Below are positions 1 to 64,000 of a stretch of 64,000 nt of DNA, in pieces (the stretch's first letter is position 1; each line of letters begins with the position of its first letter). The notes beneath the pieces are model-generated. The model had not been told where the DNA came from. It saw only the letters and a program-made list of their open reading frames with translations, and searched no databases. Source of the stretch: a virus. The stretch is taken from UHGV virus genome UHGV-1372970; one strand, given 5' to 3'. The position numbers and the translations under genes were made by a program.

Positions 1-438
1 GGCGCGTGCTGGGAGTCGAGGATCTCATCAGACTCAGGCGCAATTGGCATCGGGTCGGAAACCGGAATGAATTTCTGGATGAACTCTTCGACAGGTCGAG
101 CAAATACTTCACCAGTCTCTGAGTTGCGATAGACCACAACACGCTCAAACCCCTTTTTGGTAGTGCGCTCATTGGCTACACAGATCATGTCGTAGCGTAT
201 GCCGGTGTGATGCTGCCAGTTGATAGTGAAGTCAATCACCGGACGGAACACGAGGTCCACTTCAGCTTGATAGCGGTCAAACCAAATCGTTTTATGACCT
301 TCTTCAATGACATCCACACCCATCGCTACGCCTTCGTCTGAGATAGCCTTAATGGAGCAATTCACCCACTGAGGGTTGTCAGACGCATTGTGAATAAACT
401 GGCAGCGCATACCTGCGTGTAGCTCTAAATAGTTCATG
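1..438 (-). CDS. Hypothetical early protein, 5'-partial in window. Hand-translated N-terminus MNYLELHAGMRCQFIHNASDNPQW...; ORF continues past window start.
   Basis: Reverse-strand ORF read by hand from the sequence. cat start at about 436-438 is preceded by the conserved early leader gttttcctttg. Confidence 0.4.
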
Positions 439-889
439 TGTTTTCCTTTGTTTTGTTTACTTCTGCATTAACCGCTTCGGCGTAAATGTCGACGAGGACG
501 GTGGGTTTCTTCGTTTCAGTTTTTGGCAAGAGTCTGGTTCCAAAAGAGGCGTTACGTTGATGACGCTCTGCGCTTTTCGAAGAAAATCTCTCGATCTCAT
601 CTCTCACTTTACGCATCTCTTCGAGGCCATTGATGTAGTAAATCCGCTCCCCTGACTTCACTTCTTCAAGCATCATTTTGACTGCCTGGCATTTGCCAGC
701 ACGGATGGCCGCGGCACAGTCTGCGAATGAGCCTGGCGGCAGTCGTTTCTCTTTAAACGCCAGAACAGTGTGCTGGCATACTGAGTAAGAGACGCGAGCC
801 GCGCTCTTACTAACGCGCACTTCTTCGCATGACATTGAATAGCTGTTACTGCCGCCGATAGACGGGAATTTACTGAAATCAGTTTTCAT
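434..889 (-). CDS. Hypothetical protein, 151 aa
   Basis: ORF track. TAAGTA-type palindrome (agtaaatgtttact, about 903-916) lies just upstream of its start. Confidence 0.45.
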   Translation of the reverse strand: MKTDFSKFPSIGGSNSYSMSCEEVRVSKSAARVSYSVCQHTVLAFKEKRLPPGSFADCAAAIRAGKCQAVKMMLEEVKSGERIYYINGLEEMRKVRDEIERFSSKSAERHQRNASFGTRLLPKTETKKPTVLVDIYAEAVNAEVNKTKENT

Positions 890-975
890 GGCGTTTCTTA
901 TAGTAAATGTTTACTTATTATTGCGCCAGTTTAAAGCTCTGGCGCAGGCATGAAAGTTTTTTTTAGCGGGAGTTG

Positions 976-1953
976 TTACCAGGAACCCCAGAGAGGGTTT
1001 TTTGCGATGAGGGCGTTGACCTCTGCGTTTCTAATGGCTTCACGGACGTGAGCAAGGGCATAGCTCTTACCTTCCGCAATCGCAGAAGATTTATTGTAAC
1101 CTTGGCGTGTGATGATATTGCTCGGCTTCGTAAAAAGACCACCGAAGCTCTTGGACACTGCCTTAACAGCTTCCAGCTCGACCATGTCGCCATCGACTTC
1201 CCACAGTAGCTGCCGGTCGATGCTTTCGTTGAAACGCGTCTTCGCTGAAGCACTATTATTGGCGAATATCAAATCGACAATCCCAGGTGGCGAATTGAGA
1301 CTGAATGACCGTGAGTAAGTTGGGGCCTCGAACACGCTCATTGTCGATGCGGTTGTGGCTTTTAATTCTTCGTCACTAACGACAGGCGGTATTTCAGGCA
1401 TCACAGCCACGACTCTCGTCAGCGACATTTCCACCGACCGAAGAATCTCTGCATGGTCTGGTGATGACAGCGCACTAGATACGCTCATGAATTTTGCGAA
1501 GTTCTTTACCGCGTTGCTGCCCACGTATTGCTCATAATCTTCTGCCTTAATCATCACTGATCGCTCATAGACAGAGATTGCTGGTCGTGGTCTGCTCATC
1601 AGAAATACGCCCTGATACACCTTCGCCTTGAGATAGTCCTCGGACACGTCGGACAAATCGACGATCACATAAATCTCAAAATTGCGGTCGATAGTAACGG
1701 TCGATGAAACGTAAATCCACGGCTCGTCTTTCGTCGCGATGGTTACGGGCATTTTGAGGTCGATGCGCTTTGCACCTTCCTCACACGCCTTTTGGATTAT
1801 CTTCTCGATGTCCTGACCGTTAAATACATCCCCCGCATCAGCTACCGCCTTTCTGACAGCATCATCAATGCTCTTGATTAACATGTGCTCTCCTTTGTTT
1901 TTTGTGGATCTTATACAAAATAATAAGTAAATGCTTATCTTTTTGTCGGTCAA
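976..1953 (-). CDS. Hypothetical protein in the replication module, 325 aa
   Basis: ORF track. Start is translationally coupled with the primase stop (overlap 1950-1953). Confidence 0.45.
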   Translation of the reverse strand: MTDKKISIYLLFCIRSTKNKGEHMLIKSIDDAVRKAVADAGDVFNGQDIEKIIQKACEEGAKRIDLKMPVTIATKDEPWIYVSSTVTIDRNFEIYVIVDLSDVSEDYLKAKVYQGVFLMSRPRPAISVYERSVMIKAEDYEQYVGSNAVKNFAKFMSVSSALSSPDHAEILRSVEMSLTRVVAVMPEIPPVVSDEELKATTASTMSVFEAPTYSRSFSLNSPPGIVDLIFANNSASAKTRFNESIDRQLLWEVDGDMVELEAVKAVSKSFGGLFTKPSNIITRQGYNKSSAIAEGKSYALAHVREAIRNAEVNALIAKNPLWGSW

Positions 1954-3065
1954 AGCAGTGCTTTAATCCCGTGGAGTTTCGCCATCATTTCGAGCATTTT
2001 GGTGTATGGCTTCGCTCGATAGTACGCTTTGAGAACCTGCTCAACCGTTGCGTCGCCTGGGTCCAGTCCTTCCTCCCCAAGACACGCGATCTTCACCCGC
2101 AATCCGATACCAACCAATCGCCTGGCTGCTCCGAATGTGTTGTGTATTGCCTGCTTCTCGGAGTCCCACATCATGACGACGGTTTCAAGCCCCTGCTGCT
2201 TCAGCTTGAGGAATGCACCCAGCTGATCGTCAGCATCCCCATCGAGCGTGCCGGATAAGTGCATACCGAACGTTCCTACCGGCTCTACAAACTCTCTCAG
2301 CGTCTCTTCCTCAAAAAGCGCACGCTTGATACCCATAACGTCGAAAGCCCCCTCAGAAACGATTACAGTGCGTTTCCCGATGGCGTTGTGTCCGTTGTAG
2401 AGGAACTTGCCCGATGCTGGTAGCGATATTGGGAAGAGATAGCGTCGATCTGACTCGCCAGTGATGTCACGTCCCTGGTACGTGCGCATCTTCCCGTCCA
2501 GATCATAAATTGGTATCAGGATACGCATATCGAAGGATTGAATGTGCGGCCGGCCATTACGTTCATCGAGATAGACGTGTGTGCCTTCCACGCAGTATCG
2601 CAGGTCAAAATAGCTGGCCAACTCCGGGGAAATGACACGCTCAACGAGGTATGTGGGTAACTGGCCTTCGATTGGCAGCTGGTAATGCGGCGGAAGGATT
2701 ACTTCAGAAGTCAGTTCGACATCGGACTTCAGCTCGACCTCTTCCTCTTTCGGGCGCCAGCCCTGCTGCATCAGCTCGTTCCGAATGTAACGCTCAACGC
2801 CGCGCCACGTTTCGCCGGTGTGGTATTTGATAAAGCTCAGCTTGTTAAACTGGACTTCCTCGGGATGATCACCCGCGAAGCACTTTCCCAGACCGGTTGT
2901 CAGATTGAAGTAAACCTTCCACTTACTGCTTTTACAGCATGGGCATTCACGGATGTTAACTTCCCGGCCTTTGGCTGTCCTTGAGCCACGTCGATATGAG
3001 ATGCCTTCAGTATCAAGCCACTGCTCAAAGTCGAACTCTTCTAATAGCTCTTTTAAATCTGACAT
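1950..3065 (-). CDS. DNA primase (N-terminal zinc-ribbon plus TOPRIM domain)
   Basis: N-terminal CPCCKSSKW...GKCFAGDH zinc-binding motif. TOPRIM-like acidic motif TVIVSEGAFDVMG and later DSEKQ. Sits directly downstream of the DnaB-type helicase gene. Confidence 0.7.
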   Translation of the reverse strand: MSDLKELLEEFDFEQWLDTEGISYRRGSRTAKGREVNIRECPCCKSSKWKVYFNLTTGLGKCFAGDHPEEVQFNKLSFIKYHTGETWRGVERYIRNELMQQGWRPKEEEVELKSDVELTSEVILPPHYQLPIEGQLPTYLVERVISPELASYFDLRYCVEGTHVYLDERNGRPHIQSFDMRILIPIYDLDGKMRTYQGRDITGESDRRYLFPISLPASGKFLYNGHNAIGKRTVIVSEGAFDVMGIKRALFEEETLREFVEPVGTFGMHLSGTLDGDADDQLGAFLKLKQQGLETVVMMWDSEKQAIHNTFGAARRLVGIGLRVKIACLGEEGLDPGDATVEQVLKAYYRAKPYTKMLEMMAKLHGIKALL

Positions 3066-3200
3066 GTGATAAACCTTGCATTTGACCGGCCATCAATTAA
3101 TATGGCCGTACATGTGTTTTCTTTTGTTGTTTTAACAACAAAGAAAACTTGAATTTCTGATTTGAAATTAAGGCGGTCCGTTTTGGAACGCCTTTATTTT

Positions 3201-4562
3201 TTAAAGCACGTCAATAATCCGCTTGATAAACCGCATCTGCTCCAGATCCTGAAGAACCCGTAGACTTATCCCGCCTTTCTGGTTACGTGAACCAGCAAAG
3301 AACAAACGAGCTTCGCCTTTAGCCTCTTCCTCTTCGGTTTTGTTGATAGAGATAATCAGGTCACAGATACGCACTTTCTCGATGTTATCCGCGGCGTGCA
3401 TCATCGTTGCTACTTCCGCCGCACCACCTTCGCGGTTGGTCTGGGATGCTGTCATACCGGCTACATCGTGCTTATCCATAACAGCACGCAAATCGGTATA
3501 GATGTCCTTCACATCAGTCCGAGGGTCTTTAGTCGGTGTAGTGGCTCGCATCAGGTCGGCGTAATCGACGATGACCATGTCTGGTATCATGCCGTTTGCT
3601 TTCATGTTGTTTAACAGGCGATCCAGGTCTGCAGGTGAGAATGTGTTGGCGCGACGCTCAACAATCCACATATCACCAATTTTTCCATCAGCACCAACGG
3701 CACGCAGCTTTTCCGCAATGTCATCACGACGCTCGATCAGCTTTGACATTTCCGTTTCAGAGATACGGGCGTCCCAGCGATCTGAAAGGATGTCTTTATG
3801 TACCTCCAGTGAGACATACAGGACGTTATGACCTTTCAGCGTGGCATTGATGCCGAACTCACCCATGGCCGTCGATTTACCAGACTTCGCGAAGCCCATA
3901 AACAGCACCAGCTCTTTACGCCCCCAGCCTTTCTGGTGGAGCATTTTATCCAGCAATGGGATGCCGGTTGTGATGCTATTCGGGATGTAGTCGTCTGACG
4001 CTTCATACTCACGACGCTCGTGACGTTCACCTGAGCGCTCATAGAAGCTGTAAACATCATCCATATCGGACGCGCCAACCAGATCCACCTTCTGCATGAC
4101 CTGCATCGCTCGTTCGAACTCGCCTTTCTCCTTCAGCTCTGCTGCCTTGATAAACGCATCATCGAAAGCAACCGAACGCGCGAATGTCACAACACGGTCA
4201 ATCATATAGCCTGTGTCTTCCAGCTTTTCGCCAAGGATTCGCTTTATCGCATCGACGATTTCAGGCACGAACTCTTCCCGGATTTTCCCGCGCTTTTTCG
4301 CTTCCTTAATCATGTCGATGATGTACTCCTTCGACGGCGAACTTTTGTACGAACGGAAATAGCCGGCGACGACGTTAACCAGATACCCGTTTGCTTTGTT
4401 GGAGAATTGCTCAGGCAGGACGAGATCCCCGGCACGCATCAGGAACTCTCTGTCGCGGCAGTAGTACGCAGCCAGGCGGTCTTCAAACCCAGCGTCGAAC
4501 TCTTCAGAAAGCGCTCGACCTGTGTGGACAGGAGTTTCAAGCGCTGAAGAGGTAGTGGTCAT
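3201..4562 (-). CDS. DnaB-family replicative DNA helicase
   Basis: Walker A GFAKSGKST. RecA-like C-terminal domain with Walker B MVIVDYADLM and a DnaB-like N-terminal domain. 453 aa. Confidence 0.85.
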   Translation of the reverse strand: MTTTSSALETPVHTGRALSEEFDAGFEDRLAAYYCRDREFLMRAGDLVLPEQFSNKANGYLVNVVAGYFRSYKSSPSKEYIIDMIKEAKKRGKIREEFVPEIVDAIKRILGEKLEDTGYMIDRVVTFARSVAFDDAFIKAAELKEKGEFERAMQVMQKVDLVGASDMDDVYSFYERSGERHERREYEASDDYIPNSITTGIPLLDKMLHQKGWGRKELVLFMGFAKSGKSTAMGEFGINATLKGHNVLYVSLEVHKDILSDRWDARISETEMSKLIERRDDIAEKLRAVGADGKIGDMWIVERRANTFSPADLDRLLNNMKANGMIPDMVIVDYADLMRATTPTKDPRTDVKDIYTDLRAVMDKHDVAGMTASQTNREGGAAEVATMMHAADNIEKVRICDLIISINKTEEEEAKGEARLFFAGSRNQKGGISLRVLQDLEQMRFIKRIIDVL

Positions 4563-4600
4563 GTGCTTTCCTTATTGTTTTAAACAACTTGTTTTCTAAA

Positions 4601-5347
4601 TTATGATTCGTCTTCGTAGGCGCTCAAATACAGATCTCTCGCGTCTTCAATCAGGCTGGGATAGCGTTTCGCGGCCACTACTTCAGGTATCAGCTTTCGT
4701 AGGTATACGGCTGACAGGAGGCCATTCACGCGAGAGGATGGTTTCATCGCATCGATGTGCCGGATAACCCACATGCAGTAATCTTTCTGCATTTCCGGGG
4801 CCACCAGCTGCGGCATGTTGTGATAGCTGAAGATACTATCGTCGATGCGGATCTGTGAGCGACGGGCCAGTTTCTGCTCGAATATCTCGACAAGGTCGTC
4901 TTGCCAAAGATGCTGGGGTCGTGGGAGATTCGCCCATAGACGCTGCGCCGCGATGCTGAGTACCGTTGAGATGTAATAGTCATACGAACAGCAATACTTA
5001 TCCGCAAACTGACGAGCACGCCAAAGGGACGTCTTAACGCCCATTCCGTGATCCTGATACGCAACACGCTTCAGACCAATGCGGTATGGTGCTCGCTGGA
5101 AGTCTTCGCGGCCGTGCGTGAGCATGATGCGTGCGTACTCGACCTTATAGATTTCAGAGAACAGGCAGGTAGCGACCAGTGGGTGCATGTTGCGGTAGTC
5201 GAACCACTTCGTCGCAAACAGTTCAGTCTCACCGGCGCAGCGGGACAGTCCAATGTTCTCGGATACCCACCTGTCCATGTCGGAGGTCGACATCTCTCGC
5301 ATGAACTTGTACTTCTCGCCGTCTGGTGTGTTTAATAATCGCTCCAT
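4601..5347 (-). CDS. Hypothetical protein, 248 aa (possibly a helicase loader or replication accessory protein)
   Basis: ORF track; no recognisable motif. Position is immediately downstream of the helicase. Confidence 0.4.
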   Translation of the reverse strand: MERLLNTPDGEKYKFMREMSTSDMDRWVSENIGLSRCAGETELFATKWFDYRNMHPLVATCLFSEIYKVEYARIMLTHGREDFQRAPYRIGLKRVAYQDHGMGVKTSLWRARQFADKYCCSYDYYISTVLSIAAQRLWANLPRPQHLWQDDLVEIFEQKLARRSQIRIDDSIFSYHNMPQLVAPEMQKDYCMWVIRHIDAMKPSSRVNGLLSAVYLRKLIPEVVAAKRYPSLIEDARDLYLSAYEDES

Positions 5348-5675
5348 GTCTAAATAAGCTCTTACTTACTACTTGACACAGATGATAAACGCTGGCGTGG
5401 GGTTTTGAAAGCGGAAAAGACAGGTTGTTTAGGGGGTTGGGTGAGGCTTGAACCGGAACCTTATAGAGATTCCTTCGTACCCCATAATATTTAAAAACAA
5501 AAGAGAGATATATAATAACTACCAGAGCAAGGTCTTTTAATAACACCCCAGACACAAAGAATAAGGCGCCAAAAGCGCCTTATTCTGTTGGTATTCTGGT
5601 GCTTTAATTAACCTGGCTCCAGATAGTATTTAAAGCTCTTTTTAAAATCTTTTAATTAAGGGGTACAAGCCGATG

Positions 5676-6050
5676 TTACTGCTCCAGCTCACGGCGAATT
5701 TGTTCGCCGCGCATCTCAGCTTCAGAGGCTGGTGTTTCGCGAAGTACGGCGATGGTTTCCGCGATCTGCTTAGGTGACTCGCTTGCCAGATTCATGATGG
5801 CGGCGCGAATGACGTCAGAGCGAGTAAAGCGGTTCCAGCGGTCGACGTTCTCCATGACAGAGATAAGGCTGATGAACTCGTCTTCGATGCTCATTGTGCG
5901 GCTTTTGATGCTGGACTTCCCGCGGGTAGGCCGACCCTGCGGGCGTACAGGTGAACGCATTGGCGAATTAGAGGCTTTTGCTTCAGTATCCTGAACTGGT
6001 TGCTCTTCAACAGTACGCTTGGCGAGATCGCCCATTTTTCCCATTTTCAT
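5676..6050 (-). CDS. Small ParA partner protein (ParG/RHH-like putative centromere-binding protein). Basic disordered N-terminus, helical C-terminus.
   Basis: 124 aa. Begins 5 nt after the ParA stop. N-terminus is rich in P/R/K. C-terminal segment ...FTRSDVIRAAIMNLA... resembles ribbon-helix-helix partners of type Ib ParA proteins. Confidence 0.35.
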   Translation of the reverse strand: MKMGKMGDLAKRTVEEQPVQDTEAKASNSPMRSPVRPQGRPTRGKSSIKSRTMSIEDEFISLISVMENVDRWNRFTRSDVIRAAIMNLASESPKQIAETIAVLRETPASEAEMRGEQIRRELEQ

Positions 6051-6054
6051 GACA

Positions 6055-6756
6055 CTAACCCTCTAAACTAATAAGATAATCAACTAACTCTTCAATTTCG
6101 TCTTCAGCTTTCTTGTCTCGTTCTTTGCCTTTCATTTCAAAAACAGAGCGACCAGCCTCTTCCGCATCGTCGTAGATATTTCGGTTGTAGATGTTAACTG
6201 GCACTGGCTCGATACCAAACGACTCGATAATTTCTTTTGATGCGAGTATGCGAGACACCTGGGATGGAAGCGATGGACATTGGTTCATCACTACGCGGAT
6301 CTGAACCTCTGGGTTCTCGGCTTTAACGCTCTCAAGGACCGGGTCGATGTCGCGCAAGGACTTCAGGTCCCTGCGTTTAGGCCGAAGAGGTATCAGTATG
6401 GCGTCAGCTATCAGCATGGCCTCACGCTGTATTTCAGAATCGAAACCGCCGGCGTCAACTACGATGTATTCATAACGACCGTTGAGCGATTGAAGGTGTT
6501 TGATTATTTCGTTGCCGACGAAGGCAAAAGGGAGCAGTTCGAGTTTCTTGTTGCCGCGACGATCCTCACACCAGGTTGTCGTAGTACGCTGGATGTCGAT
6601 ATCGGTGACGTGAACCTTCTTCTTCTTTTTGAGCTGCAAACAGGCTGCTACCTGCTGGGCGATGGTGGACTTACCCGGTCCGCCCTTCGTCCCACCAACT
6701 ATGATGAGTCTGGTATCCATTGTTTCGCCTTGTACTGTTTGTAGTTTTGAAAACAA
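6055..6756 (-). CDS. ParA/MinD-family ATPase (type Ib partition-like). True start is probably the internal Met at about 6720 (MDTRLIIVGGTKGG...).
   Basis: Deviant Walker A GGTKGGPGKST. The first codon of the tracked ORF is TTG inside the upstream operator palindrome. An internal ATG with SD AAGG lies at about 6718-6720. Confidence 0.8.
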   Translation of the reverse strand: MFSKLQTVQGETMDTRLIIVGGTKGGPGKSTIAQQVAACLQLKKKKKVHVTDIDIQRTTTTWCEDRRGNKKLELLPFAFVGNEIIKHLQSLNGRYEYIVVDAGGFDSEIQREAMLIADAILIPLRPKRRDLKSLRDIDPVLESVKAENPEVQIRVVMNQCPSLPSQVSRILASKEIIESFGIEPVPVNIYNRNIYDDAEEAGRSVFEMKGKERDKKAEDEIEELVDYLISLEG

Positions 6757-6767
6757 AATGTTTTCTT
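6747..6767. promoter_or_regulatory. Early-type palindromic operator TTGAAAACAAAATGTTTTCTT upstream of parA
   Basis: Perfect 7+3+7 inverted repeat GAAAACA-AAA-TGTTTTC. Member of the dispersed AAACAAnTTGTTT family. Confidence 0.5.
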
Positions 6768-7027
6768 ATATGCCTTATAGCCTAAAGCTCACCGCTCAAA
6801 TATTCAACCAAATGTTGAGTTTTAGTGGTGGCAAGTATATAGTAAGATTTGTACGGAGAACTCCCGTACAATTTACTAGTGCAAACCGTAGAGTTTGCTA
6901 AAAAAGGAGTTTATCCAGTCGGCGCTTGTCGACTTGGTAAGATTCTGTTTTTTTAGGTATTCCCTAACCAGAACATTATCCACTCGTTAGCCAAGATGCA
7001 TTAGAAGCGGCGAGTAACGAGGTTGTT

Positions 7028-7300
7028 ATGCCCACTTTGAAAAAAGAACGTATCGATATACGACTGACCGATGAAGCTAAGTCAGTCATTGAGGAAGCGG
7101 CGATCTTGTCCAATCTAAGCGTGAGCCAGTTTGTGATAAGTAGCGCAGCAGAAAGAGCCACAGAGGTGATTGAGCAGCATCGCAGAATCGTTTTGTGCGA
7201 AGATTCCTGGAAATTGGTGATGGATGCCATCAACAACCCAGATCAACCGAATGACAGAATGAAACGAGCTGCTGAGCGCCTTAAAAATTTAAGGACCTGA
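7028..7300 (+). CDS. DUF1778/RHH-type antitoxin (TacA-like)
   Basis: 90 aa. Characteristic ...DIRLTDEAKSVIEEAAILSNLSVSQFV... ribbon-helix-helix. Stop codon lies 4 nt before the GNAT toxin start. Confidence 0.75.
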   Translation: MPTLKKERIDIRLTDEAKSVIEEAAILSNLSVSQFVISSAAERATEVIEQHRRIVLCEDSWKLVMDAINNPDQPNDRMKRAAERLKNLRT

Positions 7301-7304
7301 TAGC

Positions 7305-7823
7305 GTGAACACGTATGATATTGAACCAATACAGAAAGATTTTCCATACGACATTAGCTCCTTCGACTGCGGTAACGAGGCGCTAAATTTATTCCTGTCA
7401 GAACATCTTCAAAGACAGGACGAAAAGCAGATTCTGCGTGGATACGTATATCTTGAGTATGGATCTGGCTTACCAAAAGTGCTTGGCTTCTTTACTTTGG
7501 CCGGTGGGTCGTTTGAGAGAAGCCGATTTCCGTCCAAAAGCCAGCAGAAGAAAATTCCTTACACTAATACCCCATGCATAATCTTAGGGCGACTGGCTGT
7601 TGACAAAACAATCCAGCGACAAGGTATCGGGGAAATGCTGGTAGTCAAGGCTGCTAAAATAGTTCTCCAATCCGCTAACGCAATAGGTCTTCACGGTATG
7701 TTTGTTGATGCGAAAAATGATGATGCCTGTAAATTTTATGAGAATTTAGGGTTTACTAGGTTGATTGGTGATAATGAAAACCTATTCTTTTACCCTACAT
7801 CCAAAATTGCACAGCTCCCATAA
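7305..7823 (+). CDS. GNAT acetyltransferase toxin (TacT/AtaT/KacT-like)
   Basis: GTG start. GNAT motif A (QRQGIGEMLV), ...KFYENLGF... and the size (172 aa) fit aminoacyl-tRNA-acetylating TA toxins. Adjacent to the DUF1778 antitoxin. Confidence 0.75.
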   Translation: MNTYDIEPIQKDFPYDISSFDCGNEALNLFLSEHLQRQDEKQILRGYVYLEYGSGLPKVLGFFTLAGGSFERSRFPSKSQQKKIPYTNTPCIILGRLAVDKTIQRQGIGEMLVVKAAKIVLQSANAIGLHGMFVDAKNDDACKFYENLGFTRLIGDNENLFFYPTSKIAQLP

Positions 7824-7953
7824 AGTCTTTTAATTTACGACGGCTCTGGTGGCTACGAGTGAACAGTTTTACAAAATAATGAATTTACATCAAATTTACG
7901 TGCATTTCTTTGAAAGTAAAATTATCTAAAAGTGTTACTGAAAGGGGGCAACT

Positions 7954-8163
7954 GTGGCAACAACGGTGTATTTTGAAGAAACTATCTTGGATCAGGGAGG
8001 CGACCTGTCAATGGAATTAGAAATTGGTCGCTCTTCATTCTACCCTGAAGACAGCATTTACATTATTGTCGATGGCAAAACCGTAATAATGGACAGAAGC
8101 ACGGCCAAGAGATTTGTTGAGTCCATTGTTTCTCTCGGCCACTATCATGGCATGATTGAGTAA
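7954..8163 (+). CDS. Hypothetical small protein, 69 aa
   Basis: ORF track only. Confidence 0.3.
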   Translation: MATTVYFEETILDQGGDLSMELEIGRSSFYPEDSIYIIVDGKTVIMDRSTAKRFVESIVSLGHYHGMIE

Positions 8164-8194
8164 AGATTAAACTTTCTATATTAATTCAATACAT

Positions 8195-8229
8195 AAAAAA
8201 CGCCCCTAAGCGATTTTGGGGCGTTTTTA
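8195..8229. terminator. Bidirectional rho-independent terminator (aaaacgcccc-taagcgatt-ttggggcgtttt)
   Basis: GC-rich hairpin flanked by A-run and T-run. Lies between convergent genes at 7954-8163(+) and 8232-8465(-). Confidence 0.55.
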
Positions 8230-8231
8230 CT

Positions 8232-8465
8232 TTAGCTGGTGCGATTACGTTGACCCCATCCACAAACACGCTCACCGATGACATCATGCGCCAGAATCTG
8301 TCGTTTACTTTCCTGAGTCAGTGAGTCCTCTCTTGAAACGTAAATAGGGCTGGCTAAATCACAAAATAGCAAACCTTCAGGTTGTCTAGTCTCGCATCCA
8401 GTGAGCGGCAAGCTCAGCGTCAACAACGCTATCACCCATGCGCCTAACCTTACTCGTCGCTTCAT
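8232..8465 (-). CDS. o-spanin-like outer-membrane lipoprotein, embedded in a different frame with the i-spanin
   Basis: Signal peptide plus lipobox LPLTGC. Overlaps 8386-8637 in another frame, the classic Rz/Rz1 arrangement. Confidence 0.5.
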   Translation of the reverse strand: MKRRVRLGAWVIALLTLSLPLTGCETRQPEGLLFCDLASPIYVSREDSLTQESKRQILAHDVIGERVCGWGQRNRTS

Positions 8466-8637
8466 TTTTCATCTCTACTGTCGCCTGAAGACGTTTATTT
8501 TCTTCACGCTGATTTTTAATTTCAGCCGCACGACGAGCAGAGCGACCGCCTAAAATGTATGCCCCAAGGAGTACCGCAATGACGGCCGTAGCCGTCATCA
8601 CGAACGCTTTGACATGGGCGATTAAGCCTTCAATCAT
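8386..8637 (-). CDS. i-spanin (Rz-like): N-terminal transmembrane helix plus coiled coil
   Basis: 83 aa. N-terminal hydrophobic helix ATAVIAVLLGAYILGG followed by a charged coiled-coil segment. Sits directly after the endolysin. Confidence 0.55.
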   Translation of the reverse strand: MIEGLIAHVKAFVMTATAVIAVLLGAYILGGRSARRAAEIKNQREENKRLQATVEMKNEATSKVRRMGDSVVDAELAAHWMRD

Positions 8638-9347
8638 TGCGCCACACCTCGCTGATACTTCCGAACCTGGGAAATAGCAATGAATACCGCCACCGCAATT
8701 GTGGCAATACCGAACACAATGCGGATCGTATCGCCACTGGTCATATTCCCTTGAGCCTTATCCATCGCCGCGCTGATCTGCGGAGCGGCGTCAGCCAGCT
8801 GCGCCAGGCCAATGCCTGCCGTCATCGTTGCGCCGGCTGTTTCCTTAGTGACAGGAATTGAGCCTGTTTTCTTAACCGGCTTCACGACACCAGCGCGACG
8901 GAGGCCTTCCTCGATCACATCCAGGTTGTACCAGGTGTTCTCAGTACGTAGTGGGCCTTTGCCGTTTTCATGGCGAATAATCGCCTCCACGGTCGGTCGC
9001 ATGATTTCGTACTGATGGAGGTCGATTTCCATATCCGGGGAGACGCCTACCGCTTTAGCGACAGCTTGAACATAGGCTTCGGTGTCGTTTTCACTCGGCG
9101 GCGCCCATCGTTCAACGACCTCGCGGATCGTGTCGATGCGAGAACCGTCCTTCGCCTTCCGCTTGTCGTGGTAGGTGATGAGTGTGACGGCCAGCGCACG
9201 CACACCCCACGTTGGATCTTTGAAGGTGGCAAAGCGAGGCTCTGCCGGGTTGTTAACCAGACCTTGCCACGGATTCGTGTTATCAAGGTTGCCTGGGTTG
9301 TTGTTGCGTATTCCTCTTGGAGTCATCCTTTTCCCCTTAGTTTCCAA
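8634..9347 (-). CDS. Putative endolysin/muramidase with a C-terminal transmembrane anchor
   Basis: 237 aa. N-terminal GIRNNNPGNL...W motif that I recall from phage lysozyme-like lysins (unverified recollection). C-terminal hydrophobic helix IVFGIATIAVAVFIAI. Position between holin and spanins. Confidence 0.45.
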   Translation of the reverse strand: METKGKRMTPRGIRNNNPGNLDNTNPWQGLVNNPAEPRFATFKDPTWGVRALAVTLITYHDKRKAKDGSRIDTIREVVERWAPPSENDTEAYVQAVAKAVGVSPDMEIDLHQYEIMRPTVEAIIRHENGKGPLRTENTWYNLDVIEEGLRRAGVVKPVKKTGSIPVTKETAGATMTAGIGLAQLADAAPQISAAMDKAQGNMTSGDTIRIVFGIATIAVAVFIAISQVRKYQRGVAQ

Positions 9348-9651
9348 TACCGCTTTTTACGCCATACGCTGCCAGTCCCAGCAGCAAGGCGGTGATCAGG
9401 AAAGAAGTGACCTTAGACACTACCCCACCGAAAAAGCCGCTTGAAATGGCATCCATTCGGTTCAGTAATTTGTCCAGGTTGGCGTGCTGAATGCTATGCT
9501 GGGTTGCGGTCATATCACCCAGGTATGCTTTCAGCCGCTTATCCACCTCTTCCCCAACCTCGTCGCGAAGCCCCTGCAGGACTTCTCGCGCGACAATTTG
9601 AGCGATGCGTTCCACTTCCTTGTGGCTCACACCGGGCGTTTCGTTTGACAT
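9337..9651 (-). CDS. Putative holin (small protein with a C-terminal transmembrane segment)
   Basis: 104 aa. Hydrophobic segment FLITALLLGLAAYGV. First gene of the lysis cassette; overlaps the endolysin start. Confidence 0.4.
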   Translation of the reverse strand: MSNETPGVSHKEVERIAQIVAREVLQGLRDEVGEEVDKRLKAYLGDMTATQHSIQHANLDKLLNRMDAISSGFFGGVVSKVTSFLITALLLGLAAYGVKSGIGN

Positions 9652-9713
9652 TGATAATCCTCCATGACTGTCAAACCCAAATCCACCCGGTTATACCATA
9701 TCCCTTGAATTAA

Positions 9714-9731
9714 AGTAAGTAAATACTTACT
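9714..9731. promoter_or_regulatory. Late-type palindrome AGTAAGTAAATACTTACT upstream of holin
   Basis: Perfect inverted repeat AGTAAGTA/TACTTACT. Member of the recurrent TAAGTA-n-TACTTA family. Confidence 0.45.
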
Positions 9732-9733
9732 AA

Positions 9734-11278
9734 CTACTCAAAATGAACAAATGTGCGTAAATCTCTGTTCTCAGCTCTGAGTTCGCTAATCTCCCGCGAC
9801 AATACCTGGATAGCACTTAAGGCGTCCATCAACAAAGGATTGGAGTCCAGCACAAGTTTTTCAATTATCTCCTGATGTTCTGATTCAATTTCATTACCTT
9901 CATCATCCTTTATGGCTGGGTGGTTTACCACACCTTTACTCACCTTCACGTAGCACGGGTCAATTTTCTGAAGCTGCTGAGCAATCACACCTCGACGCTG
10001 GCGCCCGCTCTCGTCATCGTTATAGATGAAAGTAACTAGTTTCATGGCATTGATATTACTCAACGACTTCATGCCATCTGTGGGCTTAATATCATGCTTG
10101 AGGTTTTTGTCTGAAGTTGCGGCCCACGCTACATCACCTCGCTGACTATTCCAGATCATTCCGTCGCTGCGATGATGCCAGTATTGTACGGGCGCACCAT
10201 ACCCTTTGACTTGGGTAACGAGACGGTGGTTGTTTCCGACATGCTCTTCAAACCAAAAATTCCCCCCTGCCTGACCGTTCGAGTCCGCCCCTATCGTAGC
10301 AAATTGAGTGGTTAATTGCGGAGCAACCCTTATTTCCCCTAAATTCGCAGAGGGATCATTGTCGTACTGTGCTATGATGCCGGCACGACTAGCGGCACGC
10401 ACATATAAATCGGCTTTAATACCCTGCTGAGAGCGAATATTTTTGGCAACTCGAATACTGCACTCGAACCCTAATGCGACCGGGTCATCCGCAATAATTC
10501 GGTGAGTATAGTCTGCCGTGCTATTCCCATAATGGAAGTCGATAAACGGTGTTGTATAGGAAAGCTCAATGCTTCTGGCGCTAACACCTCCATCCGTGAA
10601 GTTGGCGTTTTTCTTACCATTAATATTCCCCAAAATATCAACATCGCCAGAGCTATTAACACCAAATATTTCGGTCTGGACATCTGTAGCAGATATCCGG
10701 TCATTAGCGCTTTTGACAACAGAGAATCGCGTAGATTTCCCGACCATGAGTTTTCCCCATGTTCCGTTTTTCTTAACCAGCCCTATATCAGCGTTCTTGC
10801 CGAGAATAAAACCGGCGTCGTCGCTATCCACACTCTGTGTTCCAGTAAAATTATTCCCACCGGCAATGCTGGCCATCCCTTTAATCGCTGGTACAGTGAC
10901 AGACTTACCCGTCATGGGGTCTGTTAACGTTATATTTCCACTTCCCGTCAATGCCGCTGACCAGCCCTCAACGACACTACGCCAAAGAGAGAACACGCTG
11001 GCGAGTTGATTGGCAAAAGCTGACGTGCTGGCCGTCTCTGACGTGATAATGCCATAGGACGCCCCAGAGAACGCTGTCGTGATGTTTCGGGTAAGCGTCA
11101 GTTGCGTATCACTGTCGACGGATTTAATCGCGTACAAGTCCGCGCCCCCGCTCCGATACACGACAAGAATGGAACCCTGTTGAACGCCAAGAGCTGTCTG
11201 CGACCACTTAGTCGTTACACCGGTCACTTTCGCCTGATTTGCGGCGCCGGTTACGGTGCCTACTTCATACATACTCAT
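9734..11278 (-). CDS. Tail fibre/side fibre with C-terminal S74-type intramolecular chaperone (autoproteolytic) domain
   Basis: 514 aa, beta-rich. C-terminal ...TSDKNLKHDIKP...LVTFIYNDDESGRQRRGVIAQQL...SELRAENRDLR resembles the endosialidase / T5 pb1 C-terminal chaperone domain (Ser-Lys dyad). Lies immediately downstream of the J gene. Confidence 0.65.
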   Translation of the reverse strand: MSMYEVGTVTGAANQAKVTGVTTKWSQTALGVQQGSILVVYRSGGADLYAIKSVDSDTQLTLTRNITTAFSGASYGIITSETASTSAFANQLASVFSLWRSVVEGWSAALTGSGNITLTDPMTGKSVTVPAIKGMASIAGGNNFTGTQSVDSDDAGFILGKNADIGLVKKNGTWGKLMVGKSTRFSVVKSANDRISATDVQTEIFGVNSSGDVDILGNINGKKNANFTDGGVSARSIELSYTTPFIDFHYGNSTADYTHRIIADDPVALGFECSIRVAKNIRSQQGIKADLYVRAASRAGIIAQYDNDPSANLGEIRVAPQLTTQFATIGADSNGQAGGNFWFEEHVGNNHRLVTQVKGYGAPVQYWHHRSDGMIWNSQRGDVAWAATSDKNLKHDIKPTDGMKSLSNINAMKLVTFIYNDDESGRQRRGVIAQQLQKIDPCYVKVSKGVVNHPAIKDDEGNEIESEHQEIIEKLVLDSNPLLMDALSAIQVLSREISELRAENRDLRTFVHFE

Positions 11279-11325
11279 TATCTCTTCCTTGAGATGCCGC
11301 CCACTTCCTGTAGGCGGCTTTAGTT

Positions 11326-14300
11326 TTAGAAAATACCCATTCTCACTCGGAGACGGTTGTTCGAGTCGTAAACTTCAATCTTACCATTGGAGATGGTCGT
11401 TCTGGCACTTCCCGACCCGGTGCCGTTAATCTCCATCGTGCCGTTTTTACCGATCCTCCAACCAGACTGGCCGCTGGAGTAGTTGCTCGACTGAAGATCC
11501 CCTACCTTGGCGTTGGTAATAGAGCCGTCTTTGATGTAAGCCGCGTTCATATAGGTGACGCCATTATCGATAACAAACGGCGTCGTGGTGCTGCCATTCG
11601 CGGTATTGATTAAAGCGAACCTGTCAGCCTGAACTAAGAACTGGCTTTGCAGACTTTTGCCGTCGACACCGAGAGCAATGCCGGCCGCATACTTCTGTCC
11701 CGCGCTGTTCGTTTCCATCTTCACCATCCAGGTACTGTTCAGCGAGTCGTTATTTGAAACGGCTTCCTGAAGTACCTGGATAGATGCGGTCTGGTTATTC
11801 AGAGTCGCGGTCATGTCGGTCTGGCTCTTAGCAACGGCACTCAACTGAGTGGCCTGAGTGGCCTGAGTCGACTTTATGGTTGCCACACTGGTCATAGTGC
11901 TATTCAGATCAGCCTGATTTGCAATGTTGGCCGACGCCTGAGCACTGATCTGAGACTGAAGACTCGTGTTTAAAGACGCCTGTGTGCTCTGGCTGTCAGA
12001 TATGGTCTTAGACAGCTGATCAACCTTCGACGTTGCCCCATCAACCTTCGACTGCATGGAAGACAGTTGCGACGTTTGGGCTGTCACTTTTCCGTCGATG
12101 TCGCTGACCTTCGTCTGCAACGATGAGATTGCCGTTGCGTTTGCATCCGCCGTAGCCTGTGCATCCGCAGCATCAGTGATATCGGTAATGACGAAATCAT
12201 CAATGTACGCCGCGTATCCAGGTGTGTTGGAGCCATTCTGACCACGAGTAGAAACCCATACATGGCTACGGGTTACGCTCGGACCCAGCTTCAGCACGCC
12301 ACTGAACTTGACCCACTGATCGCGTGCGCCAAGGCCTGACTCGTTGAACGTAATGCCCTGCCAATCGTTCGCACCATCTTTGTTGATCGAGTGCAGACCA
12401 ACGGCCACAGACCAGCCAGACGGCGGGGCTTCACTTGCCGGCATCATAGCCCAAAACTCAACGCGATATTTCGCGCTCTGGCGCACCGCAGAATAGGAGC
12501 CGATCGTCTTGTCTGCATTCCCACCAGTATTGGCCGGACGAATAACTTTCAGACATTTGCTGCCGGTGCTCTTGAAGTCCGTCGTTACAACCGCAGTGCT
12601 GCCGCCCAACTGCTGATTGTTGTCATAGGTTTCGAAAGTACCGTCGATCCACGGGTTACTCTGGACCTTCAGCGTATTCAGGCTACTCTTCAGGTCAGTG
12701 ACACTGCCACTCGCAGAAGACAAGTCTTTACCTTGCTGAGTAACCGTGTTCTGCAGTGACTGAAGAGCCGAAGCGTCGGCCTTGCCAGAAACCTTGTTAT
12801 TCAACGAATTAAGGCTATTGCTCAGATTCGTGATACTCCCGGTGTGACTGGAAACAGTACCCTCCGCACTGGTAACTCGCGAAGTCAGACTAGCAACCGC
12901 ATTGCTCGTCGCGTCGATGTTCACTATGTCAGTGATATCGATGAAGTAAAAATCATCGAAATACTGATTACCTGATTTTAGGGACGAGTTGATAGAGACA
13001 CCAACACTGCCAGATACCGTCGCCTTCCAAGTCCCGGAAATCTCCTTCCAGGTCGAGTCAGTGGGAAGGTCTGCCGGCTTAAACTGGAAGTCAACGAGCA
13101 GAGACGAGTTGCCGATACGCAGTTTGTTATTGCCCTGATTATCGACAACGGAGCCAGACTGACAGCGAGCAAACACGCCGATTTTGTAGGTGCGATCTTT
13201 CGTCACTACGATGCTTTGGGAGACTGCCCCCGTACCGGTCCCACATGACAGGATCTTACTTCCCGAATTTGGAGACTGAGCATTAATAACCGTAATGAAT
13301 GAAGCGCCGCCACCGAAGCCTTCCAGACCGCGCTCAAACGATGAGTTGGTCAGAAGGTTTCCAATGATTTTTTTCGACGCGTCGCTGTCCGCAACCAGAT
13401 TGGCAAGTCCGGTATTCGTGGCACTCAGGCTGTTCTGCAGGTTGGTGACATTACCGCTCTGCGTGGAAATATCCTTACCTTGCTGCGTTACCGTGTTCTG
13501 CAGTGACTGAAGCGCAGTTGCGTCAGCTTTCTTGCCGATGTTGCTGTTCGCTGTTGCCAGTCCATTCTGGAGACTCGTGATTGCGCTACTGGACGAGGTA
13601 ATATCTTTACCTTGCTGCGTTACCGTGTTCTGGAGTGTGGTAATCGCCGATGCGTTTGCATCTGCTTTCATCATCACGCCACCAGCTGCCCCAAGCCCCA
13701 TCATTACGCCGTTCACGAACTCAACAGAGGTCGAGACAAATGCGCTCTGATCACTACCAGTAGGCGAACGAAGCTCCAGACCGTCACCTGCCTTCATGCC
13801 CTTACGGCCAAGCAGGATGTAGGCGCCGCGATAAGGCAGCGAGGCGAGAACCTCACTCGTTCCGCCGAGTAACTCAATAGCGGCATAAACACTTGAGCGA
13901 GATCCCGTAGGCTCATCGTATGTCATTACACACGCATAGACACCGTTGGCCAGCGCTGCAATGTCATCCGACATTGTTTTGCCGTTATTGGCAGAACCAA
14001 AAACGTCATACGTCTTGCTGGTGTCGATGGAAGTCGAACCATCGCTATTTGCTTTAAACGTTACCAGCGCATAGCTACGGCCAGGGGCAAACACTTTTAC
14101 CCCGGACTCGTCAAAAATCCCGTCCTTCGCGCTGGATCCATTCCCTCTAGAAGTAATGGTAAACACTGTGCGACGAGTCAGAGACGCCTGAAGAGATGTC
14201 ACATTGGCATTCGATGCAGTAATGTCTTTACCCTGCTGGGTTACGGTATTCTGCAGCGTTTGCAATGCGGAAGCATCCGCCTTTTTGCTTACGTTTGCGT

Positions 14301-17300
14301 TGGTCGTGTTCAGACTATTTTCGAGGCTGGTGGTCCTCGTTCCCTGCGAGGTAATATCCTTGCCTTGCTGCGTTACGGTATTTTGCAACGTCTGCAACGC
14401 GGAGGCATCAGCCTTTTTGGAAACGTTCGAGTTCGTTGTGTTCAGGCTATTTTGCAGACTGGTCAACGCCGTTCCCTGTGATGAAACAGTCCCTTCAACA
14501 TTACTCACTCGTGAAGTCACTGACTGAATCGAAGAGCTGTTTGCCGCAACAGTGGTCTGCAACGAAGACAGATCGGCAGAAGCAGCGAGGTCAGTCGGGG
14601 CCGGGGACCATTCAGTAGGCATGTTGCCTACTTCCATCTTCGGAGCGCTAACATAAACTGTCTGATCAGCCGTCGTCGATGCCTCTATACGAGCAATGAT
14701 CAGTCGTTTTGCGCCAGTGCCCGGTTTCTGCTTCCACTTGACCCAATAACGAACCCATTCAGTTGTCAGAGTGAATACAGCACGGCCATCAGTATTTGAA
14801 GCCTTAACGCCCTGGCTGGTTTCAGAGGATCCCGTCGTGTTCGGGTTATAGAAGAATGCCGTCATTGACTGTCCATCTACACCACCTTTTGCATAGAAGC
14901 TGTAGACATACTCTGCATTATCGACAGGCGCATCGATACTGACCTCCTTGAGATCTCTATATGAGCCGCCGGCTTTAATCGTCGCACCACTTACCGCATT
15001 GCCGCGGAAAGTCTCACTAATCTTACTGCCCCAACCATCCATGGTGCCAGACAGTGAAATAAGGTTTGTCCCGCCAACGGAAACATTGCTCAGCGAGTTG
15101 GAAAGATTGGTCAGACTGTCGCTTTGGGTCGACAGATCTTTCCCCTGCTGGGTTACGGTATTCTGTAACGTTTGCAATGCAGAAGCGTCAGCCTTTTTGC
15201 CGATATTGGTATTGGCGGTGCTTAACCCGTTTTCAAGAGCGGTCGCACGAGCACTAACGCTGCTAACGTCTTTACCCTGCTGCGTAACCGTTGATGTCAG
15301 CGAGTCGACGGCTTTCGATGTCGCGTCAGCGGTGCTTTGCGCTGCCGCAGCCGCAGTGATGTTGCGCATGTGCCAGTCAGTCACGTACCAGACTGTACCA
15401 AACGGGCTGGACTGGTTTATTTGCAGGAACGGACGGAGGTACCCTTTGTCCGCGGCAGACTGCGGGACAGTCACCTTCCATGTAACTCGTTTCCAGGTCG
15501 ATGTCGTCTTAGTATTCCCACCAGTGTAGAGAGGGCTTGCAATTCCACCTGTTGGCCCGTTGGCGGTACCAATGTAGAGGTTGAAGTCAGCTGAACCCGC
15601 TCCACATGCCACCAGCGCAGAAATTTCAAATACATCACCAACTGTCGCAACAATCGTGTTGAAATTCGGGTGGTGGTCGCGAGCAGCCAGTTTCGCCGCG
15701 TATTTGAATGGACATCCAGCTGGCACACCGTCAGAGTCCGTAGAAACGACAGTAAAGCCCATACTGTCATACTGAACATCAAACGTTGGGTTAGGGACCA
15801 GCTCGCCGCTTGTCGCGTTACCGGCGCGAATTGCAGCATTCAGAGATTTCACACTGCTGTTCGTCGCTGTGATATCGCTTTCGGTCTTAGTCACACGCCC
15901 TGTCAGAGAGTCGACGGCGGACTGTTCAGCTTTCTTCGCAACTTTGGCATCAGTAGAGCTGAGACTATTCTTCAGGCTTGTGATGCTATCGCCCTGGCTG
16001 GTTAGCGCGTTACCTTGTTGGGTCACTGTATTTTTCAGTGAGGTCATTGCGCTGGCCTGTGCGTCGATCGCTTTCTCGTTCGTGACATCGACAAGGAAAA
16101 CATCATCGAGATAGAGATATCCTGCACTCAGGCTCGCTCGCAGAGAAATTAGCAATGTGACATCTGCTGCAGGCGTGTACTCACTGCTGACCATCCCCCA
16201 ACCGGTACTAACGCCATTTACGGAGATAAACAGATCCTGAACCGGGCCAGAGTCAGTCCTGATGCTAATTTTGGTGTTGTTTGTATTGGAAATCGCCATA
16301 TCGCTAGATTTGCGAACCCACGCACCAAACCGGTATGTCTTTCCAGCTTTCAGAGAGATGGACTGATCGCAAGAGAGATCACCGGACGCCAACTTTGACG
16401 CCTGAATGATATAGCTCCCAGACTTCGGTGCTTGCGCGGCCAAAGTGGTCCACCCGGTGTTATTCCATCCATCAAACCAACGCTCAAAAGAGTTATTTTT
16501 GAGCATGTTACCCGGATTAACTTTCGAGGCGTCGGCATCAGCATTGGCGCTGTTCAGTGAATTATTAAGCTGAGTCAGGCTATCACTTTGGCTTAACACT
16601 TTGCCTTCAGTTGAGCTAACACGACTAGCCAGACTGCTTACTGTCGACGCATCGGCTTTCTTCGCAACATTGCTGTTTGTCGTATCGAGTGACGATTTCA
16701 GACTGGTGATATTGCTGTTGGCGGCAGTAATATCCTTGCCTTGCTGTGTAACCGTGTTTTGCAACGCCTGCAGCGCAGAGGACTCAGCCTTTTTACTCAC
16801 ATTGGCGTTGGTGGTGCTCAAGTCGTTTTGCAACTTGGTCACAGCAGCGCCCTGGGATGTGATATCAGTACCGTTCTTTTCAACGGTAGAGTTCAGTGTC
16901 TGAATCGCAGACGCGTTGGCGTCGGACAGCTCCTGAGTATTGTAGGCGTCGGTCACTTCCGTGAGCACAATGTTGTCAATCAGGAACGAATCACCGGCTT
17001 TAACCGTTGATACGTTCGGCACTGAAATTCGAGCCATAGCCTGCTTTACGCCGCTCTTGGTCAGCTTAAGATAGCCAGAGACTTTAGTCCATGATGTCGC
17101 GGAAAGGTCTTTTACTGCCTTTGTCAGCGATGGCCATTGCCAGGAGTCATCCTGATACTGAACAGACAGACCGACAGTGATTTGGGTGTTCGCGGCCATA
17201 TTCGCTTTATTCGCGTCAAGCTTCACCCAATATTCGAGATAGAAGACTGCATTATCTCTGACCTGGAAACTGCCGAAGATATGGTTGTCGCTGTTATCTG

Positions 17301-20300
17301 TAGAATTAGGGTTGTAGTCATTCGGGCGAGTAACTCGAATGCACTTGCCACCACCCTGCGCGTCATCCGTGGTGACGATTACGCGGTTGTTCGACAGATT
17401 ATAGCCATTGCTATAACTCTCAAATGTCCCATCAGGCAAAATGTTGGCGCCACGCTTTGACTGCTGATTCAGAGAGCTATTGAGAGATGTAATCGCGTCA
17501 CTATTGCTTGAGACCCCATTCTCCGTATTGGTCACGCGAGTGGTCAGCCCATTAAGCGCCGTCGTGTCCGCTTTCTTAGCAACGTCGCCTTTGACGGTAT
17601 TGACAGTATTATTCAGGGTTGTGAGTGAACTACCCTGGCTGGTCAGCGTCTTGCCCTGCTCTACGACCGTATTCTGCAACGTCTGCAACGCAGAAGCGTC
17701 TGCCTTCTTCGACACGTCGGTCTTCGTAGACGTCAGGTCGTTCTGTAGCTTAGTGATCGACGTTCCCTGAGAACTAATCGTGTCACCTTGCTTGGTCACT
17801 TTCGTGGACAGATCGCTCAACGCGCTGGCCGTCGCATCATTATTGACTGCGTCAGTAATATCGAACACTTGGAATGAATCGATCCAGATTTCCGCATTAC
17901 TTGGATGGCAGTAGATGCCAAAGGCCTGGCCATCCGCACCAGTGCTCGGGGAGAAGGGTGTATCCCATGTGATAGTCTGCCAGTCGCTCGTCAGCGTGAC
18001 GTTTTTATCTTCGTAATTACCCTCGACAGACCCGTTAAAGTTCCAGCGGCGCAGAAGCATGTTCATCGAGCCTGAAACACCCTTGGCGCGAACGATATAG
18101 CGGAATTTGCGAGAACCATTTACCGGGACAGGTTTTTTACGGTTAGCAAAAAGCCCCGGAGATGTAGAGTTCACTCTGACCATGCGGACGCCGGAGGAAT
18201 TTTCACCATAGGCGCCAAATTCTACGAGGCTTCCGGTCGGGACACTGTTCTTCTGAGTGCCAAATGCTGAGCCGTCACCGATGAGATCAGCATCCTGAAC
18301 CAGATTATCGCCCATGTTCAGCATGGCATTGACGTTGTTGTTCAGGCTAGTAATAGAATCGCCGGCTGAACTGATGTCCTTACCCTGCTGTGTAACGGTA
18401 TTTTGAAGCGATGACAGCGCGGCTGCGTCAGCCTTCTTAGCTACATTTGCGTCGGTCGTCTTGAGGCTGTTCTCAAGGCTAGTGGCACGGCTACCAACAC
18501 TGGTCAGATCCTTGCCTTGCTGGGTTACGGTATTCTGCAGCGATGATAAAGCTGTGGCATCCGCTTTCTTTGCAACGTTGGCATTGGTGGTGCTCAGGTT
18601 GTTCTGCAGGCTTGTAATGCTGCTTGAGGCTGAAGCAATGTCTTTGCCCTGCTGGGTAACCGTATTTTGCAGTGTCTGGAGAGCTGCGGCGTCCGCTTTT
18701 TTCGCGACGTTCGCGTTGGTCGTGTCCAGATTGTTTTTCAGATCCGTAATGCTGGTGGACTGCGACGCAATGTCTTTACCCTGCTGGGTTACGGTATTCT
18801 GAATAGATGACAACGCAGATGCATTGGCGTCGATATTGACGCTATCTGTCACATCGATGACATAGAAATCATCAAAGTAGCGGTTTCCTGCCGTCAGATA
18901 GTTGTTAAGCGTCACCGGCAAACTAGCCGTCTCGGTCGCCTTCCAGCGTCGGCTGAATTTAGTCCAGTCACCGGATACGCCGGTAAATGGCAACTCGAAC
19001 ACCGGATTGCCGGCGCTGCTGCCTACACGGAGTTTGTTATTTCCACTGCCATTATCCGTCGTGCCTGAAATCTGCTTAACCCATACCCCGATCTCATAAG
19101 TGCGGTCTTTGACGAAATCAATATTCTGACCCGGCGCGATGCTGCCCGGATCGATCTTCAATGCGCGAGTACCAGTATGCGGGGATTGAACCTCAACAAC
19201 CGTGCTCTTAGAGCCAACGCCGATATACCCATCAAATCCACGCTCAAAAGATGGGTTTACAATAAGGTTGTTTGGAGTCTTCGCAGAAGCATCAGAATCG
19301 GCAATTGCGTTACTCAGTGAGTTATTCAGCTGGACGATGCTGTCTGCCTGACTGGACACCTTGCCCTCGGTTGCGCTAACACGAGATGTCAGATCATTGA
19401 CCGCCGTCGCGTCGGCTTTCTTCGCAACATTGCTGTTTGTCGTATCAAGAGACGTTTTGAGGTTAGTGATACTGCTATTCGCGGCGGAAATATCTTTACC
19501 CTGTTGCGTCACTGTTCCCTGCAGTGCGGTCAGCGCTGTCTGGTCGGCCTTTTTACCAACATTGGCGTTGGTGGTGCTCAGGTCATTTTGCAGTTTGGTG
19601 ATCGACTGACCCTGGGTGGATATATTCGAACCCTGTTGATCCACTGACGTCTTCAGAGTCTGCAATGCAGAAGCGTCAGCTTTACCCTTCAGCGAAGATT
19701 TAAGACCAGTGATATCCGACGCCATCGCGCTGTCCTGAGTGTTCAGGGTGTCGAGCGACTTGTTGATGTTGGAAACGCTGTCGTTAACTTTCGTTTCAAG
19801 AGACTGACGGGCCGCTGCTTCTGCTTTATCAGCAGTCACGCGAGCCTGTTGCTCCTGGAAAATCAGACCAGAGCCGACTTTAGCCAGGTCACTCCCTTCG
19901 TAAGACCCGCGCATCTGGACAGCCAGAGTGTTTCGGCTCGCAGCTTCAGCAGCATCAGCGTCAACACGAGCGGCCTTTTCTTCCTGCAGAGCGGCCATGC
20001 CAGCGCCAGGGGTCGGGCGACCTACCGCAATCCAGTCAATCAGAAGATAGTTAGCATCATTCTGACCTTTCAAAAAATCGAGACGGAGACGGCGAATGGT
20101 CGTGGAGGAACGCCAGTCGATGTCGTGGAGAGACAGCGTGGCAATGCCATTTGCATCATACTCAGGCTCATCGAAAGAGATAGAACGCGAATCGGACCAC
20201 CCCTGCTCAGACGCACCAATCCAGTACAACTTACCAGCCCATACTGGATTACCGACCTTCTTAATACGCAGTTTGATGAAGCGATAAGCGTTAGCGTCAA

Positions 20301-23300
20301 TGGCCATGTTGTTCGGCGAACGGCACGAAGATGTGCTGTTCGCGGACTTCAGCCAGCCATCGCTGGTCACGTTCATCGGCACGCTACTGCCATCGTCTTC
20401 AGTCCAGCCTTCGTTATTGGTATCGAAATACCAGATGTTCAGACTATCAAATTGCTCACCGGTGCCGGCCGCGATCTGAGAGATCTGTTGCGCCATCGAC
20501 TCATTCGCTGTCTGCATTTGAGTGGAGAGATTACTAATCTCAGACTGGCGGTTGTTTTTCTCCTGCAACAACCCATCAGCTCGAGCGCGAGCCTCGCTTT
20601 CCATGTCCGCAATTCGACTTGATGTTTCAGCCGTGATGGCATTTGCCGTCTTCGTATCCAGAGTAGAAACGGCGGTCGCTCGGTCGCTGACTTCTTTCTC
20701 GATTTTGGCATTGAGAGAGGTAGCGGAGTCGCTAATAGCTTTAGCTCGGTTACTAGCCTCAACTGCTACAGAGTCAGAAATGGCAGAGGCGCGGGCAATG
20801 GCCTCATCAGACACCGCTTTAGCTCGCGCTGAGGCCTCGTCTGAAATTGCTTTGTTACGAGCGTCAGCCTCACCAGAGATTGCAGCAGCGCGGGCGGTTG
20901 CTTCGTCTGAAACAGCCTTAATCCTTGCAGACGTCTCATTAGAAACAGCCTGAGCACGTTTACTGGCCTCGTCCGCCACTGCACTTGCTCGATCCGTTAT
21001 CTCTTTGTTGATCGCGGAGTTCAGCGTTTTTTTCGCATCACTGATCGCATTGGCGGACTCAGTACGAGCGTCATTAACCTGGGAAGTTGCCTGGCTTTTG
21101 GCTTCGTCGATTGCGGCGTCAACCTCAACGGCAACAGCCTTGCTGTCTATGTCAGCAATCAGATCCTTGCCCAGCTCTGACTCCGTGATTTTGTTCTTCA
21201 GGAACGAAAGTACATCACGCGTCGTTGCGGTTGTTGCAAGAGACGAGTTTAGAGCGCTGAGCATCCCGCGTTTGTTGGCTGCGCGTACCCAATAATACCA
21301 GGTGGCAGAATCTTCAAGACCGTTATGGCTAAACGTCGTCCCGCTAACTTTTGCGATGACCTGAGCTTTTGCCTTATCGTTAATCTTGGACGCCAGCACC
21401 TCAATGTGGTCTAAGTCCACAGAAGACGGGTTGATCCAATTCAAAACGATTGAACGGTAGTCGCCTACAGCGGTCAAGCCAGTAGGTGCAGCTGGAGCTG
21501 ACAGTGTGCCAAGCACTTTGTAGGTGATGCTGATAGGATCAGTCTTCCTGCCCCCAACGGAAACAGCGTACACCTGAAAATCGTACTGCCCGTCTTCAGC
21601 GACATCACGGAGTTCGAATTGCTCTTCAGTGACGCGCTGGGATTGCCAGTTAGAAACGTTACCAGCGTCAGAGCGGCGCCAGCTGACATAATACTGTGCT
21701 GATTTCCCCTGCCACGCGGCAGTTAACGATACGGACAAGTTGCCCGGAGAAGACAGGTAAGTACCTTCTGTCACTGTCAGACCGGACGGCTTTGAGAAAG
21801 TCGGATCGAGGACAGTTGTATTTTGCGGGATCAGCTGTGCGCCGTTGTCGATGGCTTCGTATTTGGTCGGATTGTTCTGGATGGCCGTAATGTTAAACGA
21901 CGTCCCGTCCGTGCCTTCAGCAACGCTCACGACGCGTGCCTGAAGCGGAACCAGATCAGGTTGTGCGATTACCCATACAGCATCAGCAACGGGCGTTTCT
22001 GCCGATGTGAGGGCGGTTTTAAACGTCACAGTGGAAACATTCTTACCATTTTCCAGAATGTCACGCTCAACCATCTTACCCTCTGAACTCAGGAAGGTGA
22101 TGTGATTTCCGACGGACGTCAAATCTACAGGCGAATCCAGCTTAACGCTGTTAGCAGTATATCCAGTGATTCGGCCGCTGTTGCGTCTTCCAGCACGGAA
22201 TTTATCAGCGATAAGAACCACATCACCAGGCATCAGGAATACTGAATCCATGCCTACAGAGTAAGTGATAACATCGGACTCCATGCGGGACGTGTAAAGC
22301 GTCCAGAGACCAACACGGTGAGCCTGGCCCCGTGAAGTACAACCAAAGGCGACGGATTCGGTTTTACGGATGCCGTATCGCTTAATTGCCTCCTGGTCTT
22401 CAACGTACTCTACACTTTGCTTGTAGCCATCTTCCTTGTTGTTGTAGGTGATGAGTGCAACGGAATAGCGGTCTTTTCGGGCCGAGCCTTTGTAGACGAA
22501 AGAGCCGTTAACCACGTTGCTGTTAGAGAACAGCATCACCGGGTCAGCTGGGGAATCCTGCGTGACGTGAACCATGCCACCAGCCCAATAAACCATGCCA
22601 CGGAATGCCCCTGCGATGTCCTGCACGACGCGATAAGCATCTTGGCGACTGGTAATCTGGGTGTTGATAGCGAAACGCTTCTCTTGGCTACCGAAGCCAT
22701 CATCAACGAACGCATCACAGTAGCGGCCGATCTGATACAACTCGCCAATGTTTATCATTGACTCTTTAACGAACTCGCCTAAGCCATAACGGGTATTCGT
22801 TAACAGGTCAAAAAGGATCCATGCCGGGTTAGAAGTTGATGCCAGCTTAAACGTGCCATCCCAATTGCCGTCGTAGGTATTGGTGTCAGCGTTGTAGTTT
22901 GACGGTACGCGGATCTTCATACCTTTAATCAGGTATGAACGAGTCGGCATAGACGAGCCGAATTGCTCTGAGTTGATTTTCAGGCCAGCCAGAACAGAGT
23001 TCGGATAGTTCAGGCTGGTGTTGACGATTTCACCAATAGAATCGATGTAGGTGTCGTCGTACAAATAGCTGTCGTCTTTATGGTCTTCGGTCAGACGAAT
23101 TGCACGCAACGTGTAGGATTTGGCCGGCTTCGGCAAATCAAACACATAGCTGCGGTAATAAACGCCTGTCTTTTTGGCGGTCAAAGTAATGATCGACGCG
23201 TCTTCGCCTTCGGCTATCGCATCAACAAAACCTTTTCCATTTCCCGAATCAATCTGGAATTTGTACTGAACGGTTGTGCCGTTTGTATCTCCGTTTTTCT

Positions 23301-23760
23301 TGTCGATTTTGCGAAGTGACGGGAATTTCATAACAACGCGAACACGATCGCTGTCAGCGGAGTCCAGAGAAACGTTAACCTGGCTCGTTTGCTTCAGCTG
23401 CATCCCAACCGACTTTGGCGTCTCGATGAAGTCGAAGCCATCGATAACAGTCTGATCCTGAGAGCCGTCCCGGAACCACCAGGTCACACCGCTGAAGTTA
23501 TAGGAACCGTCAGCGTTCTGAAGCGGCGTGTCGTTCAGGAAAATGGATTTCGCACCATCAACCAGACCACCGACAACACCCTCCCCCAATAAATCCAGTA
23601 CAGAAGCCATAGCACGGCTATTTACCGTGTCATTGGCCTCTACTGGCGTTCTTGCGCTACCGCCTCCTTTACTTCCACCACGGCCTGAGATAATCAGACC
23701 ATGAGCGACGAGTTGAGAAAGACGGGATTTTTTAAAAACTGAAGCTTCCATGCATCCCAC
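11326..23760 (-). CDS. Giant lambda-J-like central tail fibre / host specificity protein (4144 aa) with inserted repeat array of coiled-coil plus CBM-like modules
   Basis: N-terminal approx 1000 aa and C-terminal approx 250 aa match lambda gpJ landmarks (e.g. ...KNKITESELGKDL..., ...QFLVQADRFALINTANG...) and an FN3 region. The middle contains at least 8 repeats of ...LQTLQNTVTQQGKDI...TTNANVAKKADA... alternating with roughly 200-aa modules NPSFERGFDG...YFDDFYVIDVTD (CBM4/9-like). Confidence 0.9.
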   Translation of the reverse strand: MGCMEASVFKKSRLSQLVAHGLIISGRGGSKGGGSARTPVEANDTVNSRAMASVLDLLGEGVVGGLVDGAKSIFLNDTPLQNADGSYNFSGVTWWFRDGSQDQTVIDGFDFIETPKSVGMQLKQTSQVNVSLDSADSDRVRVVMKFPSLRKIDKKNGDTNGTTVQYKFQIDSGNGKGFVDAIAEGEDASIITLTAKKTGVYYRSYVFDLPKPAKSYTLRAIRLTEDHKDDSYLYDDTYIDSIGEIVNTSLNYPNSVLAGLKINSEQFGSSMPTRSYLIKGMKIRVPSNYNADTNTYDGNWDGTFKLASTSNPAWILFDLLTNTRYGLGEFVKESMINIGELYQIGRYCDAFVDDGFGSQEKRFAINTQITSRQDAYRVVQDIAGAFRGMVYWAGGMVHVTQDSPADPVMLFSNSNVVNGSFVYKGSARKDRYSVALITYNNKEDGYKQSVEYVEDQEAIKRYGIRKTESVAFGCTSRGQAHRVGLWTLYTSRMESDVITYSVGMDSVFLMPGDVVLIADKFRAGRRNSGRITGYTANSVKLDSPVDLTSVGNHITFLSSEGKMVERDILENGKNVSTVTFKTALTSAETPVADAVWVIAQPDLVPLQARVVSVAEGTDGTSFNITAIQNNPTKYEAIDNGAQLIPQNTTVLDPTFSKPSGLTVTEGTYLSSPGNLSVSLTAAWQGKSAQYYVSWRRSDAGNVSNWQSQRVTEEQFELRDVAEDGQYDFQVYAVSVGGRKTDPISITYKVLGTLSAPAAPTGLTAVGDYRSIVLNWINPSSVDLDHIEVLASKINDKAKAQVIAKVSGTTFSHNGLEDSATWYYWVRAANKRGMLSALNSSLATTATTRDVLSFLKNKITESELGKDLIADIDSKAVAVEVDAAIDEAKSQATSQVNDARTESANAISDAKKTLNSAINKEITDRASAVADEASKRAQAVSNETSARIKAVSDEATARAAAISGEADARNKAISDEASARAKAVSDEAIARASAISDSVAVEASNRAKAISDSATSLNAKIEKEVSDRATAVSTLDTKTANAITAETSSRIADMESEARARADGLLQEKNNRQSEISNLSTQMQTANESMAQQISQIAAGTGEQFDSLNIWYFDTNNEGWTEDDGSSVPMNVTSDGWLKSANSTSSCRSPNNMAIDANAYRFIKLRIKKVGNPVWAGKLYWIGASEQGWSDSRSISFDEPEYDANGIATLSLHDIDWRSSTTIRRLRLDFLKGQNDANYLLIDWIAVGRPTPGAGMAALQEEKAARVDADAAEAASRNTLAVQMRGSYEGSDLAKVGSGLIFQEQQARVTADKAEAAARQSLETKVNDSVSNINKSLDTLNTQDSAMASDITGLKSSLKGKADASALQTLKTSVDQQGSNISTQGQSITKLQNDLSTTNANVGKKADQTALTALQGTVTQQGKDISAANSSITNLKTSLDTTNSNVAKKADATAVNDLTSRVSATEGKVSSQADSIVQLNNSLSNAIADSDASAKTPNNLIVNPSFERGFDGYIGVGSKSTVVEVQSPHTGTRALKIDPGSIAPGQNIDFVKDRTYEIGVWVKQISGTTDNGSGNNKLRVGSSAGNPVFELPFTGVSGDWTKFSRRWKATETASLPVTLNNYLTAGNRYFDDFYVIDVTDSVNIDANASALSSIQNTVTQQGKDIASQSTSITDLKNNLDTTNANVAKKADAAALQTLQNTVTQQGKDIASASSSITSLQNNLSTTNANVAKKADATALSSLQNTVTQQGKDLTSVGSRATSLENSLKTTDANVAKKADAAALSSLQNTVTQQGKDISSAGDSITSLNNNVNAMLNMGDNLVQDADLIGDGSAFGTQKNSVPTGSLVEFGAYGENSSGVRMVRVNSTSPGLFANRKKPVPVNGSRKFRYIVRAKGVSGSMNMLLRRWNFNGSVEGNYEDKNVTLTSDWQTITWDTPFSPSTGADGQAFGIYCHPSNAEIWIDSFQVFDITDAVNNDATASALSDLSTKVTKQGDTISSQGTSITKLQNDLTSTKTDVSKKADASALQTLQNTVVEQGKTLTSQGSSLTTLNNTVNTVKGDVAKKADTTALNGLTTRVTNTENGVSSNSDAITSLNSSLNQQSKRGANILPDGTFESYSNGYNLSNNRVIVTTDDAQGGGKCIRVTRPNDYNPNSTDNSDNHIFGSFQVRDNAVFYLEYWVKLDANKANMAANTQITVGLSVQYQDDSWQWPSLTKAVKDLSATSWTKVSGYLKLTKSGVKQAMARISVPNVSTVKAGDSFLIDNIVLTEVTDAYNTQELSDANASAIQTLNSTVEKNGTDITSQGAAVTKLQNDLSTTNANVSKKAESSALQALQNTVTQQGKDITAANSNITSLKSSLDTTNSNVAKKADASTVSSLASRVSSTEGKVLSQSDSLTQLNNSLNSANADADASKVNPGNMLKNNSFERWFDGWNNTGWTTLAAQAPKSGSYIIQASKLASGDLSCDQSISLKAGKTYRFGAWVRKSSDMAISNTNNTKISIRTDSGPVQDLFISVNGVSTGWGMVSSEYTPAADVTLLISLRASLSAGYLYLDDVFLVDVTNEKAIDAQASAMTSLKNTVTQQGNALTSQGDSITSLKNSLSSTDAKVAKKAEQSAVDSLTGRVTKTESDITATNSSVKSLNAAIRAGNATSGELVPNPTFDVQYDSMGFTVVSTDSDGVPAGCPFKYAAKLAARDHHPNFNTIVATVGDVFEISALVACGAGSADFNLYIGTANGPTGGIASPLYTGGNTKTTSTWKRVTWKVTVPQSAADKGYLRPFLQINQSSPFGTVWYVTDWHMRNITAAAAAQSTADATSKAVDSLTSTVTQQGKDVSSVSARATALENGLSTANTNIGKKADASALQTLQNTVTQQGKDLSTQSDSLTNLSNSLSNVSVGGTNLISLSGTMDGWGSKISETFRGNAVSGATIKAGGSYRDLKEVSIDAPVDNAEYVYSFYAKGGVDGQSMTAFFYNPNTTGSSETSQGVKASNTDGRAVFTLTTEWVRYWVKWKQKPGTGAKRLIIARIEASTTADQTVYVSAPKMEVGNMPTEWSPAPTDLAASADLSSLQTTVAANSSSIQSVTSRVSNVEGTVSSQGTALTSLQNSLNTTNSNVSKKADASALQTLQNTVTQQGKDITSQGTRTTSLENSLNTTNANVSKKADASALQTLQNTVTQQGKDITASNANVTSLQASLTRRTVFTITSRGNGSSAKDGIFDESGVKVFAPGRSYALVTFKANSDGSTSIDTSKTYDVFGSANNGKTMSDDIAALANGVYACVMTYDEPTGSRSSVYAAIELLGGTSEVLASLPYRGAYILLGRKGMKAGDGLELRSPTGSDQSAFVSTSVEFVNGVMMGLGAAGGVMMKADANASAITTLQNTVTQQGKDITSSSSAITSLQNGLATANSNIGKKADATALQSLQNTVTQQGKDISTQSGNVTNLQNSLSATNTGLANLVADSDASKKIIGNLLTNSSFERGLEGFGGGASFITVINAQSPNSGSKILSCGTGTGAVSQSIVVTKDRTYKIGVFARCQSGSVVDNQGNNKLRIGNSSLLVDFQFKPADLPTDSTWKEISGTWKATVSGSVGVSINSSLKSGNQYFDDFYFIDITDIVNIDATSNAVASLTSRVTSAEGTVSSHTGSITNLSNSLNSLNNKVSGKADASALQSLQNTVTQQGKDLSSASGSVTDLKSSLNTLKVQSNPWIDGTFETYDNNQQLGGSTAVVTTDFKSTGSKCLKVIRPANTGGNADKTIGSYSAVRQSAKYRVEFWAMMPASEAPPSGWSVAVGLHSINKDGANDWQGITFNESGLGARDQWVKFSGVLKLGPSVTRSHVWVSTRGQNGSNTPGYAAYIDDFVITDITDAADAQATADANATAISSLQTKVSDIDGKVTAQTSQLSSMQSKVDGATSKVDQLSKTISDSQSTQASLNTSLQSQISAQASANIANQADLNSTMTSVATIKSTQATQATQLSAVAKSQTDMTATLNNQTASIQVLQEAVSNNDSLNSTWMVKMETNSAGQKYAAGIALGVDGKSLQSQFLVQADRFALINTANGSTTTPFVIDNGVTYMNAAYIKDGSITNAKVGDLQSSNYSSGQSGWRIGKNGTMEINGTGSGSARTTISNGKIEVYDSNNRLRVRMGIF

Positions 23761-23762
23761 CG

Positions 23763-24374
23763 TTAAATCTGGTCAATCGTGATAGAGGAACTTGCGATCT
23801 GAGAACCAACGAGAATTTCTTCGCCGTAGTTCAGCTGGACCGGGTTTCCTTGGTTAGTTGTGTTTTGTGGCCCGTCGAAATAGAACGAGTCGGAGTTATC
23901 CGCCTGTCTTACTTCCGGGTTTTTGGCTTGAGGCGAGAGGATTTGGGCAAGGCCACCCATCATCAAACTCATACCGGCGCCGATTAGCGCTGTTGATGTG
24001 CCAGCAGTAATCCCCGAGGCTAATGCGCCAACGGCAACCATCACCGCGCCTACCACGACCTGCACATAGCCAAGAGCGTTCCCGCCTCGTCCTTTCGGGA
24101 TAGGTGTAATGCGGATCTTCTCAACGTCTTTACTCGCGCCGCGCATCATGTATTCGGTTTCGTCAACCGACCATGTGACGCCGCTTTTAGTGGTGATCTG
24201 AACGTGATAGCGGTCGTAGGCATTAGCGTTGCGACGAATCCAGGCGCCAAGGCCCGGCTTATTTGCGTCAATCAGATTGATGGCTTGCGCGGCATTGGAC
24301 GCGCGAAGATGCCAGTGACGGCCGAAACGCTTTGCCAGCGCTCCGCCGAGCTGAACATGAACTAATTCAGACAT
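23763..24374 (-). CDS. Tail assembly protein I-like
   Basis: Position between K and J. Size 203 aa, with a C-terminal hydrophobic/Gly-rich region as in lambda gpI. Confidence 0.65.
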   Translation of the reverse strand: MSELVHVQLGGALAKRFGRHWHLRASNAAQAINLIDANKPGLGAWIRRNANAYDRYHVQITTKSGVTWSVDETEYMMRGASKDVEKIRITPIPKGRGGNALGYVQVVVGAVMVAVGALASGITAGTSTALIGAGMSLMMGGLAQILSPQAKNPEVRQADNSDSFYFDGPQNTTNQGNPVQLNYGEEILVGSQIASSSITIDQI

Positions 24375-25195
24375 TTTTCATTCCCTGTTAATAACGCCTG
24401 ATGGCGCAAATGATGCGTCGTATTTTTCTGATACATGCCGCCGTAGGTGGCGTGGCCACTTAAACGGTCAATCTGGTGATGCAGGATCCGGTTGTCACCG
24501 ACATAAACAGCGCAGTGATCTGGCATCTTTCCGTACTGGATAAAGAAGATGTCGCCTTTCCGCGGCTCTTCCCTAGGCGCCAGGCGGACGAGATTTTCGT
24601 TGCGATAATTCAGATCGAGAATGTCTTCGTCGCCCAGATACCATGACGGAATATGCAGGTGGGCATTGGCATTAATCTCGACGTCGAACTCTCGCTTCAG
24701 GTAGTCACGACACAGCATCCAGCAATCGAAAATGCCAAAGACATAAGGGCGACCGGTGTACGGCATCTCGAAACCACCCGGCGTAATTACTTCCATCTCG
24801 CTTAAACGGAACTCGGCCTCAATGTCCGGGTTCAGGTTCTTTGTGACGGAAAGAATTAGCCATGGCAGTTCAGTCGCTTCGCAGCCGGCACGATCAGCGT
24901 CCGAGGGATTCGGGGAACGGTCAGTGTGGCTATGCCAGATTGCAACAACCTCACCTTCGTCTTCAGCAGCAATCACATCTTCGTGATGCATAACGAACTC
25001 ATTGACCGGGTCTTCAGAGACGTTTCTCGCTTCAATAAAGCGATACTTTTTCTCCGTCGTCTGGACAATGAAACCGCACGCTTCATTCGGGTAACGGGCA
25101 ATTGCGCACTGATACAGCGACTGCGTGAACAGTGAGCCGCCGATCGATTCAATATCACGAAACACGAGTGGCCCCCGGAAACCCGCCAAACGCAA
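24362..25195 (-). CDS. Tail tip assembly protein K-like (MPN/JAB plus NlpC/P60 domains)
   Basis: JAB/MPN motif ...VVAIWHSHTDRSPNPSDAD...; C-terminal NlpC/P60-like Cys/His region. Between L and I. Confidence 0.75.
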   Translation of the reverse strand: MRLAGFRGPLVFRDIESIGGSLFTQSLYQCAIARYPNEACGFIVQTTEKKYRFIEARNVSEDPVNEFVMHHEDVIAAEDEGEVVAIWHSHTDRSPNPSDADRAGCEATELPWLILSVTKNLNPDIEAEFRLSEMEVITPGGFEMPYTGRPYVFGIFDCWMLCRDYLKREFDVEINANAHLHIPSWYLGDEDILDLNYRNENLVRLAPREEPRKGDIFFIQYGKMPDHCAVYVGDNRILHHQIDRLSGHATYGGMYQKNTTHHLRHQALLTGNEKCLN

Positions 25196-25859
25196 TCACC
25201 CCGTTGGCAAAGAAGTTCTTCCTTGCCTTGCACGCATCCAGTCGCTTAGTGCAGTAGTCGTCGCTCAACTTAGAGGTTTGATTGTTGTCCTTGTCGAAAT
25301 ACGGACCGCTGTACCCACACTCCGCGCCACGATAATTCCACGGGCAGCTGTTTTTGATGATCTGACGCGCGGGCAGCTGAACCCCCATCAGGTCAAAAAC
25401 ACTGGATAGCTCAAATTCAACGCTCTCTTTGGTTTCTAACGTCTTCTGTTCCACGAACCATATTTCGTCCGGGAAGTGCTGAGAGGCGTCGGCGGTGGGG
25501 TTTCCAGCAGTAAAGTTAGAAGCATCAAGAAAACGCACCAGCGTGCGCCGGCGAGTGATGGTGCAACCAACCAGATCATCATTTGCGAGAACTTCGGCCG
25601 AGATTGCGCCCCCATAGTTAGAGACAACAAGCTTCGGTCGGGGCAATGTCCCGGAGCCTGTTTTATCGAAACCGCTGGCTTTAATCGGCCACGGCTTATA
25701 CTCGACCCCCTGCCAGATTACAGACGTGCCGAGTTTGTTCGTTCCTGCGTGGAAGAAGCTCTTCCCGCCTGAAGTTGTCACGGCCATATCAAGCTCAAAA
25801 AGCTCGATAACCGCGGAGGGTGACAACCCTTGAATTTCCGTGCGAATACTCATACTCAT
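25155..25859 (-). CDS. Minor tail protein L-like (tail tip)
   Basis: Strong similarity to the lambda gpL pattern ...VIWQGVEYKPWPIKASGFDKTGSGTLPRPKLVVSN..., plus Cys-rich C-terminus. Confidence 0.85.
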   Translation of the reverse strand: MSMSIRTEIQGLSPSAVIELFELDMAVTTSGGKSFFHAGTNKLGTSVIWQGVEYKPWPIKASGFDKTGSGTLPRPKLVVSNYGGAISAEVLANDDLVGCTITRRRTLVRFLDASNFTAGNPTADASQHFPDEIWFVEQKTLETKESVEFELSSVFDLMGVQLPARQIIKNSCPWNYRGAECGYSGPYFDKDNNQTSKLSDDYCTKRLDACKARKNFFANGVIAFGGFPGATRVS

Positions 25860-25888
25860 CCTTGAGTGCGAAACAAAACCTTATATTA

Positions 25889-25908
25889 ATAAGTAAACAC
25901 TTACTTAT
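25889..25908. promoter_or_regulatory. Late-type palindrome ATAAGTAAACACTTACTTAT between M stop and L start
   Basis: Inverted repeat ATAAGTAA/TTACTTAT. Overlaps the gpM stop codon, 30 nt upstream of the gpL start. Confidence 0.4.
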
Positions 25909-26243
25909 CAAGCCTCAAAAACTTGTCTAAGGGTACAAGTGATCTCCAAGTACCCTGGATACCGCTTAACAGTATGGGAATCACACACGCAGATAATTTT
26001 TTTATTGCGGGGTGTTGTCCAGAAGAACGACTCTACCGCCCCTCGCGCCATCAAGAAATCGTCAATGGCATTGCCGATCGCGTAAGGCTGTCGGAAGGTC
26101 AGAGACCATTCTTCTTTTATGCGGTTTAAACCCTGTGACTGGCGCTGCTCGTAGTCGTCGCCAAATTTCAGGACAGTAACTTCAGGCTTTATGGTTTTCT
26201 CAGACTCGAAGTCAGGGAACCAGGTGAATGTTTGTCTAGCCAT
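25908..26243 (-). CDS. Minor tail protein M-like
   Basis: 111 aa. Position between tape measure and L. Confidence 0.7.
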   Translation of the reverse strand: MARQTFTWFPDFESEKTIKPEVTVLKFGDDYEQRQSQGLNRIKEEWSLTFRQPYAIGNAIDDFLMARGAVESFFWTTPRNKKIICVCDSHTVKRYPGYLEITCTLRQVFEA

Positions 26244-26289
26244 TTCTCTTCCTTGAGAAACTGCCTACGTCCTGTAGGCAGTATTTTTG

Positions 26290-29200
26290 TTATCGGTTGC
26301 CGTTGGTGTTCTTATTGAGAGAACCACCGGGGCGCTTTTCTTGGGTGATCGTGTCGAGGACAATATTCTTAATCCTCTGAGCCGCATCATTCCAACCGCT
26401 ACTGTCGCTGTCTGAGCCAGACGTTGAGCTGGAACCATCAGAATTAACGCTGATATTGATAGCGACTGGCGCCACTGTTGAACCGCCTGTCATTCCGCCG
26501 GTCATAGTTACAGGAATAGAGCGACCGTCTGGCAGCGGAACATACGCCTCGTTCTGACGACCTTCACCAAACAGAGCGAGTTGAGGTGTGGTGGCAATAC
26601 CGCCCTTGGAGTAAGTTTTTAATGGAACCACTCCTTTTGGCCCAAAAATCCCTCCATTTGCGTGAGCCACTGCACCACCGCTGCCTCCGCTACCACCGCT
26701 GTCACTGCCACCACTATTGGCCATGCTGCCCGCCCAAACGGACGTTGCCGCCGAGACCATGGACATACCGAAGTTAAGCCAGCGCCCCTTTGTCGAGTTC
26801 GACCCTGCCCCCATCGACGCAAATACAGCGGCCAGGCCACCAGCTACCGACGACAGATTGTTCATGCTCAGGATATTTGAGCTGATCGCTTTCGTCTGAT
26901 TGCCGGTCGCAGTGCCGAGACCAAACAGTGACTTCGTTGAATCCCAGGCGCTGGAAACCATGCCAGACAATCCGCTGTTTGCGTTTTCCGTCGCCGTGCT
27001 CATTTGACTCATGCCGACGCTGGTCTCTTTCGCTGACTGACCGATCGACTTGTCGCCATTATTCACACTAGACTTGCCACCACCGGCCACAAGACTAACG
27101 CCCTGATTCAGCATTGCTCCCGCGACATTTCCGGTGCTGCCCGTACCGTTAGTCCCCATCCCCATCATGTTCATGATCGGCGCAGTAATCTGGGACTTCA
27201 CGATGATGCTTGCAATGTCTTTGACAATGGAACGAGCAAAATCACTGAAGCTAGCTTTCCCGTCCATAATGAAACTGGTGATAGTGTCCGTCATGCTGGA
27301 GAAGGCGTTACTCCAGACACCTTCGATCTGCCCTGCGACATCTTCATATTCCAGAGCCATCTTCTGTGTTTCAGTGCCAAACTGCTCAACGAATGCCCGG
27401 TTCCCGCCTTCCTGCATGGCCTTCAGGCTGCGCTGATACACGTCTTTCATTACATCAGACTGAGTTGTTGCAATGTAGCTCTGTAACGTATTGATATCGC
27501 GCTTATAGTCCTCCTGCCACTTCGCCATCGTCGCCTGGCGATTTGCGCCATCATACGAAGACATAATCCCGCTAGTGGTCGTGGTGAACTTGGACACCGT
27601 TTGCTCTGCAGAATCACGGTCAAGACGCTGAGAGTAGTCAGACGCATTGGCCTTGATGAAGTCGCGATCGCGGATCATCTGTTGCTTCTGATCAGCCGAG
27701 AACCGGGAACCTTCCGGTAACGACTTGCCGTTGATATCCTGATCTTTCAGCGCGTTGTCGATTTGAGTCAGCGTCTTTTTGACCGATTCATCAAACCCTG
27801 CGCTTGCCTTTGACGTAAGACCTAATTGCCCAGCCAATTCGTTTGCGCTAGAAACGACCTGCTGGTTCGCCTTTGCCACAATTGCATCAATACTTTGCTG
27901 CTTAGAGGCGGCGATATTGGCGCTCTGGAGACGCTTATTAGCGGCCGCTTGGTCTGCTTTAACAGCATCAGCAAGGCCTTTTTTAATCGACTTCTGCTCT
28001 GAATTACTCAGCTCTTCAAATTTCTTGCCACCAACAGCTGATAGATAACGCTGGTTAACGCTCATCTGGTTCTGGCCGGAAATAACATTCCCGAGTAGGT
28101 CGCGCAGCGCGGCGCCGGTGTCCGAGTTGACGAAGTCGCCGACTTTCTTACCTGCGTTATCAGTGATCAGCTTAATACGGTCGCCGGTTTTCGTCTGCGT
28201 GCTCAATTTTGGCGTGTCGCCAGTCATTGAACCTTTTGCACGGTCAACGTCCGCCTGTGCCATCTTGATCTGATTGTCGTTTAGATCGTTAATCTGGCGT
28301 GACAGAGCAACATTCTTAGTGTCGAGTGTTTTTTTCTGCTCGGCAGTAAGATTGCTGGCCTTTAGCTGGTCTTCGACAGACTTTTTCTGGTCTTGGAGAT
28401 TTTGCTCCAGAGTCTGATAACCCGCTAAACGCTTGTCCATTGCAGCAGCAAGCTTCTTCTGACGCTCGGCGTTCAGGTTCTCAAGTTTTGCAGCCCGCTG
28501 ATCAGCGCTTAATGACTTATCAGTCTCAATATCCTTGTAGCGATCTCGATAATCCTTGGCGGAATTGGAAAAAGACGCCGCGTCCTTGGTGAACTGATTA
28601 TCAATATCTCTCAACGACGACTGGATATTTCGGCTTATCTCTTTACTGGCTACGGCAACAACCGCTCCGCCCATCGCATTCTGAATATCCTGACGGTTCC
28701 CCTGGATATCTTTCAGCCCAGCATTGATATTGTCGATGTTGAATTTCTCACCCTTCGACATTTCTTTTTGCTGTTCTGGTGTAGCCGACATGTAAATGCT
28801 ACGACGACGCTTTAAATCGGCCTCGTCCTGATCCAGCTGATTCAGTCGAGCGTTAAGCGCAGCCTGTTCCTGCTTACCCATCGCTTCCGGGACGGCTTTG
28901 ATTTTCTCCAACGCATCCCCGGCTTTCTCTGCGACACTCTCAAACGTCGTCGCCAGAAGCGCTACAACCGCAACAACTGCAGTAATCCCGATAATGATTG
29001 GGTTGAACTGCAATGTTGCTGTGAAAGCCAGCCATGCTGTTTTTGCGCCACGAATCGCTTCAGTCACATTAATGACTGCAGCCGCAAACAATCCAATGTT
29101 ACGGATATCCTGAACAATTCGTCCAGTGACAGAAAGAAAGCCACCAACCGCTTTGGTTGCAATACCCAAGGATTTATTCAGCGAAGAGAACATCCCCAGA

Positions 29201-30813
29201 GCTGTGCCGAGAGTTCCGGTAATGACCGTGCTAAGCAGTTTAAAACCTAACCCCATCCCCACGATTGACGCGATAGTTTTTACCAGGCCAATGTTTTCCC
29301 CGAGCCATGAAGCCATATCCGTCAACGTTTTCACGATTGACGTCATACCCTGCCCGAAGTTGTAGGCAAACAACTGGCCCTCTGTCGTGTTCAGATAGGT
29401 CGACAATTGCTTGAGACTATCGGTCAGCGCATCGAGATAACCGCCTTTGGCCATGTTGTCAGAGAAGCGCATAAACGCCGTCTGCATCTGCGCCATCGCA
29501 CCCGTAAAGGTGTGAGAAAGACGATCAGCCGCACCCGCGCTATCAACCTCCATTCCGATGAAGAGCATGTCCAGTGCTGATTTCGCCTCAACGCTTCCAA
29601 GAGAAACGTCTTTAACGAGCTTCGCCATGCTGACACCCATCATATCTGCCATGGACTGCATTGCAGTTGGCACGGCTTCGCCCAACTGTTGACGCAACTC
29701 TTCCATAGAGATAACGCCCTTGCCGGACATCTGCTGGATGGCAACCGCTGCACGCTTCAGGATCTCGGAATCTCCGCCAAACTGAGCCACAGAGTTAACA
29801 AGCGCATTTAGCGAGCCGGTTGTCGGATCAATCCCACCAGCTTTCAATTTGACGAAGGCATCGGACACAGCATCTAGCGATACGTGGACCTTTTCGGAAA
29901 GCCCCATGATGTAATTCATGTCTCTTTCCGCGGCTTGTTGCGGGTTCTGCGCGTCCTTCTCCAGCCCCTGCAGCAAGATACGGGTATTCTGCATCTTGCT
30001 CATGGCCTGAATCAGCGGCTCTTGCCAGCTGAACAACACATCTTTAACTGTACGTGCCGCGTCACCAATTTCCCCTAAGAGGAAAATGTTGCCACGCAAC
30101 CCTTCGAATAGCCCTGATTCAGAGCGGCCACGGCCACCTGAATTACCTGAACCACCCCCTCCACCGGGTCCACCACCACCGCTACCGCCTACACGACCGC
30201 CGCCCAGGATCCTCCCATTAAGCGCTTTTTGACGATCGATAACTGCATCCATCTGGTCGCGAACGTTTTTAAGACCATCTGCGGCCTTGTCAGTCGTCCC
30301 TTTCCATCGATCTAACACCTTGCTGGTATTTGACAGGCGGCGGTTTAGTGACGATGTCGTGCTGCCCATCTCTGAGGCATCGGAGGAAAATCTCTTCGCG
30401 GATTTGCCAGCGTGATCCGCAAAGTCGGAAAAGTCCATGAGTTCGGACTGCGCCTTCTTCAGCGCGGAAGTGAGCGTACCAACCTTTGCACTCGTCTGTT
30501 CTACTCGTGTAGAAAAGACAGATAAGCTTCGGTTGATAGCTGCAATGTTTTCACGGATAGTGCGAAGACTTTGACCTGCCAGCTCGGTACCGGCAGCAAA
30601 GTCCTCCATTTTGTCGGCGCCTTTGCCAAGGGCGACACTTAGAACGGAAAACGAACGACCTGTCGCATTGACAGCTCGTTCGAGTGATGACATTTTTTTA
30701 GAGTTGTTAGAGGCCGTTTTACCAAATGTCTCTAACAGATTTCCCGCATTTTTAATTGACATTGAAAACTCCTTGTCATTCAACGTCAACTTAAAATCTA
30801 CAATATCGGACAT
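26290..30813 (-). CDS. Tail tape measure protein (1507 aa)
   Basis: Very long, alpha-helical/coiled-coil-rich. Gly-rich linker GGGRVGGSGGGGPGGGGGSGNSGG. Hydrophobic central segments. Located between the chaperones and gpM. Confidence 0.9.
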   Translation of the reverse strand: MSDIVDFKLTLNDKEFSMSIKNAGNLLETFGKTASNNSKKMSSLERAVNATGRSFSVLSVALGKGADKMEDFAAGTELAGQSLRTIRENIAAINRSLSVFSTRVEQTSAKVGTLTSALKKAQSELMDFSDFADHAGKSAKRFSSDASEMGSTTSSLNRRLSNTSKVLDRWKGTTDKAADGLKNVRDQMDAVIDRQKALNGRILGGGRVGGSGGGGPGGGGGSGNSGGRGRSESGLFEGLRGNIFLLGEIGDAARTVKDVLFSWQEPLIQAMSKMQNTRILLQGLEKDAQNPQQAAERDMNYIMGLSEKVHVSLDAVSDAFVKLKAGGIDPTTGSLNALVNSVAQFGGDSEILKRAAVAIQQMSGKGVISMEELRQQLGEAVPTAMQSMADMMGVSMAKLVKDVSLGSVEAKSALDMLFIGMEVDSAGAADRLSHTFTGAMAQMQTAFMRFSDNMAKGGYLDALTDSLKQLSTYLNTTEGQLFAYNFGQGMTSIVKTLTDMASWLGENIGLVKTIASIVGMGLGFKLLSTVITGTLGTALGMFSSLNKSLGIATKAVGGFLSVTGRIVQDIRNIGLFAAAVINVTEAIRGAKTAWLAFTATLQFNPIIIGITAVVAVVALLATTFESVAEKAGDALEKIKAVPEAMGKQEQAALNARLNQLDQDEADLKRRRSIYMSATPEQQKEMSKGEKFNIDNINAGLKDIQGNRQDIQNAMGGAVVAVASKEISRNIQSSLRDIDNQFTKDAASFSNSAKDYRDRYKDIETDKSLSADQRAAKLENLNAERQKKLAAAMDKRLAGYQTLEQNLQDQKKSVEDQLKASNLTAEQKKTLDTKNVALSRQINDLNDNQIKMAQADVDRAKGSMTGDTPKLSTQTKTGDRIKLITDNAGKKVGDFVNSDTGAALRDLLGNVISGQNQMSVNQRYLSAVGGKKFEELSNSEQKSIKKGLADAVKADQAAANKRLQSANIAASKQQSIDAIVAKANQQVVSSANELAGQLGLTSKASAGFDESVKKTLTQIDNALKDQDINGKSLPEGSRFSADQKQQMIRDRDFIKANASDYSQRLDRDSAEQTVSKFTTTTSGIMSSYDGANRQATMAKWQEDYKRDINTLQSYIATTQSDVMKDVYQRSLKAMQEGGNRAFVEQFGTETQKMALEYEDVAGQIEGVWSNAFSSMTDTITSFIMDGKASFSDFARSIVKDIASIIVKSQITAPIMNMMGMGTNGTGSTGNVAGAMLNQGVSLVAGGGKSSVNNGDKSIGQSAKETSVGMSQMSTATENANSGLSGMVSSAWDSTKSLFGLGTATGNQTKAISSNILSMNNLSSVAGGLAAVFASMGAGSNSTKGRWLNFGMSMVSAATSVWAGSMANSGGSDSGGSGGSGGAVAHANGGIFGPKGVVPLKTYSKGGIATTPQLALFGEGRQNEAYVPLPDGRSIPVTMTGGMTGGSTVAPVAINISVNSDGSSSTSGSDSDSSGWNDAAQRIKNIVLDTITQEKRPGGSLNKNTNGNR

Positions 30814-30817
30814 TCCC

Positions 30818-31069
30818 TTATCCTATTCTTCCAAAGATTTCCATTAATTGCTCTTTGGCGTCAGGGTCTGCTTTCACTTTCGATGGATCGTAGACTTTAT
30901 CGGTTACGACTGGTCTTCCTACCCGGTATTGCAAACCCTCCATGAACGCCGTAGCGTCTTCCGCCCCCGCCTGTGCTACTCGTGACACCTGGAAACCTCT
31001 CAGGTCGTCTTCTGCTTTTAGACGGTCGATGTTGCGGCTTAGCATCCAGAAGGTTGCCAGTGGCAGCAT
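30818..31069 (-). CDS. Tail assembly chaperone T-like segment, probably expressed as a G-T fusion by -1 frameshift. The -1 frame is open up to about 31183.
   Basis: ORF lies in the -1 frame relative to the upstream G-like ORF. I translated the -1 frame by hand and it stays open through the last 4 codons of G (...RSKVISREESGVV...). Canonical G/GT arrangement upstream of the tape measure. Confidence 0.5.
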   Translation of the reverse strand: MLPLATFWMLSRNIDRLKAEDDLRGFQVSRVAQAGAEDATAFMEGLQYRVGRPVVTDKVYDPSKVKADPDAKEQLMEIFGRIG

Positions 31070-31170
31070 CAGAACTTCTCGCGGCGAAATGGCGTAATAA
31101 GCAATAACTCGGCTGAAGTAGAATCCGAAGTCGATAGAGATCGTAACGACACCGGATTCTTCGCGGGAAA

Positions 31171-31488
31171 TTACTTTACTTCTTCACCGGCAGCGGCTTC
31201 GTTCTCTTCATCTGCCTGTTCCATGGCAAAGGTGAAGATCTGCTGAAGCTGCGGAATACTCAGACGATTGATAACTTCCTGCGGAACGTCTGGCATAACC
31301 TCAGCCACCAGGCCAGCGTATGCCTCAACCTGATCCAGCATGGACATCGACTCGATGTCTTTACCTTCGAAGGCTTTGACTTTGGCAAACAAACCAACGG
31401 TCATTTCGGCAATGGCATAGGTTTTACCAGCCAGTTTGATTTCTTTTTTAGGTGGAAGGATGGAATCCAGATCCAGTAACTTAGTCAT
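31171..31488 (-). CDS. Tail assembly chaperone G-like
   Basis: 105 aa, acidic C-terminus ...EENEAAAGEEVK. Immediately upstream of T-like ORF and tape measure. Confidence 0.6.
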   Translation of the reverse strand: MTKLLDLDSILPPKKEIKLAGKTYAIAEMTVGLFAKVKAFEGKDIESMSMLDQVEAYAGLVAEVMPDVPQEVINRLSIPQLQQIFTFAMEQADEENEAAAGEEVK

Positions 31489-31539
31489 TTAAAAATCCTT
31501 TTAAAACAGAGGGCCGTCCTGACCCTCTAAAATCTGCAA

Positions 31540-31791
31540 TTAAGCGGTTACAGTTACGGTGACTTGCGAGGACACAATCGCACCGTCTTTCGTGGTAAAC
31601 GTAATCTTCGCAGTACCCGTTGCCACACCCTTCACAACGCCATTGGCGTCTACAGTTGCAATCGCTGGGTTACTTGAAGTCCATGTACCACCTTTTTCAT
31701 CTGCGGTTGACGGGGCAATCGTCTTAGTCAGCGTCGTTGTTGCTCCAACTCTGACTGACGCCGAAGCTGGCGACACAGTCACTCCCGTCAC
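31540..31791 (-). CDS. Ig-like (Big_2-type) domain ORF, possibly appended to the major tail protein by programmed frameshift
   Basis: 83 aa. ...VTVSPASASVRVGATTTLTKT...SSNPAIATVDANGVVKGVATGTAKIT... is a bacterial Ig-like group 2 signature. Begins 3 nt after the major tail stop, in a different frame. Confidence 0.5.
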   Translation of the reverse strand: MTGVTVSPASASVRVGATTTLTKTIAPSTADEKGGTWTSSNPAIATVDANGVVKGVATGTAKITFTTKDGAIVSSQVTVTVTA

Positions 31792-31793
31792 TT

Positions 31794-32285
31794 TTACTTT
31801 GGGGCCGAGAGAGTCCCCAACACGCCGGTGTCATCCGGGTACGCATTGAACTCAACAGAGAACACGCGAACATCATCTGACTTATAAGCCATGGTGAAGT
31901 TACCACCGGTAGCGGCATTCGGTAGAGTCAGAATGAAGTCAGTACCATCTTGCGGGGTCAGTACCAATTCCTGAGCAACATCAACGAGGTTGACGCCCTG
32001 CGCCGATTTGATGCTCAGCGTTTTGCTGTCGGTTGACATACTAGAACCAGGCATCAGGTTAACCATGTTCGCAAGCACGCTTTCGGCCAGCGGTACGGTT
32101 ACTTTGATGTTACGACCCTGAATCAGCTCAGAGATGGTGGTTTGGCCTAACTGGTCAACGGTCACTTTCAGGGTTTCGGTAGAAACTTCCACCTCTACAC
32201 CGCCCTTTGTGTAACCCAGATCAGCACCTGCAAAGGTCACTGCACAGGCACCTAGTTTGATATTTTTTACATGGGTATTAGCCAT
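31794..32285 (-). CDS. Major tail protein (tube)
   Basis: 163 aa. Position directly upstream of the G/T chaperones. Strong SD (AAAGGAG). Beta-rich. Confidence 0.7.
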   Translation of the reverse strand: MANTHVKNIKLGACAVTFAGADLGYTKGGVEVEVSTETLKVTVDQLGQTTISELIQGRNIKVTVPLAESVLANMVNLMPGSSMSTDSKTLSIKSAQGVNLVDVAQELVLTPQDGTDFILTLPNAATGGNFTMAYKSDDVRVFSVEFNAYPDDTGVLGTLSAPK

Positions 32286-32325
32286 TCTTGGTAAACTCCT
32301 TTTACCGGTTTCGTCATCTTGACAG

Positions 32326-32347
32326 TAAGTAAGTATATACTTACTTA
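32326..32347. promoter_or_regulatory. Late-type palindrome TAAGTAAGTATATACTTACTTA upstream of major tail gene
   Basis: Perfect 22-bp palindrome roughly 40-60 nt upstream of the major tail start. Confidence 0.45.
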
Positions 32348-32435
32348 TTTAAGCATTGCAATATCATAAGTGCGCTTGGTATAAACTTAGAAGGGAAATG
32401 GGGGCCATCACCCCCGTAGCCAACTGCCTGCTTTT

Positions 32436-32876
32436 TTAATCTTTTTTATTCATTTTCTTCTGGTACGCCTCGACCCCATCGGAGCAGGCGGTTGCGTAAT
32501 TGTAATACTCTCGATTAATCATACCGGTCACGAAGTCATAGCGCGGGTATATATCGGTAAGAAAATCTTTTTCCTGATCGTTGAATTTTTTTGTCTCAAG
32601 GATTAGATCAGAAGCAAATTCAGTTTCAAAATCATTGCCATGGGCGTCCCTGCCTTTAACCTTGCCGCACACGATATACTCGCCAAACGGGAGCTTGTTC
32701 TCTGCATGAAGATCAACGAACTTCATATCTGAAAATGTCGCCGACTCTGGGTCTGCCAGACGGGTCTTGACCTTCATCTTCGCAAATTCAATCGCTTCGG
32801 TTTCCATCTTATTATCGTCACAACCCGTAATAACGACCGATAAACCAACAACCAACCCAATCAACGTTTTCTTCAT
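32436..32876 (-). CDS. Lipoprotein moron (146 aa) inserted between tail-completion genes and major tail gene. Candidate superinfection-exclusion protein.
   Basis: Signal peptide with lipobox VITGC. Flanked downstream by a terminator-like hairpin (ggggg-ccatca-ccccc, about 32405-32425). AT-richer than its neighbours. Confidence 0.5.
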   Translation of the reverse strand: MKKTLIGLVVGLSVVITGCDDNKMETEAIEFAKMKVKTRLADPESATFSDMKFVDLHAENKLPFGEYIVCGKVKGRDAHGNDFETEFASDLILETKKFNDQEKDFLTDIYPRYDFVTGMINREYYNYATACSDGVEAYQKKMNKKD

Positions 32877-32968
32877 TTTTTAATCCGACCATTCCATTTT
32901 TATCTACTAATATTCAAAAGGTTCGAGCGGCCATGCAAACGAAAAAGCCGCACGAAGCGGCCAGGAAA

Positions 32969-33349
32969 CTACAACATATACCCGGCAAATTCCACCGGTA
33001 ACCCTATTTCGAACATTGCACCATCATTTCTTGGGTAAACGACTGGCAGGGTCATTGGTCTAACCATCTTAAAAAAGACCCCATTTGACGTAATATCTTC
33101 CGCAGGAAGCAGATCACTAATTGCTCGCATCTTCTTTTGTGCGGTGGAAAGAGAAACGTCGCGCACCACAATCAGCATAGAGTCCATATAAAAATCTCGT
33201 AACTCATGATCTACGGAGATACCACTGGTCGGCGATGTCACCATCACCGCACTTTTGACATCCTGCGGCATGGCGTCGGCAAAGACATTCGACCCGGCCT
33301 TCCCAATCCCCATTTTTGCCAGGTGCATTGCTAATCCCTCAACAAACAT
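32969..33349 (-). CDS. Putative tail terminator / tail completion protein
   Basis: 126 aa; positional call (last head-tail gene before the major tail). Confidence 0.35.
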   Translation of the reverse strand: MFVEGLAMHLAKMGIGKAGSNVFADAMPQDVKSAVMVTSPTSGISVDHELRDFYMDSMLIVVRDVSLSTAQKKMRAISDLLPAEDITSNGVFFKMVRPMTLPVVYPRNDGAMFEIGLPVEFAGYML

Positions 33350-33843
33350 TATCGTCTCCTTATGAAACCAGCTTTTCTCGCTGAATCTTCAACTATTTCA
33401 GGGAACCGCTTTCGGATGTATTCGACGGCTCTTTCCATGTACCGACGCCCGACGTTAACCCGCCGATTATCTACCGGCCCCTGTGTCATCTGCTTCAAAA
33501 TAGAACCGGCACCGAGGCTGTATTTGTGCTTTTCCATATAGAGCGCATAATCACCAACCGTAGTGCCGGGCTTAACCTTCACAGTCCCATTACTCTGTCT
33601 TGGCCGGCTTTCATCAACCTTCATTTCGATGTGCAAGCTGTCGTAACCGGTCTTTACCACGCGAGCAAAAATGGCGCTTTCAAGCGATCCGGTTTCCATC
33701 GGGGCCATTGCTCTTGCCATTCTCTGAGCGACATTAGCCAGCTTCGCCATCTCAGAGACAAGCACGCGTTTATAGGCTTTCTGGCTGTTGCTGAGACGAC
33801 TCTGGGCCTTCTTCAGATTCAGCGTGTTGATGTTTAAACCCAT
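33349..33843 (-). CDS. HK97 gp10-like head-tail / neck protein
   Basis: ...APMETGSLESAIFARV... matches the DTG(R/S)L motif of the HK97 gp10 family. 164 aa. Confidence 0.5.
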   Translation of the reverse strand: MGLNINTLNLKKAQSRLSNSQKAYKRVLVSEMAKLANVAQRMARAMAPMETGSLESAIFARVVKTGYDSLHIEMKVDESRPRQSNGTVKVKPGTTVGDYALYMEKHKYSLGAGSILKQMTQGPVDNRRVNVGRRYMERAVEYIRKRFPEIVEDSARKAGFIRRR

Positions 33844-34178
33844 ATATTCGCCCCGACTTCATAATGCCCCGGACGGCCGCGTAACCCCCATCGCTGGTGG
33901 ATGCTTTCGACTCGCATTTTTTTGCCGCTAACGATAAGCACATCCTCCTTGGCGATCGGCGCTGACAGTGGCACGATGAAGACTGCATCAAACAGCGCAA
34001 TCTCCGCCTTACCACGGCTTGCAGAACTATCCGCACGAACAGACGTTTTATCGATACTGTCAACGAACGAAACGGCGCCCATCTTTATCTGAGCAGCGAA
34101 CTCGTATTTCGCCTCTCCGTACAAGTCCATACCACCTTTCTTGTACAGAGCGCCCTCAACCTGCCAGGCAATATCCAT
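33834..34178 (-). CDS. Putative head-tail adaptor/joining protein
   Basis: 114 aa; position. Confidence 0.35.
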   Translation of the reverse strand: MDIAWQVEGALYKKGGMDLYGEAKYEFAAQIKMGAVSFVDSIDKTSVRADSSASRGKAEIALFDAVFIVPLSAPIAKEDVLIVSGKKMRVESIHQRWGLRGRPGHYEVGANIWV

Positions 34179-34188
34179 TTGACCCGCC

Positions 34189-35022
34189 TTACTGTCTGCG
34201 CACGATGACGCGGTTATCCATGTACTTCAGCAACATTCTCCACGTCGTTTTGGCGACAATAGAGACAGCACCTTTACCCTGGCGGTAAGCCATGGTCGTT
34301 TCGCCAATCGATTCAGAGACGATCCCATCCTCACGCGCACGCTGAATATCACTGCCACCGGCAATCTCACTGGCTTCATTCACAACGGCCAGTGCAAGTG
34401 CGTTTCGGAAGACTTCTGGAAACTCCATAAAGTCATCGTCGGTCAGCTTATCCCAATCAACAATGTCGGAGGTGTACTGACCTGCCCAGCGGAAAGGCAG
34501 AGTCGACGTCTGAAGCATATTCTGAGGGCGATCATAATCATCCCAATCCATGCCATAGATCCGACGAATTGAAAACGACATCGACTTAATGCGCTTCGTT
34601 GCCTCAATCAGCTGACGCCGCAGGTCCCCTTCGCCACCGGTTAGTAAACTTCCGCCGTTAAGCATGTCGATCGCCTGTAGCTGCGCTTCGCCAATGGAGA
34701 TAAACGACTGCTTCGGGACAGACAGCTCAAAACTGCGTAAAACGATGTACTGCTGCTCTTTGGTAATGAAAGCGCCACCTGCATCAACTGATAGCGTAAC
34801 GCGTCGCAAATCGCGTTCACGCTCACCCAGAGCGTTAATCGCCCCAGGGACAGTGATAGTGACAAACATCTGCCCATCAGAGACAGGGACATCGACGCCG
34901 GACGTGACGATATTTCCGCTGGCGTCTTTCACAGAGTAACTGGCTGAGGTAGCGCTCATCACATCGAGAGAAAAGCGCAGCGTGACATCATCCCCGTCTT
35001 TATAAACGCCAAGCTGCCCCAT
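34189..35022 (-). CDS. Hypothetical head-tail connector / structural protein, 277 aa
   Basis: ORF track; located in the head completion region. Confidence 0.3.
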   Translation of the reverse strand: MGQLGVYKDGDDVTLRFSLDVMSATSASYSVKDASGNIVTSGVDVPVSDGQMFVTITVPGAINALGERERDLRRVTLSVDAGGAFITKEQQYIVLRSFELSVPKQSFISIGEAQLQAIDMLNGGSLLTGGEGDLRRQLIEATKRIKSMSFSIRRIYGMDWDDYDRPQNMLQTSTLPFRWAGQYTSDIVDWDKLTDDDFMEFPEVFRNALALAVVNEASEIAGGSDIQRAREDGIVSESIGETTMAYRQGKGAVSIVAKTTWRMLLKYMDNRVIVRRQ

Positions 35023-35447
35023 TACACGCCGCCTTGCGCTTTCAGAATGCCGTCAATCATCTCTACGATGCCTTTGGCCTTCACGCCTACTACCCCACCA
35101 ATCAAACGCAGACCCGCGATCCCTTCAATATCAGCGACAGCCTCAAGCTCTTCACGCGTGTAGATCTGAACACCCGGCTCGACAGTACCGCGAGCGAGAT
35201 TGGTCACTGGCTCTGCGACATGTTCCTTAACGGCCTCAGCATTAACGGAGTATCGCTCGCTATAAGCGCCAGCTGCCGAAACATTGCGGCCATCAACGGT
35301 TTCCGCACGCATCGACGCGCAGATACGCTGCTGATCCACAAACGGTAGCTCTTCGACAGAAACACCATCTTCGAACTGAACGCCACAAAGCAGACCGGTG
35401 TATCCCTTAAAGGTCGATTCCAGCAACTTCACTTTTGCACTTTTCAT
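35022..35447 (-). CDS. Hypothetical structural protein, 141 aa
   Basis: ORF track; start overlaps the next gene's stop (coupled). Confidence 0.3.
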   Translation of the reverse strand: MKSAKVKLLESTFKGYTGLLCGVQFEDGVSVEELPFVDQQRICASMRAETVDGRNVSAAGAYSERYSVNAEAVKEHVAEPVTNLARGTVEPGVQIYTREELEAVADIEGIAGLRLIGGVVGVKAKGIVEMIDGILKAQGGV

Positions 35448-35488
35448 TTTCTATCCCTGAATGTGGGCGCCATATGACGCCCTTTTGG

Positions 35489-35932
35489 TTAAACTTGGAC
35501 TGTCTCTGGATTGTTTACGGTGATAGCCGCTTCGTCGAATACAGAGCCATCATTAGCAACCAGACGAATCTTCACACTGCCTTCGGCTACACCTTTCACC
35601 AGACCAGACGCATCGACGGTCGCAATGCCGGAATCGTCAGTCACCCAATGGTAAGAGCGGTCAGTGGCGTTATCAGGCTTGATAGTGCCTCCCAACTGAA
35701 CCGTCTCACCCACCAGCACCGTCGCCGTCTTCGGGGAAACCGTTACGCTCTGGACGTGAATGATAGCGGCCGCATCTTTGTGCGGTTCAGACTTGAAACA
35801 TGCGGCCAGGCGATTCTGGCGGTACTCAGTCATCGGCGCGTCAGAAACTGATTTGGTAAACGGCGTGTTAAACATCGTTCCGGTGAAATCAGTGAACTGC
35901 TCGTCCGTGATTTTCATTTTTTGCTCAGGCAT
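35489..35932 (-). CDS. Ig-like (Big_2) domain protein, probable capsid decoration / head fibre
   Basis: ...VTVSPKTATVLVGETVQLGGTIKPDNATDRSYHWVTDDSGIATVDASGLVKGVAEGSVKI... Directly after the MCP gene. Confidence 0.55.
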   Translation of the reverse strand: MPEQKMKITDEQFTDFTGTMFNTPFTKSVSDAPMTEYRQNRLAACFKSEPHKDAAAIIHVQSVTVSPKTATVLVGETVQLGGTIKPDNATDRSYHWVTDDSGIATVDASGLVKGVAEGSVKIRLVANDGSVFDEAAITVNNPETVQV

Positions 35933-35944
35933 ATCTTTCCCTCA

Positions 35945-35998
35945 AAAAAAAAGGGCGGGCGCAAGCCCACCCGTTAATTAAGTAAGTATTTACTTACT
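35945..35998 (-). terminator. Rho-independent terminator/attenuator immediately after the major capsid gene, adjacent to a late-type palindrome (35979-35998)
   Basis: On the mRNA: CGGGUGGGC-UUGC-GCCCGCCC followed by U9, preceded by TAAGTAAGTATTTACTTACT. Lies between the MCP stop (36006) and the decoration gene start (35932). Confidence 0.55.
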
Positions 35999-36005
35999 AA
36001 TCTAA

Positions 36006-36878
36006 TTAAATCTTAACGCCGCCCAGAGCTGCAATGGCTTTGTCATGCTTGTTAACCAGACCGGTGTACCACTTAACGCGGGTACGGGTTGCGTCTTTAT
36101 CCTGAACGGTGCCGATGGACTCGACAACGATACCGGCATTGTCACCGCCGTAGATACCGGACAGGCCGTTCTCTTCGGACATGTGCAGACAGTAAATCGG
36201 AGCCGCGCCGTCAGTAACCGGGATAAAGTCGTTCACGATGAACGGAATGCCGTTGTGGGTCAGCATCGGTCGACCGAAGTTCTCCACCATGATTTCGCTC
36301 GGGCCAGCGTTTACGGTACGCAGCAGCGCACGATAAGCACGCAGGTGCTCGGAGCGAACCATCAGGCAGTCAGCGCCCAGATCTTTAACCGCATCCACCA
36401 GCTCATCGAGCATGGAGAAGGTCATAGAGGCGTTAGCCGCGATGTTCTGGTCCGCAGCCATCAGCTTCGCGATACCGTTGAAGGACTTCGGATTCAGAGT
36501 TTCGTCACCCTGGATCAGATTGCGGCGGAACGCACGCGCCAGACCTTTCACTTTCGCGCGGATCTGAATCGCCAGCTGGCTGTTGGTGTCATCCATGGTG
36601 GTAGCCAGGAATTTATCAACATCCACATCACCGGCCATAATACGCAGCTTCGCGGTATGTTCGGAGAAGGTTGCAGCGCCTTCAGGGATCACATCGTTCA
36701 CGTCGATGAAACCGGCTTCAGACAGGGTCGCTTCGCGGTTGTACAGATAGGCTTTGCTGTTCACTTTGAAGAACGGCAGGATTGCAAACAGGTCATCACG
36801 GTCGATAATCGTTTCGATTACGCCCTGCTCCAGTTCGTTATTACTCAGCTTTTCAGCTTCTTCACGCAGTAAAGGCAT
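36006..36878 (-). CDS. Major capsid protein (HK97-fold)
   Basis: 290 aa. Position after the scaffold. Followed by a strong terminator (consistent with high expression). Typical MCP size and composition. Confidence 0.7.
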   Translation of the reverse strand: MPLLREEAEKLSNNELEQGVIETIIDRDDLFAILPFFKVNSKAYLYNREATLSEAGFIDVNDVIPEGAATFSEHTAKLRIMAGDVDVDKFLATTMDDTNSQLAIQIRAKVKGLARAFRRNLIQGDETLNPKSFNGIAKLMAADQNIAANASMTFSMLDELVDAVKDLGADCLMVRSEHLRAYRALLRTVNAGPSEIMVENFGRPMLTHNGIPFIVNDFIPVTDGAAPIYCLHMSEENGLSGIYGGDNAGIVVESIGTVQDKDATRTRVKWYTGLVNKHDKAIAALGGVKI

Positions 36879-36907
36879 CTTTCATTTCCTTATGATTAAG
36901 ATGTTTG

Positions 36908-37780
36908 TTACTTGTTCAATTTACCAATGCCAGCGGTCAACTTATCCAGTGTCGACATCTTGGTTTCGGTATTCAGTTTCGGTTTGGTGGTGGTCTTAGA
37001 GTGAGCACCTTGCTTAGCTTCACTGCGCAGCAAAGCGTCAGCTTCAGGGTCAGCACGCAGAATGCGCTCAATAGCACTTTCAAACGCCAGTGGACTACCT
37101 TGTCCATCAACCATAACCGTGCGATCTTTTGCGCCAGCTGGTTTGTCAAAACCAACGACGCGGCCGTCTTCGCCAATCTCAAAGTGAGCGCCGTAAATGA
37201 CACGAGCCTTTGCTGGGGTCATCAGGACTTTCTCACGCAGGAAGTTGGACTCGCTAAAAGAGGTTCCGATGGTTTTCTCAACCAGCTCACCTTTCATGCC
37301 AGCGATAACCGCTTCGAGTTCAGCGATGCGAGTGTCACGACCTTCCAGATCTTTGCCGTGCGCTTCGACCATCTGCTTTTTAACAGCGTCAAATTCGCCG
37401 CGGCGTTCTAGCTCCAGACGCTCCGCGTCTTCACGAGCTTTTTGAGCAGCGGACTCAGCTTGGACTAACTCGATGGCGCGTTCCGGTGCAATATCACCGT
37501 ACTGAGCCAGCTTTTCCTTCAGAGATTGCTCGTTGCCTTTTCGCTTCATGCTTTCTTTCAGCAAAGTCGCGGAGGTTTTACGCTCTTCACGGACTTTAGC
37601 AATCAGCTCTTCAGCACTCAGACCATCCAGATCGTCAATTTGGGCAGCGCCCTTCTCAACGTCTGAAACTTCTGCGCCGGATTCACCACCGCCACCGCCA
37701 CCGCCACCGCCTAACTCTTCTTTGCCCGCAACGTCCATGTACCCGGTATGGGCCAACTGCATCCACTGCCATAACTTCAT
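36908..37780 (-). CDS. Scaffolding protein
   Basis: Highly charged coiled-coil protein with poly-Gly tract (GGGGGGGGG). Between portal and MCP. Confidence 0.55.
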   Translation of the reverse strand: MKLWQWMQLAHTGYMDVAGKEELGGGGGGGGGESGAEVSDVEKGAAQIDDLDGLSAEELIAKVREERKTSATLLKESMKRKGNEQSLKEKLAQYGDIAPERAIELVQAESAAQKAREDAERLELERRGEFDAVKKQMVEAHGKDLEGRDTRIAELEAVIAGMKGELVEKTIGTSFSESNFLREKVLMTPAKARVIYGAHFEIGEDGRVVGFDKPAGAKDRTVMVDGQGSPLAFESAIERILRADPEADALLRSEAKQGAHSKTTTKPKLNTETKMSTLDKLTAGIGKLNK

Positions 37781-37792
37781 TCAAAAATCCTT

Positions 37793-39367
37793 TTATTCGT
37801 CATTACCCGGTTTCTTGGGTGATGTTTTCCCTGTTCCTTGGGACTTCTCTTGCCCAGTTTCTCGGGCTGTACCTTTATCATAAGTAAGTGCTAACTTACT
37901 TTCAACCCCCATAGGTTCATTTTTTGGAGGAAATTGCAATAAATCTTTCTCAATCTCCTTCATTTTCTCTTTCGGGAGGTTCGGGAAGATTTTATCAATC
38001 AGGATCTCCATCTGATAACGACGCACAGAATCCGGTGCCTGGAGCAATTGCAGGTTCTGGGCAACACTGAACTCGTCAGTCAGACCACGAATGTCGAAGC
38101 TCTCAGGGTACGCCACCAGCTCGTCATCTTCTGGCAGTTTGTCACCCATCCATGCAGTCACCAGCTTCATCAGCATTTCCTCGGCTCGCTGCAGGCGGCT
38201 TGATTTGTTGATAAGCAGACTATTCACTCGCTGGAAGTCATACAGCTTGGCCGCGCCGCTGGAGTTGTCGATACCCTTAGCGTTGTCCTGCTTCGTCCGC
38301 TCACCAGCCACGCCGACAGAGTGATAGATCTCATTGATGATCTGCTGAACGGTCGAAATAATCATGCTCGCCTGTTTCGGGTCCGGCGACAGGTAGAATG
38401 GTTGCGCTCCGTTTTCGCCGTCGTAGGTGAAGACGCGCTTCGTACCAAACTCCAGCACTTTTTTGTGGTTCTCGTCGCCAGGCAACAGCGACTGAACAGG
38501 GATGGCCAGCTGGGAAAATGTCTGATCCTGGATGATGGCATCGAGGTTAGACAGATAGTTCGCCACGGCACGGTCGAGGTAAGCGATGTCATCAATAAGC
38601 GACGGGCTGAAATACTGCGACTCACTCTGCCCCATACAATCGACCGGGAATACCGGAACCATGCCGAGGCCATGCGAACCGTAATCTTCCAGAATCACCT
38701 TCGCTCGATTGCCGGCGCGTGAGCCCTTTTTCTCTTCACGGAACAGATACCAGTCGGTCTTTGTCCATAAACGGTAACGAAGGAACTCTTTGCCGGAGGA
38801 TTTGAAAGGGTCAGAGTCATCACGACCGATTTCGCAGATCAGAATCCAGCTCAGATTACCCTCTTCATCCCACGCGCAATCCAGCATCTGCTGTGGCGAT
38901 ACCCAATAGGCGTAAGCGCGGCCGTCAGATTTCTTCTGATCCTCTTTCGACTCAATTTCACCCGATACAGTGCTATCCACGACAACCCAGATACGACCGT
39001 AAATTGATGACTGCAGGTCGACTTCGGCCATGAAGTCATCGATATTCATGTTCTGGCGTGTTGCACGTTTCCAAAAGTCTTTTACAGATTGCGGCGCGTC
39101 GTCCTCGCAGCGGTGAATATCCTCTTTAAACAGGTATTTGTTGATGAGGTTCACTACTTCGCGAGTGTGGTTAAACCGGTAAGCACGCTCCAGTCGCTCT
39201 TTAAATTCAGCATCCCCCTCTTTGAAGTAGCGGAAGATGTTGTCTTTAAACCATGTACGGCCACCAGCGTAAGTGGCCGCGATGAAGTCCCAATGCGCTT
39301 TGCGCGTTTCGTAATCAGGATGGCGACGGTTCACCAGATCCTGAATCATTTTAGTAGACAATTCCAT
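37793..39367 (-). CDS. Portal protein
   Basis: 524 aa, immediately downstream of terL. Acidic/basic disordered C-terminus. Confidence 0.75.
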   Translation of the reverse strand: MELSTKMIQDLVNRRHPDYETRKAHWDFIAATYAGGRTWFKDNIFRYFKEGDAEFKERLERAYRFNHTREVVNLINKYLFKEDIHRCEDDAPQSVKDFWKRATRQNMNIDDFMAEVDLQSSIYGRIWVVVDSTVSGEIESKEDQKKSDGRAYAYWVSPQQMLDCAWDEEGNLSWILICEIGRDDSDPFKSSGKEFLRYRLWTKTDWYLFREEKKGSRAGNRAKVILEDYGSHGLGMVPVFPVDCMGQSESQYFSPSLIDDIAYLDRAVANYLSNLDAIIQDQTFSQLAIPVQSLLPGDENHKKVLEFGTKRVFTYDGENGAQPFYLSPDPKQASMIISTVQQIINEIYHSVGVAGERTKQDNAKGIDNSSGAAKLYDFQRVNSLLINKSSRLQRAEEMLMKLVTAWMGDKLPEDDELVAYPESFDIRGLTDEFSVAQNLQLLQAPDSVRRYQMEILIDKIFPNLPKEKMKEIEKDLLQFPPKNEPMGVESKLALTYDKGTARETGQEKSQGTGKTSPKKPGNDE

Positions 39368-39385
39368 TTGTCATATCCTTACGTT

Positions 39386-39401
39386 AGTAAATACTTACTT
39401 A
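39386..39401. promoter_or_regulatory. Late-type (imperfect) palindrome AGTAAATACTTACTTA between terL stop and portal start
   Basis: Family motif with one mismatch. Overlaps the terL stop codon. Confidence 0.35.
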
Positions 39402-40655
39402 TCTCGATCCACCAAGAATAACACGAGTCTTGACCGGGAATCGACGATGAATTGGATAACCCAGGGCATCGGCGCTGTGCTCGACGTTTCCAGTTTTATC
39501 AATGTCACGGCCACCTGGCTTATAAACCACCTTCTCCAGTGAATCGATCAGATGCTTACATTTCGGGTCGATGTACATGCGCACGTCGCCTGAAGCGGTC
39601 AGTAGCAGTCGGTTTACTGCGTTCACACGGTCAGCGATCGGCGGGTGCTTCTTCGGATGGTCAATTCGCATAAACCCCTTCTCCTTGAAGATGTCCACAT
39701 CCGATTCACCTCGCGCGTGCTGTCGGTATGCACCAGCGGGGTCAGGGAAAACTGTCACCTGGCTTTTCTGGCGCCAATACCGTCTCTCCAACTCATCACA
39801 CACTTCTGACGTGTTGGAAGAGAACAGGACAACCTCATCAATCGCCCAAACTTCGCCGTTAGGCTGCGGCTGCAGGATCACCGATGACATTGGGTCGATG
39901 TTGAAGTCCTGCCCCACCCAGATAGGTAAGCGTGGATTGAATTGCAGAGGCTTTACATGCACACCACGTTCAAACGGGTAATACACACGACCGGACATAT
40001 TTTCGAACGAAGCAAGATACTCCTGCGCGAACGATTTAGGGTCCATGTCGTTTTTGGCCGCTTCGATCTCGCTATCTGGGACGAATGGAGAATCTGCCGT
40101 CACAAACTGCCAGCTCTTCCACAACCCTTTTGCTTGCATCTCTGGGTTCTGGCCGATCATGAATAGCTTATGGAACTCTGAGAAGCCCTTTGGCGTACCG
40201 ATGATCAGCGCACCACCGCGGGTAGACGACAGCGTCGGTCGAAGCACCTTGTACCAGGTGTCCGGCTTCATATCCTGAAACTCATCCAGTACGACAAAGT
40301 TCAGAGCAACACCACGAAGCGTATCCGGCTTATCCGCCCCTTTTAGCGCGATCTCACTGCCGTTCTTCAGGATGATTGTCATCGTGGTATCGTTTTTCTT
40401 CGCGATCCACTTACGAGGCAATACTTCCTGAAGGTCATCCCACAGAATTTGTCGTGCCATCTGATACGTTGGTGCGATGTACCAGACACGCTGTTTGCGG
40501 TCAGCTGCGGCCGCTTTGATGATTTTAGAAATCGACAGTCGTGACTTGCCCCAGCGTCGACCGGCGCACACCACCTTGAAGCGGTGCGGTGACTTGAAGA
40601 CCCTCATCTGCCCCGAATGCAACTGAACCAAGCTCAGGGAGGATGGCATAGCCAT
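39399..40655 (-). CDS. Terminase large subunit
   Basis: Walker A VVCAGRRWGKS. Walker B/acidic NFVVLDEF. C-terminal RNase H-like nuclease region. 418 aa. Confidence 0.85.
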   Translation of the reverse strand: MAMPSSLSLVQLHSGQMRVFKSPHRFKVVCAGRRWGKSRLSISKIIKAAAADRKQRVWYIAPTYQMARQILWDDLQEVLPRKWIAKKNDTTMTIILKNGSEIALKGADKPDTLRGVALNFVVLDEFQDMKPDTWYKVLRPTLSSTRGGALIIGTPKGFSEFHKLFMIGQNPEMQAKGLWKSWQFVTADSPFVPDSEIEAAKNDMDPKSFAQEYLASFENMSGRVYYPFERGVHVKPLQFNPRLPIWVGQDFNIDPMSSVILQPQPNGEVWAIDEVVLFSSNTSEVCDELERRYWRQKSQVTVFPDPAGAYRQHARGESDVDIFKEKGFMRIDHPKKHPPIADRVNAVNRLLLTASGDVRMYIDPKCKHLIDSLEKVVYKPGGRDIDKTGNVEHSADALGYPIHRRFPVKTRVILGGSR

Positions 40656-41245
40656 TAGTCATCCCCCTCGTCGTCTTCATCGAACGCATCCAGCATCTCA
40701 ACGTCATCGACCAGATTATCCTCGTCCATTTTCTTGAGTTCGCTAACCTGGGCTGATGTCAGCTCACCGAAGACCAAATTCGGGATCTCGTCACTGATGT
40801 CATCGTCTTTTTCCAGACCTAACGCACGACTGGTCACGTCAAAGCATTTCTGAATGACCGCACTGGCTCGCTGAAGCGATTTGATGTTGTCCTCAATGAG
40901 CGCCAATGGCTTACCCTCTCGGGTGGCACTCAGAACCTCTTTCATGGTCAAGCGGCCGATGTTTTGCGCCCAGGTATCGTAGGATTCTTTTCGTTCTTCG
41001 ATTTTCTGCGCACGTGCACGTGCACGGATTTCTGCATCCGATTTAAGCGACTCGCGGATCATCTCACCGACACTGTCTGAGCCTTTGGCGATACCCTTCT
41101 TTTTGAAGTACCGCGAGAAGGTTTCAGAGCGCGTGCCGTACTCTTCTTCGAGCATTGATAAGGTGTATTCGCCGGAGCGCCACTTAGCCTCAATCTCTGC
41201 CCACTGCGCCGGAGACAGGCGCGGTTTTTTGGCGGTTTCTGTCAT
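40655..41245 (-). CDS. Terminase small subunit (HTH DNA-binding N-terminus, acidic C-terminus)
   Basis: 196 aa, immediately upstream of terL with overlapping stop/start. N-terminal ...LSPAQWAEIEAKWRSGEYTLSMLEEEYG... HTH. Confidence 0.6.
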   Translation of the reverse strand: MTETAKKPRLSPAQWAEIEAKWRSGEYTLSMLEEEYGTRSETFSRYFKKKGIAKGSDSVGEMIRESLKSDAEIRARARAQKIEERKESYDTWAQNIGRLTMKEVLSATREGKPLALIEDNIKSLQRASAVIQKCFDVTSRALGLEKDDDISDEIPNLVFGELTSAQVSELKKMDEDNLVDDVEMLDAFDEDDEGDD

Positions 41246-41280
41246 AGTTCCCTCTAATTCCGCTCGGCATCTTCCTGACG

Positions 41281-41303
41281 CCTTAAAACAAATTGTTTTC
41301 TGG
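41281..41303. promoter_or_regulatory. Early-type operator element CCTTAAAACAAATTGTTTTCTGG upstream of terS
   Basis: Member of the dispersed AAACAAnTTGTTT element family. 36-58 nt upstream of the terS start codon. Confidence 0.45.
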
Positions 41304-41414
41304 TGGTAGTTGTTTACTAAGCAACCAAAAAACTAAAAAAACAGAGCCGTGCTCTGGATATTTATATATCTGGCAGTTCTTCTTTTAAAAACATACAGAA
41401 TCAGGCTCTTTCAA

Positions 41415-41681
41415 CTACACCAGCAGCATTTTTGCTTTTGCTCTGCCCAAGATAGTCAGCCCCAGCGTCCGACGATGATGCAGCGTTTCGCCCCGCGGCC
41501 GACAGTCGTGCTTTTCAACCAGTCCCTTTTTGATGAGCGCACGTAGAGAAAACTGCATACTCTGCTTGGAGGTTCGGTATGGCAGGATCTCCAGCAACTC
41601 ATCCAGATCGAGAAGATGCCCACGCTCATAACCGAGACTGATTGTTTTGATGATGTCTTTTTGCTTTGATGTCAGGTTCAT
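41415..41681 (-). CDS. Small winged-helix DNA-binding protein (putative regulator)
   Basis: 88 aa. ...KQKDIIKTISLGYERGHLLDLDELLEILPYRTSKQSMQFSLRALIKKGLVEK... wHTH (MarR/TrmB-like) pattern. Confidence 0.4.
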   Translation of the reverse strand: MNLTSKQKDIIKTISLGYERGHLLDLDELLEILPYRTSKQSMQFSLRALIKKGLVEKHDCRPRGETLHHRRTLGLTILGRAKAKMLLV

Positions 41682-41690
41682 TTTGTATCC

Positions 41691-42581
41691 TTACAAAATT
41701 TTCGTTAAATCCAGCGGCGCATCCAGCGGCTGGTTATCAAATGCCAGAAGCGGTAAAACGTCCGGCAGCTGGCGACCGAAGTCTGGGTTCCGATACACGC
41801 CATACAGAGGGCTGGTGAAGCTCAGTGTGTGAATATCCTTCAGCAGCTTCACAATACTGCTCTCGTCAGTCAGCGAGTCAGCAATGTCCTGTACTGTCGT
41901 TCCGCGGTTTCGGCCAGCTTTAGCCAGACTTGAATTTTTGTGGTAGTTCGCAACCAGATCATGCAATGCACGTTTCCTGCGCCCCTCCGCCATTTTAAGC
42001 AGCTCTTTCACCACAGACTCGTTATCGCCAGGGTCAGCTCTGAAATGGCGCTGGAAGACTTTTAGAGCGCTTTCGTAGGAGCGTGGTCGTTCTGGTTTGA
42101 TAAACTGGAACCCTGCTTTCATAGCGAACGGGTTGTATTTGCTCATCGACGACTGAACTTCCAGAATTGGCTTGTCGTGCATACGACTGGCAATATTCAT
42201 GAACCGGTACGAAAGCCCCAGCCCACGGTACTGCGTATCGGCCACCAGACGACTGACAACGGCGAACTCCTGATTCACGCGCTTACCCCAGATCTGATTA
42301 GCCTCTTTCGTGTTCGACGTTGGCTTAATGTCTGGGAACATGCGGTGGCGCGGCGCCAGCAGCAGCTTCGGATAGGCCATAACCAAAACACCGATAAGAC
42401 GGCCGTCAAGTTCGGCGCGATAGTAGGATGGTGCGAACGGCTTGCCGTCTGTTTTGTAGTGCAACCCTTTCAGCGCGTTCCAATCCTCAACCGTCCCTCT
42501 CTTCACCACGATGCGCTCCATGAAATCCAGATGGCGCGGGAACTCTTCAGGCTGGTGGTGCGTGATAACTACATCGTTCAT
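41691..42581 (-). CDS. GNAT-fold acetyltransferase-like protein (296 aa)
   Basis: GNAT motif A ...VSRLVADTQYRGLGLSYRFMN... preceded by hVLVMAYP beta strand. Long C-terminal helical extension. Confidence 0.4.
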   Translation of the reverse strand: MNDVVITHHQPEEFPRHLDFMERIVVKRGTVEDWNALKGLHYKTDGKPFAPSYYRAELDGRLIGVLVMAYPKLLLAPRHRMFPDIKPTSNTKEANQIWGKRVNQEFAVVSRLVADTQYRGLGLSYRFMNIASRMHDKPILEVQSSMSKYNPFAMKAGFQFIKPERPRSYESALKVFQRHFRADPGDNESVVKELLKMAEGRRKRALHDLVANYHKNSSLAKAGRNRGTTVQDIADSLTDESSIVKLLKDIHTLSFTSPLYGVYRNPDFGRQLPDVLPLLAFDNQPLDAPLDLTKIL

Positions 42582-43135
42582 CGCTTCATCACCTTTCTGA
42601 CACTCTCGAACCCACCCTGGCGAATCGTATGAGGATCTCGTGTTACGATTGAGGCGATCGGGGGCAAGCCACCGGCTTTCTTATCAGCCTTAAACTGACG
42701 AAATGCCGCATCGAGCATTTCCGCGACGTAGCCCTGTAGATAGGTGATGGCTTCCTGATCGGACAGATGTACACCGTGAGATTCAGCCGTCGACATCGCG
42801 ACGTGCAATGCTTCATGCCACAGTGTTTTCTCGTCCTGACTGTCTGGCAGGAACACACCATGCACAGAGCGATCGGCTTCGAAGTAACCCATATCAGTGA
42901 CCCAGCCGCCCACGTCATCAATGAACTGGCTGTCATCCACTCCGTATAGCTGTTTCATGGTTTCGACATAACGAGCGGCGCCGAAGACAACCACGCAGCG
43001 ACTGTAATAAGGCGCCACGCGGAAACCGTATGCACCGTGCGCTCTCAGCCATTCACGCCATTCGCCTTCAGTGGTGAAGCGGCGCCGCAGCTGGGCGCCC
43101 TCGAAGATTGGAAAAACCTTGCTATCAATGCTCAT
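42578..43135 (-). CDS. HExxH zinc-metallopeptidase-like protein (SprT/ImmA-like, 185 aa)
   Basis: ...TLWHEALHVAMSTAESHG... HExxH motif with downstream acidic residue. Overlapping start/stop with neighbours. Confidence 0.45.
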   Translation of the reverse strand: MSIDSKVFPIFEGAQLRRRFTTEGEWREWLRAHGAYGFRVAPYYSRCVVVFGAARYVETMKQLYGVDDSQFIDDVGGWVTDMGYFEADRSVHGVFLPDSQDEKTLWHEALHVAMSTAESHGVHLSDQEAITYLQGYVAEMLDAAFRQFKADKKAGGLPPIASIVTRDPHTIRQGGFESVRKVMKR

Positions 43136-43766
43136 AGTCCACCTTCACACGTTCTTTGTAGTGCTTGGTGATCTGCACAGACGGACGCAGCGCGTTCTTT
43201 AAATCTTCGTGCGTGGTAGCGACGATAACCGTTGCGCCGGCAGCGCGGGCGGCACGCTGTAGGTTCGACGCAACAACCTGCGCCGTGACACGGTCAAGAA
43301 CGGCTCCAAATTCGTCAGCTACCCAGACATCAGCCCCGGACTCAATCAGCTTGGCGATTTTGAGACGGTACTTTTGACCGTCCGACATCTCAGACGGCTT
43401 CCGCACAAACAGATAGGCATCATTCAAGCCGGCCATGGACAACAGGCCCAGCGCGTCGCTGGTGGTTTTCCCCAACTGGTCTATTACGTTGGTATCGTCC
43501 CGAAAGACGAAGTCATCAATGGACGCAACAGTTTGACCGTTTTTCGCCATCAAACTCTGTAGCTCACGCAAAATAACGGACTTACCGGAACCAGACTGAC
43601 CTGTCACGTAAACGACGTCGCCGCCTGCAATATCCAGCTCAAGGTTGTCATAGAGAGTCCACTCTTTTTCCTCCAGACCCAGGCCAAACGACTCTGCAAT
43701 CTCCAACGTGCGGATCGTTTTATTGACCCGCGTGTTAAAGGCAACGTTGATAAGGTACTTACCCAT
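43125..43766 (-). CDS. Small ABC-type ATPase (about 214 aa). The tracked ORF 43125-44000 is probably N-terminally over-extended.
   Basis: Walker A GQSGSGKS. ABC signature MSDGQKYRL. Walker B VWVADEFGAVLD. H-loop TTHEDL. Internal ATG at about 43764-43766 (MGKYLINVAF...) gives an 8-nt overlap with the upstream ParB-like stop. Confidence 0.6.
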   Translation of the reverse strand: MGKYLINVAFNTRVNKTIRTLEIAESFGLGLEEKEWTLYDNLELDIAGGDVVYVTGQSGSGKSVILRELQSLMAKNGQTVASIDDFVFRDDTNVIDQLGKTTSDALGLLSMAGLNDAYLFVRKPSEMSDGQKYRLKIAKLIESGADVWVADEFGAVLDRVTAQVVASNLQRAARAAGATVIVATTHEDLKNALRPSVQITKHYKERVKVDYEH

Positions 43767-44439
43767 GCTCCGTCGCTCCTTCGGAGATTTTCGCAGCATA
43801 AGCGAGGAAGGCAGCTTCACCCATAAGACCGGTTTCGTCTTCCATCCACGCCAGCAAATCACCCACCACGATTGCATCGCTGGTCGGGACATCTTTAAAG
43901 CCCAGAATATCGACGATACGAGTGCGGCCACCTGCGACCTCTTCCGTAATCGACTTGTGCTCTTCGCGCTGGCGCTCTGCCTCTTCGTTGAGATCGTCAA
44001 TCAGCGTGTCATCGGCCATCTTTTCAGTGAGATCTTCGATAAACACCTTCAGCTCGCGATCCTCAAAACCGTAAATATCGACACCATCATCCTGAAGCAG
44101 CTCGGTCAGCTCTTCCTGCATACGAACTGCGTCATAATCGATACTGGCGAGTCGGTTGTCTTCGAGGCGCTTAGCGCGTACAGCGCTTTCTGACAGGTCA
44201 TCACGAACGATGACGGGAACAGTAGCAAGCCCCGCCAGCAGTGCGGCTTCACGTCGGCCGTGACCGGTGATGATCACTCGATGCTTATCAACGGTGATAG
44301 GCTGGTCGAACCCGCGGCTTTTGATGGCAGCGGCCAGGTCTTTGATCTGGCGTTCATCATGTTTTTTCGCGTTTTTCTCATACGGGATGAGCGTGCGCGG
44401 GTCTAAATATTTAATTTTAAACGACTTTTCCATCGACAA
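43759..44439 (-). CDS. ParB-N (ParB/Srx nuclease-like) domain protein with acidic C-terminus
   Basis: ...ITVDKHRVIITGHGRREAALLAGLATVPV... ParB box II-like GxxRxxA motif. Confidence 0.65.
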   Translation of the reverse strand: MSMEKSFKIKYLDPRTLIPYEKNAKKHDERQIKDLAAAIKSRGFDQPITVDKHRVIITGHGRREAALLAGLATVPVIVRDDLSESAVRAKRLEDNRLASIDYDAVRMQEELTELLQDDGVDIYGFEDRELKVFIEDLTEKMADDTLIDDLNEEAERQREEHKSITEEVAGGRTRIVDILGFKDVPTSDAIVVGDLLAWMEDETGLMGEAAFLAYAAKISEGATEHG

Positions 44440-45130
44440 CGTCCTTGTAATATTGAGTCAGCCATACCAGGGCCTCGCCAGCGTCTTCCATGTCGCTGCC
44501 TGTCTTAATACCCTGTTCACGGATAATGGTTTTTACGATTTCAGTGACACCTTCAGCGGTATCAAAAGAAACCTTAAAACGCATGGTCTGGTGCTCCACG
44601 CCGAGGCGCTCTTTCGTTTCACGGGGGTCTGCCTCCGCTACACTGTCACCTTCCTCACCCAGCAATCCCAGCTCTTCGAGGTCGATCCGGGACTCACGCG
44701 CCAGCGTTGCCGTCAATTCCTCGTCATATGGGGCGATTTCAGCCAGCGAGTAGTCGATTTCAGCCTGAATACTCTCAATCAGACGCTGAAGCTCGACCGC
44801 ATCGTCCTCACCGTAACGCTCGTTATCGACCAGAGACATTTGCTTAGCGACGTTGTCCTCAACGACGCCCACTGATGTCACCGGCACTGAAGCCATGCCC
44901 TGCTCAATAGCAGCACGCCAGCGGTGTTCTCCGCCGAGGATCTGATAGGTGCCATCTTCCATATCGCGAACGAGGATCGGCTTGAAGAAACCGAGACGGT
45001 CGATTGAGTTTTTCAGCTTGTCGAAGTTTTGCGCACCGACAACATTCGTATTCCAGGGGTTAGGCCGCAGCTGGGCTGTCTCCACCGTCAAAATACTAAT
45101 TTTAACGTCCATATTTTTGATACAATCCAT
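44417..45130 (-). CDS. ParB-N domain protein (paralogous to downstream gene)
   Basis: ...ILVRDMEDGTYQILGGEHRWRAAIEQGMASVPV... ParB N-terminal domain motif; acidic middle region. Confidence 0.65.
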   Translation of the reverse strand: MDCIKNMDVKISILTVETAQLRPNPWNTNVVGAQNFDKLKNSIDRLGFFKPILVRDMEDGTYQILGGEHRWRAAIEQGMASVPVTSVGVVEDNVAKQMSLVDNERYGEDDAVELQRLIESIQAEIDYSLAEIAPYDEELTATLARESRIDLEELGLLGEEGDSVAEADPRETKERLGVEHQTMRFKVSFDTAEGVTEIVKTIIREQGIKTGSDMEDAGEALVWLTQYYKDVVDGKVV

Positions 45131-45135
45131 TTAGT

Positions 45136-45152
45136 AAGTAGTTACTTATATA
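45136..45152. promoter_or_regulatory. Late-type palindrome TAAGTAGTTACTTA in the divergent ParB-cluster/helicase promoter region
   Basis: Perfect TAAGTA-GT-TACTTA. Lies in the 65-bp gap between divergent genes. Confidence 0.4.
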
Positions 45153-45195
45153 GAATACCCAATTAGCATAAATAAGGCACGAAGGAAATTAAAAA

Positions 45196-46773
45196 ATGAC
45201 AGTCAGGATTGTTTTTGACGCAGTCAACGCCATCGTCAAAGGGGCAGATGACGACGTTAATCTAAAAATACAGAAAATGCTTAGTTACGACGTGGATGGC
45301 GGTCGATACAGTGGCGGCGATAGTGGCTGGAATGGTCAGAGCACCATGTTCAGTTGGGCTAACGGTGTGTTTCCCGCGGGATTTGCGCGAGCCGTCGCTG
45401 CAGATCTTGGTCGGTCTGGAGTTAAGTGCGCTCTTGTCAGGAAAGAACTCACTAAGCCTCTCGGTAAGCCAAACCCTGTAGTAAGCCCATTCCCATACAA
45501 CCCAGATTACGCTTACCAAGATGAAACGTGCGAGCGTCTGGTTCGTTTTGGCGGAATGATCGCGCAAGTGGCTACCGGTGGCGGGAAATCTCAAATAGCG
45601 TGTAAGGCGGCTGCGCGGATTGGTCGCATGACGCTGTTTATCACCACGCGGTCTATGCTCATGTACCAGATGCAGGAAAATTTTCAGGAATCAATGGATT
45701 ACCGCGCCTCACATGGTGAGCCATGGCTGGAGAATGAAAAGGTTGGTGTCATCGGCTCTGGTGAACTGAAGTTCTCTCGCTTCATTAACGTGGCGACTGT
45801 TCAGACGCTCTCCAGCTTTCTGAGTGAGCCTGGCCGGGATTTAAGTAAAGAGAAGCGCGACTTCCATCTTCGTCGTCGCGAACTCATCAAAAAGATGCTG
45901 GCCAACGTATCTCTACTGATTCTCGAAGAGGCGCACGAGGCATCAGGCGAAAGCTTCTATGAAATAGCCCGGCTCTGTAAAAATGCGGATTATCGTTTAG
46001 CGCTGACAGCAACGCCCTTCATGAAGGACAGCACCGAAGCGAACATGCGACTGATGGCCGTATCTGGTCGAATAGAGATCAAAGTGTCTGAAAAATATCT
46101 GATTGATAAAGGTATTTTGGCAAAACCCTTTTTCCTTTATCGTAAAATCGGTTACGTTCCTGATACTGAACGGCTTAACAAGGAATTAACAGGCAAACAT
46201 GTAAACTTCCGCGTAAGCATGACGACAGCGTATCAGAAGGCATATCAGCTCGGCATCACATATAATCTGGCTCGAAATAGCGCGATTGTTGACACCGCCG
46301 TGACCTTTAAGCAATTTGGTTTAAGCTGCATGACGCTGGTTAGGCATGAAAGACACGGGCAGATACTGAAAGAAATGCTGGAGCAAAGAGGTTTAGTAGC
46401 GAGTTTTATCAATGGGAAATCTTCAGCAGCAACGCGATCGGCCAAGCTGATTGAACTTGCTACAGGAAAGATTGACGTACTGATAGGCTCAACGATTCTG
46501 GATGTGGGTGTAGACGTCCCGAGCGTAGGATCGGTAATCATGGCTGGTGGCGGAAAAGCGGAAGTGGAGCTTAGACAGCGTGTGGGGCGAGGTCTTCGCA
46601 AAAAGAAAAACCAGGCTAACGTCTGCTTCGTTGCAGATTTTCTGGACACATCCAACAAGCACCTCATGTCACACTCCTACGAGCGGAAAAACATCATCGA
46701 GACGACGCCCGGGTTTGCGGAAGGTCTTCTTGGGATTGATGGTAAATTCGACTTCTCGATTCTCGCGTCTTAA
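45196..46773 (+). CDS. Superfamily-2 (DEAD/DEAH-like) helicase
   Basis: Motif I TGGGKS. DEAH-like LILEEAHE. Helicase C motifs ...VLIGSTILDVGVDVP... and ...QRVGRGLR... Confidence 0.8.
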   Translation: MTVRIVFDAVNAIVKGADDDVNLKIQKMLSYDVDGGRYSGGDSGWNGQSTMFSWANGVFPAGFARAVAADLGRSGVKCALVRKELTKPLGKPNPVVSPFPYNPDYAYQDETCERLVRFGGMIAQVATGGGKSQIACKAAARIGRMTLFITTRSMLMYQMQENFQESMDYRASHGEPWLENEKVGVIGSGELKFSRFINVATVQTLSSFLSEPGRDLSKEKRDFHLRRRELIKKMLANVSLLILEEAHEASGESFYEIARLCKNADYRLALTATPFMKDSTEANMRLMAVSGRIEIKVSEKYLIDKGILAKPFFLYRKIGYVPDTERLNKELTGKHVNFRVSMTTAYQKAYQLGITYNLARNSAIVDTAVTFKQFGLSCMTLVRHERHGQILKEMLEQRGLVASFINGKSSAATRSAKLIELATGKIDVLIGSTILDVGVDVPSVGSVIMAGGGKAEVELRQRVGRGLRKKKNQANVCFVADFLDTSNKHLMSHSYERKNIIETTPGFAEGLLGIDGKFDFSILAS

Positions 46774-46803
46774 AGTTTATGGCCGGTCTTTTGACCGGCA
46801 CTT

Positions 46804-47172
46804 ATGGGGGGAAAGACCATGAAAGAGCAATCTCAGCACAACTCAGACGTAGCTATCACGAAGCAACGCGGAGACGTGCACAAGCAAGATGACACGAAGT
46901 TCATAAGTTGCCATCTTAAGCTATCACCGGTTGCTGACAAACAATTGATTAAGATTCAGCAACTGTTGCGAAACGACAACATAAAATTATCAAAAACCGG
47001 TGTTATAAATCTCCTTCTTGAAAATTTAAATGCAGAACTTTTCCTTAACGATTTGTCTACAATACTCGGCAATCGTCTTCAAAATAAAATAGCCCAAGTT
47101 TTTCTCAATTCAGATATGAACGACGAAGATTTAGAGATATTGAAGAGAATGGAAAGAAACAAGAAGAAATAA
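46804..47172 (+). CDS. Hypothetical protein, AT-rich moron gene (true start possibly ATGAAAGAG at about 46819)
   Basis: ORF track; low GC relative to flanking genes. Confidence 0.4.
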   Translation: MGGKTMKEQSQHNSDVAITKQRGDVHKQDDTKFISCHLKLSPVADKQLIKIQQLLRNDNIKLSKTGVINLLLENLNAELFLNDLSTILGNRLQNKIAQVFLNSDMNDEDLEILKRMERNKKK

Positions 47173-47236
47173 AGAAGATTACTATTAACACAAAGGCGTC
47201 AACAAGACGTCTTTTGATTTAACAAGTCGGGCTATT

Positions 47237-47770
47237 ATGAACAAGACAGATTTCACATACGGAATTAATGCAGAGAAGGAAAGAGATCTCTCATTAACTA
47301 TGGGGTATTTTAAACATCTCCAGAGCAAAAGATTACCTGTAAGGGTCGTGGCAGCTGATGGGCAGGCTTTCTCAATGCGAGTGACTGGGTTCGACCTACG
47401 GTCAAGTCGCATCTACTTCTCACCCTTTACTGATGACGCCAAGGCGAATCGCGTCATCATACCAGCCGAGTATATAATCTCCGCAGAGGTGATTGACGCC
47501 TCAGAAGTAGACACAATCCATAAAGGCCAGCTGACGTTGAGGCGTGGTGATTTTGAAGACAATGGCTACATTCGCTCAGGCAGAGACTTCTTTCAGGTAA
47601 TTCGTTACGCATACCAGCAGGGCAAGCCTATAAGGGTCTATCTGTCCGATAACCGAGTATTGGAAGGTGTATCAACCGGCATGAATGAGCAATCAGTCGG
47701 CTTAAGGCTTTCTAACAACAAAACCATCCAGCTATACTATGATTGGGTCGACCGTATTGTCCCCCTTTAA
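47237..47770 (+). CDS. Hypothetical protein with an internal tandem duplication of a roughly 60-aa beta-rich unit
   Basis: Two similar segments: ...LPVRVVAADGQAFSMRVTGFDLRSSRIYFSP... and ...KPIRVYLSDNRVLEGVSTGMNEQSVGLRLSNN... Confidence 0.4.
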   Translation: MNKTDFTYGINAEKERDLSLTMGYFKHLQSKRLPVRVVAADGQAFSMRVTGFDLRSSRIYFSPFTDDAKANRVIIPAEYIISAEVIDASEVDTIHKGQLTLRRGDFEDNGYIRSGRDFFQVIRYAYQQGKPIRVYLSDNRVLEGVSTGMNEQSVGLRLSNNKTIQLYYDWVDRIVPL

Positions 47771-48093
47771 GCAATCAAGTAGAGATGAAGATGATTTATA
47801 AAGCTGTCGCAGTACCTCTTACTCTTTCCTGCCTCATGTTCGCCGCAACCTCATTCGCAAAGGAAGGTCCAAAAATGGCGCAGGTCCTCACGAATGTGTC
47901 CGCCACCATTTGCACGTCACCAGAGAAAAGAGAAGAGTGCTATGCGATGATCGCGGCCGTTGCGGAAATGTCGAGAGTGGTTGGGGAGACAGCAGCCAAC
48001 TGCGGGGATGATGTAAGTAGTAAGGTTTGCATCTACAACAAGACGGACTCTGTAATAATACAGAACTGGTACGATGGCAGCGCGAAAAAATAA
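47743..48093 (+). CDS. Small secreted/periplasmic protein (signal peptide; true start probably MKMIYK at about 47785)
   Basis: N-terminal MKMIYKAVAVPLTLSCLMFAATSFA signal peptide. Cys-containing mature part. Confidence 0.45.
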   Translation: MGRPYCPPLSNQVEMKMIYKAVAVPLTLSCLMFAATSFAKEGPKMAQVLTNVSATICTSPEKREECYAMIAAVAEMSRVVGETAANCGDDVSSKVCIYNKTDSVIIQNWYDGSAKK

Positions 48094-48401
48094 TATATAA
48101 GGTAATAATGCCGGCCTAGTGTCGGTATTATTATATGCATCAGTTTTGACTAATTTAATTTAACCCCGACCGCACCACAGCTCATTATATATAAGGGTAA
48201 AAGCCCTAGCCTGTTATTTATTTAGGGAACACCTTCCACGTAAACGCGTTTATTTCTAGGACTTTACTTTTTTGCGTTTTATTAAAAATAACGCTTGCGT
48301 AAATTTTCCGTATGTCGATAATGGAACCCAACGAAACGACACGAACAAATAAACGTTTCGATTATGGCGAAAGCCAATACATTTAAATAAAGGAAAAAAT
48401 T

Positions 48402-49046
48402 ATGTCACAGATTAAAAAAATCGACGTTCTGAATGCTGCAATCATTGTATCAAAAGAATTGAGCGCAAACGCTGAAGCAATGGCTATCAAGTTTAACGAG
48501 CGTCTGAACGCTGGCATGGATACCAAAAAGGACAAAGCGGATCTCCGTGCAGCACAGACCAAAAGCGCTTACTTTGACAATAACATCCTTTCAGCGATGA
48601 ATGATGACAAACAGTGTGGCGTTTTCTACTTCTCTATTAAGATTGCTAAGAAAGATCCAGAGTTGTTTTTCCGCGAAACATTAGCGAATAGCTATGCACT
48701 CGAAAAGCTGGCGTATCTCATGTCCTCAATGGCTTCTGGTAAATGTGTGTTTAATAGTTCGCTTTCTACTAACTCTCGCGTTTTTGCAATGGTCGAGATT
48801 ATCAAGAAAGATCCGACCACGTTTAGCAATGGGGAAGTATTTAAGTTAATGAATAAAGCTAAACAAGATAACGAGATGAAACCAGATGCGACATATACTC
48901 AAGCAAATCAGTTAATCAAATTGTTCCGTGATCTGGGGATCGTAGAAGCAATCAAAGATGGCGGAAAATCTGAATTTGGAATGGCAAAATTTAAATTTAT
49001 TAAAAATGATTTGTTTAATCATATAGCTACCAGCTTCAGCAAGTAA
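48402..49046 (+). CDS. Hypothetical protein, 214 aa (moron island)
   Basis: ORF track. Own AT-rich promoter region at 48100-48400. Strong SD AAAGGAAAAAATTATG. Confidence 0.45.
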   Translation: MSQIKKIDVLNAAIIVSKELSANAEAMAIKFNERLNAGMDTKKDKADLRAAQTKSAYFDNNILSAMNDDKQCGVFYFSIKIAKKDPELFFRETLANSYALEKLAYLMSSMASGKCVFNSSLSTNSRVFAMVEIIKKDPTTFSNGEVFKLMNKAKQDNEMKPDATYTQANQLIKLFRDLGIVEAIKDGGKSEFGMAKFKFIKNDLFNHIATSFSK

Positions 49047-49053
49047 CAAGACA

Positions 49054-49180
49054 AGCGCCCACTATGGGCGCTTTTTTGTTTCCGCTATAAAGCCACCAGC
49101 GCCCACTATGGGCGCTTTTTGCATTTCCAGTGATCCAGACATGCCAGACCAAAGAAAAGCGCCCATAGTGGCGCTATTTT
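49054..49180. terminator. Three tandem near-identical terminator hairpins (GCGCCCACTATGGGCGC + T-run): two direct copies and one inverted copy
   Basis: Copies at about 49054-49076, 49098-49120 and (inverted) 49155-49180. Lie between the convergent plus-strand moron island and the minus-strand early genes. Confidence 0.6.
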
Positions 49181-49643
49181 CGTTATACGTTAACCATTAT
49201 CAGACACGACACAAAACAGGATGCGTCAGAGCGATTCTAAGCGCTCTTTTAATCCATTGGCAAGCAATCATATTACCAACATTAAAAATCGCTTAGGATG
49301 CGTTACAGAGCGTTTTAAAGTTTGTTAAGGCGAAAAATTTTTTCCCGTCACTAGTGCCATATAATAGCGATCTGTCTGAAGTGGTTTTCTGGCTATCTAG
49401 TGGTAAAGCGCTCCAGTGGTAAAGATGGCTTGAGACATTATCTCCCCATCCCTAAAATCGACGCCTTCCGAATACCTGACATGTACTAAGCCGGGACACC
49501 GGAGCGCCCCCGACGGTTCTGTATATGCAAACCCAGCCGTATCCCGAAAAATTCACCTATATCGGCTTTTGACCGTTTCCCTTCGGTGAAGATGCAAACG
49601 CCGAAAGGGAGAAGACACAGCCCCCTCCCCTCTTCTTCTCGGT

Positions 49644-50132
49644 TTACTTTCCGGCAAGAATGATGATGTCGGACTTGAGCCGCGTTTTCCCCAGGACGCG
49701 CCCATTAAGGATGATTTTAAATTGGTCGTGACCTGCTTCGTAAATAACGTTGGTGTACCTTTCGCTGTTCTCCACTGCGCGGACAGCTGCGCTTACCTGA
49801 TAATCGCTATCCTGATGCGGTCTTGTCTCGGCCATCCAGCTTGCGATCTGGACAGCCATTTCAAAGCGGCGGCTCTCGCAGTCTCTGCCGTGTAATGGGA
49901 AGATGAAAGTACCGAACCCGGCTGACACGACGCGAGCGGCTTTAAAGGTTTGGGCATAACCATGTCCGTTTGCAAGATCCTGACGCAGAGACTCTCTTTC
50001 CCATTCCTGCAGTTGGCTTGTCACATCATCTTCGCCGTGCATTACGGTAATAAGTCGGTTGTGGATAGTATTGAACAGCGCGGTTGATTCCCCAAAACGA
50101 GTATTTACGGTCAGTAACTGGTTCATGTGCAT
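49644..50132 (-). CDS. Hypothetical protein, 162 aa
   Basis: ORF track. Confidence 0.45.
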   Translation of the reverse strand: MHMNQLLTVNTRFGESTALFNTIHNRLITVMHGEDDVTSQLQEWERESLRQDLANGHGYAQTFKAARVVSAGFGTFIFPLHGRDCESRRFEMAVQIASWMAETRPHQDSDYQVSAAVRAVENSERYTNVIYEAGHDQFKIILNGRVLGKTRLKSDIIILAGK

Positions 50133-50184
50133 TCCTTAATTTGTTGTTTTGTTTTGATGGAATGATTATCGCAGTAGTGCCAAG

Positions 50185-50207
50185 GCAGAAAACAAATTGT
50201 TTAAGGC
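50185..50207. promoter_or_regulatory. Early operator/promoter element GCAGAAAACAAATTGTTTAAGGC with -10 GATAAT about 11 nt downstream on the transcribed strand
   Basis: Identical 23-mer recurs at 52125-52147. Downstream (mRNA sense) ...CTGCC-N11-GCGATAAT... is the same in both copies. Confidence 0.55.
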
Positions 50208-50313
50208 CATTATAAAACAACAAAGGTGTTATGCGGCAGCCGAAGAATAGCCGGAGGGTGACTAAGTGGTGTTTATACCGTGCGGTAGCCGAAGGATGGT
50301 TGAAGGGTACCTG

Positions 50314-50544
50314 TTATCGCAATAGCCAGTTAAGGCGCTTATTGAACTCTAAAATTTGCCTGGTCGTTAACTTTTTGGCCAGCATCCATTCATCTATCTC
50401 TTTCTGAATGGCTCGCTGGGCGTCAATTCGCTCGTCACTGAGGGACGGAAAAGAGAAAACAGATAGTCTGAAGCGTCCGGCGATGTACTGACAAAATTCT
50501 TCTTGCTCAGGTCGTGCGATTGGAGATGCGTTGTGAAAAATCAT
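50314..50544 (-). CDS. Hypothetical small early protein, 76 aa
   Basis: ORF track. Confidence 0.4.
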   Translation of the reverse strand: MIFHNASPIARPEQEEFCQYIAGRFRLSVFSFPSLSDERIDAQRAIQKEIDEWMLAKKLTTRQILEFNKRLNWLLR

Positions 50545-50643
50545 CTTTGTTGCCGAAAATTAGTGATGAAGTCCGCAAATATTATAACTGTTTAAAAAAT
50601 GTAAAAGCCACCAATACTGGTGGCTCAATAAATAGCCTCTAGG

Positions 50644-51111
50644 TTAAGCGGCCGGCTCGGTGGCGGTTTCGGTGCCGTCGGCTTTCAGAACGTCTTCAGG
50701 TAACAGCTCGGTCAGCGCTTCGCCGGAATAAATCTTCATACCGTAGACACCCATCCAGGTGCTGCCGGCAGCAAGGTTCCCATCGATGAAGTCCAGGACC
50801 TCAGAAATCAGGCTTTCGGTCAGAGTAACGGTGTCTTTGCGGAAGAATGCTTCTGCGGCCACCAGCAGCGCGTCGCCGCCGTCGTTAATCATCTGCTGCC
50901 CTACGGTGTAGACTTTCTGCTTATTGGAACGCAGAACGGTACGAGACAGCTGGGTAGACAGTTGAGTCGCCCCGGATTCATCACGCAACTGAATAGTCAG
51001 CGTAGCGATGCGATCGGCAGTCATAGGGTCAGTGTTAGATGCATAGAACAGGTCGTATACCAGATCGGTACGTTTTAGGCTCATAATTACCTCCATGTAG
51101 TTGAGCGGCAC
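50644..51111 (-). CDS. Hypothetical early protein (true start probably at about 51084, MSLKRTDLVYDL..., preceded by GGAGGT)
   Basis: ORF track. Strong SD before the internal ATG. Late-type palindrome GTAAGTAAACACTTAC at about 51126-51142 upstream. Confidence 0.45.
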   Translation of the reverse strand: MPLNYMEVIMSLKRTDLVYDLFYASNTDPMTADRIATLTIQLRDESGATQLSTQLSRTVLRSNKQKVYTVGQQMINDGGDALLVAAEAFFRKDTVTLTESLISEVLDFIDGNLAAGSTWMGVYGMKIYSGEALTELLPEDVLKADGTETATEPAA

Positions 51112-51210
51112 TAATCATATACTGGTAAGTAAACACTTACAATACAGGCACAAAAAAGCCCCAAAAGGATGAAGGGGCTGTAGAAATTTTTGTGACTACT
51201 AAGCACATGA

Positions 51211-51630
51211 TTATGCGATAGCAGCAAGGGACTCTCTTGAAATCTCTTTCTGAGCCATTTTGTTTGCATACAAGATGGCTGTCTCAAGCTGCGAAATTGG
51301 AAAGATACGCTGCACCGCTGACCATCCAGACTTCAGACCACTGCGACGCACGCTAACGACTACGCGATGAGATGAACCACTATCAAAGCTGACCGAGCAC
51401 TCTTTAAATACGCGAATAGCAGTGCCATTTGCCAGGATGTCCAAAAGGGTCAAGCTCGACGTGTTTGTCTTGCGTGTTTCCTTGAACTCCGCGCGCTTGG
51501 CAATGTGATAAGCAGAGAATAAACGATCAGTGTTGTTCATGGCTTCAATCTCGTTCCGTGTTTCGTTGAGAAGAATATTAACAGTGCTGATGAGGGTGAA
51601 AACAACTTGTTTAAGGCGATAAGAAAACAA
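51211..51630 (-). CDS. Hypothetical early protein (true start probably at about 51540, MNNTDRLF...)
   Basis: The tracked N-terminal extension overlaps the conserved promoter/operator element (51596-51617). An internal Met is followed by in-frame protein. Confidence 0.4.
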   Translation of the reverse strand: MFSYRLKQVVFTLISTVNILLNETRNEIEAMNNTDRLFSAYHIAKRAEFKETRKTNTSSLTLLDILANGTAIRVFKECSVSFDSGSSHRVVVSVRRSGLKSGWSAVQRIFPISQLETAILYANKMAQKEISRESLAAIA

Positions 51631-51708
51631 TAAAGGCGACTGAGCGTAGTAATTCGCCGCAGGTCTGGTGGGCTGAAAAGATAACGGATTGCTCCGCTAT
51701 CTTTCTTA

Positions 51709-52071
51709 TTAGGCTGGGTCTAAATCCATGTAGAACGTCACGTCTTCCTCTTCGACCAGGCGAGCATCGTCTGGCAGTTTGTAAGCGAAATCACCAGATG
51801 CGCCATTGTCGTACTCTTCCGACATTCTCACGGCGTCCTTCGCTAGATAGTCAATGCTGGTGTCGAAGTCCACCAGGGCGAGCTTCTCTGTATTGAGTAC
51901 GTGGACAGTGCCAAAATCGCCAGCGCCATACGTGTTGACCATCGCCAGCACGTTGGAAAGATCTGGTGCCACGTAAAATTCGTTCTGCCCTTCTACTGGC
52001 TCAGCGATGATCGCAGTAAAAGAAGTTTTGGCAGCGTTGCGAGTGGTGAAGTAGTGAAATCGTGTTGTCAT
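51709..52071 (-). CDS. Hypothetical early protein, 120 aa (acidic)
   Basis: ORF track. Operator element at 52125-52147 upstream. Confidence 0.45.
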   Translation of the reverse strand: MTTRFHYFTTRNAAKTSFTAIIAEPVEGQNEFYVAPDLSNVLAMVNTYGAGDFGTVHVLNTEKLALVDFDTSIDYLAKDAVRMSEEYDNGASGDFAYKLPDDARLVEEEDVTFYMDLDPA

Positions 52072-52223
52072 TTTGTGTATTCCGTTGATTGTTCCGATGG
52101 ATGTATTATCGCATCGTGAATCAGGCAGAAAACAAATTGTTTAAGGCGTTAAGAAAACAAACAAGGCGAGAAAACTGCCGTAGGGAACTTTCACACAAAA
52201 GCCACCGTAGCTGGTGGCATGTC

Positions 52224-52592
52224 TTACCTGATAATCACAAAGTTGTGCCGGTGATTGCTTCCGCCGCAGTTGTCGCCGGTATAGCTCACCATCTCTTCGC
52301 CGGTCGTCATAATCATGATCTTCGCCTCAACAGATTTGTACCGGCCACAGAAGCGATCGAAGAAAGACAGGCTATTGGCCATATCAAGGCGAATGTCCGT
52401 TCGCAAGCGGCCGTTCTTTTTCAGCACTTCCCACCCAGCGTCACTATTCCACCAGCTACAGAGTTTACGGGCCATCTCCGTCTTCTTATCCGCCGTCAGA
52501 TTGCCGGTGTACGGAAACACGAACCGCAAATCGTTACAGGCGCCCATAACTGCCTTCGTTGGTTCCATAAGGGGCTTAATTTCCAGGCTCAT
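52224..52592 (-). CDS. Hypothetical early protein, 122 aa
   Basis: ORF track. Start overlaps the stop of 52592-52816 (ATGA coupling). Confidence 0.45.
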   Translation of the reverse strand: MSLEIKPLMEPTKAVMGACNDLRFVFPYTGNLTADKKTEMARKLCSWWNSDAGWEVLKKNGRLRTDIRLDMANSLSFFDRFCGRYKSVEAKIMIMTTGEEMVSYTGDNCGGSNHRHNFVIIR

Positions 52593-52816
52593 TAGTCCTC
52601 CGGGAACTCTTTCGCGATTGCGGCGGCAACTTTTATCTTCTCTTCGTCAGTAAACGTCTCCCAGGCTACTTTGGCCAGAGGCGCGTTTTCTCCATCAGTT
52701 TCCGGTGTGATGAATGACCACAATTTACGGTAAAGATCCTCACCCACGCCGTCGATGCACTCGGCGACCTCATCGACAGTCCAGTAATTCAATAAATCAG
52801 GCATTTGGACGCTCAT
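52592..52816 (-). CDS. Hypothetical small acidic protein, 74 aa
   Basis: ORF track. Confidence 0.4.
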   Translation of the reverse strand: MSVQMPDLLNYWTVDEVAECIDGVGEDLYRKLWSFITPETDGENAPLAKVAWETFTDEEKIKVAAAIAKEFPED

Positions 52817-52824
52817 ATCTCCCC

Positions 52825-53043
52825 CTATACAATCGACTCAGAAACAGAGCAGTTCCAGGCTAGTTCAAAACTCTCAGTCCCCACAGGCACCCCAAAGGCA
52901 CCGGAGCAGTGGCCTTTGGCCAACATATCTGACACCTTGGTAATAACTTCTGCCGAGCGAATCAAATTGCCTAGCGCCTCATCGTTGCGAAGGGTCATGC
53001 TATTGTCAGATAGCGTAATGCTGATATTTAAATGCTTGTACAT
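52825..53043 (-). CDS. Hypothetical small protein, 72 aa
   Basis: ORF track. Hairpin TGGTTATT-ATTGC-AATAACCA just upstream (about 53069-53089). Confidence 0.35.
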   Translation of the reverse strand: MYKHLNISITLSDNSMTLRNDEALGNLIRSAEVITKVSDMLAKGHCSGAFGVPVGTESFELAWNCSVSESIV

Positions 53044-53289
53044 GTGCTTTACTCAGTTGTTTTCTTATGTTGGTTATTATTGCAATAACCAGTAGGCGAA
53101 AAAGCACATTTAAAAGAGAAACGCGATAAAATGGCCGGACTTAACTCATTGACACCCGTCGTTTTCCTGACAGAATGAATATCGCTGGTGGTATGACCGT
53201 ATTTATACGAACCTATGCCTGGGTCGCCTCATGCCACCAGCCGCCCAACTCCCGCGACCGCTCGGTTGACCTTTCATCAAGCAGCCTCG

Positions 53290-53640
53290 TCTATACGGCA
53301 ACCTCCCCGTTTCCCGACCGCAGGCTGTATCTGGCCGTTCCCCGTTTTGCCGCGGCTAAAGGCGACCGACCCGTTTCCTGGCCGTAGGGAGTTTGTGCGG
53401 CGCCAACGTTTTTGTAGGGCTGGGAAATTACAGCTTGAATTTATGCGAAGACGGAAGCGCGACTTTTTTTCTGACCCTACTTACACAAACACCTAAACAC
53501 CCAAACCTCTTCCCTCTATAACGCCTTAATCCCAATACCCCAGAACTCTCTTAACGCTACCTTCCCAAAACGGTAAATGACCTTCCCAAACTGTCCCTTT
53601 CCTATTCCCAAACTGTTCTGGGTATCTTCCCAAATTTCTT
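53290..53640. repeat. Direct-repeat (iteron-like) region: three degenerate CCCGTTT(C/T)C... repeats, then four TTCCCAAA repeats phased at 20-22 bp
   Basis: TTCCCAAA at about 53563, 53583, 53605 and 53627. CCCCGTTTCCCGACCGCAGG, CCCCGTTTTGCCGCGG and CCCGTTTCCTGGCCGTAGGG at 53303-53390. Region is non-coding. Confidence 0.4.
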
Positions 53641-54543
53641 CTGACCTTCTCTATGGTGGATGTGTATCTGGGAGTGTTCTTCTCTACGGGATTTCCTTCT
53701 ATCGCTTCCTATGGTGTGGTTGTTCTTTCTTGGTGGTTTCCTCTGGGTTGTTCTCTTATCCGGGATTCGTTCTACCTTGTGTAATGGCATATAGGCGAAG
53801 AGATTGTTTCGTCGTTTTGTTCTGGGAGATGGCAGGTAACCGACTGCTTGTTTTCTTGTGCTCTTAAACAAGTTGTTATCTGGGTGAATGTGTCGTTAAG
53901 CCTTGTCCTGGCTGCTTTCCGCAATTCTGGGGATTTGAGGTTGCATTGCTATTGGGTGATGGCAGGTATGGGATTATCTCTTTATCGTTTCTCTCGTGTG
54001 CCTGGGGAACGCTGGATGTGTTTCCGTGACTGTTGGGGTTTGGCGGGTGCCCCAATGCCTGTGATAAGTCGAGTGGTGTTCTTGGGATTTTTGAGCCTCG
54101 CTTCCTTTGGTTGGTGGTATGCCGGTTCCGCTCTTTCAGTTATGATAGTGGGTTTTGCCTGAATGTATTGTTGGTGGTTCTTCCTCCCGATTTCGAGTTG
54201 ATTGGCTTATCCTCGTATACGCTCTGTAATGCTCTCTAAGCAAATCTGATTTGTGGTGATGTGTTGGTGTGGCGTTTCCTGTTTAATCGAAGCCTGGGCG
54301 TTCTGGTGTAGTGTCGAGCGGGTATAAGAGTGGTTATGCTCAAATGTCAAAAAATGAGGGTAAAAATGGGTTTTGGTTTGACGTTACGTTGATCTGCAAA
54401 CAAGTTGTTTTCTTATGGGTGTTATTGCTTTGTTTACAGCGGCGTTGCGGGTTGATGAGTGGTTGATTAGGTGGAAAAGTGATGATCAACCTCTCCTTAT
54501 AGAAACTGCGAGAGGTTGACTGGTTACGTCAGTGAAAGGTCAA

Positions 54544-54849
54544 TCACTCTTTTGTGTCTGGGTACAGCCTATTTAATTCCTCTCTGACGTTCCCGAAACA
54601 CTTCTGATCATTTGGTAGAGCTGCATCATCCACGTTAGGGTCAGGTTTGAATTTTTCCTTGTACGCTTTATAAGCCTCTTGAACTTTTTGAGAAACTACA
54701 GCACCAGGGGCATGGGCGCATACATTCGTTATCTGATCAGCGATTGAGCTTTCAGCCGCTGAAGCACTGAAGTTCGCCATAAATGCCAAAACAAGAATGC
54801 CTACTTTCTTCATTACTAACTCCATTAGTGTGATTCGAAGTGAGTGCAA
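54544..54849 (-). CDS. Small secreted protein (signal peptide; start probably MKKVGIL at about 54813)
   Basis: MKKVGILVLAFMANFSASAAES signal peptide, with GGAG SD before the internal ATG. Confidence 0.45.
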   Translation of the reverse strand: MHSLRITLMELVMKKVGILVLAFMANFSASAAESSIADQITNVCAHAPGAVVSQKVQEAYKAYKEKFKPDPNVDDAALPNDQKCFGNVREELNRLYPDTKE

Positions 54850-54864
54850 ATCGTCCCTTCAATG

Positions 54865-55332
54865 TTACTGCTTAACGATAGCAGAGGTGCAATCAAATAC
54901 TGAAACCTTGTTCTCTTTTATCATATGAACGAGGTACGTTTTAGAAAATTCACCTAATCCCTTGGAGAAAACCAGCCCACCTGAAGGCTCGCTAGTAATC
55001 ATCTTCTCACTGCGAAAAACAAGATCCCCACTGTAGAAATCTCCTGCGCTGCCTCGCACAATGAAACTACTTCCTTGGTCAACAATTGTGGCCTTATTTT
55101 GCATTACAGCACCATCGCCGAATTTAGCATTGCATCCAACATATGTAATGTGCTGGGTGTCTGACGGTCTTGTGCTACGACTTTCACTTGAACATCCCAT
55201 TACTGAAAAACAGCATATGGACAAAAACAAAAGCTTACTTCTCATCGCCAACCCCTTTGTTCTGCATTCACCAATCCCAAACTTGCAAGCCGTCAATCGT
55301 ATCTGCGTCGCAGTCGAAATGCACGACCTCAA
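54865..55332 (-). CDS. Lipoprotein (start probably MRSKLLF at about 55245)
   Basis: Lipobox ...CCFSVMGCSS. Roughly 126 aa mature-size protein. Confidence 0.45.
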   Translation of the reverse strand: MRSCISTATQIRLTACKFGIGECRTKGLAMRSKLLFLSICCFSVMGCSSESRSTRPSDTQHITYVGCNAKFGDGAVMQNKATIVDQGSSFIVRGSAGDFYSGDLVFRSEKMITSEPSGGLVFSKGLGEFSKTYLVHMIKENKVSVFDCTSAIVKQ

Positions 55333-55588
55333 AATCAGCGTTCAGGACTTTCTCGATGTTCTCGATCGCCGACCAGCTAATACCTTCCTCGCGCAAAGAC
55401 TCTTTCCATGCTTCAGCGTGAAGTCCGGCCCGGACAATCCAGCCATACTCTGTGCCGTGTACCCAATTCAGACCGCGATCTGTCAGTGGGTCAAAACTGA
55501 TTTGAGGCAGTATCTCGGAGTCCGCTTGAGTAACGTGGGCGGTGCTGATAACGGCGACTTTGTATGATTCAGTAATATTCAGGCTCAT
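55268..55588 (-). CDS. Hypothetical early protein, 106 aa (acidic, W-rich)
   Basis: ORF track. Confidence 0.4.
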   Translation of the reverse strand: MSLNITESYKVAVISTAHVTQADSEILPQISFDPLTDRGLNWVHGTEYGWIVRAGLHAEAWKESLREEGISWSAIENIEKVLNADFEVVHFDCDADTIDGLQVWDW

Positions 55589-55658
55589 GTGTTTTCTCTT
55601 TGTTGTTTTCTTAATGGTTTTATTATCTCAACTTGCTATAGGCAGAAAACAAGTTGTT

Positions 55659-55922
55659 TTAGGCTTTGTTAAACTCTTTCAACCACTCGGCGGCTGCTTC
55701 GTGAACCATGCGTCCTTTTGCGATGGTCAATTCTGCCTGGGCCACTGTGATGCCGTAATCCTCTGCGAACGCAGCGACGGAAAGGTAGTTGTTCATCCAG
55801 TCACGGTAAAGTTCAGCGAGGTTCTCTGAGGTTACTTTTTCTGGGTGGGTCAAGCTGACTGTCAGGTATGTGTTGGAAGGGGTCATGTTGGGTTCTCCTT
55901 TTCTGGTTGGCGTTATTATCAC
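55659..55922 (-). CDS. Hypothetical early protein, 87 aa
   Basis: ORF track. Operator elements on both sides (55642-55664 and 55935-55957). Confidence 0.4.
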   Translation of the reverse strand: MIITPTRKGEPNMTPSNTYLTVSLTHPEKVTSENLAELYRDWMNNYLSVAAFAEDYGITVAQAELTIAKGRMVHEAAAEWLKEFNKA

Positions 55923-55959
55923 AAACCAGAAAAGGTAGAAAACAAATTGTTTAAGGTGA

Positions 55960-56571
55960 TTACTTAATGCTGTCCTCGTAGTTTTTTGCGTCTCTGGTTA
56001 TTCCTGCCACTATCAACTTCTCAGGGCCGTTAGCGTAGATGCTCTTAGCCTTAACCAGCACATATACCTCATCTACATTGCCGTAAATTTCGTAATAGTC
56101 CATAGGGCAGTGGTTCTGTTCTAACCCTGCTTCTGGATTGTACGCTTTGCAGAAGCCTGGACTTGACTCGAAAGCGGCTTGATCTCTCACGCCAGCGCGA
56201 GTCGCCAGAGCTGGGCCATATTTACTTTTCAGCACATCCTGCACCTTCTTCATCTCATTCACACTCACATTGACGATGGAGTACGCAATTTTCCCGTCTA
56301 ATGTGCTAAAGATGACTAAATCTGCGTCTTTCTCTTCCTTGAGGACTTTGCCTACGTATTCTGATGGTGCGTATAGATACTGAGAAAAACGATCCTTGGC
56401 TTTGACTGGTTTGTCCGTTGCCTTCCCGTCCTGATCAACCATCGTATAACCTGCCATATCTACCTGAGATGGTGTTTTGTTGAGCACCATCTCATATGGT
56501 TTAACGGCAACATCATTACAACCTGAAGCCAGAAAAAGTATTGCAACGATGCCAATGTTTTTAATTTTCAT
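55960..56571 (-). CDS. Lipoprotein, 203 aa
   Basis: MKIKNIGIVAILFLASGCND signal peptide plus lipobox. Confidence 0.5.
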   Translation of the reverse strand: MKIKNIGIVAILFLASGCNDVAVKPYEMVLNKTPSQVDMAGYTMVDQDGKATDKPVKAKDRFSQYLYAPSEYVGKVLKEEKDADLVIFSTLDGKIAYSIVNVSVNEMKKVQDVLKSKYGPALATRAGVRDQAAFESSPGFCKAYNPEAGLEQNHCPMDYYEIYGNVDEVYVLVKAKSIYANGPEKLIVAGITRDAKNYEDSIK

Positions 56572-56612
56572 TTCAATCTCTGATTAGTGGATTTTTTACA
56601 AGCCGTTTCATT

Positions 56613-56792
56613 CTAAACAATACGAAAGTGAAGATCTTCAATCAGCAGGCCACCGTGCTTCATCATGGTTCGTTTGCCCATGTATTGCTCTCTCACGCTT
56701 TCCCAATCGGGCCAGTCGGTTCGCTCCGTTGACCATACGCCCCGATAGTCTGTGTGGATGGCGTTGTACTCCTTCAACGTTAACTCAATCAT
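56613..56792 (-). CDS. Possible small ORF (59 aa, MIELTLKEYNAIHTDYRGVWSTERTDW...), below the ORF-track length cutoff
   Basis: Hand translation of the reverse strand. It fills the otherwise empty gap between the lipoprotein and the MTase gene, 8 nt after the MTase stop. Confidence 0.25.
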   Translation of the reverse strand: MIELTLKEYNAIHTDYRGVWSTERTDWPDWESVREQYMGKRTMMKHGGLLIEDLHFRIV

Positions 56793-56800
56793 CTGCGCCT

Positions 56801-58486
56801 CTATGCTCTTTTGAAAACGAATACTGCGACTGTGATGCCGGTGTCCTCGAACTCACCTGAGAACTCTCGGCCTGATTTAGCGCAAACGAACTGATTACCT
56901 ATCCATTCTTCCGGCTTGTAACCGGCTGGCAGGACTGCGGCCATAATTCCTTTTTCGTTGAGATGGTTAAGCGCGGTTAGCGTGTGCTCTTTTGCTCGAC
57001 CTTCCGAATACGGTGGGTTGATGGCGATCTTGTCGTAGTCGTAAGGCAGCTGCTTTGACCAGTCGATAAAGTCTTTATTGTGAACGCTGTACCCTTTGGC
57101 CGAGAGGATGTCGCAGAACAATGGCGACACTTCTACGCAGGTCACATTCTCCGGTGTCGCGTTGAGAAATGTCAGCAAATCACCACGGCCGGCTGACGGC
57201 TCAAGTACGCGGTCAGTGGGTGTGCATTTCAGGATCTGCGCTACGTATTGAGCGATTGATTCCGGTGTCGGGTAGAACTGGTGTGACTTAACCTCTGGAA
57301 TGAGGCCCATTGACACGATACTGTCGAATGTCGCGGTTGGCTCATACGGGAACAACCAGCTGCCTCTCTCCTTCACACCACCGATAAATCTCAGAGTGCG
57401 TTCAAGGTCTTCTATTTGAGCCTTTTGCAGTGACGAATCGGAGAAGTACCACGTACCGTCTTTACTACTATGGCGACGATCACGAATGACGCCTCTGGTT
57501 CTTTCCGATACGGTCTTCTGGATGTAGCCGAACTCTTTTGGTGCCTTAGTTGTTGGCGCCTTGCGACATGGTGCCGGTATTGCTGCAGGCATACTATGGG
57601 CCAGCACCTCATTCAGCTTCCAGGCGACGTCCGGGTGGATCTCAAAGTGTGCGTTTCCGTTTTTGAAGATTTTGACGCGCATTAAATTGCCATCGACATT
57701 CATCCATTTCCCGGTTTCGCAACCATGCGCTCTGTAAGCCGCTGAGAGCATCTCAGAGCAACGATTAAGGGTAATGAACTCCTTGTGGGCAAAAAAGTGC
57801 AGCATGACGCGCAGGTCGTCAATGACGTCCGATTTGTGGTAATTCAGGGAAACACTTTCGTTCCAAAAGTCAGTGACACAGTAAGAGATGATCAGCTTCT
57901 CGCTAAAGCCGTATGTTTTATTGGTCTTGTGGGTCGGGCTTAATGCCTTAAACAGACCATAGACACGCTCTGCCAGATATTTATGGCGGTCATTGAGTAA
58001 CGTCGTCATCGTTGGGATAACAGTGTCCGCGGTGAACTCGGGAACGCCAACGAACTCCTCAACTCTACGCTCAAAGCCGCCGCGGTCTTTTTTTACCGTC
58101 TTTTGCACGCCTAACGTGAACTGACTGCGCCACTGATCTCGGCGCTCAGCTGGCATGATTAACAGTGCGCCTGTCATATCCGTCACCTTATGCCAGTATT
58201 CCGCCCAAATGTTCTGCTTCACGAAATCAAGGTTAACGGCGTTCAGCTGAGAGACGTTACGGAAGTTTTCATCATTCGGGCGGCGGCTCAGTACCTGCAG
58301 ACGATTAATCATCGAGACACGGTCGCTAGAGTAAACAAAATCATGCACCTGGTTCATCAGGGATATTTCGTTTTCACACTCAGCGACAATATCGTGAATG
58401 ACATTCATTTCCTTACGGAAGTCGACAGCGCCGGTTGTGCTACTGATGGTTGCTACGGCAGTTGACATGGTCATTTCCTTAAACAA
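56801..58486 (-). CDS. Two-domain protein: large N-terminal domain of unknown function plus C-terminal N6-adenine DNA methyltransferase (probable start MSTAVAT at about 58465)
   Basis: C-terminus has SAM motif I VLEPSAGRGDLL, ...QFYPTPESIA... and catalytic motif IV NPPY (INPPYSEG). The N-terminal roughly 370 aa has no catalytic motif I can name. Confidence 0.6.
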   Translation of the reverse strand: MFKEMTMSTAVATISSTTGAVDFRKEMNVIHDIVAECENEISLMNQVHDFVYSSDRVSMINRLQVLSRRPNDENFRNVSQLNAVNLDFVKQNIWAEYWHKVTDMTGALLIMPAERRDQWRSQFTLGVQKTVKKDRGGFERRVEEFVGVPEFTADTVIPTMTTLLNDRHKYLAERVYGLFKALSPTHKTNKTYGFSEKLIISYCVTDFWNESVSLNYHKSDVIDDLRVMLHFFAHKEFITLNRCSEMLSAAYRAHGCETGKWMNVDGNLMRVKIFKNGNAHFEIHPDVAWKLNEVLAHSMPAAIPAPCRKAPTTKAPKEFGYIQKTVSERTRGVIRDRRHSSKDGTWYFSDSSLQKAQIEDLERTLRFIGGVKERGSWLFPYEPTATFDSIVSMGLIPEVKSHQFYPTPESIAQYVAQILKCTPTDRVLEPSAGRGDLLTFLNATPENVTCVEVSPLFCDILSAKGYSVHNKDFIDWSKQLPYDYDKIAINPPYSEGRAKEHTLTALNHLNEKGIMAAVLPAGYKPEEWIGNQFVCAKSGREFSGEFEDTGITVAVFVFKRA

Positions 58487-58499
58487 TTTGTTTTCTTAT
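58476..58499. promoter_or_regulatory. Early operator element (reverse orientation) CCTTAAACAATTTGTTTTCTTATG in the MTase 5' leader. A second copy lies at 58526-58548.
   Basis: Family element located between the SD/start codon of the MTase gene and the upstream promoter. Confidence 0.5.
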
Positions 58500-58571
58500 G
58501 CTAGTTATTATCTCAAACAATAAAAGGCGATAAACAAATTATTTAAGGCAATGAAAAGACCGCCTAGGCGG

Positions 58572-59222
58572 TCATGGGATAGATTGTTTATTGAGGCTAT
58601 TCCACTTATTCATCAACTCGGCATTGCGCTGATCTGACTTGCTAAAGAGCTTTTCTGGCAGTTGGGAAAGGCTGGTTGCTATCGTTTTCTCGGCTTCAAT
58701 CAGAAGAGGGTGATCTCCGCTTCTGTTTTCGATCTCTTCGACTGATGCACCTATGTCCTTGCCGACGAACAGCACTCTCAATATAAATGCCTTTTCAGCC
58801 AGATATTGCGCCGCAAATTTTTGGTCATGCTTAACAATTGACCGAGTATTGTGGACAATATCTGCCAGCTTAATAACTCGACTTTGCATGTCCAGGCGCT
58901 CCTGCAGAGCGGTGACGTTGATGAAGAATCTCGCCTCACGATTACCGTCTTCTGACTTTGCCTTGTTGCTTAGTGCATCTATCATCTCAGCAACGCGCTC
59001 CCCGAACAGCTCGAAAAGGTGGCCGAATGTTACGTCCGTGTCTTCGATAGTGTCATGTAGTAGCGCTGCGGCGATCATTTCCTCCGTGCCGCCGTGGTTG
59101 CGAACAATCTCTGCTACAGCCGCTGGGTGCGAGATATAGTCCTCTCCGGTGTATTTGCGCTTTTGGCCTACCCCTGCATGAGCGCCGGCCGCAAACATAT
59201 AGGCTTTATCGACAATGTTCAT
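58572..59222 (-). CDS. HD-domain hydrolase of the RelA/SpoT (p)ppGpp-hydrolase type (small alarmone hydrolase-like)
   Basis: ...YISHPAAVAEIV...EMIAAALLHDTIEDTDVT... matches the His-Asp / HDxxED motifs of Rel/SpoT/Mesh1 hydrolase domains. 216 aa with no synthetase domain. Confidence 0.55.
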   Translation of the reverse strand: MNIVDKAYMFAAGAHAGVGQKRKYTGEDYISHPAAVAEIVRNHGGTEEMIAAALLHDTIEDTDVTFGHLFELFGERVAEMIDALSNKAKSEDGNREARFFINVTALQERLDMQSRVIKLADIVHNTRSIVKHDQKFAAQYLAEKAFILRVLFVGKDIGASVEEIENRSGDHPLLIEAEKTIATSLSQLPEKLFSKSDQRNAELMNKWNSLNKQSIP

Positions 59223-59479
59223 ACCAGCTTCTCTCTGATGGCGGCTTTAATCTGGTCGCCGCTCAAAATATTCAGTTTTTGGTCATAGAAAACAGCCTCG
59301 CCAGTTTTGGACTCATGCTGTGAAATAACACCGTAACCATACTTTTCTAACGAGTCCAGTCCGCTCTGGGCTATACGGTAGGAGTAATCGCGCCCCCATG
59401 TTGCATCATTACGTCCTTCAAACCGGGCGTGCTTGTAGTGTTCACGGATGAACAGATAGTGTTTCTGTCTGAATATCAT
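59219..59479 (-). CDS. Hypothetical small early protein, 86 aa
   Basis: ORF track. Start overlaps the HD hydrolase stop. Confidence 0.4.
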   Translation of the reverse strand: MIFRQKHYLFIREHYKHARFEGRNDATWGRDYSYRIAQSGLDSLEKYGYGVISQHESKTGEAVFYDQKLNILSGDQIKAAIREKLV

Positions 59480-59596
59480 GCGTATTGTTCCATTGTTTTC
59501 TTATGCTTATTATTTTCACACACAAGAAAAGGCAGTAAACAAGTTGTTTGGTTATTTTATTAGGCTGTAAAATGCTTTAGGACTGAAACCGGGCGA

Positions 59597-59914
59597 TTGC
59601 AAAGGGATTATGCAATGGGATTCGGTCTCCAATGCTGGGACGAAAACGGCAATCTTGTCGTGGATACCAGCGATTACAACTGCCGGTACATCGGCACGTA
59701 CAGTGTGAAAATGAATGGGAGCGATAGCTCTGTTACCCAAGGGGTCTCTGGCATTAGCTCAGGAAACTCCTTTGCTGTTGTTGTTGCAGGCTCGTGGGGT
59801 TCCGGGTTTAACGAGGTTTACTGCGTCACCAGCGACAATGCCTTTACGCTCTTCTCGGCCTCCGGCAATCACACTGAACAGACGTTCACGGTAGAAGTTT
59901 ATCGATATGCTTAG
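59597..59914 (+). CDS. Hypothetical beta-rich small protein, plus strand. Paralogous N-terminus to the next gene.
   Basis: MGFGLQCWDENGNLVVDTSDY... versus YGFEVYNDAGALQLDSENKT... in the downstream ORF. Opposite strand to all neighbouring genes. Confidence 0.4.
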   Translation: MQRDYAMGFGLQCWDENGNLVVDTSDYNCRYIGTYSVKMNGSDSSVTQGVSGISSGNSFAVVVAGSWGSGFNEVYCVTSDNAFTLFSASGNHTEQTFTVEVYRYA

Positions 59915-59923
59915 GGATAATGC

Positions 59924-60574
59924 ATGACATACGGATTTGAAGTTTACAACGATGCGGGGGCGCTGCAACTCGACTCCGAAAACAAGACGACGCTCTTCTC
60001 TGACATCAGAGACATCTCTGGCCTGACGGATATCGGCTATTACGCGATAGATAACCCTTTTGGGGGGAAATACCCGTTTGGTTTTTTGAAGCCGGCAGAC
60101 ATGCCGACATCCGGCTACCTGCATTGGTTTAGATTAAATGCCGGCGCCTTCGCTATGCCTGGGGCCTGGAGCTTTCAAAACAACAGCGGTCAGATAATCA
60201 GAACAACGCGCAACCTCAGTGTTGAAAGCGGATATCTCGACGTGAGGAACGGTAATGGGGATCTCATCTGGAGTGCCAAAAGCGCCAACCGTGTGCCAAG
60301 AATAAGAGGGTTCATAGACCTTCCGGCAAACTCGCCCGTTGATAGCCAGGTCATATCTTTCACGCCGGGCTTCAATCCGTGGATCCTGTTAAATGCGACA
60401 CCGGGCAACATATCTGACGACGGAGAGACCGTCGGCTATTCCGGTCTACTCATTCGATGGACAGGTTCACAAATACAGGTGAAGTATGCCCGCCAGAGAC
60501 AAAAGAGCTTCTCAGAGTCATTTGGTGGTAGGGGAGGGCTGCGTATCCCTTATGCTCTCTTTCCGGGATACTAA
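59924..60574 (+). CDS. Hypothetical beta-rich protein, 216 aa, plus strand
   Basis: ORF track. Followed by the terminator hairpin at 60576-60604. Confidence 0.45.
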   Translation: MTYGFEVYNDAGALQLDSENKTTLFSDIRDISGLTDIGYYAIDNPFGGKYPFGFLKPADMPTSGYLHWFRLNAGAFAMPGAWSFQNNSGQIIRTTRNLSVESGYLDVRNGNGDLIWSAKSANRVPRIRGFIDLPANSPVDSQVISFTPGFNPWILLNATPGNISDDGETVGYSGLLIRWTGSQIQVKYARQRQKSFSESFGGRGGLRIPYALFPGY

Positions 60575-60575
60575 T

Positions 60576-60604
60576 GAAAAGGGGCATCAGCCCCTTTTCA
60601 TTTC
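60576..60604. terminator. Bidirectional terminator hairpin GAAAAGGGGC-ATCA-GCCCCTTTTC
   Basis: Perfect 10-bp GC-rich stem flanked by A-run and T-run. Lies between convergent plus-strand and minus-strand genes. Confidence 0.6.
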
Positions 60605-60798
60605 TTCGAGTGATCTGGTTCGACATAGCGAGAAAGCACGTAACTTAGTGACTCACGCATGGACCCGGCGCCACAGTGCTTCTTTGCCACATCAGCAAGC
60701 TCAGAAACCAGTTCGCGATAGACGTGGGGCGGTAACTTCACCATAGGCTCTTTCATCAACTCAATTTTCCCGCATAGTAATATGGGACGATAACCCAC
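60598..60798 (-). CDS. Hypothetical small protein, 66 aa
   Basis: ORF track. Confidence 0.35.
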   Translation of the reverse strand: MGYRPILLCGKIELMKEPMVKLPPHVYRELVSELADVAKKHCGAGSMRESLSYVLSRYVEPDHSKK

Positions 60799-61049
60799 TC
60801 CGCATTCCAGTCGTTCACAACCTGCTGCGCTTCAGAAAGTGTTTTACGGTCTGCGGTAACTTCACCAGCTTTGTTCATGATGTGATAGCCGGCCGGGTTT
60901 GCCGAGGATGTGCTGAGTGACTCTTCCCGTAAACAGACTTCTCGAACGGGTATGCCGTTCTCTTTGGCCCGGTTGAAGGCTTCCAATGAGCAGTCTATCC
61001 AGGTATTTCCGCCATCATTTGCTTGACGAATTACTTTATTTTTAACCAT
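60756..61049 (-). CDS. Hypothetical small protein, 97 aa
   Basis: ORF track. Confidence 0.4.
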   Translation of the reverse strand: MVKNKVIRQANDGGNTWIDCSLEAFNRAKENGIPVREVCLREESLSTSSANPAGYHIMNKAGEVTADRKTLSEAQQVVNDWNAEWVIVPYYYAGKLS

Positions 61050-61201
61050 TTTCAGATCTCCACCACCAATAAATATTCAGATGCCACAGACAGAACGAGT
61101 AAAACGGCCCATCGTTCCAGAATCGGCCAAACCCCCATCGCGCCACGCGGCGTGGAATCCAGCTAATAGCAAGCCACCAGCCACCATGACGACCGGGGAG
61201 T

Positions 61202-61591
61202 TTAATTTTCAAGGAAATCTCCCTCATCTCGATCATGACGACGCTCGAAAGCGATAGTAAGACGCTCGCCTTTCTTCGGCTTCCCCGCATCAAGTCGCCA
61301 ATGCTTCATGTCACTGACGATTTGCTTTGTGAAATAGCCGTCTTTGTCGTCCTCTACAACAACATTCTCGACGCGACCGACTCGATTAACATCGTATTTC
61401 ACATGAACAGTACCGTACACACCGTGCTGATATGCGCGAACAGGGAATTTAACGGTGTTATCTGGTTTTATGCTGCATCCTGTCAGGGCGATCGCCAACA
61501 GGAGGTATGAAAACTTCATGAGGTCCTCCGTGACAAGAAGCGCAACCTTATCGCTGCGCCAATTGTTTATTTGTTTATTTGTTAAGGCCAA
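61202..61591 (-). CDS. Lipoprotein with TonB-C-like beta-rich domain (start probably MKFSYLL at about 61519, preceded by GGAGG)
   Basis: Lipobox LTGCS. ...GTVHVKYDVNRVGRVENVVVE... resembles the TonB C-terminal / energy-transducer fold pattern. Confidence 0.45.
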   Translation of the reverse strand: MALTNKQINNWRSDKVALLVTEDLMKFSYLLLAIALTGCSIKPDNTVKFPVRAYQHGVYGTVHVKYDVNRVGRVENVVVEDDKDGYFTKQIVSDMKHWRLDAGKPKKGERLTIAFERRHDRDEGDFLEN

Positions 61592-62075
61592 AGCGATTCT
61601 TCAGCTCGCGGATCTGAGCATTCGCGCCGGCCATTGCTCGCGTCTGGGCCAACTCAAAGGTATTCACGATGGTTTCGACGATGCGAAGAGCCTCTTCATG
61701 AGACATTTTATTAGCGTCTGCCTCGGGGGCTTTTTCTTTAACAGGCATCCAGCTCAGTGTCTCGTGCAGACGCTTGTTGTCTGCTTCAAGCTCTTTATTC
61801 TGGCTGGCGAAGTGAGCGATCAGAAGAAGCATGTTCGCGGGGTCAAGCAGACCAGCCTCGCCATAATGATCCAGTTGCAGCTTTAGCTTCAGTGCATCAG
61901 TTACAGAGTCAATTTCACCGGTTGCTAGAATCGCCAGCTCAGCAATTTCGTTTGCGTGAGACAGGGTTTGTTGGCGTTGAGCTTTAATTCGTTCACAGTT
62001 CTGGCACATGTATTTTCCTTTTTTTGTTTTGATAACAATTTGTTTTCTGATGTGGTTAATTATGGGCTGACCCAA
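61575..62075 (-). CDS. Hypothetical coiled-coil protein (start probably MCQNCERIK at about 62010)
   Basis: ORF track. Conserved leader catgtattttcc at about 62008. Confidence 0.4.
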   Translation of the reverse strand: MGQPIINHIRKQIVIKTKKGKYMCQNCERIKAQRQQTLSHANEIAELAILATGEIDSVTDALKLKLQLDHYGEAGLLDPANMLLLIAHFASQNKELEADNKRLHETLSWMPVKEKAPEADANKMSHEEALRIVETIVNTFELAQTRAMAGANAQIRELKNRFGLNK

Positions 62076-62096
62076 AAGGGGTCAGCCCATGTTTAA

Positions 62097-62876
62097 TCAG
62101 GCGATAGCTTTCTCTGCGGTCATCTCTTTTACGCTATCTCGACAGACGTCATGAGAGATTGAATCGACACGGATAATCCCGCGCTTGATAAGGAGTAGGG
62201 CGATAAAGCACAGACCTTTAAACGTAAATTTGGCCTGAGTATGGCCACCGACAACACTGGTTACGTTACGGCCCAGGCCGCGGTCAATGAACGTCTTCAA
62301 CAGCTGGCGTGGGGTCGTGGTGTATTTGCGCTTAACGAACACACCTCCTGCCATTTCCATGCACGATGCCATTACTGCGCCAGAAGTACCTAGGATGCGG
62401 CCAGGTTCATTAACGCCGTACAGCTGATCTGCAGTGCCGGCCAGTCGGTCCATAAGAACAGCCTTCGGACTCGCTACGCTGAGTGCCTCACCCAAAGCGA
62501 CATTCTCATCAGTCAGCCGCTCATTTTCTTCAACCTGAGCAACAAGGTGGATCAGCGCCTCTTTATAGGTACGTGGCAGAGCCGGTTCTTTTACAGCCTT
62601 CTCAAGCTCAAGCCAGCGGTCTACCAGACGCGCCGTGAACTCTGGACTTAGCTGGGCTACAACGATAATGCTGTCTCGCTTCCCCATCTCCCCGGAGAAC
62701 ACGAAAAACGTCGCGGAGCGGCCTGCCGTGGGCTTTTCCCCCATTGGGGGAGAAGTTATAACGCCGCGTTTTACAAGTCTTTCGATGGACTGCTTGACCT
62801 TGTCATGGCGATTTCCGATCAGCTCGGCAATATCCATGCTGGTCATCGTTGCTGTGGTGATGCTTAATTCTTTCAT
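62097..62876 (-). CDS. Rha-family phage regulatory protein (N-terminal Rha/Bro-like DNA-binding domain plus C-terminal KilA-C/ORF6C-like domain)
   Basis: ...TSMDIAELIGNRHDKVKQSIERLVKRGV... matches the Phage_pRha N-terminal motif. Confidence 0.55.
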   Translation of the reverse strand: MKELSITTATMTSMDIAELIGNRHDKVKQSIERLVKRGVITSPPMGEKPTAGRSATFFVFSGEMGKRDSIIVVAQLSPEFTARLVDRWLELEKAVKEPALPRTYKEALIHLVAQVEENERLTDENVALGEALSVASPKAVLMDRLAGTADQLYGVNEPGRILGTSGAVMASCMEMAGGVFVKRKYTTTPRQLLKTFIDRGLGRNVTSVVGGHTQAKFTFKGLCFIALLLIKRGIIRVDSISHDVCRDSVKEMTAEKAIA

Positions 62877-63064
62877 TCGTTCTCTTCAACAAAAAGGAGC
62901 CGAAGCTCCTTATATTGTTTTGGCGCCTTTAATCAGCAAAGGCAGTAATAAAGTGATGCCAGTAATAACCAGCACCCCATCCGCAGCCACTGATAAAATC
63001 CGGCTGGTGAAGTCCACCAGCACAGACAGAACCAGCAGCGCCAGCGCGACGCTGACGCGGACCA

Positions 63065-63490
63065 TCACAGGTACTGATCCAGAGACAGTTGCAGTGCCTG
63101 GGCAATTTTCTTCAGCATCAGTTCTTCTTTCTCATCGATGCCGTCGTTATCAGCGATGTCCAGGCACAGGCACAGAACATCGACCGCATCAGTGGTTCCA
63201 GCTACATCGGCCAGCTGACGCATAGCTTCAGCGTTAGCGGAGCGCGGGGAAGCTTCGTAGCGTGAACGAATATTTGAACTCATTTGGGCGATTTCGCCGG
63301 CAAACGGAGAGAAAGAGGGCAGTGCGGAGATGGTCTTCTCCAGAACGCTAATTTCTTTAGCATCGCAGGTGCCGTCGGCATATGCGATCGCATAGGCGCC
63401 CCACACGGTGGCTTCTACTGCATCGCGGTTTTCCATCTTTTTGACTTCAACAGCGGCTTTACGAACTTTCTTTTTAAAAATACCGAACAT
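63065..63490 (-). CDS. TerB-like (tellurite-resistance TerB domain) protein
   Basis: ...AYAIAYADGTCDAKEISVLEKTI...LCLCLDIADNDGIDEKEELMLKKIAQALQLS fits the TerB helical-bundle pattern (paired acidic metal-binding motifs). Confidence 0.5.
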   Translation of the reverse strand: MFGIFKKKVRKAAVEVKKMENRDAVEATVWGAYAIAYADGTCDAKEISVLEKTISALPSFSPFAGEIAQMSSNIRSRYEASPRSANAEAMRQLADVAGTTDAVDVLCLCLDIADNDGIDEKEELMLKKIAQALQLSLDQYL

Positions 63491-63547
63491 GTGATTTCCT
63501 TTGTTTTCTTATTTTAGAAAATAATTTGTTTTCTACTTCAGGCTGTG

Positions 63548-63994
63548 TCAGTCACAACCGAAGAAGCTGGACGACGAATCGGAGCATCCAGAGTCATACC
63601 CTCCAGTGTCGCCGCCGGAGTAGTGGTGGTGATGTCCGTGGCTGTGGTGATATGACGGGGCCGGATCGTCTGCAATGGTGTTGATGGGCGAACTGTAGTG
63701 CTGGGTGCGGGACTCAGAGCCTGACTTACTGGAACCAGAACGAAAGGAGCTAACACCAGAACGCAAATCGCCAGGGCGAGAGGCTGAAGCCGCTTTCTCT
63801 GGTACTTTTCCACGAATAGGGTCCTTGATAGATTGCGCGCTCTCTAGGCCTGCAGTCAGCTGAGAGATCGTAGCTGCTTGATTGCTAACGACGCGCTCAA
63901 GCATCTCGATACGCAGATTTTGGGCATCCAGGCCTCTGGCAATCAGCCTAATCTGCTGTTCGAAACGCTTGCTTGGGAATAGGAGACTGAACAT
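63548..63994 (-). CDS. Hypothetical protein with coiled-coil N-terminus and His/Ser/Gly-rich C-terminus (HHSHGHHHHY)
   Basis: ORF track. Low-complexity, metal-binding-like tail. Confidence 0.35.
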   Translation of the reverse strand: MFSLLFPSKRFEQQIRLIARGLDAQNLRIEMLERVVSNQAATISQLTAGLESAQSIKDPIRGKVPEKAASASRPGDLRSGVSSFRSGSSKSGSESRTQHYSSPINTIADDPAPSYHHSHGHHHHYSGGDTGGYDSGCSDSSSSFFGCD

Positions 63995-64000
63995 AAAGCC

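What the first reader, a model, noticed from the sequence alone, without database searches (positions are those of the whole stretch)
50185..63520. Dispersed 23-bp early operator/promoter element GCAGAAAACAAATTGTTTAAGGC (at least 14 copies, both orientations) coupled to GATAAT promoters
Core palindrome is AAACAA-n-TTGTTT with asymmetric flanks. Forward copies at about 50185, 51596, 52125, 55642, 55935, 58526 and 59525. Reverse copies at about 4583, 41281, 53866, 54395, 58476, 62025 and 63510. Close variants lie at 3116 and 6747. In two copies the downstream sequence is identical: CTGCC-N11-GCGATAAT. This places the dyad centre near -38 relative to a sigma70-like -10. In other cases (helicase, MTase, parA) the element sits in the 5' leader just before the SD. 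The whole early/replication regulon, and also terS, thus shares one site. That is a hallmark of a single master repressor or activator with dispersed operators, as in P1 C1, or of a phage-specific early promoter class. Leaders also share ...CATAAGAAAACAATG.
Basis: seen in the sequence. Interest (0 to 1): 0.7.

Follow-up and report, generated by a model that had tools for sequence, protein, structure and literature searches.

The report
Shared operator-promoter module of SSU5-like phage-plasmids
A 13-base palindrome (AAACAAnTTGTTT) sits at fixed positions around about a dozen near-identical promoters of a Klebsiella SSU5-like phage-plasmid and is most likely the binding site of an unidentified element-encoded repressor that keeps accessory and early genes off while the element lives as a plasmid.

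Summary
AAACAAnTTGTTT occurs 15 times in the window with at most 1 mismatch (0.29 expected), and every copy is intergenic.

The window is about 97% identical to K. oxytoca pCAV1335-118, an SSU5/pHCM2/pMT1-type phage-plasmid. The palindrome is equally enriched in SSU5, Cyrano and pMT1.

It belongs to a conserved ~85-bp module. A palindrome centred near -38 lies exactly 26 nt upstream of an extended -10 (TGnGATAAT, no -35). A second full or half copy, AGAAAACAA(nTTGTTT), is centred near +13, 51 bp from the first.

Of 51 unique modules across the family, 50 keep at least one palindrome. None of 93 departures from consensus is compensated, so the sequence is conserved, not a hairpin.

In published RNA-seq of the Cyrano lysogen, genes behind these promoters sit at background.

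Best reading: a dispersed repressor operator. The binding protein is unknown.
- Rha is excluded because Cyrano lacks it.
- The CI-like immunity region lacks the site.
- Candidates are an 88-aa winged-helix protein, a small protein expressed in the lysogen, and, at RNA level, an FljA-family protein.

This is a new member of a known kind and moderately interesting.

The parts
58469..58553 (-). Complete promoter module of the DUF4942 methyltransferase gene (56801-58468). It has an upstream palindrome at 58532-58544, an extended -10 TGAGATAAT at 58507-58515, and a downstream palindrome at 58481-58493 followed directly by the SD AAGGA and the ATG. The two centres are 51 bp apart. A terminator-like hairpin lies just upstream at 58558-58573.
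   Evidence: (nhmmer E 2.4e-17)
50130..50210 (-). Promoter module of gene 49644-50132. Upstream palindrome at 50190-50202, extended -10 TGCGATAAT at 50165-50173; the downstream copy is degenerate.
51575..51620 (-). Partial module of gene 51211-51540. Upstream palindrome at 51600-51612, with TGTTAATAT at 51575-51583 at the same 26-nt spacing.
52070..52151 (-). Promoter module of gene 51709-52071. Upstream palindrome at 52130-52142, extended -10 TGCGATAAT at 52105-52113. An extra AGAAAACAA half-site lies at 52152-52160 on the + strand.
53040..53118 (-). Promoter module of gene 52825-53043. The upstream palindrome is degenerate, the extended -10 is TGCAATAAT at 53076-53084, and a downstream half-site AGAAAACAA lies at 53057-53065.
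   Evidence: (E 2.5e-13)
55599..55666 (-). Promoter module of the DUF5983 gene 55268-55588. Upstream palindrome at 55647-55659, extended -10 TGAGATAAT at 55622-55630, downstream half-site at 55603-55611.
55888..55960 (-). Promoter module of gene 55659-55886. Upstream palindrome at 55940-55952, extended -10 TGTGATAAT at 55915-55923.
   Evidence: (E 1.9e-17)
59477..59549 (-). Promoter module of the operon 59219-59479 plus the HD-domain gene 58572-59222. Upstream palindrome at 59537-59549, extended -10 TGTGAAAAT at 59512-59520, downstream half-site at 59493-59501.
4582..4594 (-). Leader-type copy, 26 nt before the ATG of the DnaB-like helicase gene (3201-4562). A possible TTGAGC-N16-CATAAT promoter lies just upstream, which would put the site at about +6.
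   Evidence: the promoter is my reading of the sequence
6751..6763 (-). Leader-type copy with 1 mismatch, upstream of parA (6055-6720).
41286..41298 (-). Leader-type copy between the 88-aa winged-helix gene and terS (40655-41245), 47 nt before the ATG. It is conserved at terS in pCAV1335-118 and is present as two copies in pMT1.
53866..53878 (-). Leader-oriented copy with 1 mismatch, inside the conserved ORF-free 1.4-kb stretch.
54395..54426 (-). Partial module (downstream half) with palindrome at 54398-54410, at the start of the ORF-free stretch.
62033..62045 (-). Leader-type copy with 1 mismatch before gene 61575-62009. It is preceded by a hairpin I read as a terminator and by CATAAT.
   Evidence: (hairpin and CATAAT are my reading of the context)
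63519..63531 (-). Leader-type copy with 1 mismatch before the TerB-DUF3927-Rha operon. Here the element is a 19-bp palindrome, AGAAAACAAATTATTTTCT.
41415..41681 (-). Candidate binding protein (inferred only): an 88-aa winged-helix protein with a weak LexA_DNA_bind match. It is the most conserved candidate, 75-81% identical across SSU5-like groups.
46819..47172 (+). Candidate binding protein (inferred only): a 117-aa protein whose sequence pattern I read as ribbon-helix-helix-like. The Cyrano counterpart, CYRAN_117, is about 11 times background in the lysogen.
   Evidence: not confirmed
47237..47770 (+). Candidate RNA-level partner (inferred only): an FljA-family protein (PF03614). The predicted fold is two tandem Sm/Hfq-like barrels.

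Best explanation
The palindrome is the operator of a sequence-specific, probably dimeric, DNA-binding repressor encoded by the phage-plasmid.

It is built into a family-specific sigma-70 promoter that has a strong extended -10 (TGnGATAAT) and no -35. One copy is centred near -38. A second full or half copy is centred near +13. The better-conserved 9-mer (TTGTTTTCT upstream, AGAAAACAA downstream) faces the core promoter from both sides.

Occupancy of either copy would block RNA polymerase binding or promoter escape. Single copies in the leaders of the helicase, parA and terS genes would act as promoter-proximal blocks or roadblocks. Together the sites would hold an array of separately transcribed accessory/early genes, plus some replication, partition and packaging genes, silent in the plasmid-prophage state.

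Shown: the sites, their fixed geometry, their conservation across the family, and that the sequence rather than base pairing is conserved.

Inferred: the transcription start points, protein binding, the direction of control, and the identity of the protein.
For: Enrichment in the window and in relatives:
- Window: 15 against 0.29 expected.
- SSU5: 13 against 0.17.
- pCAV1335-118: 20 sites, 12 of them in the 13 kb that matches window 50-64 kb.
- pMT1: 4 against 0.12.
- All 15 window sites are intergenic.

Fixed geometry:
- The palindrome centre is 26 nt from the -10 in 30 of 35 unique upstream copies, although the last ~10 nt of the spacer vary in sequence.
- The downstream copy is 25 nt from the -10, and the 51-bp pair recurs in 11 loci.

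Use of the two positions:
- 50 of 51 unique modules keep at least one palindrome. Upstream-only, downstream-only and both all occur.
- Orthologous promoters swap which copy is kept.
- A site downstream of the start point is typical of repressors, not activators (established knowledge).

Sequence, not structure, is conserved:
- 0 of 93 departures from consensus are compensated.
- Leader RNA folds are mostly no better than shuffles, with z from -0.5 to +0.6; the terS leader reaches -2.0.
- There are no Rfam matches.

Promoter strength and expression:
- The extended -10 is good and the standard -35/-10 scan does not list these promoters. Promoters of this type are normally active on their own (established knowledge).
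- Yet in the Cyrano lysogen the genes behind such modules (CYRAN_85, 87, 93, 101, 105, 106, 108, 110) read 5-13 against a median of 9.8 (PMC9928086 S1 Table).

Not a host regulon signature: the whole module hits 263 places in 244 complete E. coli genomes, all on plasmids and none on a chromosome.
Against: - No start site, binding or reporter data exist for this element. The -38/+13 numbering assumes a start 7 nt after the -10.
- The expression evidence comes from a relative whose proteins are only about 63% identical, from one study, and silence could equally mean a missing activator.
- An extended -10 promoter without a -35 and with a dimer site near -40 is also the classic layout of activator-dependent (class II) promoters. 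A protein at -38 need not exclude polymerase there.
- The fixed spacing is more than simple steric repression requires.
- No repressor is identified. The most conserved DNA-binding candidate (the 88-aa winged-helix protein) is at background in the Cyrano lysogen. The CI-like repressor region lacks the site.
- Leader copies lie 19-47 nt from start codons, which also fits an RNA-level role.
Confidence: 0.55

Rival explanations
1. Activator site or timing-class promoter. The upstream palindrome near -38 to -40 is bound by an element-encoded activator that recruits RNA polymerase to promoters lacking a -35, as CRP does at galP1 or MotA at T4 middle promoters. The genes are silent in the lysogen because the activator is made only after induction.
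For: There is no -35 but an extended -10, and the site has a rigid 26-nt spacing. The genes are silent in the Cyrano lysogen. The conserved winged-helix gene 41415-41681 lies in a lytic-side operon and is at background in the lysogen.
Against: 20 of 51 modules have no usable upstream palindrome but keep the downstream one. Stand-alone copies sit in leaders right before start codons, where an activator cannot work. TGnGATAAT should not need an activator (established knowledge).
Confidence: 0.15
2. RNA-level leader element. The copies transcribed into 5' leaders (AGAAAACAAnUUGUUU followed by AAGGA) are bound on the mRNA by a translational repressor. The conserved FljA-family protein or host Hfq are the candidates. 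Alternatively the A-rich tract acts as a translational enhancer. On this view the upstream DNA copies are by-products of module duplication.
For: Leader copies lie 19-47 nt before start codons and all 8 in the window have the same orientation relative to transcription. An FljA-family gene (PF03614, E 5.7e-29) is a core gene of every SSU5-like element searched: 13 phage records and 821 plasmids, including Klebsiella and Y. pestis plasmids. Those hosts make no flagellin (my knowledge), so FljA there needs another target. Its model is two Sm/Hfq-like barrels with no helix-turn-helix that I can see. From memory, Salmonella FljA binds the fliC mRNA leader (Yamamoto and Kutsukake 2006; I could not read the paper here).
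Against: Upstream copies sit at an exact distance from the -10. The one at 58538 lies beyond a terminator-like hairpin, so it is probably not transcribed. The fliC leader does not match the site matrix (core best score -0.2 against a median of 22.7 for real sites; 1946 of 20000 shuffles do as well). A two-fold symmetric sequence with a free central base is what dimers on duplex DNA recognise. FljA-like proteins are only 36-39% identical across groups while the site is invariant.
Confidence: 0.15
3. Mobile promoter cassette without a dedicated regulator. The ~85-bp module is a strong constitutive promoter unit copied between gene cassettes by recombination, like the promoter-early stem-loop cassettes of T4-type phages. 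On this view its internal palindromes are structural features (an A-tract UP-like element, an A-rich leader) and not a protein site.
For: The same module stands before non-homologous genes: the methyltransferase here, a DUF1380 gene in SSU5 and E. coli plasmids. Gene order differs between relatives and gene cassettes differ between close relatives. Some modules follow terminator-like hairpins.
Against: The palindrome also occurs alone, without the module, at the helicase, parA and terS genes and elsewhere. The palindrome stays conserved while the surrounding spacer varies. The genes behind the modules are silent in a lysogen. Homology breakpoints between close relatives do not fall on the modules.
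Confidence: 0.08

Closest known systems
Phage-plasmid P1: C1 repressor with many dispersed operators
   Same: A plasmid prophage in which one short site recurs at many separate promoters and operons around the genome, sometimes as two sites at one promoter, and keeps lytic and accessory functions off (my knowledge of P1).
   Different: P1 operators are asymmetric 17-mers (ATTGCTCTAATAAATTT type, from memory). Here the site is a 13-bp palindrome at two fixed positions around one stereotyped extended -10 promoter. No C1 homologue was looked for. The CI-like immunity region of this family lacks the site.
IncP-1 (RK2/RP4) global repressors KorA and KorB
   Same: Short palindromic operators (12-13 bp) dispersed over a plasmid backbone. 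Some lie near -39/-40 or over the -10 of many promoters, coordinating replication, partition and transfer genes (my knowledge; KorA structure paper PMC2665229 was listed).
   Different: The sequences are different and unrelated, and no KorA or KorB homologue has been tied to the site. The window's two ParB-family genes (43759-45130) are untested. The downstream +13 copy and the leader copies have no Kor counterpart.
Mycobacteriophage L5 gp71 'stoperators'
   Same: Dozens of 13-bp sites in short intergenic gaps, in one orientation relative to transcription, downstream of promoters (my knowledge). Here all 8 leader copies share one orientation.
   Different: L5 sites are asymmetric. Here the core is symmetric and orientation is carried only by the flanks (AGA on the upstream side).
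T4-type phage PeSL (promoter-early stem-loop) regulatory cassettes
   Same: A stereotyped short regulatory cassette repeated between small genes of unknown function in a plastic genome region, and found before non-homologous genes.
   Different: PeSLs are not known to carry a flanking pair of palindromic operators (my knowledge). Recombination at the modules was not supported by the one breakpoint comparison made.
Salmonella FljA acting on the fliC mRNA leader
   Same: The element encodes a full-length FljA-family protein. The leader copies lie just 5' of a Shine-Dalgarno AAGGA, as the CAAGTTGT...AAGGA stretch does in the fliC leader.
   Different: The fliC leader is not a significant match to the site. 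The upstream copies are not in the mRNA.

Membership tests
Extended -10 sigma-70 promoter | TG dinucleotide one base upstream of a -10 hexamer that has A at position 2 and T at position 6 | tested here: met
   TGnGATAAT, TGnGAAAAT, TGnAATAAT or TGnTAATAT at 8 places in the window, and in 51 unique modules across the family
Extended -10 sigma-70 promoter | Works without a recognisable -35 hexamer | tested here: met
   The standard -35/-10 scan lists none of these promoters. At 17-bp spacing the hexamer is GTTTTC (my reading).
Extended -10 sigma-70 promoter | Mapped transcription start 6-8 nt downstream of the hexamer | not testable with these tools
   No 5'-end data could be found.
Dispersed repressor operator (P1 C1-like regulon) | Many copies of one site that overlap or flank promoters of separate operons | tested here: met
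   15 intergenic copies in the window, 20 on the whole related plasmid, at fixed positions around the -10
Dispersed repressor operator (P1 C1-like regulon) | Target genes silent in the lysogen and derepressed on induction | tested here: inconclusive
   Genes behind the modules are at background in the Cyrano lysogen. No induction data exist, and the data come from a relative only.
Dispersed repressor operator (P1 C1-like regulon) | P1-type asymmetric 17-bp operator and a C1-family repressor | tested here: not met
   The site is a 13-bp palindrome. A C1 homologue was not searched for. It therefore works like P1 but is not a member of that family.
Dispersed repressor operator (P1 C1-like regulon) | An identified cognate DNA-binding protein | not testable with these tools
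   There are candidates only. Rha is excluded by its absence from Cyrano.
Structured RNA, hairpin or intrinsic terminator | Base pairing kept through compensatory changes | tested here: not met
   0 of 93 departures from consensus are compensated in 152 unique sites.
Structured RNA, hairpin or intrinsic terminator | Fold more stable than shuffled sequence, or membership of a curated RNA family | tested here: not met
   z-scores are -0.5 to +0.6 for four leaders and -2.0 for terS, where the predicted pairing pairs only the palindrome's 3' half with downstream sequence. There are no Rfam matches in the window.
Class II activator-dependent promoter | Every promoter carries the activator site near -41.5 | tested here: not met
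   20 of 51 modules lack a usable upstream palindrome. The centre is near -38 to -40, depending on the true start.
FljA / fliC-leader translational operator | An FljA-family protein is encoded | tested here: met
   PF03614 with E 5.7e-29 over the full length. It aligns end to end with the FljA of a hin-flagellin-fljA operon.
FljA / fliC-leader translational operator | The target resembles the fliC mRNA leader | tested here: not met
   The site matrix scored on the 62-nt fliC leader is not significant: 1946 of 20000 shuffles do as well.
T4-type PeSL mobile regulatory cassette | The same cassette stands before non-homologous small genes | tested here: met
   The module precedes the methyltransferase gene here and a DUF1380 gene in SSU5 and in 244 E. 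coli plasmid-bearing genomes.
T4-type PeSL mobile regulatory cassette | Homology breakpoints fall on the cassette | tested here: inconclusive
   In one comparison with a K. pneumoniae relative the breakpoints lie near but not on the modules.

The most novel reading that the evidence does not exclude
The palindrome is a dual-level operator. As DNA it brackets the core promoter for a dimeric repressor. As RNA, in the first ~20 nt of the same transcripts, it is the target of the conserved FljA-family protein, predicted here to be a tandem Sm/Hfq-like RNA binder. On this reading the FljA family is not primarily a flagellin regulator. It would be a global post-transcriptional silencer of phage-plasmid early genes, later borrowed by Salmonella for flagellar phase variation.
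Probability: 0.1. Interest if true: 0.8.

Novelty: new member of a known kind. Interest (0 to 1): 0.5.

Why it matters
SSU5-like phage-plasmids are common in clinical enterobacteria. The FljA-like core gene alone marks 821 PLSDB plasmids, including Y. pestis pMT1, and the promoter module occurs in 244 of 5,426 complete E. coli genomes. Some of these elements carry resistance genes (PMC9600943).

A 2024 review of phage-plasmids names no regulator for this group (PMC11652158).

A single, easily recognised operator-promoter module gives three things:
- a map of one regulon;
- an immediate handle for pull-downs, reporter fusions and induction studies;
- a well-defined repressible promoter part.

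It also shows that these elements use at least two separate families of dispersed sites.

Tried and rejected
1. Hairpin or structured RNA: rejected. There are no compensatory changes, the folds are mostly no better than shuffles, and Rfam gives nothing.

2. Operator of the CI-like repressor next to the integrase: unlikely. Its own control region on pCAV1335-118 has no copy and carries other repeats (TATTTACAT and GTAAGTA-type).

3. Rha/ANT protein as the binder: rejected as the general binder. It has no hit in the ~93 kb of Cyrano that I searched; the missing 15 kb is the structural-gene end.

4. SSU5_116 'repressor-like' protein: it has no homologue in the window.

5. Ribbon-helix-helix assignment of 46819-47172: this rests only on my reading of the sequence pattern. 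It has no support from Pfam, PDB sequence searches, a profile comparison with CopG (probability 5.5%) or a low-confidence AlphaFold monomer (pLDDT 55).

6. fliC leader as a homologous FljA target: the shared CAAGTTGT is not significant.

7. Host transcription-factor site: KdgR-type and IHF consensus sequences, recalled from memory, differ in spacing or sequence. The module never occurs on E. coli chromosomes. The bare 13-mer could not be scanned against host chromosomes.

8. Co-occurrence as a way to pick the binder: it is uninformative. The winged-helix, FljA-like, 117-aa and 214-aa proteins are all confined to, and present in, every SSU5-like element examined.

9. Literature: no paper held in the library describes the motif. 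The FljA papers, Gilcrease and Casjens 2018, and a 2026 preprint on an SSU5-like element could not be read, so prior description cannot be excluded.

Full report
**What the window is**

Window 50000-64000 is 96.9% identical to K. oxytoca plasmid pCAV1335-118 (117.6 kb, non-mobilizable). Its annotation shows a plasmid prophage. It carries terminase, portal, capsid and tail genes together with RepB, ParA, DnaB, primase, ligase, NrdAB and thymidylate synthase genes.

The DUF4942 methyltransferase is 64% identical to SSU5_095 of Salmonella phage SSU5. A 2024 review lists 'pCAV' as one group of the SSU5-related phage-plasmids (PMC11652158).

Nearly all genes in 49.6-64 kb lie on the minus strand. 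Of 20 proteins from that stretch scanned against Pfam, 18 have no match.

- AAACAAnTTGTTT has 15 matches with at most 1 mismatch, against 0.29 expected.
- The full 23-mer has only 6 matches within 3 mismatches.
- The extended half-site AGAAAACAA occurs 17 times against 0.94 expected.
- All 15 palindromes are intergenic, although about 88% of the window is coding.
- The 'variant' at 3116 is a different inverted repeat.

**Anatomy**

I read the sites in the direction of the genes and anchored them on the -10. They fall into one conserved module of about 85 bp:

gCCTT-AAACAAnTTGTTT-TCTrCCTTTTcTtnTT-TGnGATAAT-AAC-nCCAayAAGA-AAACAA[nTTGTTT]-AAGGAg-N5-8-ATG

- The upstream palindrome is centred 26 nt before the first base of the -10 hexamer. 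That is about -38 if transcription starts 7 nt after the hexamer.
- The downstream copy is centred 25 nt after the same base, at about +13.
- The two centres are therefore 51 bp apart.

A profile built from 12 modules finds seven full modules in the window (E from 2e-17 to 2.5e-13), all on the minus strand between 50130 and 59549. It also finds partial ones at 51620, 54426, 41314 and 62077.

The standard -35/-10 scan does not pick up these promoters. They rely on the TG extension.

In both, the better-conserved 9-mer faces the core promoter: TTGTTTTCT upstream and AGAAAACAA downstream.

**The same module across the family**

I compared SSU5 (L005), Cyrano (L006, L027), pMT1 (L040), a K. pneumoniae relative (L039) and 16 IMG/VR loci found with the leader pattern.

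- The 26-nt spacing holds in 30 of 35 unique upstream copies, even though the 3' part of the spacer differs in sequence. The distance itself is therefore under selection.
- The 51-bp pair recurs in 11 loci.
- Of 51 unique TGn-anchored modules, 50 keep at least one palindrome with at most 3 mismatches. Counting copies with at most 1 mismatch, 25 modules have a good upstream copy and 33 a good downstream copy.
- Orthologous promoters differ in which copy they keep. The methyltransferase promoter has both copies here and in K. pneumoniae, only the downstream one in SSU5, and neither intact in Cyrano. The promoter of gene 49644-50132 has the upstream copy here, while its SSU5 orthologue has the downstream one.

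**Sequence, not structure, is conserved**

- In 152 unique sites, 93 half-site positions depart from consensus and none is compensated on the other arm.
- The central base is free.
- Leader RNAs do not fold better than shuffles, except weakly at terS, where the predicted pairing pairs only the palindrome's 3' half with downstream sequence.
- Rfam finds nothing in the window.

This pattern fits a protein that reads the bases of a two-fold symmetric duplex.

**Direction of control**

A site at +13, and single sites a few nucleotides from predicted starts or inside leaders (helicase, parA, terS and others), are positions from which repressors act. Twenty of 51 promoters have only that copy.

TGnGATAAT should be active unaided (established knowledge). 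Yet the genes behind these modules are silent in the published RNA-seq table for the E. coli LF82 lysogen of Cyrano. CYRAN_85, 87, 93, 101, 105, 106, 108 and 110 give 5-13 normalised counts against a prophage median of 9.8. Genes expressed in the lysogen reach 46-148 (PMC9928086, S1 Table).

I therefore favour a repressor operator, at 0.55.

The main caveat is that an extended -10, no -35 and a dimer site near -40 is also the layout of activator-dependent promoters. In addition, the expression data come from a relative.

**Who binds**

This is unresolved.

- The CI-like helix-turn-helix gene next to the integrase lies outside the window. On pCAV1335-118 its control region has no copy of the palindrome and carries other repeats.
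- Rha/ANT (62097-62876) has no hit in the ~93 kb of Cyrano that I searched, although Cyrano has the sites.
- SSU5_116 has no homologue in the window.

Four proteins are present in the window, SSU5, Cyrano and pMT1:

| Protein | Coordinates | Identity across groups | Notes |
|---|---|---|---|
| 88-aa winged-helix protein | 41415-41681 | 75-81% | Weak LexA_DNA_bind match. Sits directly before the terS site. At background in the Cyrano lysogen. |
| 214-aa protein | 48402-49046 | ~50% | No family or structure match. |
| FljA-family protein | 47237-47770 | 36-39% | See below. |
| 117-aa protein | 46819-47172 | 36% | Cyrano counterpart CYRAN_117 is ~11 times background in the lysogen. |

I read the 117-aa protein as ribbon-helix-helix-like, but no tool supports that reading.

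By conservation, the winged-helix protein is the best DNA-level candidate. By expression in the lysogen, the 117-aa protein is.

**The FljA-family protein**

It matches PF03614 over its full length. It aligns end to end with the FljA of a hin-flagellin-fljA operon on a Citrobacter plasmid.

It is a core gene of every SSU5-like element searched: 13 phage records and 821 plasmids, including Klebsiella and Y. pestis plasmids. Those hosts make no flagellin (my knowledge), so the protein must have another target there.

Salmonella FljA represses fliC by binding its mRNA leader (from memory; the papers are not held). The leader copies of the palindrome are therefore an obvious candidate target.

The fliC leader, read from Salmonella and Citrobacter genomes, shares CAAGTTGT and AAGGA with them. 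That similarity is not significant against the site matrix.

An RNA-only role also cannot explain the upstream copies, which sit at a fixed distance from the -10, one of them beyond a terminator-like hairpin. I keep the RNA-level reading as a rival at 0.15 and as part of the most novel reading.

**Comparison with known systems**

The element works like several known systems:
- the dispersed operators of P1 C1;
- the KorA/KorB operators of IncP-1 plasmids;
- L5 stoperators, in the leader copies that share one orientation.

The repeated cassette before unrelated small genes recalls the T4-type PeSL cassettes.

It is a member of none of these families. The sequence differs, the core is symmetric, no family-defining protein is tied to it, and no Rfam or other curated family matches.

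I found no description of the motif in the papers I could search or read.

**Verdict**

This is a real, strongly non-random, family-wide operator-promoter module. It is most likely a repressor operator, and its binding protein is not yet known. It is a new member of a known kind. Interest is moderate (0.5). It is not conceptually surprising, but it makes the regulation of a widespread and clinically relevant group of phage-plasmids directly testable.

Noticed in passing
window 9715-9730, 25889-25904, 32329-32344, 35982-35997, 39383-39398, 45134-45149, 51125-51140; weaker copies at 903-918, 1923-1938, 5354-5369: A second dispersed palindrome, GTAAGTAnnTACTTAC. The 12-nt pattern GTAAGTANTTAC gives 15 matches against 0.52 expected. 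It lies in intergenic gaps before structural and other genes. In two cases it lies over the -35/spacer of a sigma-70-like promoter: in the spacer of TTGATA-N17-TAATAT at 25889, and overlapping the TTGTAA -35 and spacer of TTGTAA-N17-TATGAT at 51125. It also occurs in the divergent helicase/ParB control region, near the CI-like repressor gene of pCAV1335-118, and in SSU5, Cyrano and pMT1. It may be the CI-like repressor's operator or a late-promoter element.
   Followed up: partly
window 53100-54540: A ~1.4-kb stretch with no convincing ORF. It is unannotated in two related plasmids, yet 88.8% conserved with K. pneumoniae NZ_CP101792.1. On the minus strand it is A/C-rich. It begins with a partial promoter module and ends with four direct repeats TTTGGGAAG/T, at 53626-53634, 53604-53612, 53582-53590 and 53561-53569, spaced 22, 22 and 21 bp. 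It may be an iteron-type origin or a non-coding RNA locus.
   Followed up: partly
window 47237-47770 (+): A full-length FljA-family ('repressor of phase-1 flagellin') gene in an element of Klebsiella, a host that has no flagellin (my knowledge). The predicted fold is two tandem Sm/Hfq-like barrels, which suggests that the FljA family as a whole binds RNA through an Hfq-like fold.
   Followed up: partly
window 45196-49296 (+ strand block): A conserved operon on the opposite strand: a UvsW-like helicase, a 117-aa protein, the FljA-like protein and a 214-aa protein. It has the same order in SSU5, Cyrano and pMT1. In the Cyrano lysogen the helicase and the small protein are expressed at 46 and 114 against a median of 9.8.
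   Followed up: partly
window 49600-64000 and L005, L027, L039: Gene order and content between the promoter modules differ among relatives. The HD-domain and methyltransferase genes are in the opposite order in SSU5. Gene 50314-50544 and genes 54544-55245 are replaced or absent in a K. pneumoniae relative. In E. coli plasmids the best match to the methyltransferase promoter stands before a DUF1380 gene.
   Followed up: partly
window 11326-23760 (-): A single 4144-aa ORF, annotated as a phage tail protein in the relative. In pCAV1335-118 the corresponding gene is followed by a Tn3-family transposon insertion that appears to be absent from the window.
   Followed up: no
window, start codons of many minus-strand genes (e.g. 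4562, 50132, 53043, 55588, 62009, 63490): The translation start regions are stereotyped: an A-rich, GGA-containing tract followed by (C)ACATG (e.g. AAGGAAAGCACATG at 4562, GGAAATCACATG at 63490). This is seen throughout the element and its relatives.
   Followed up: no
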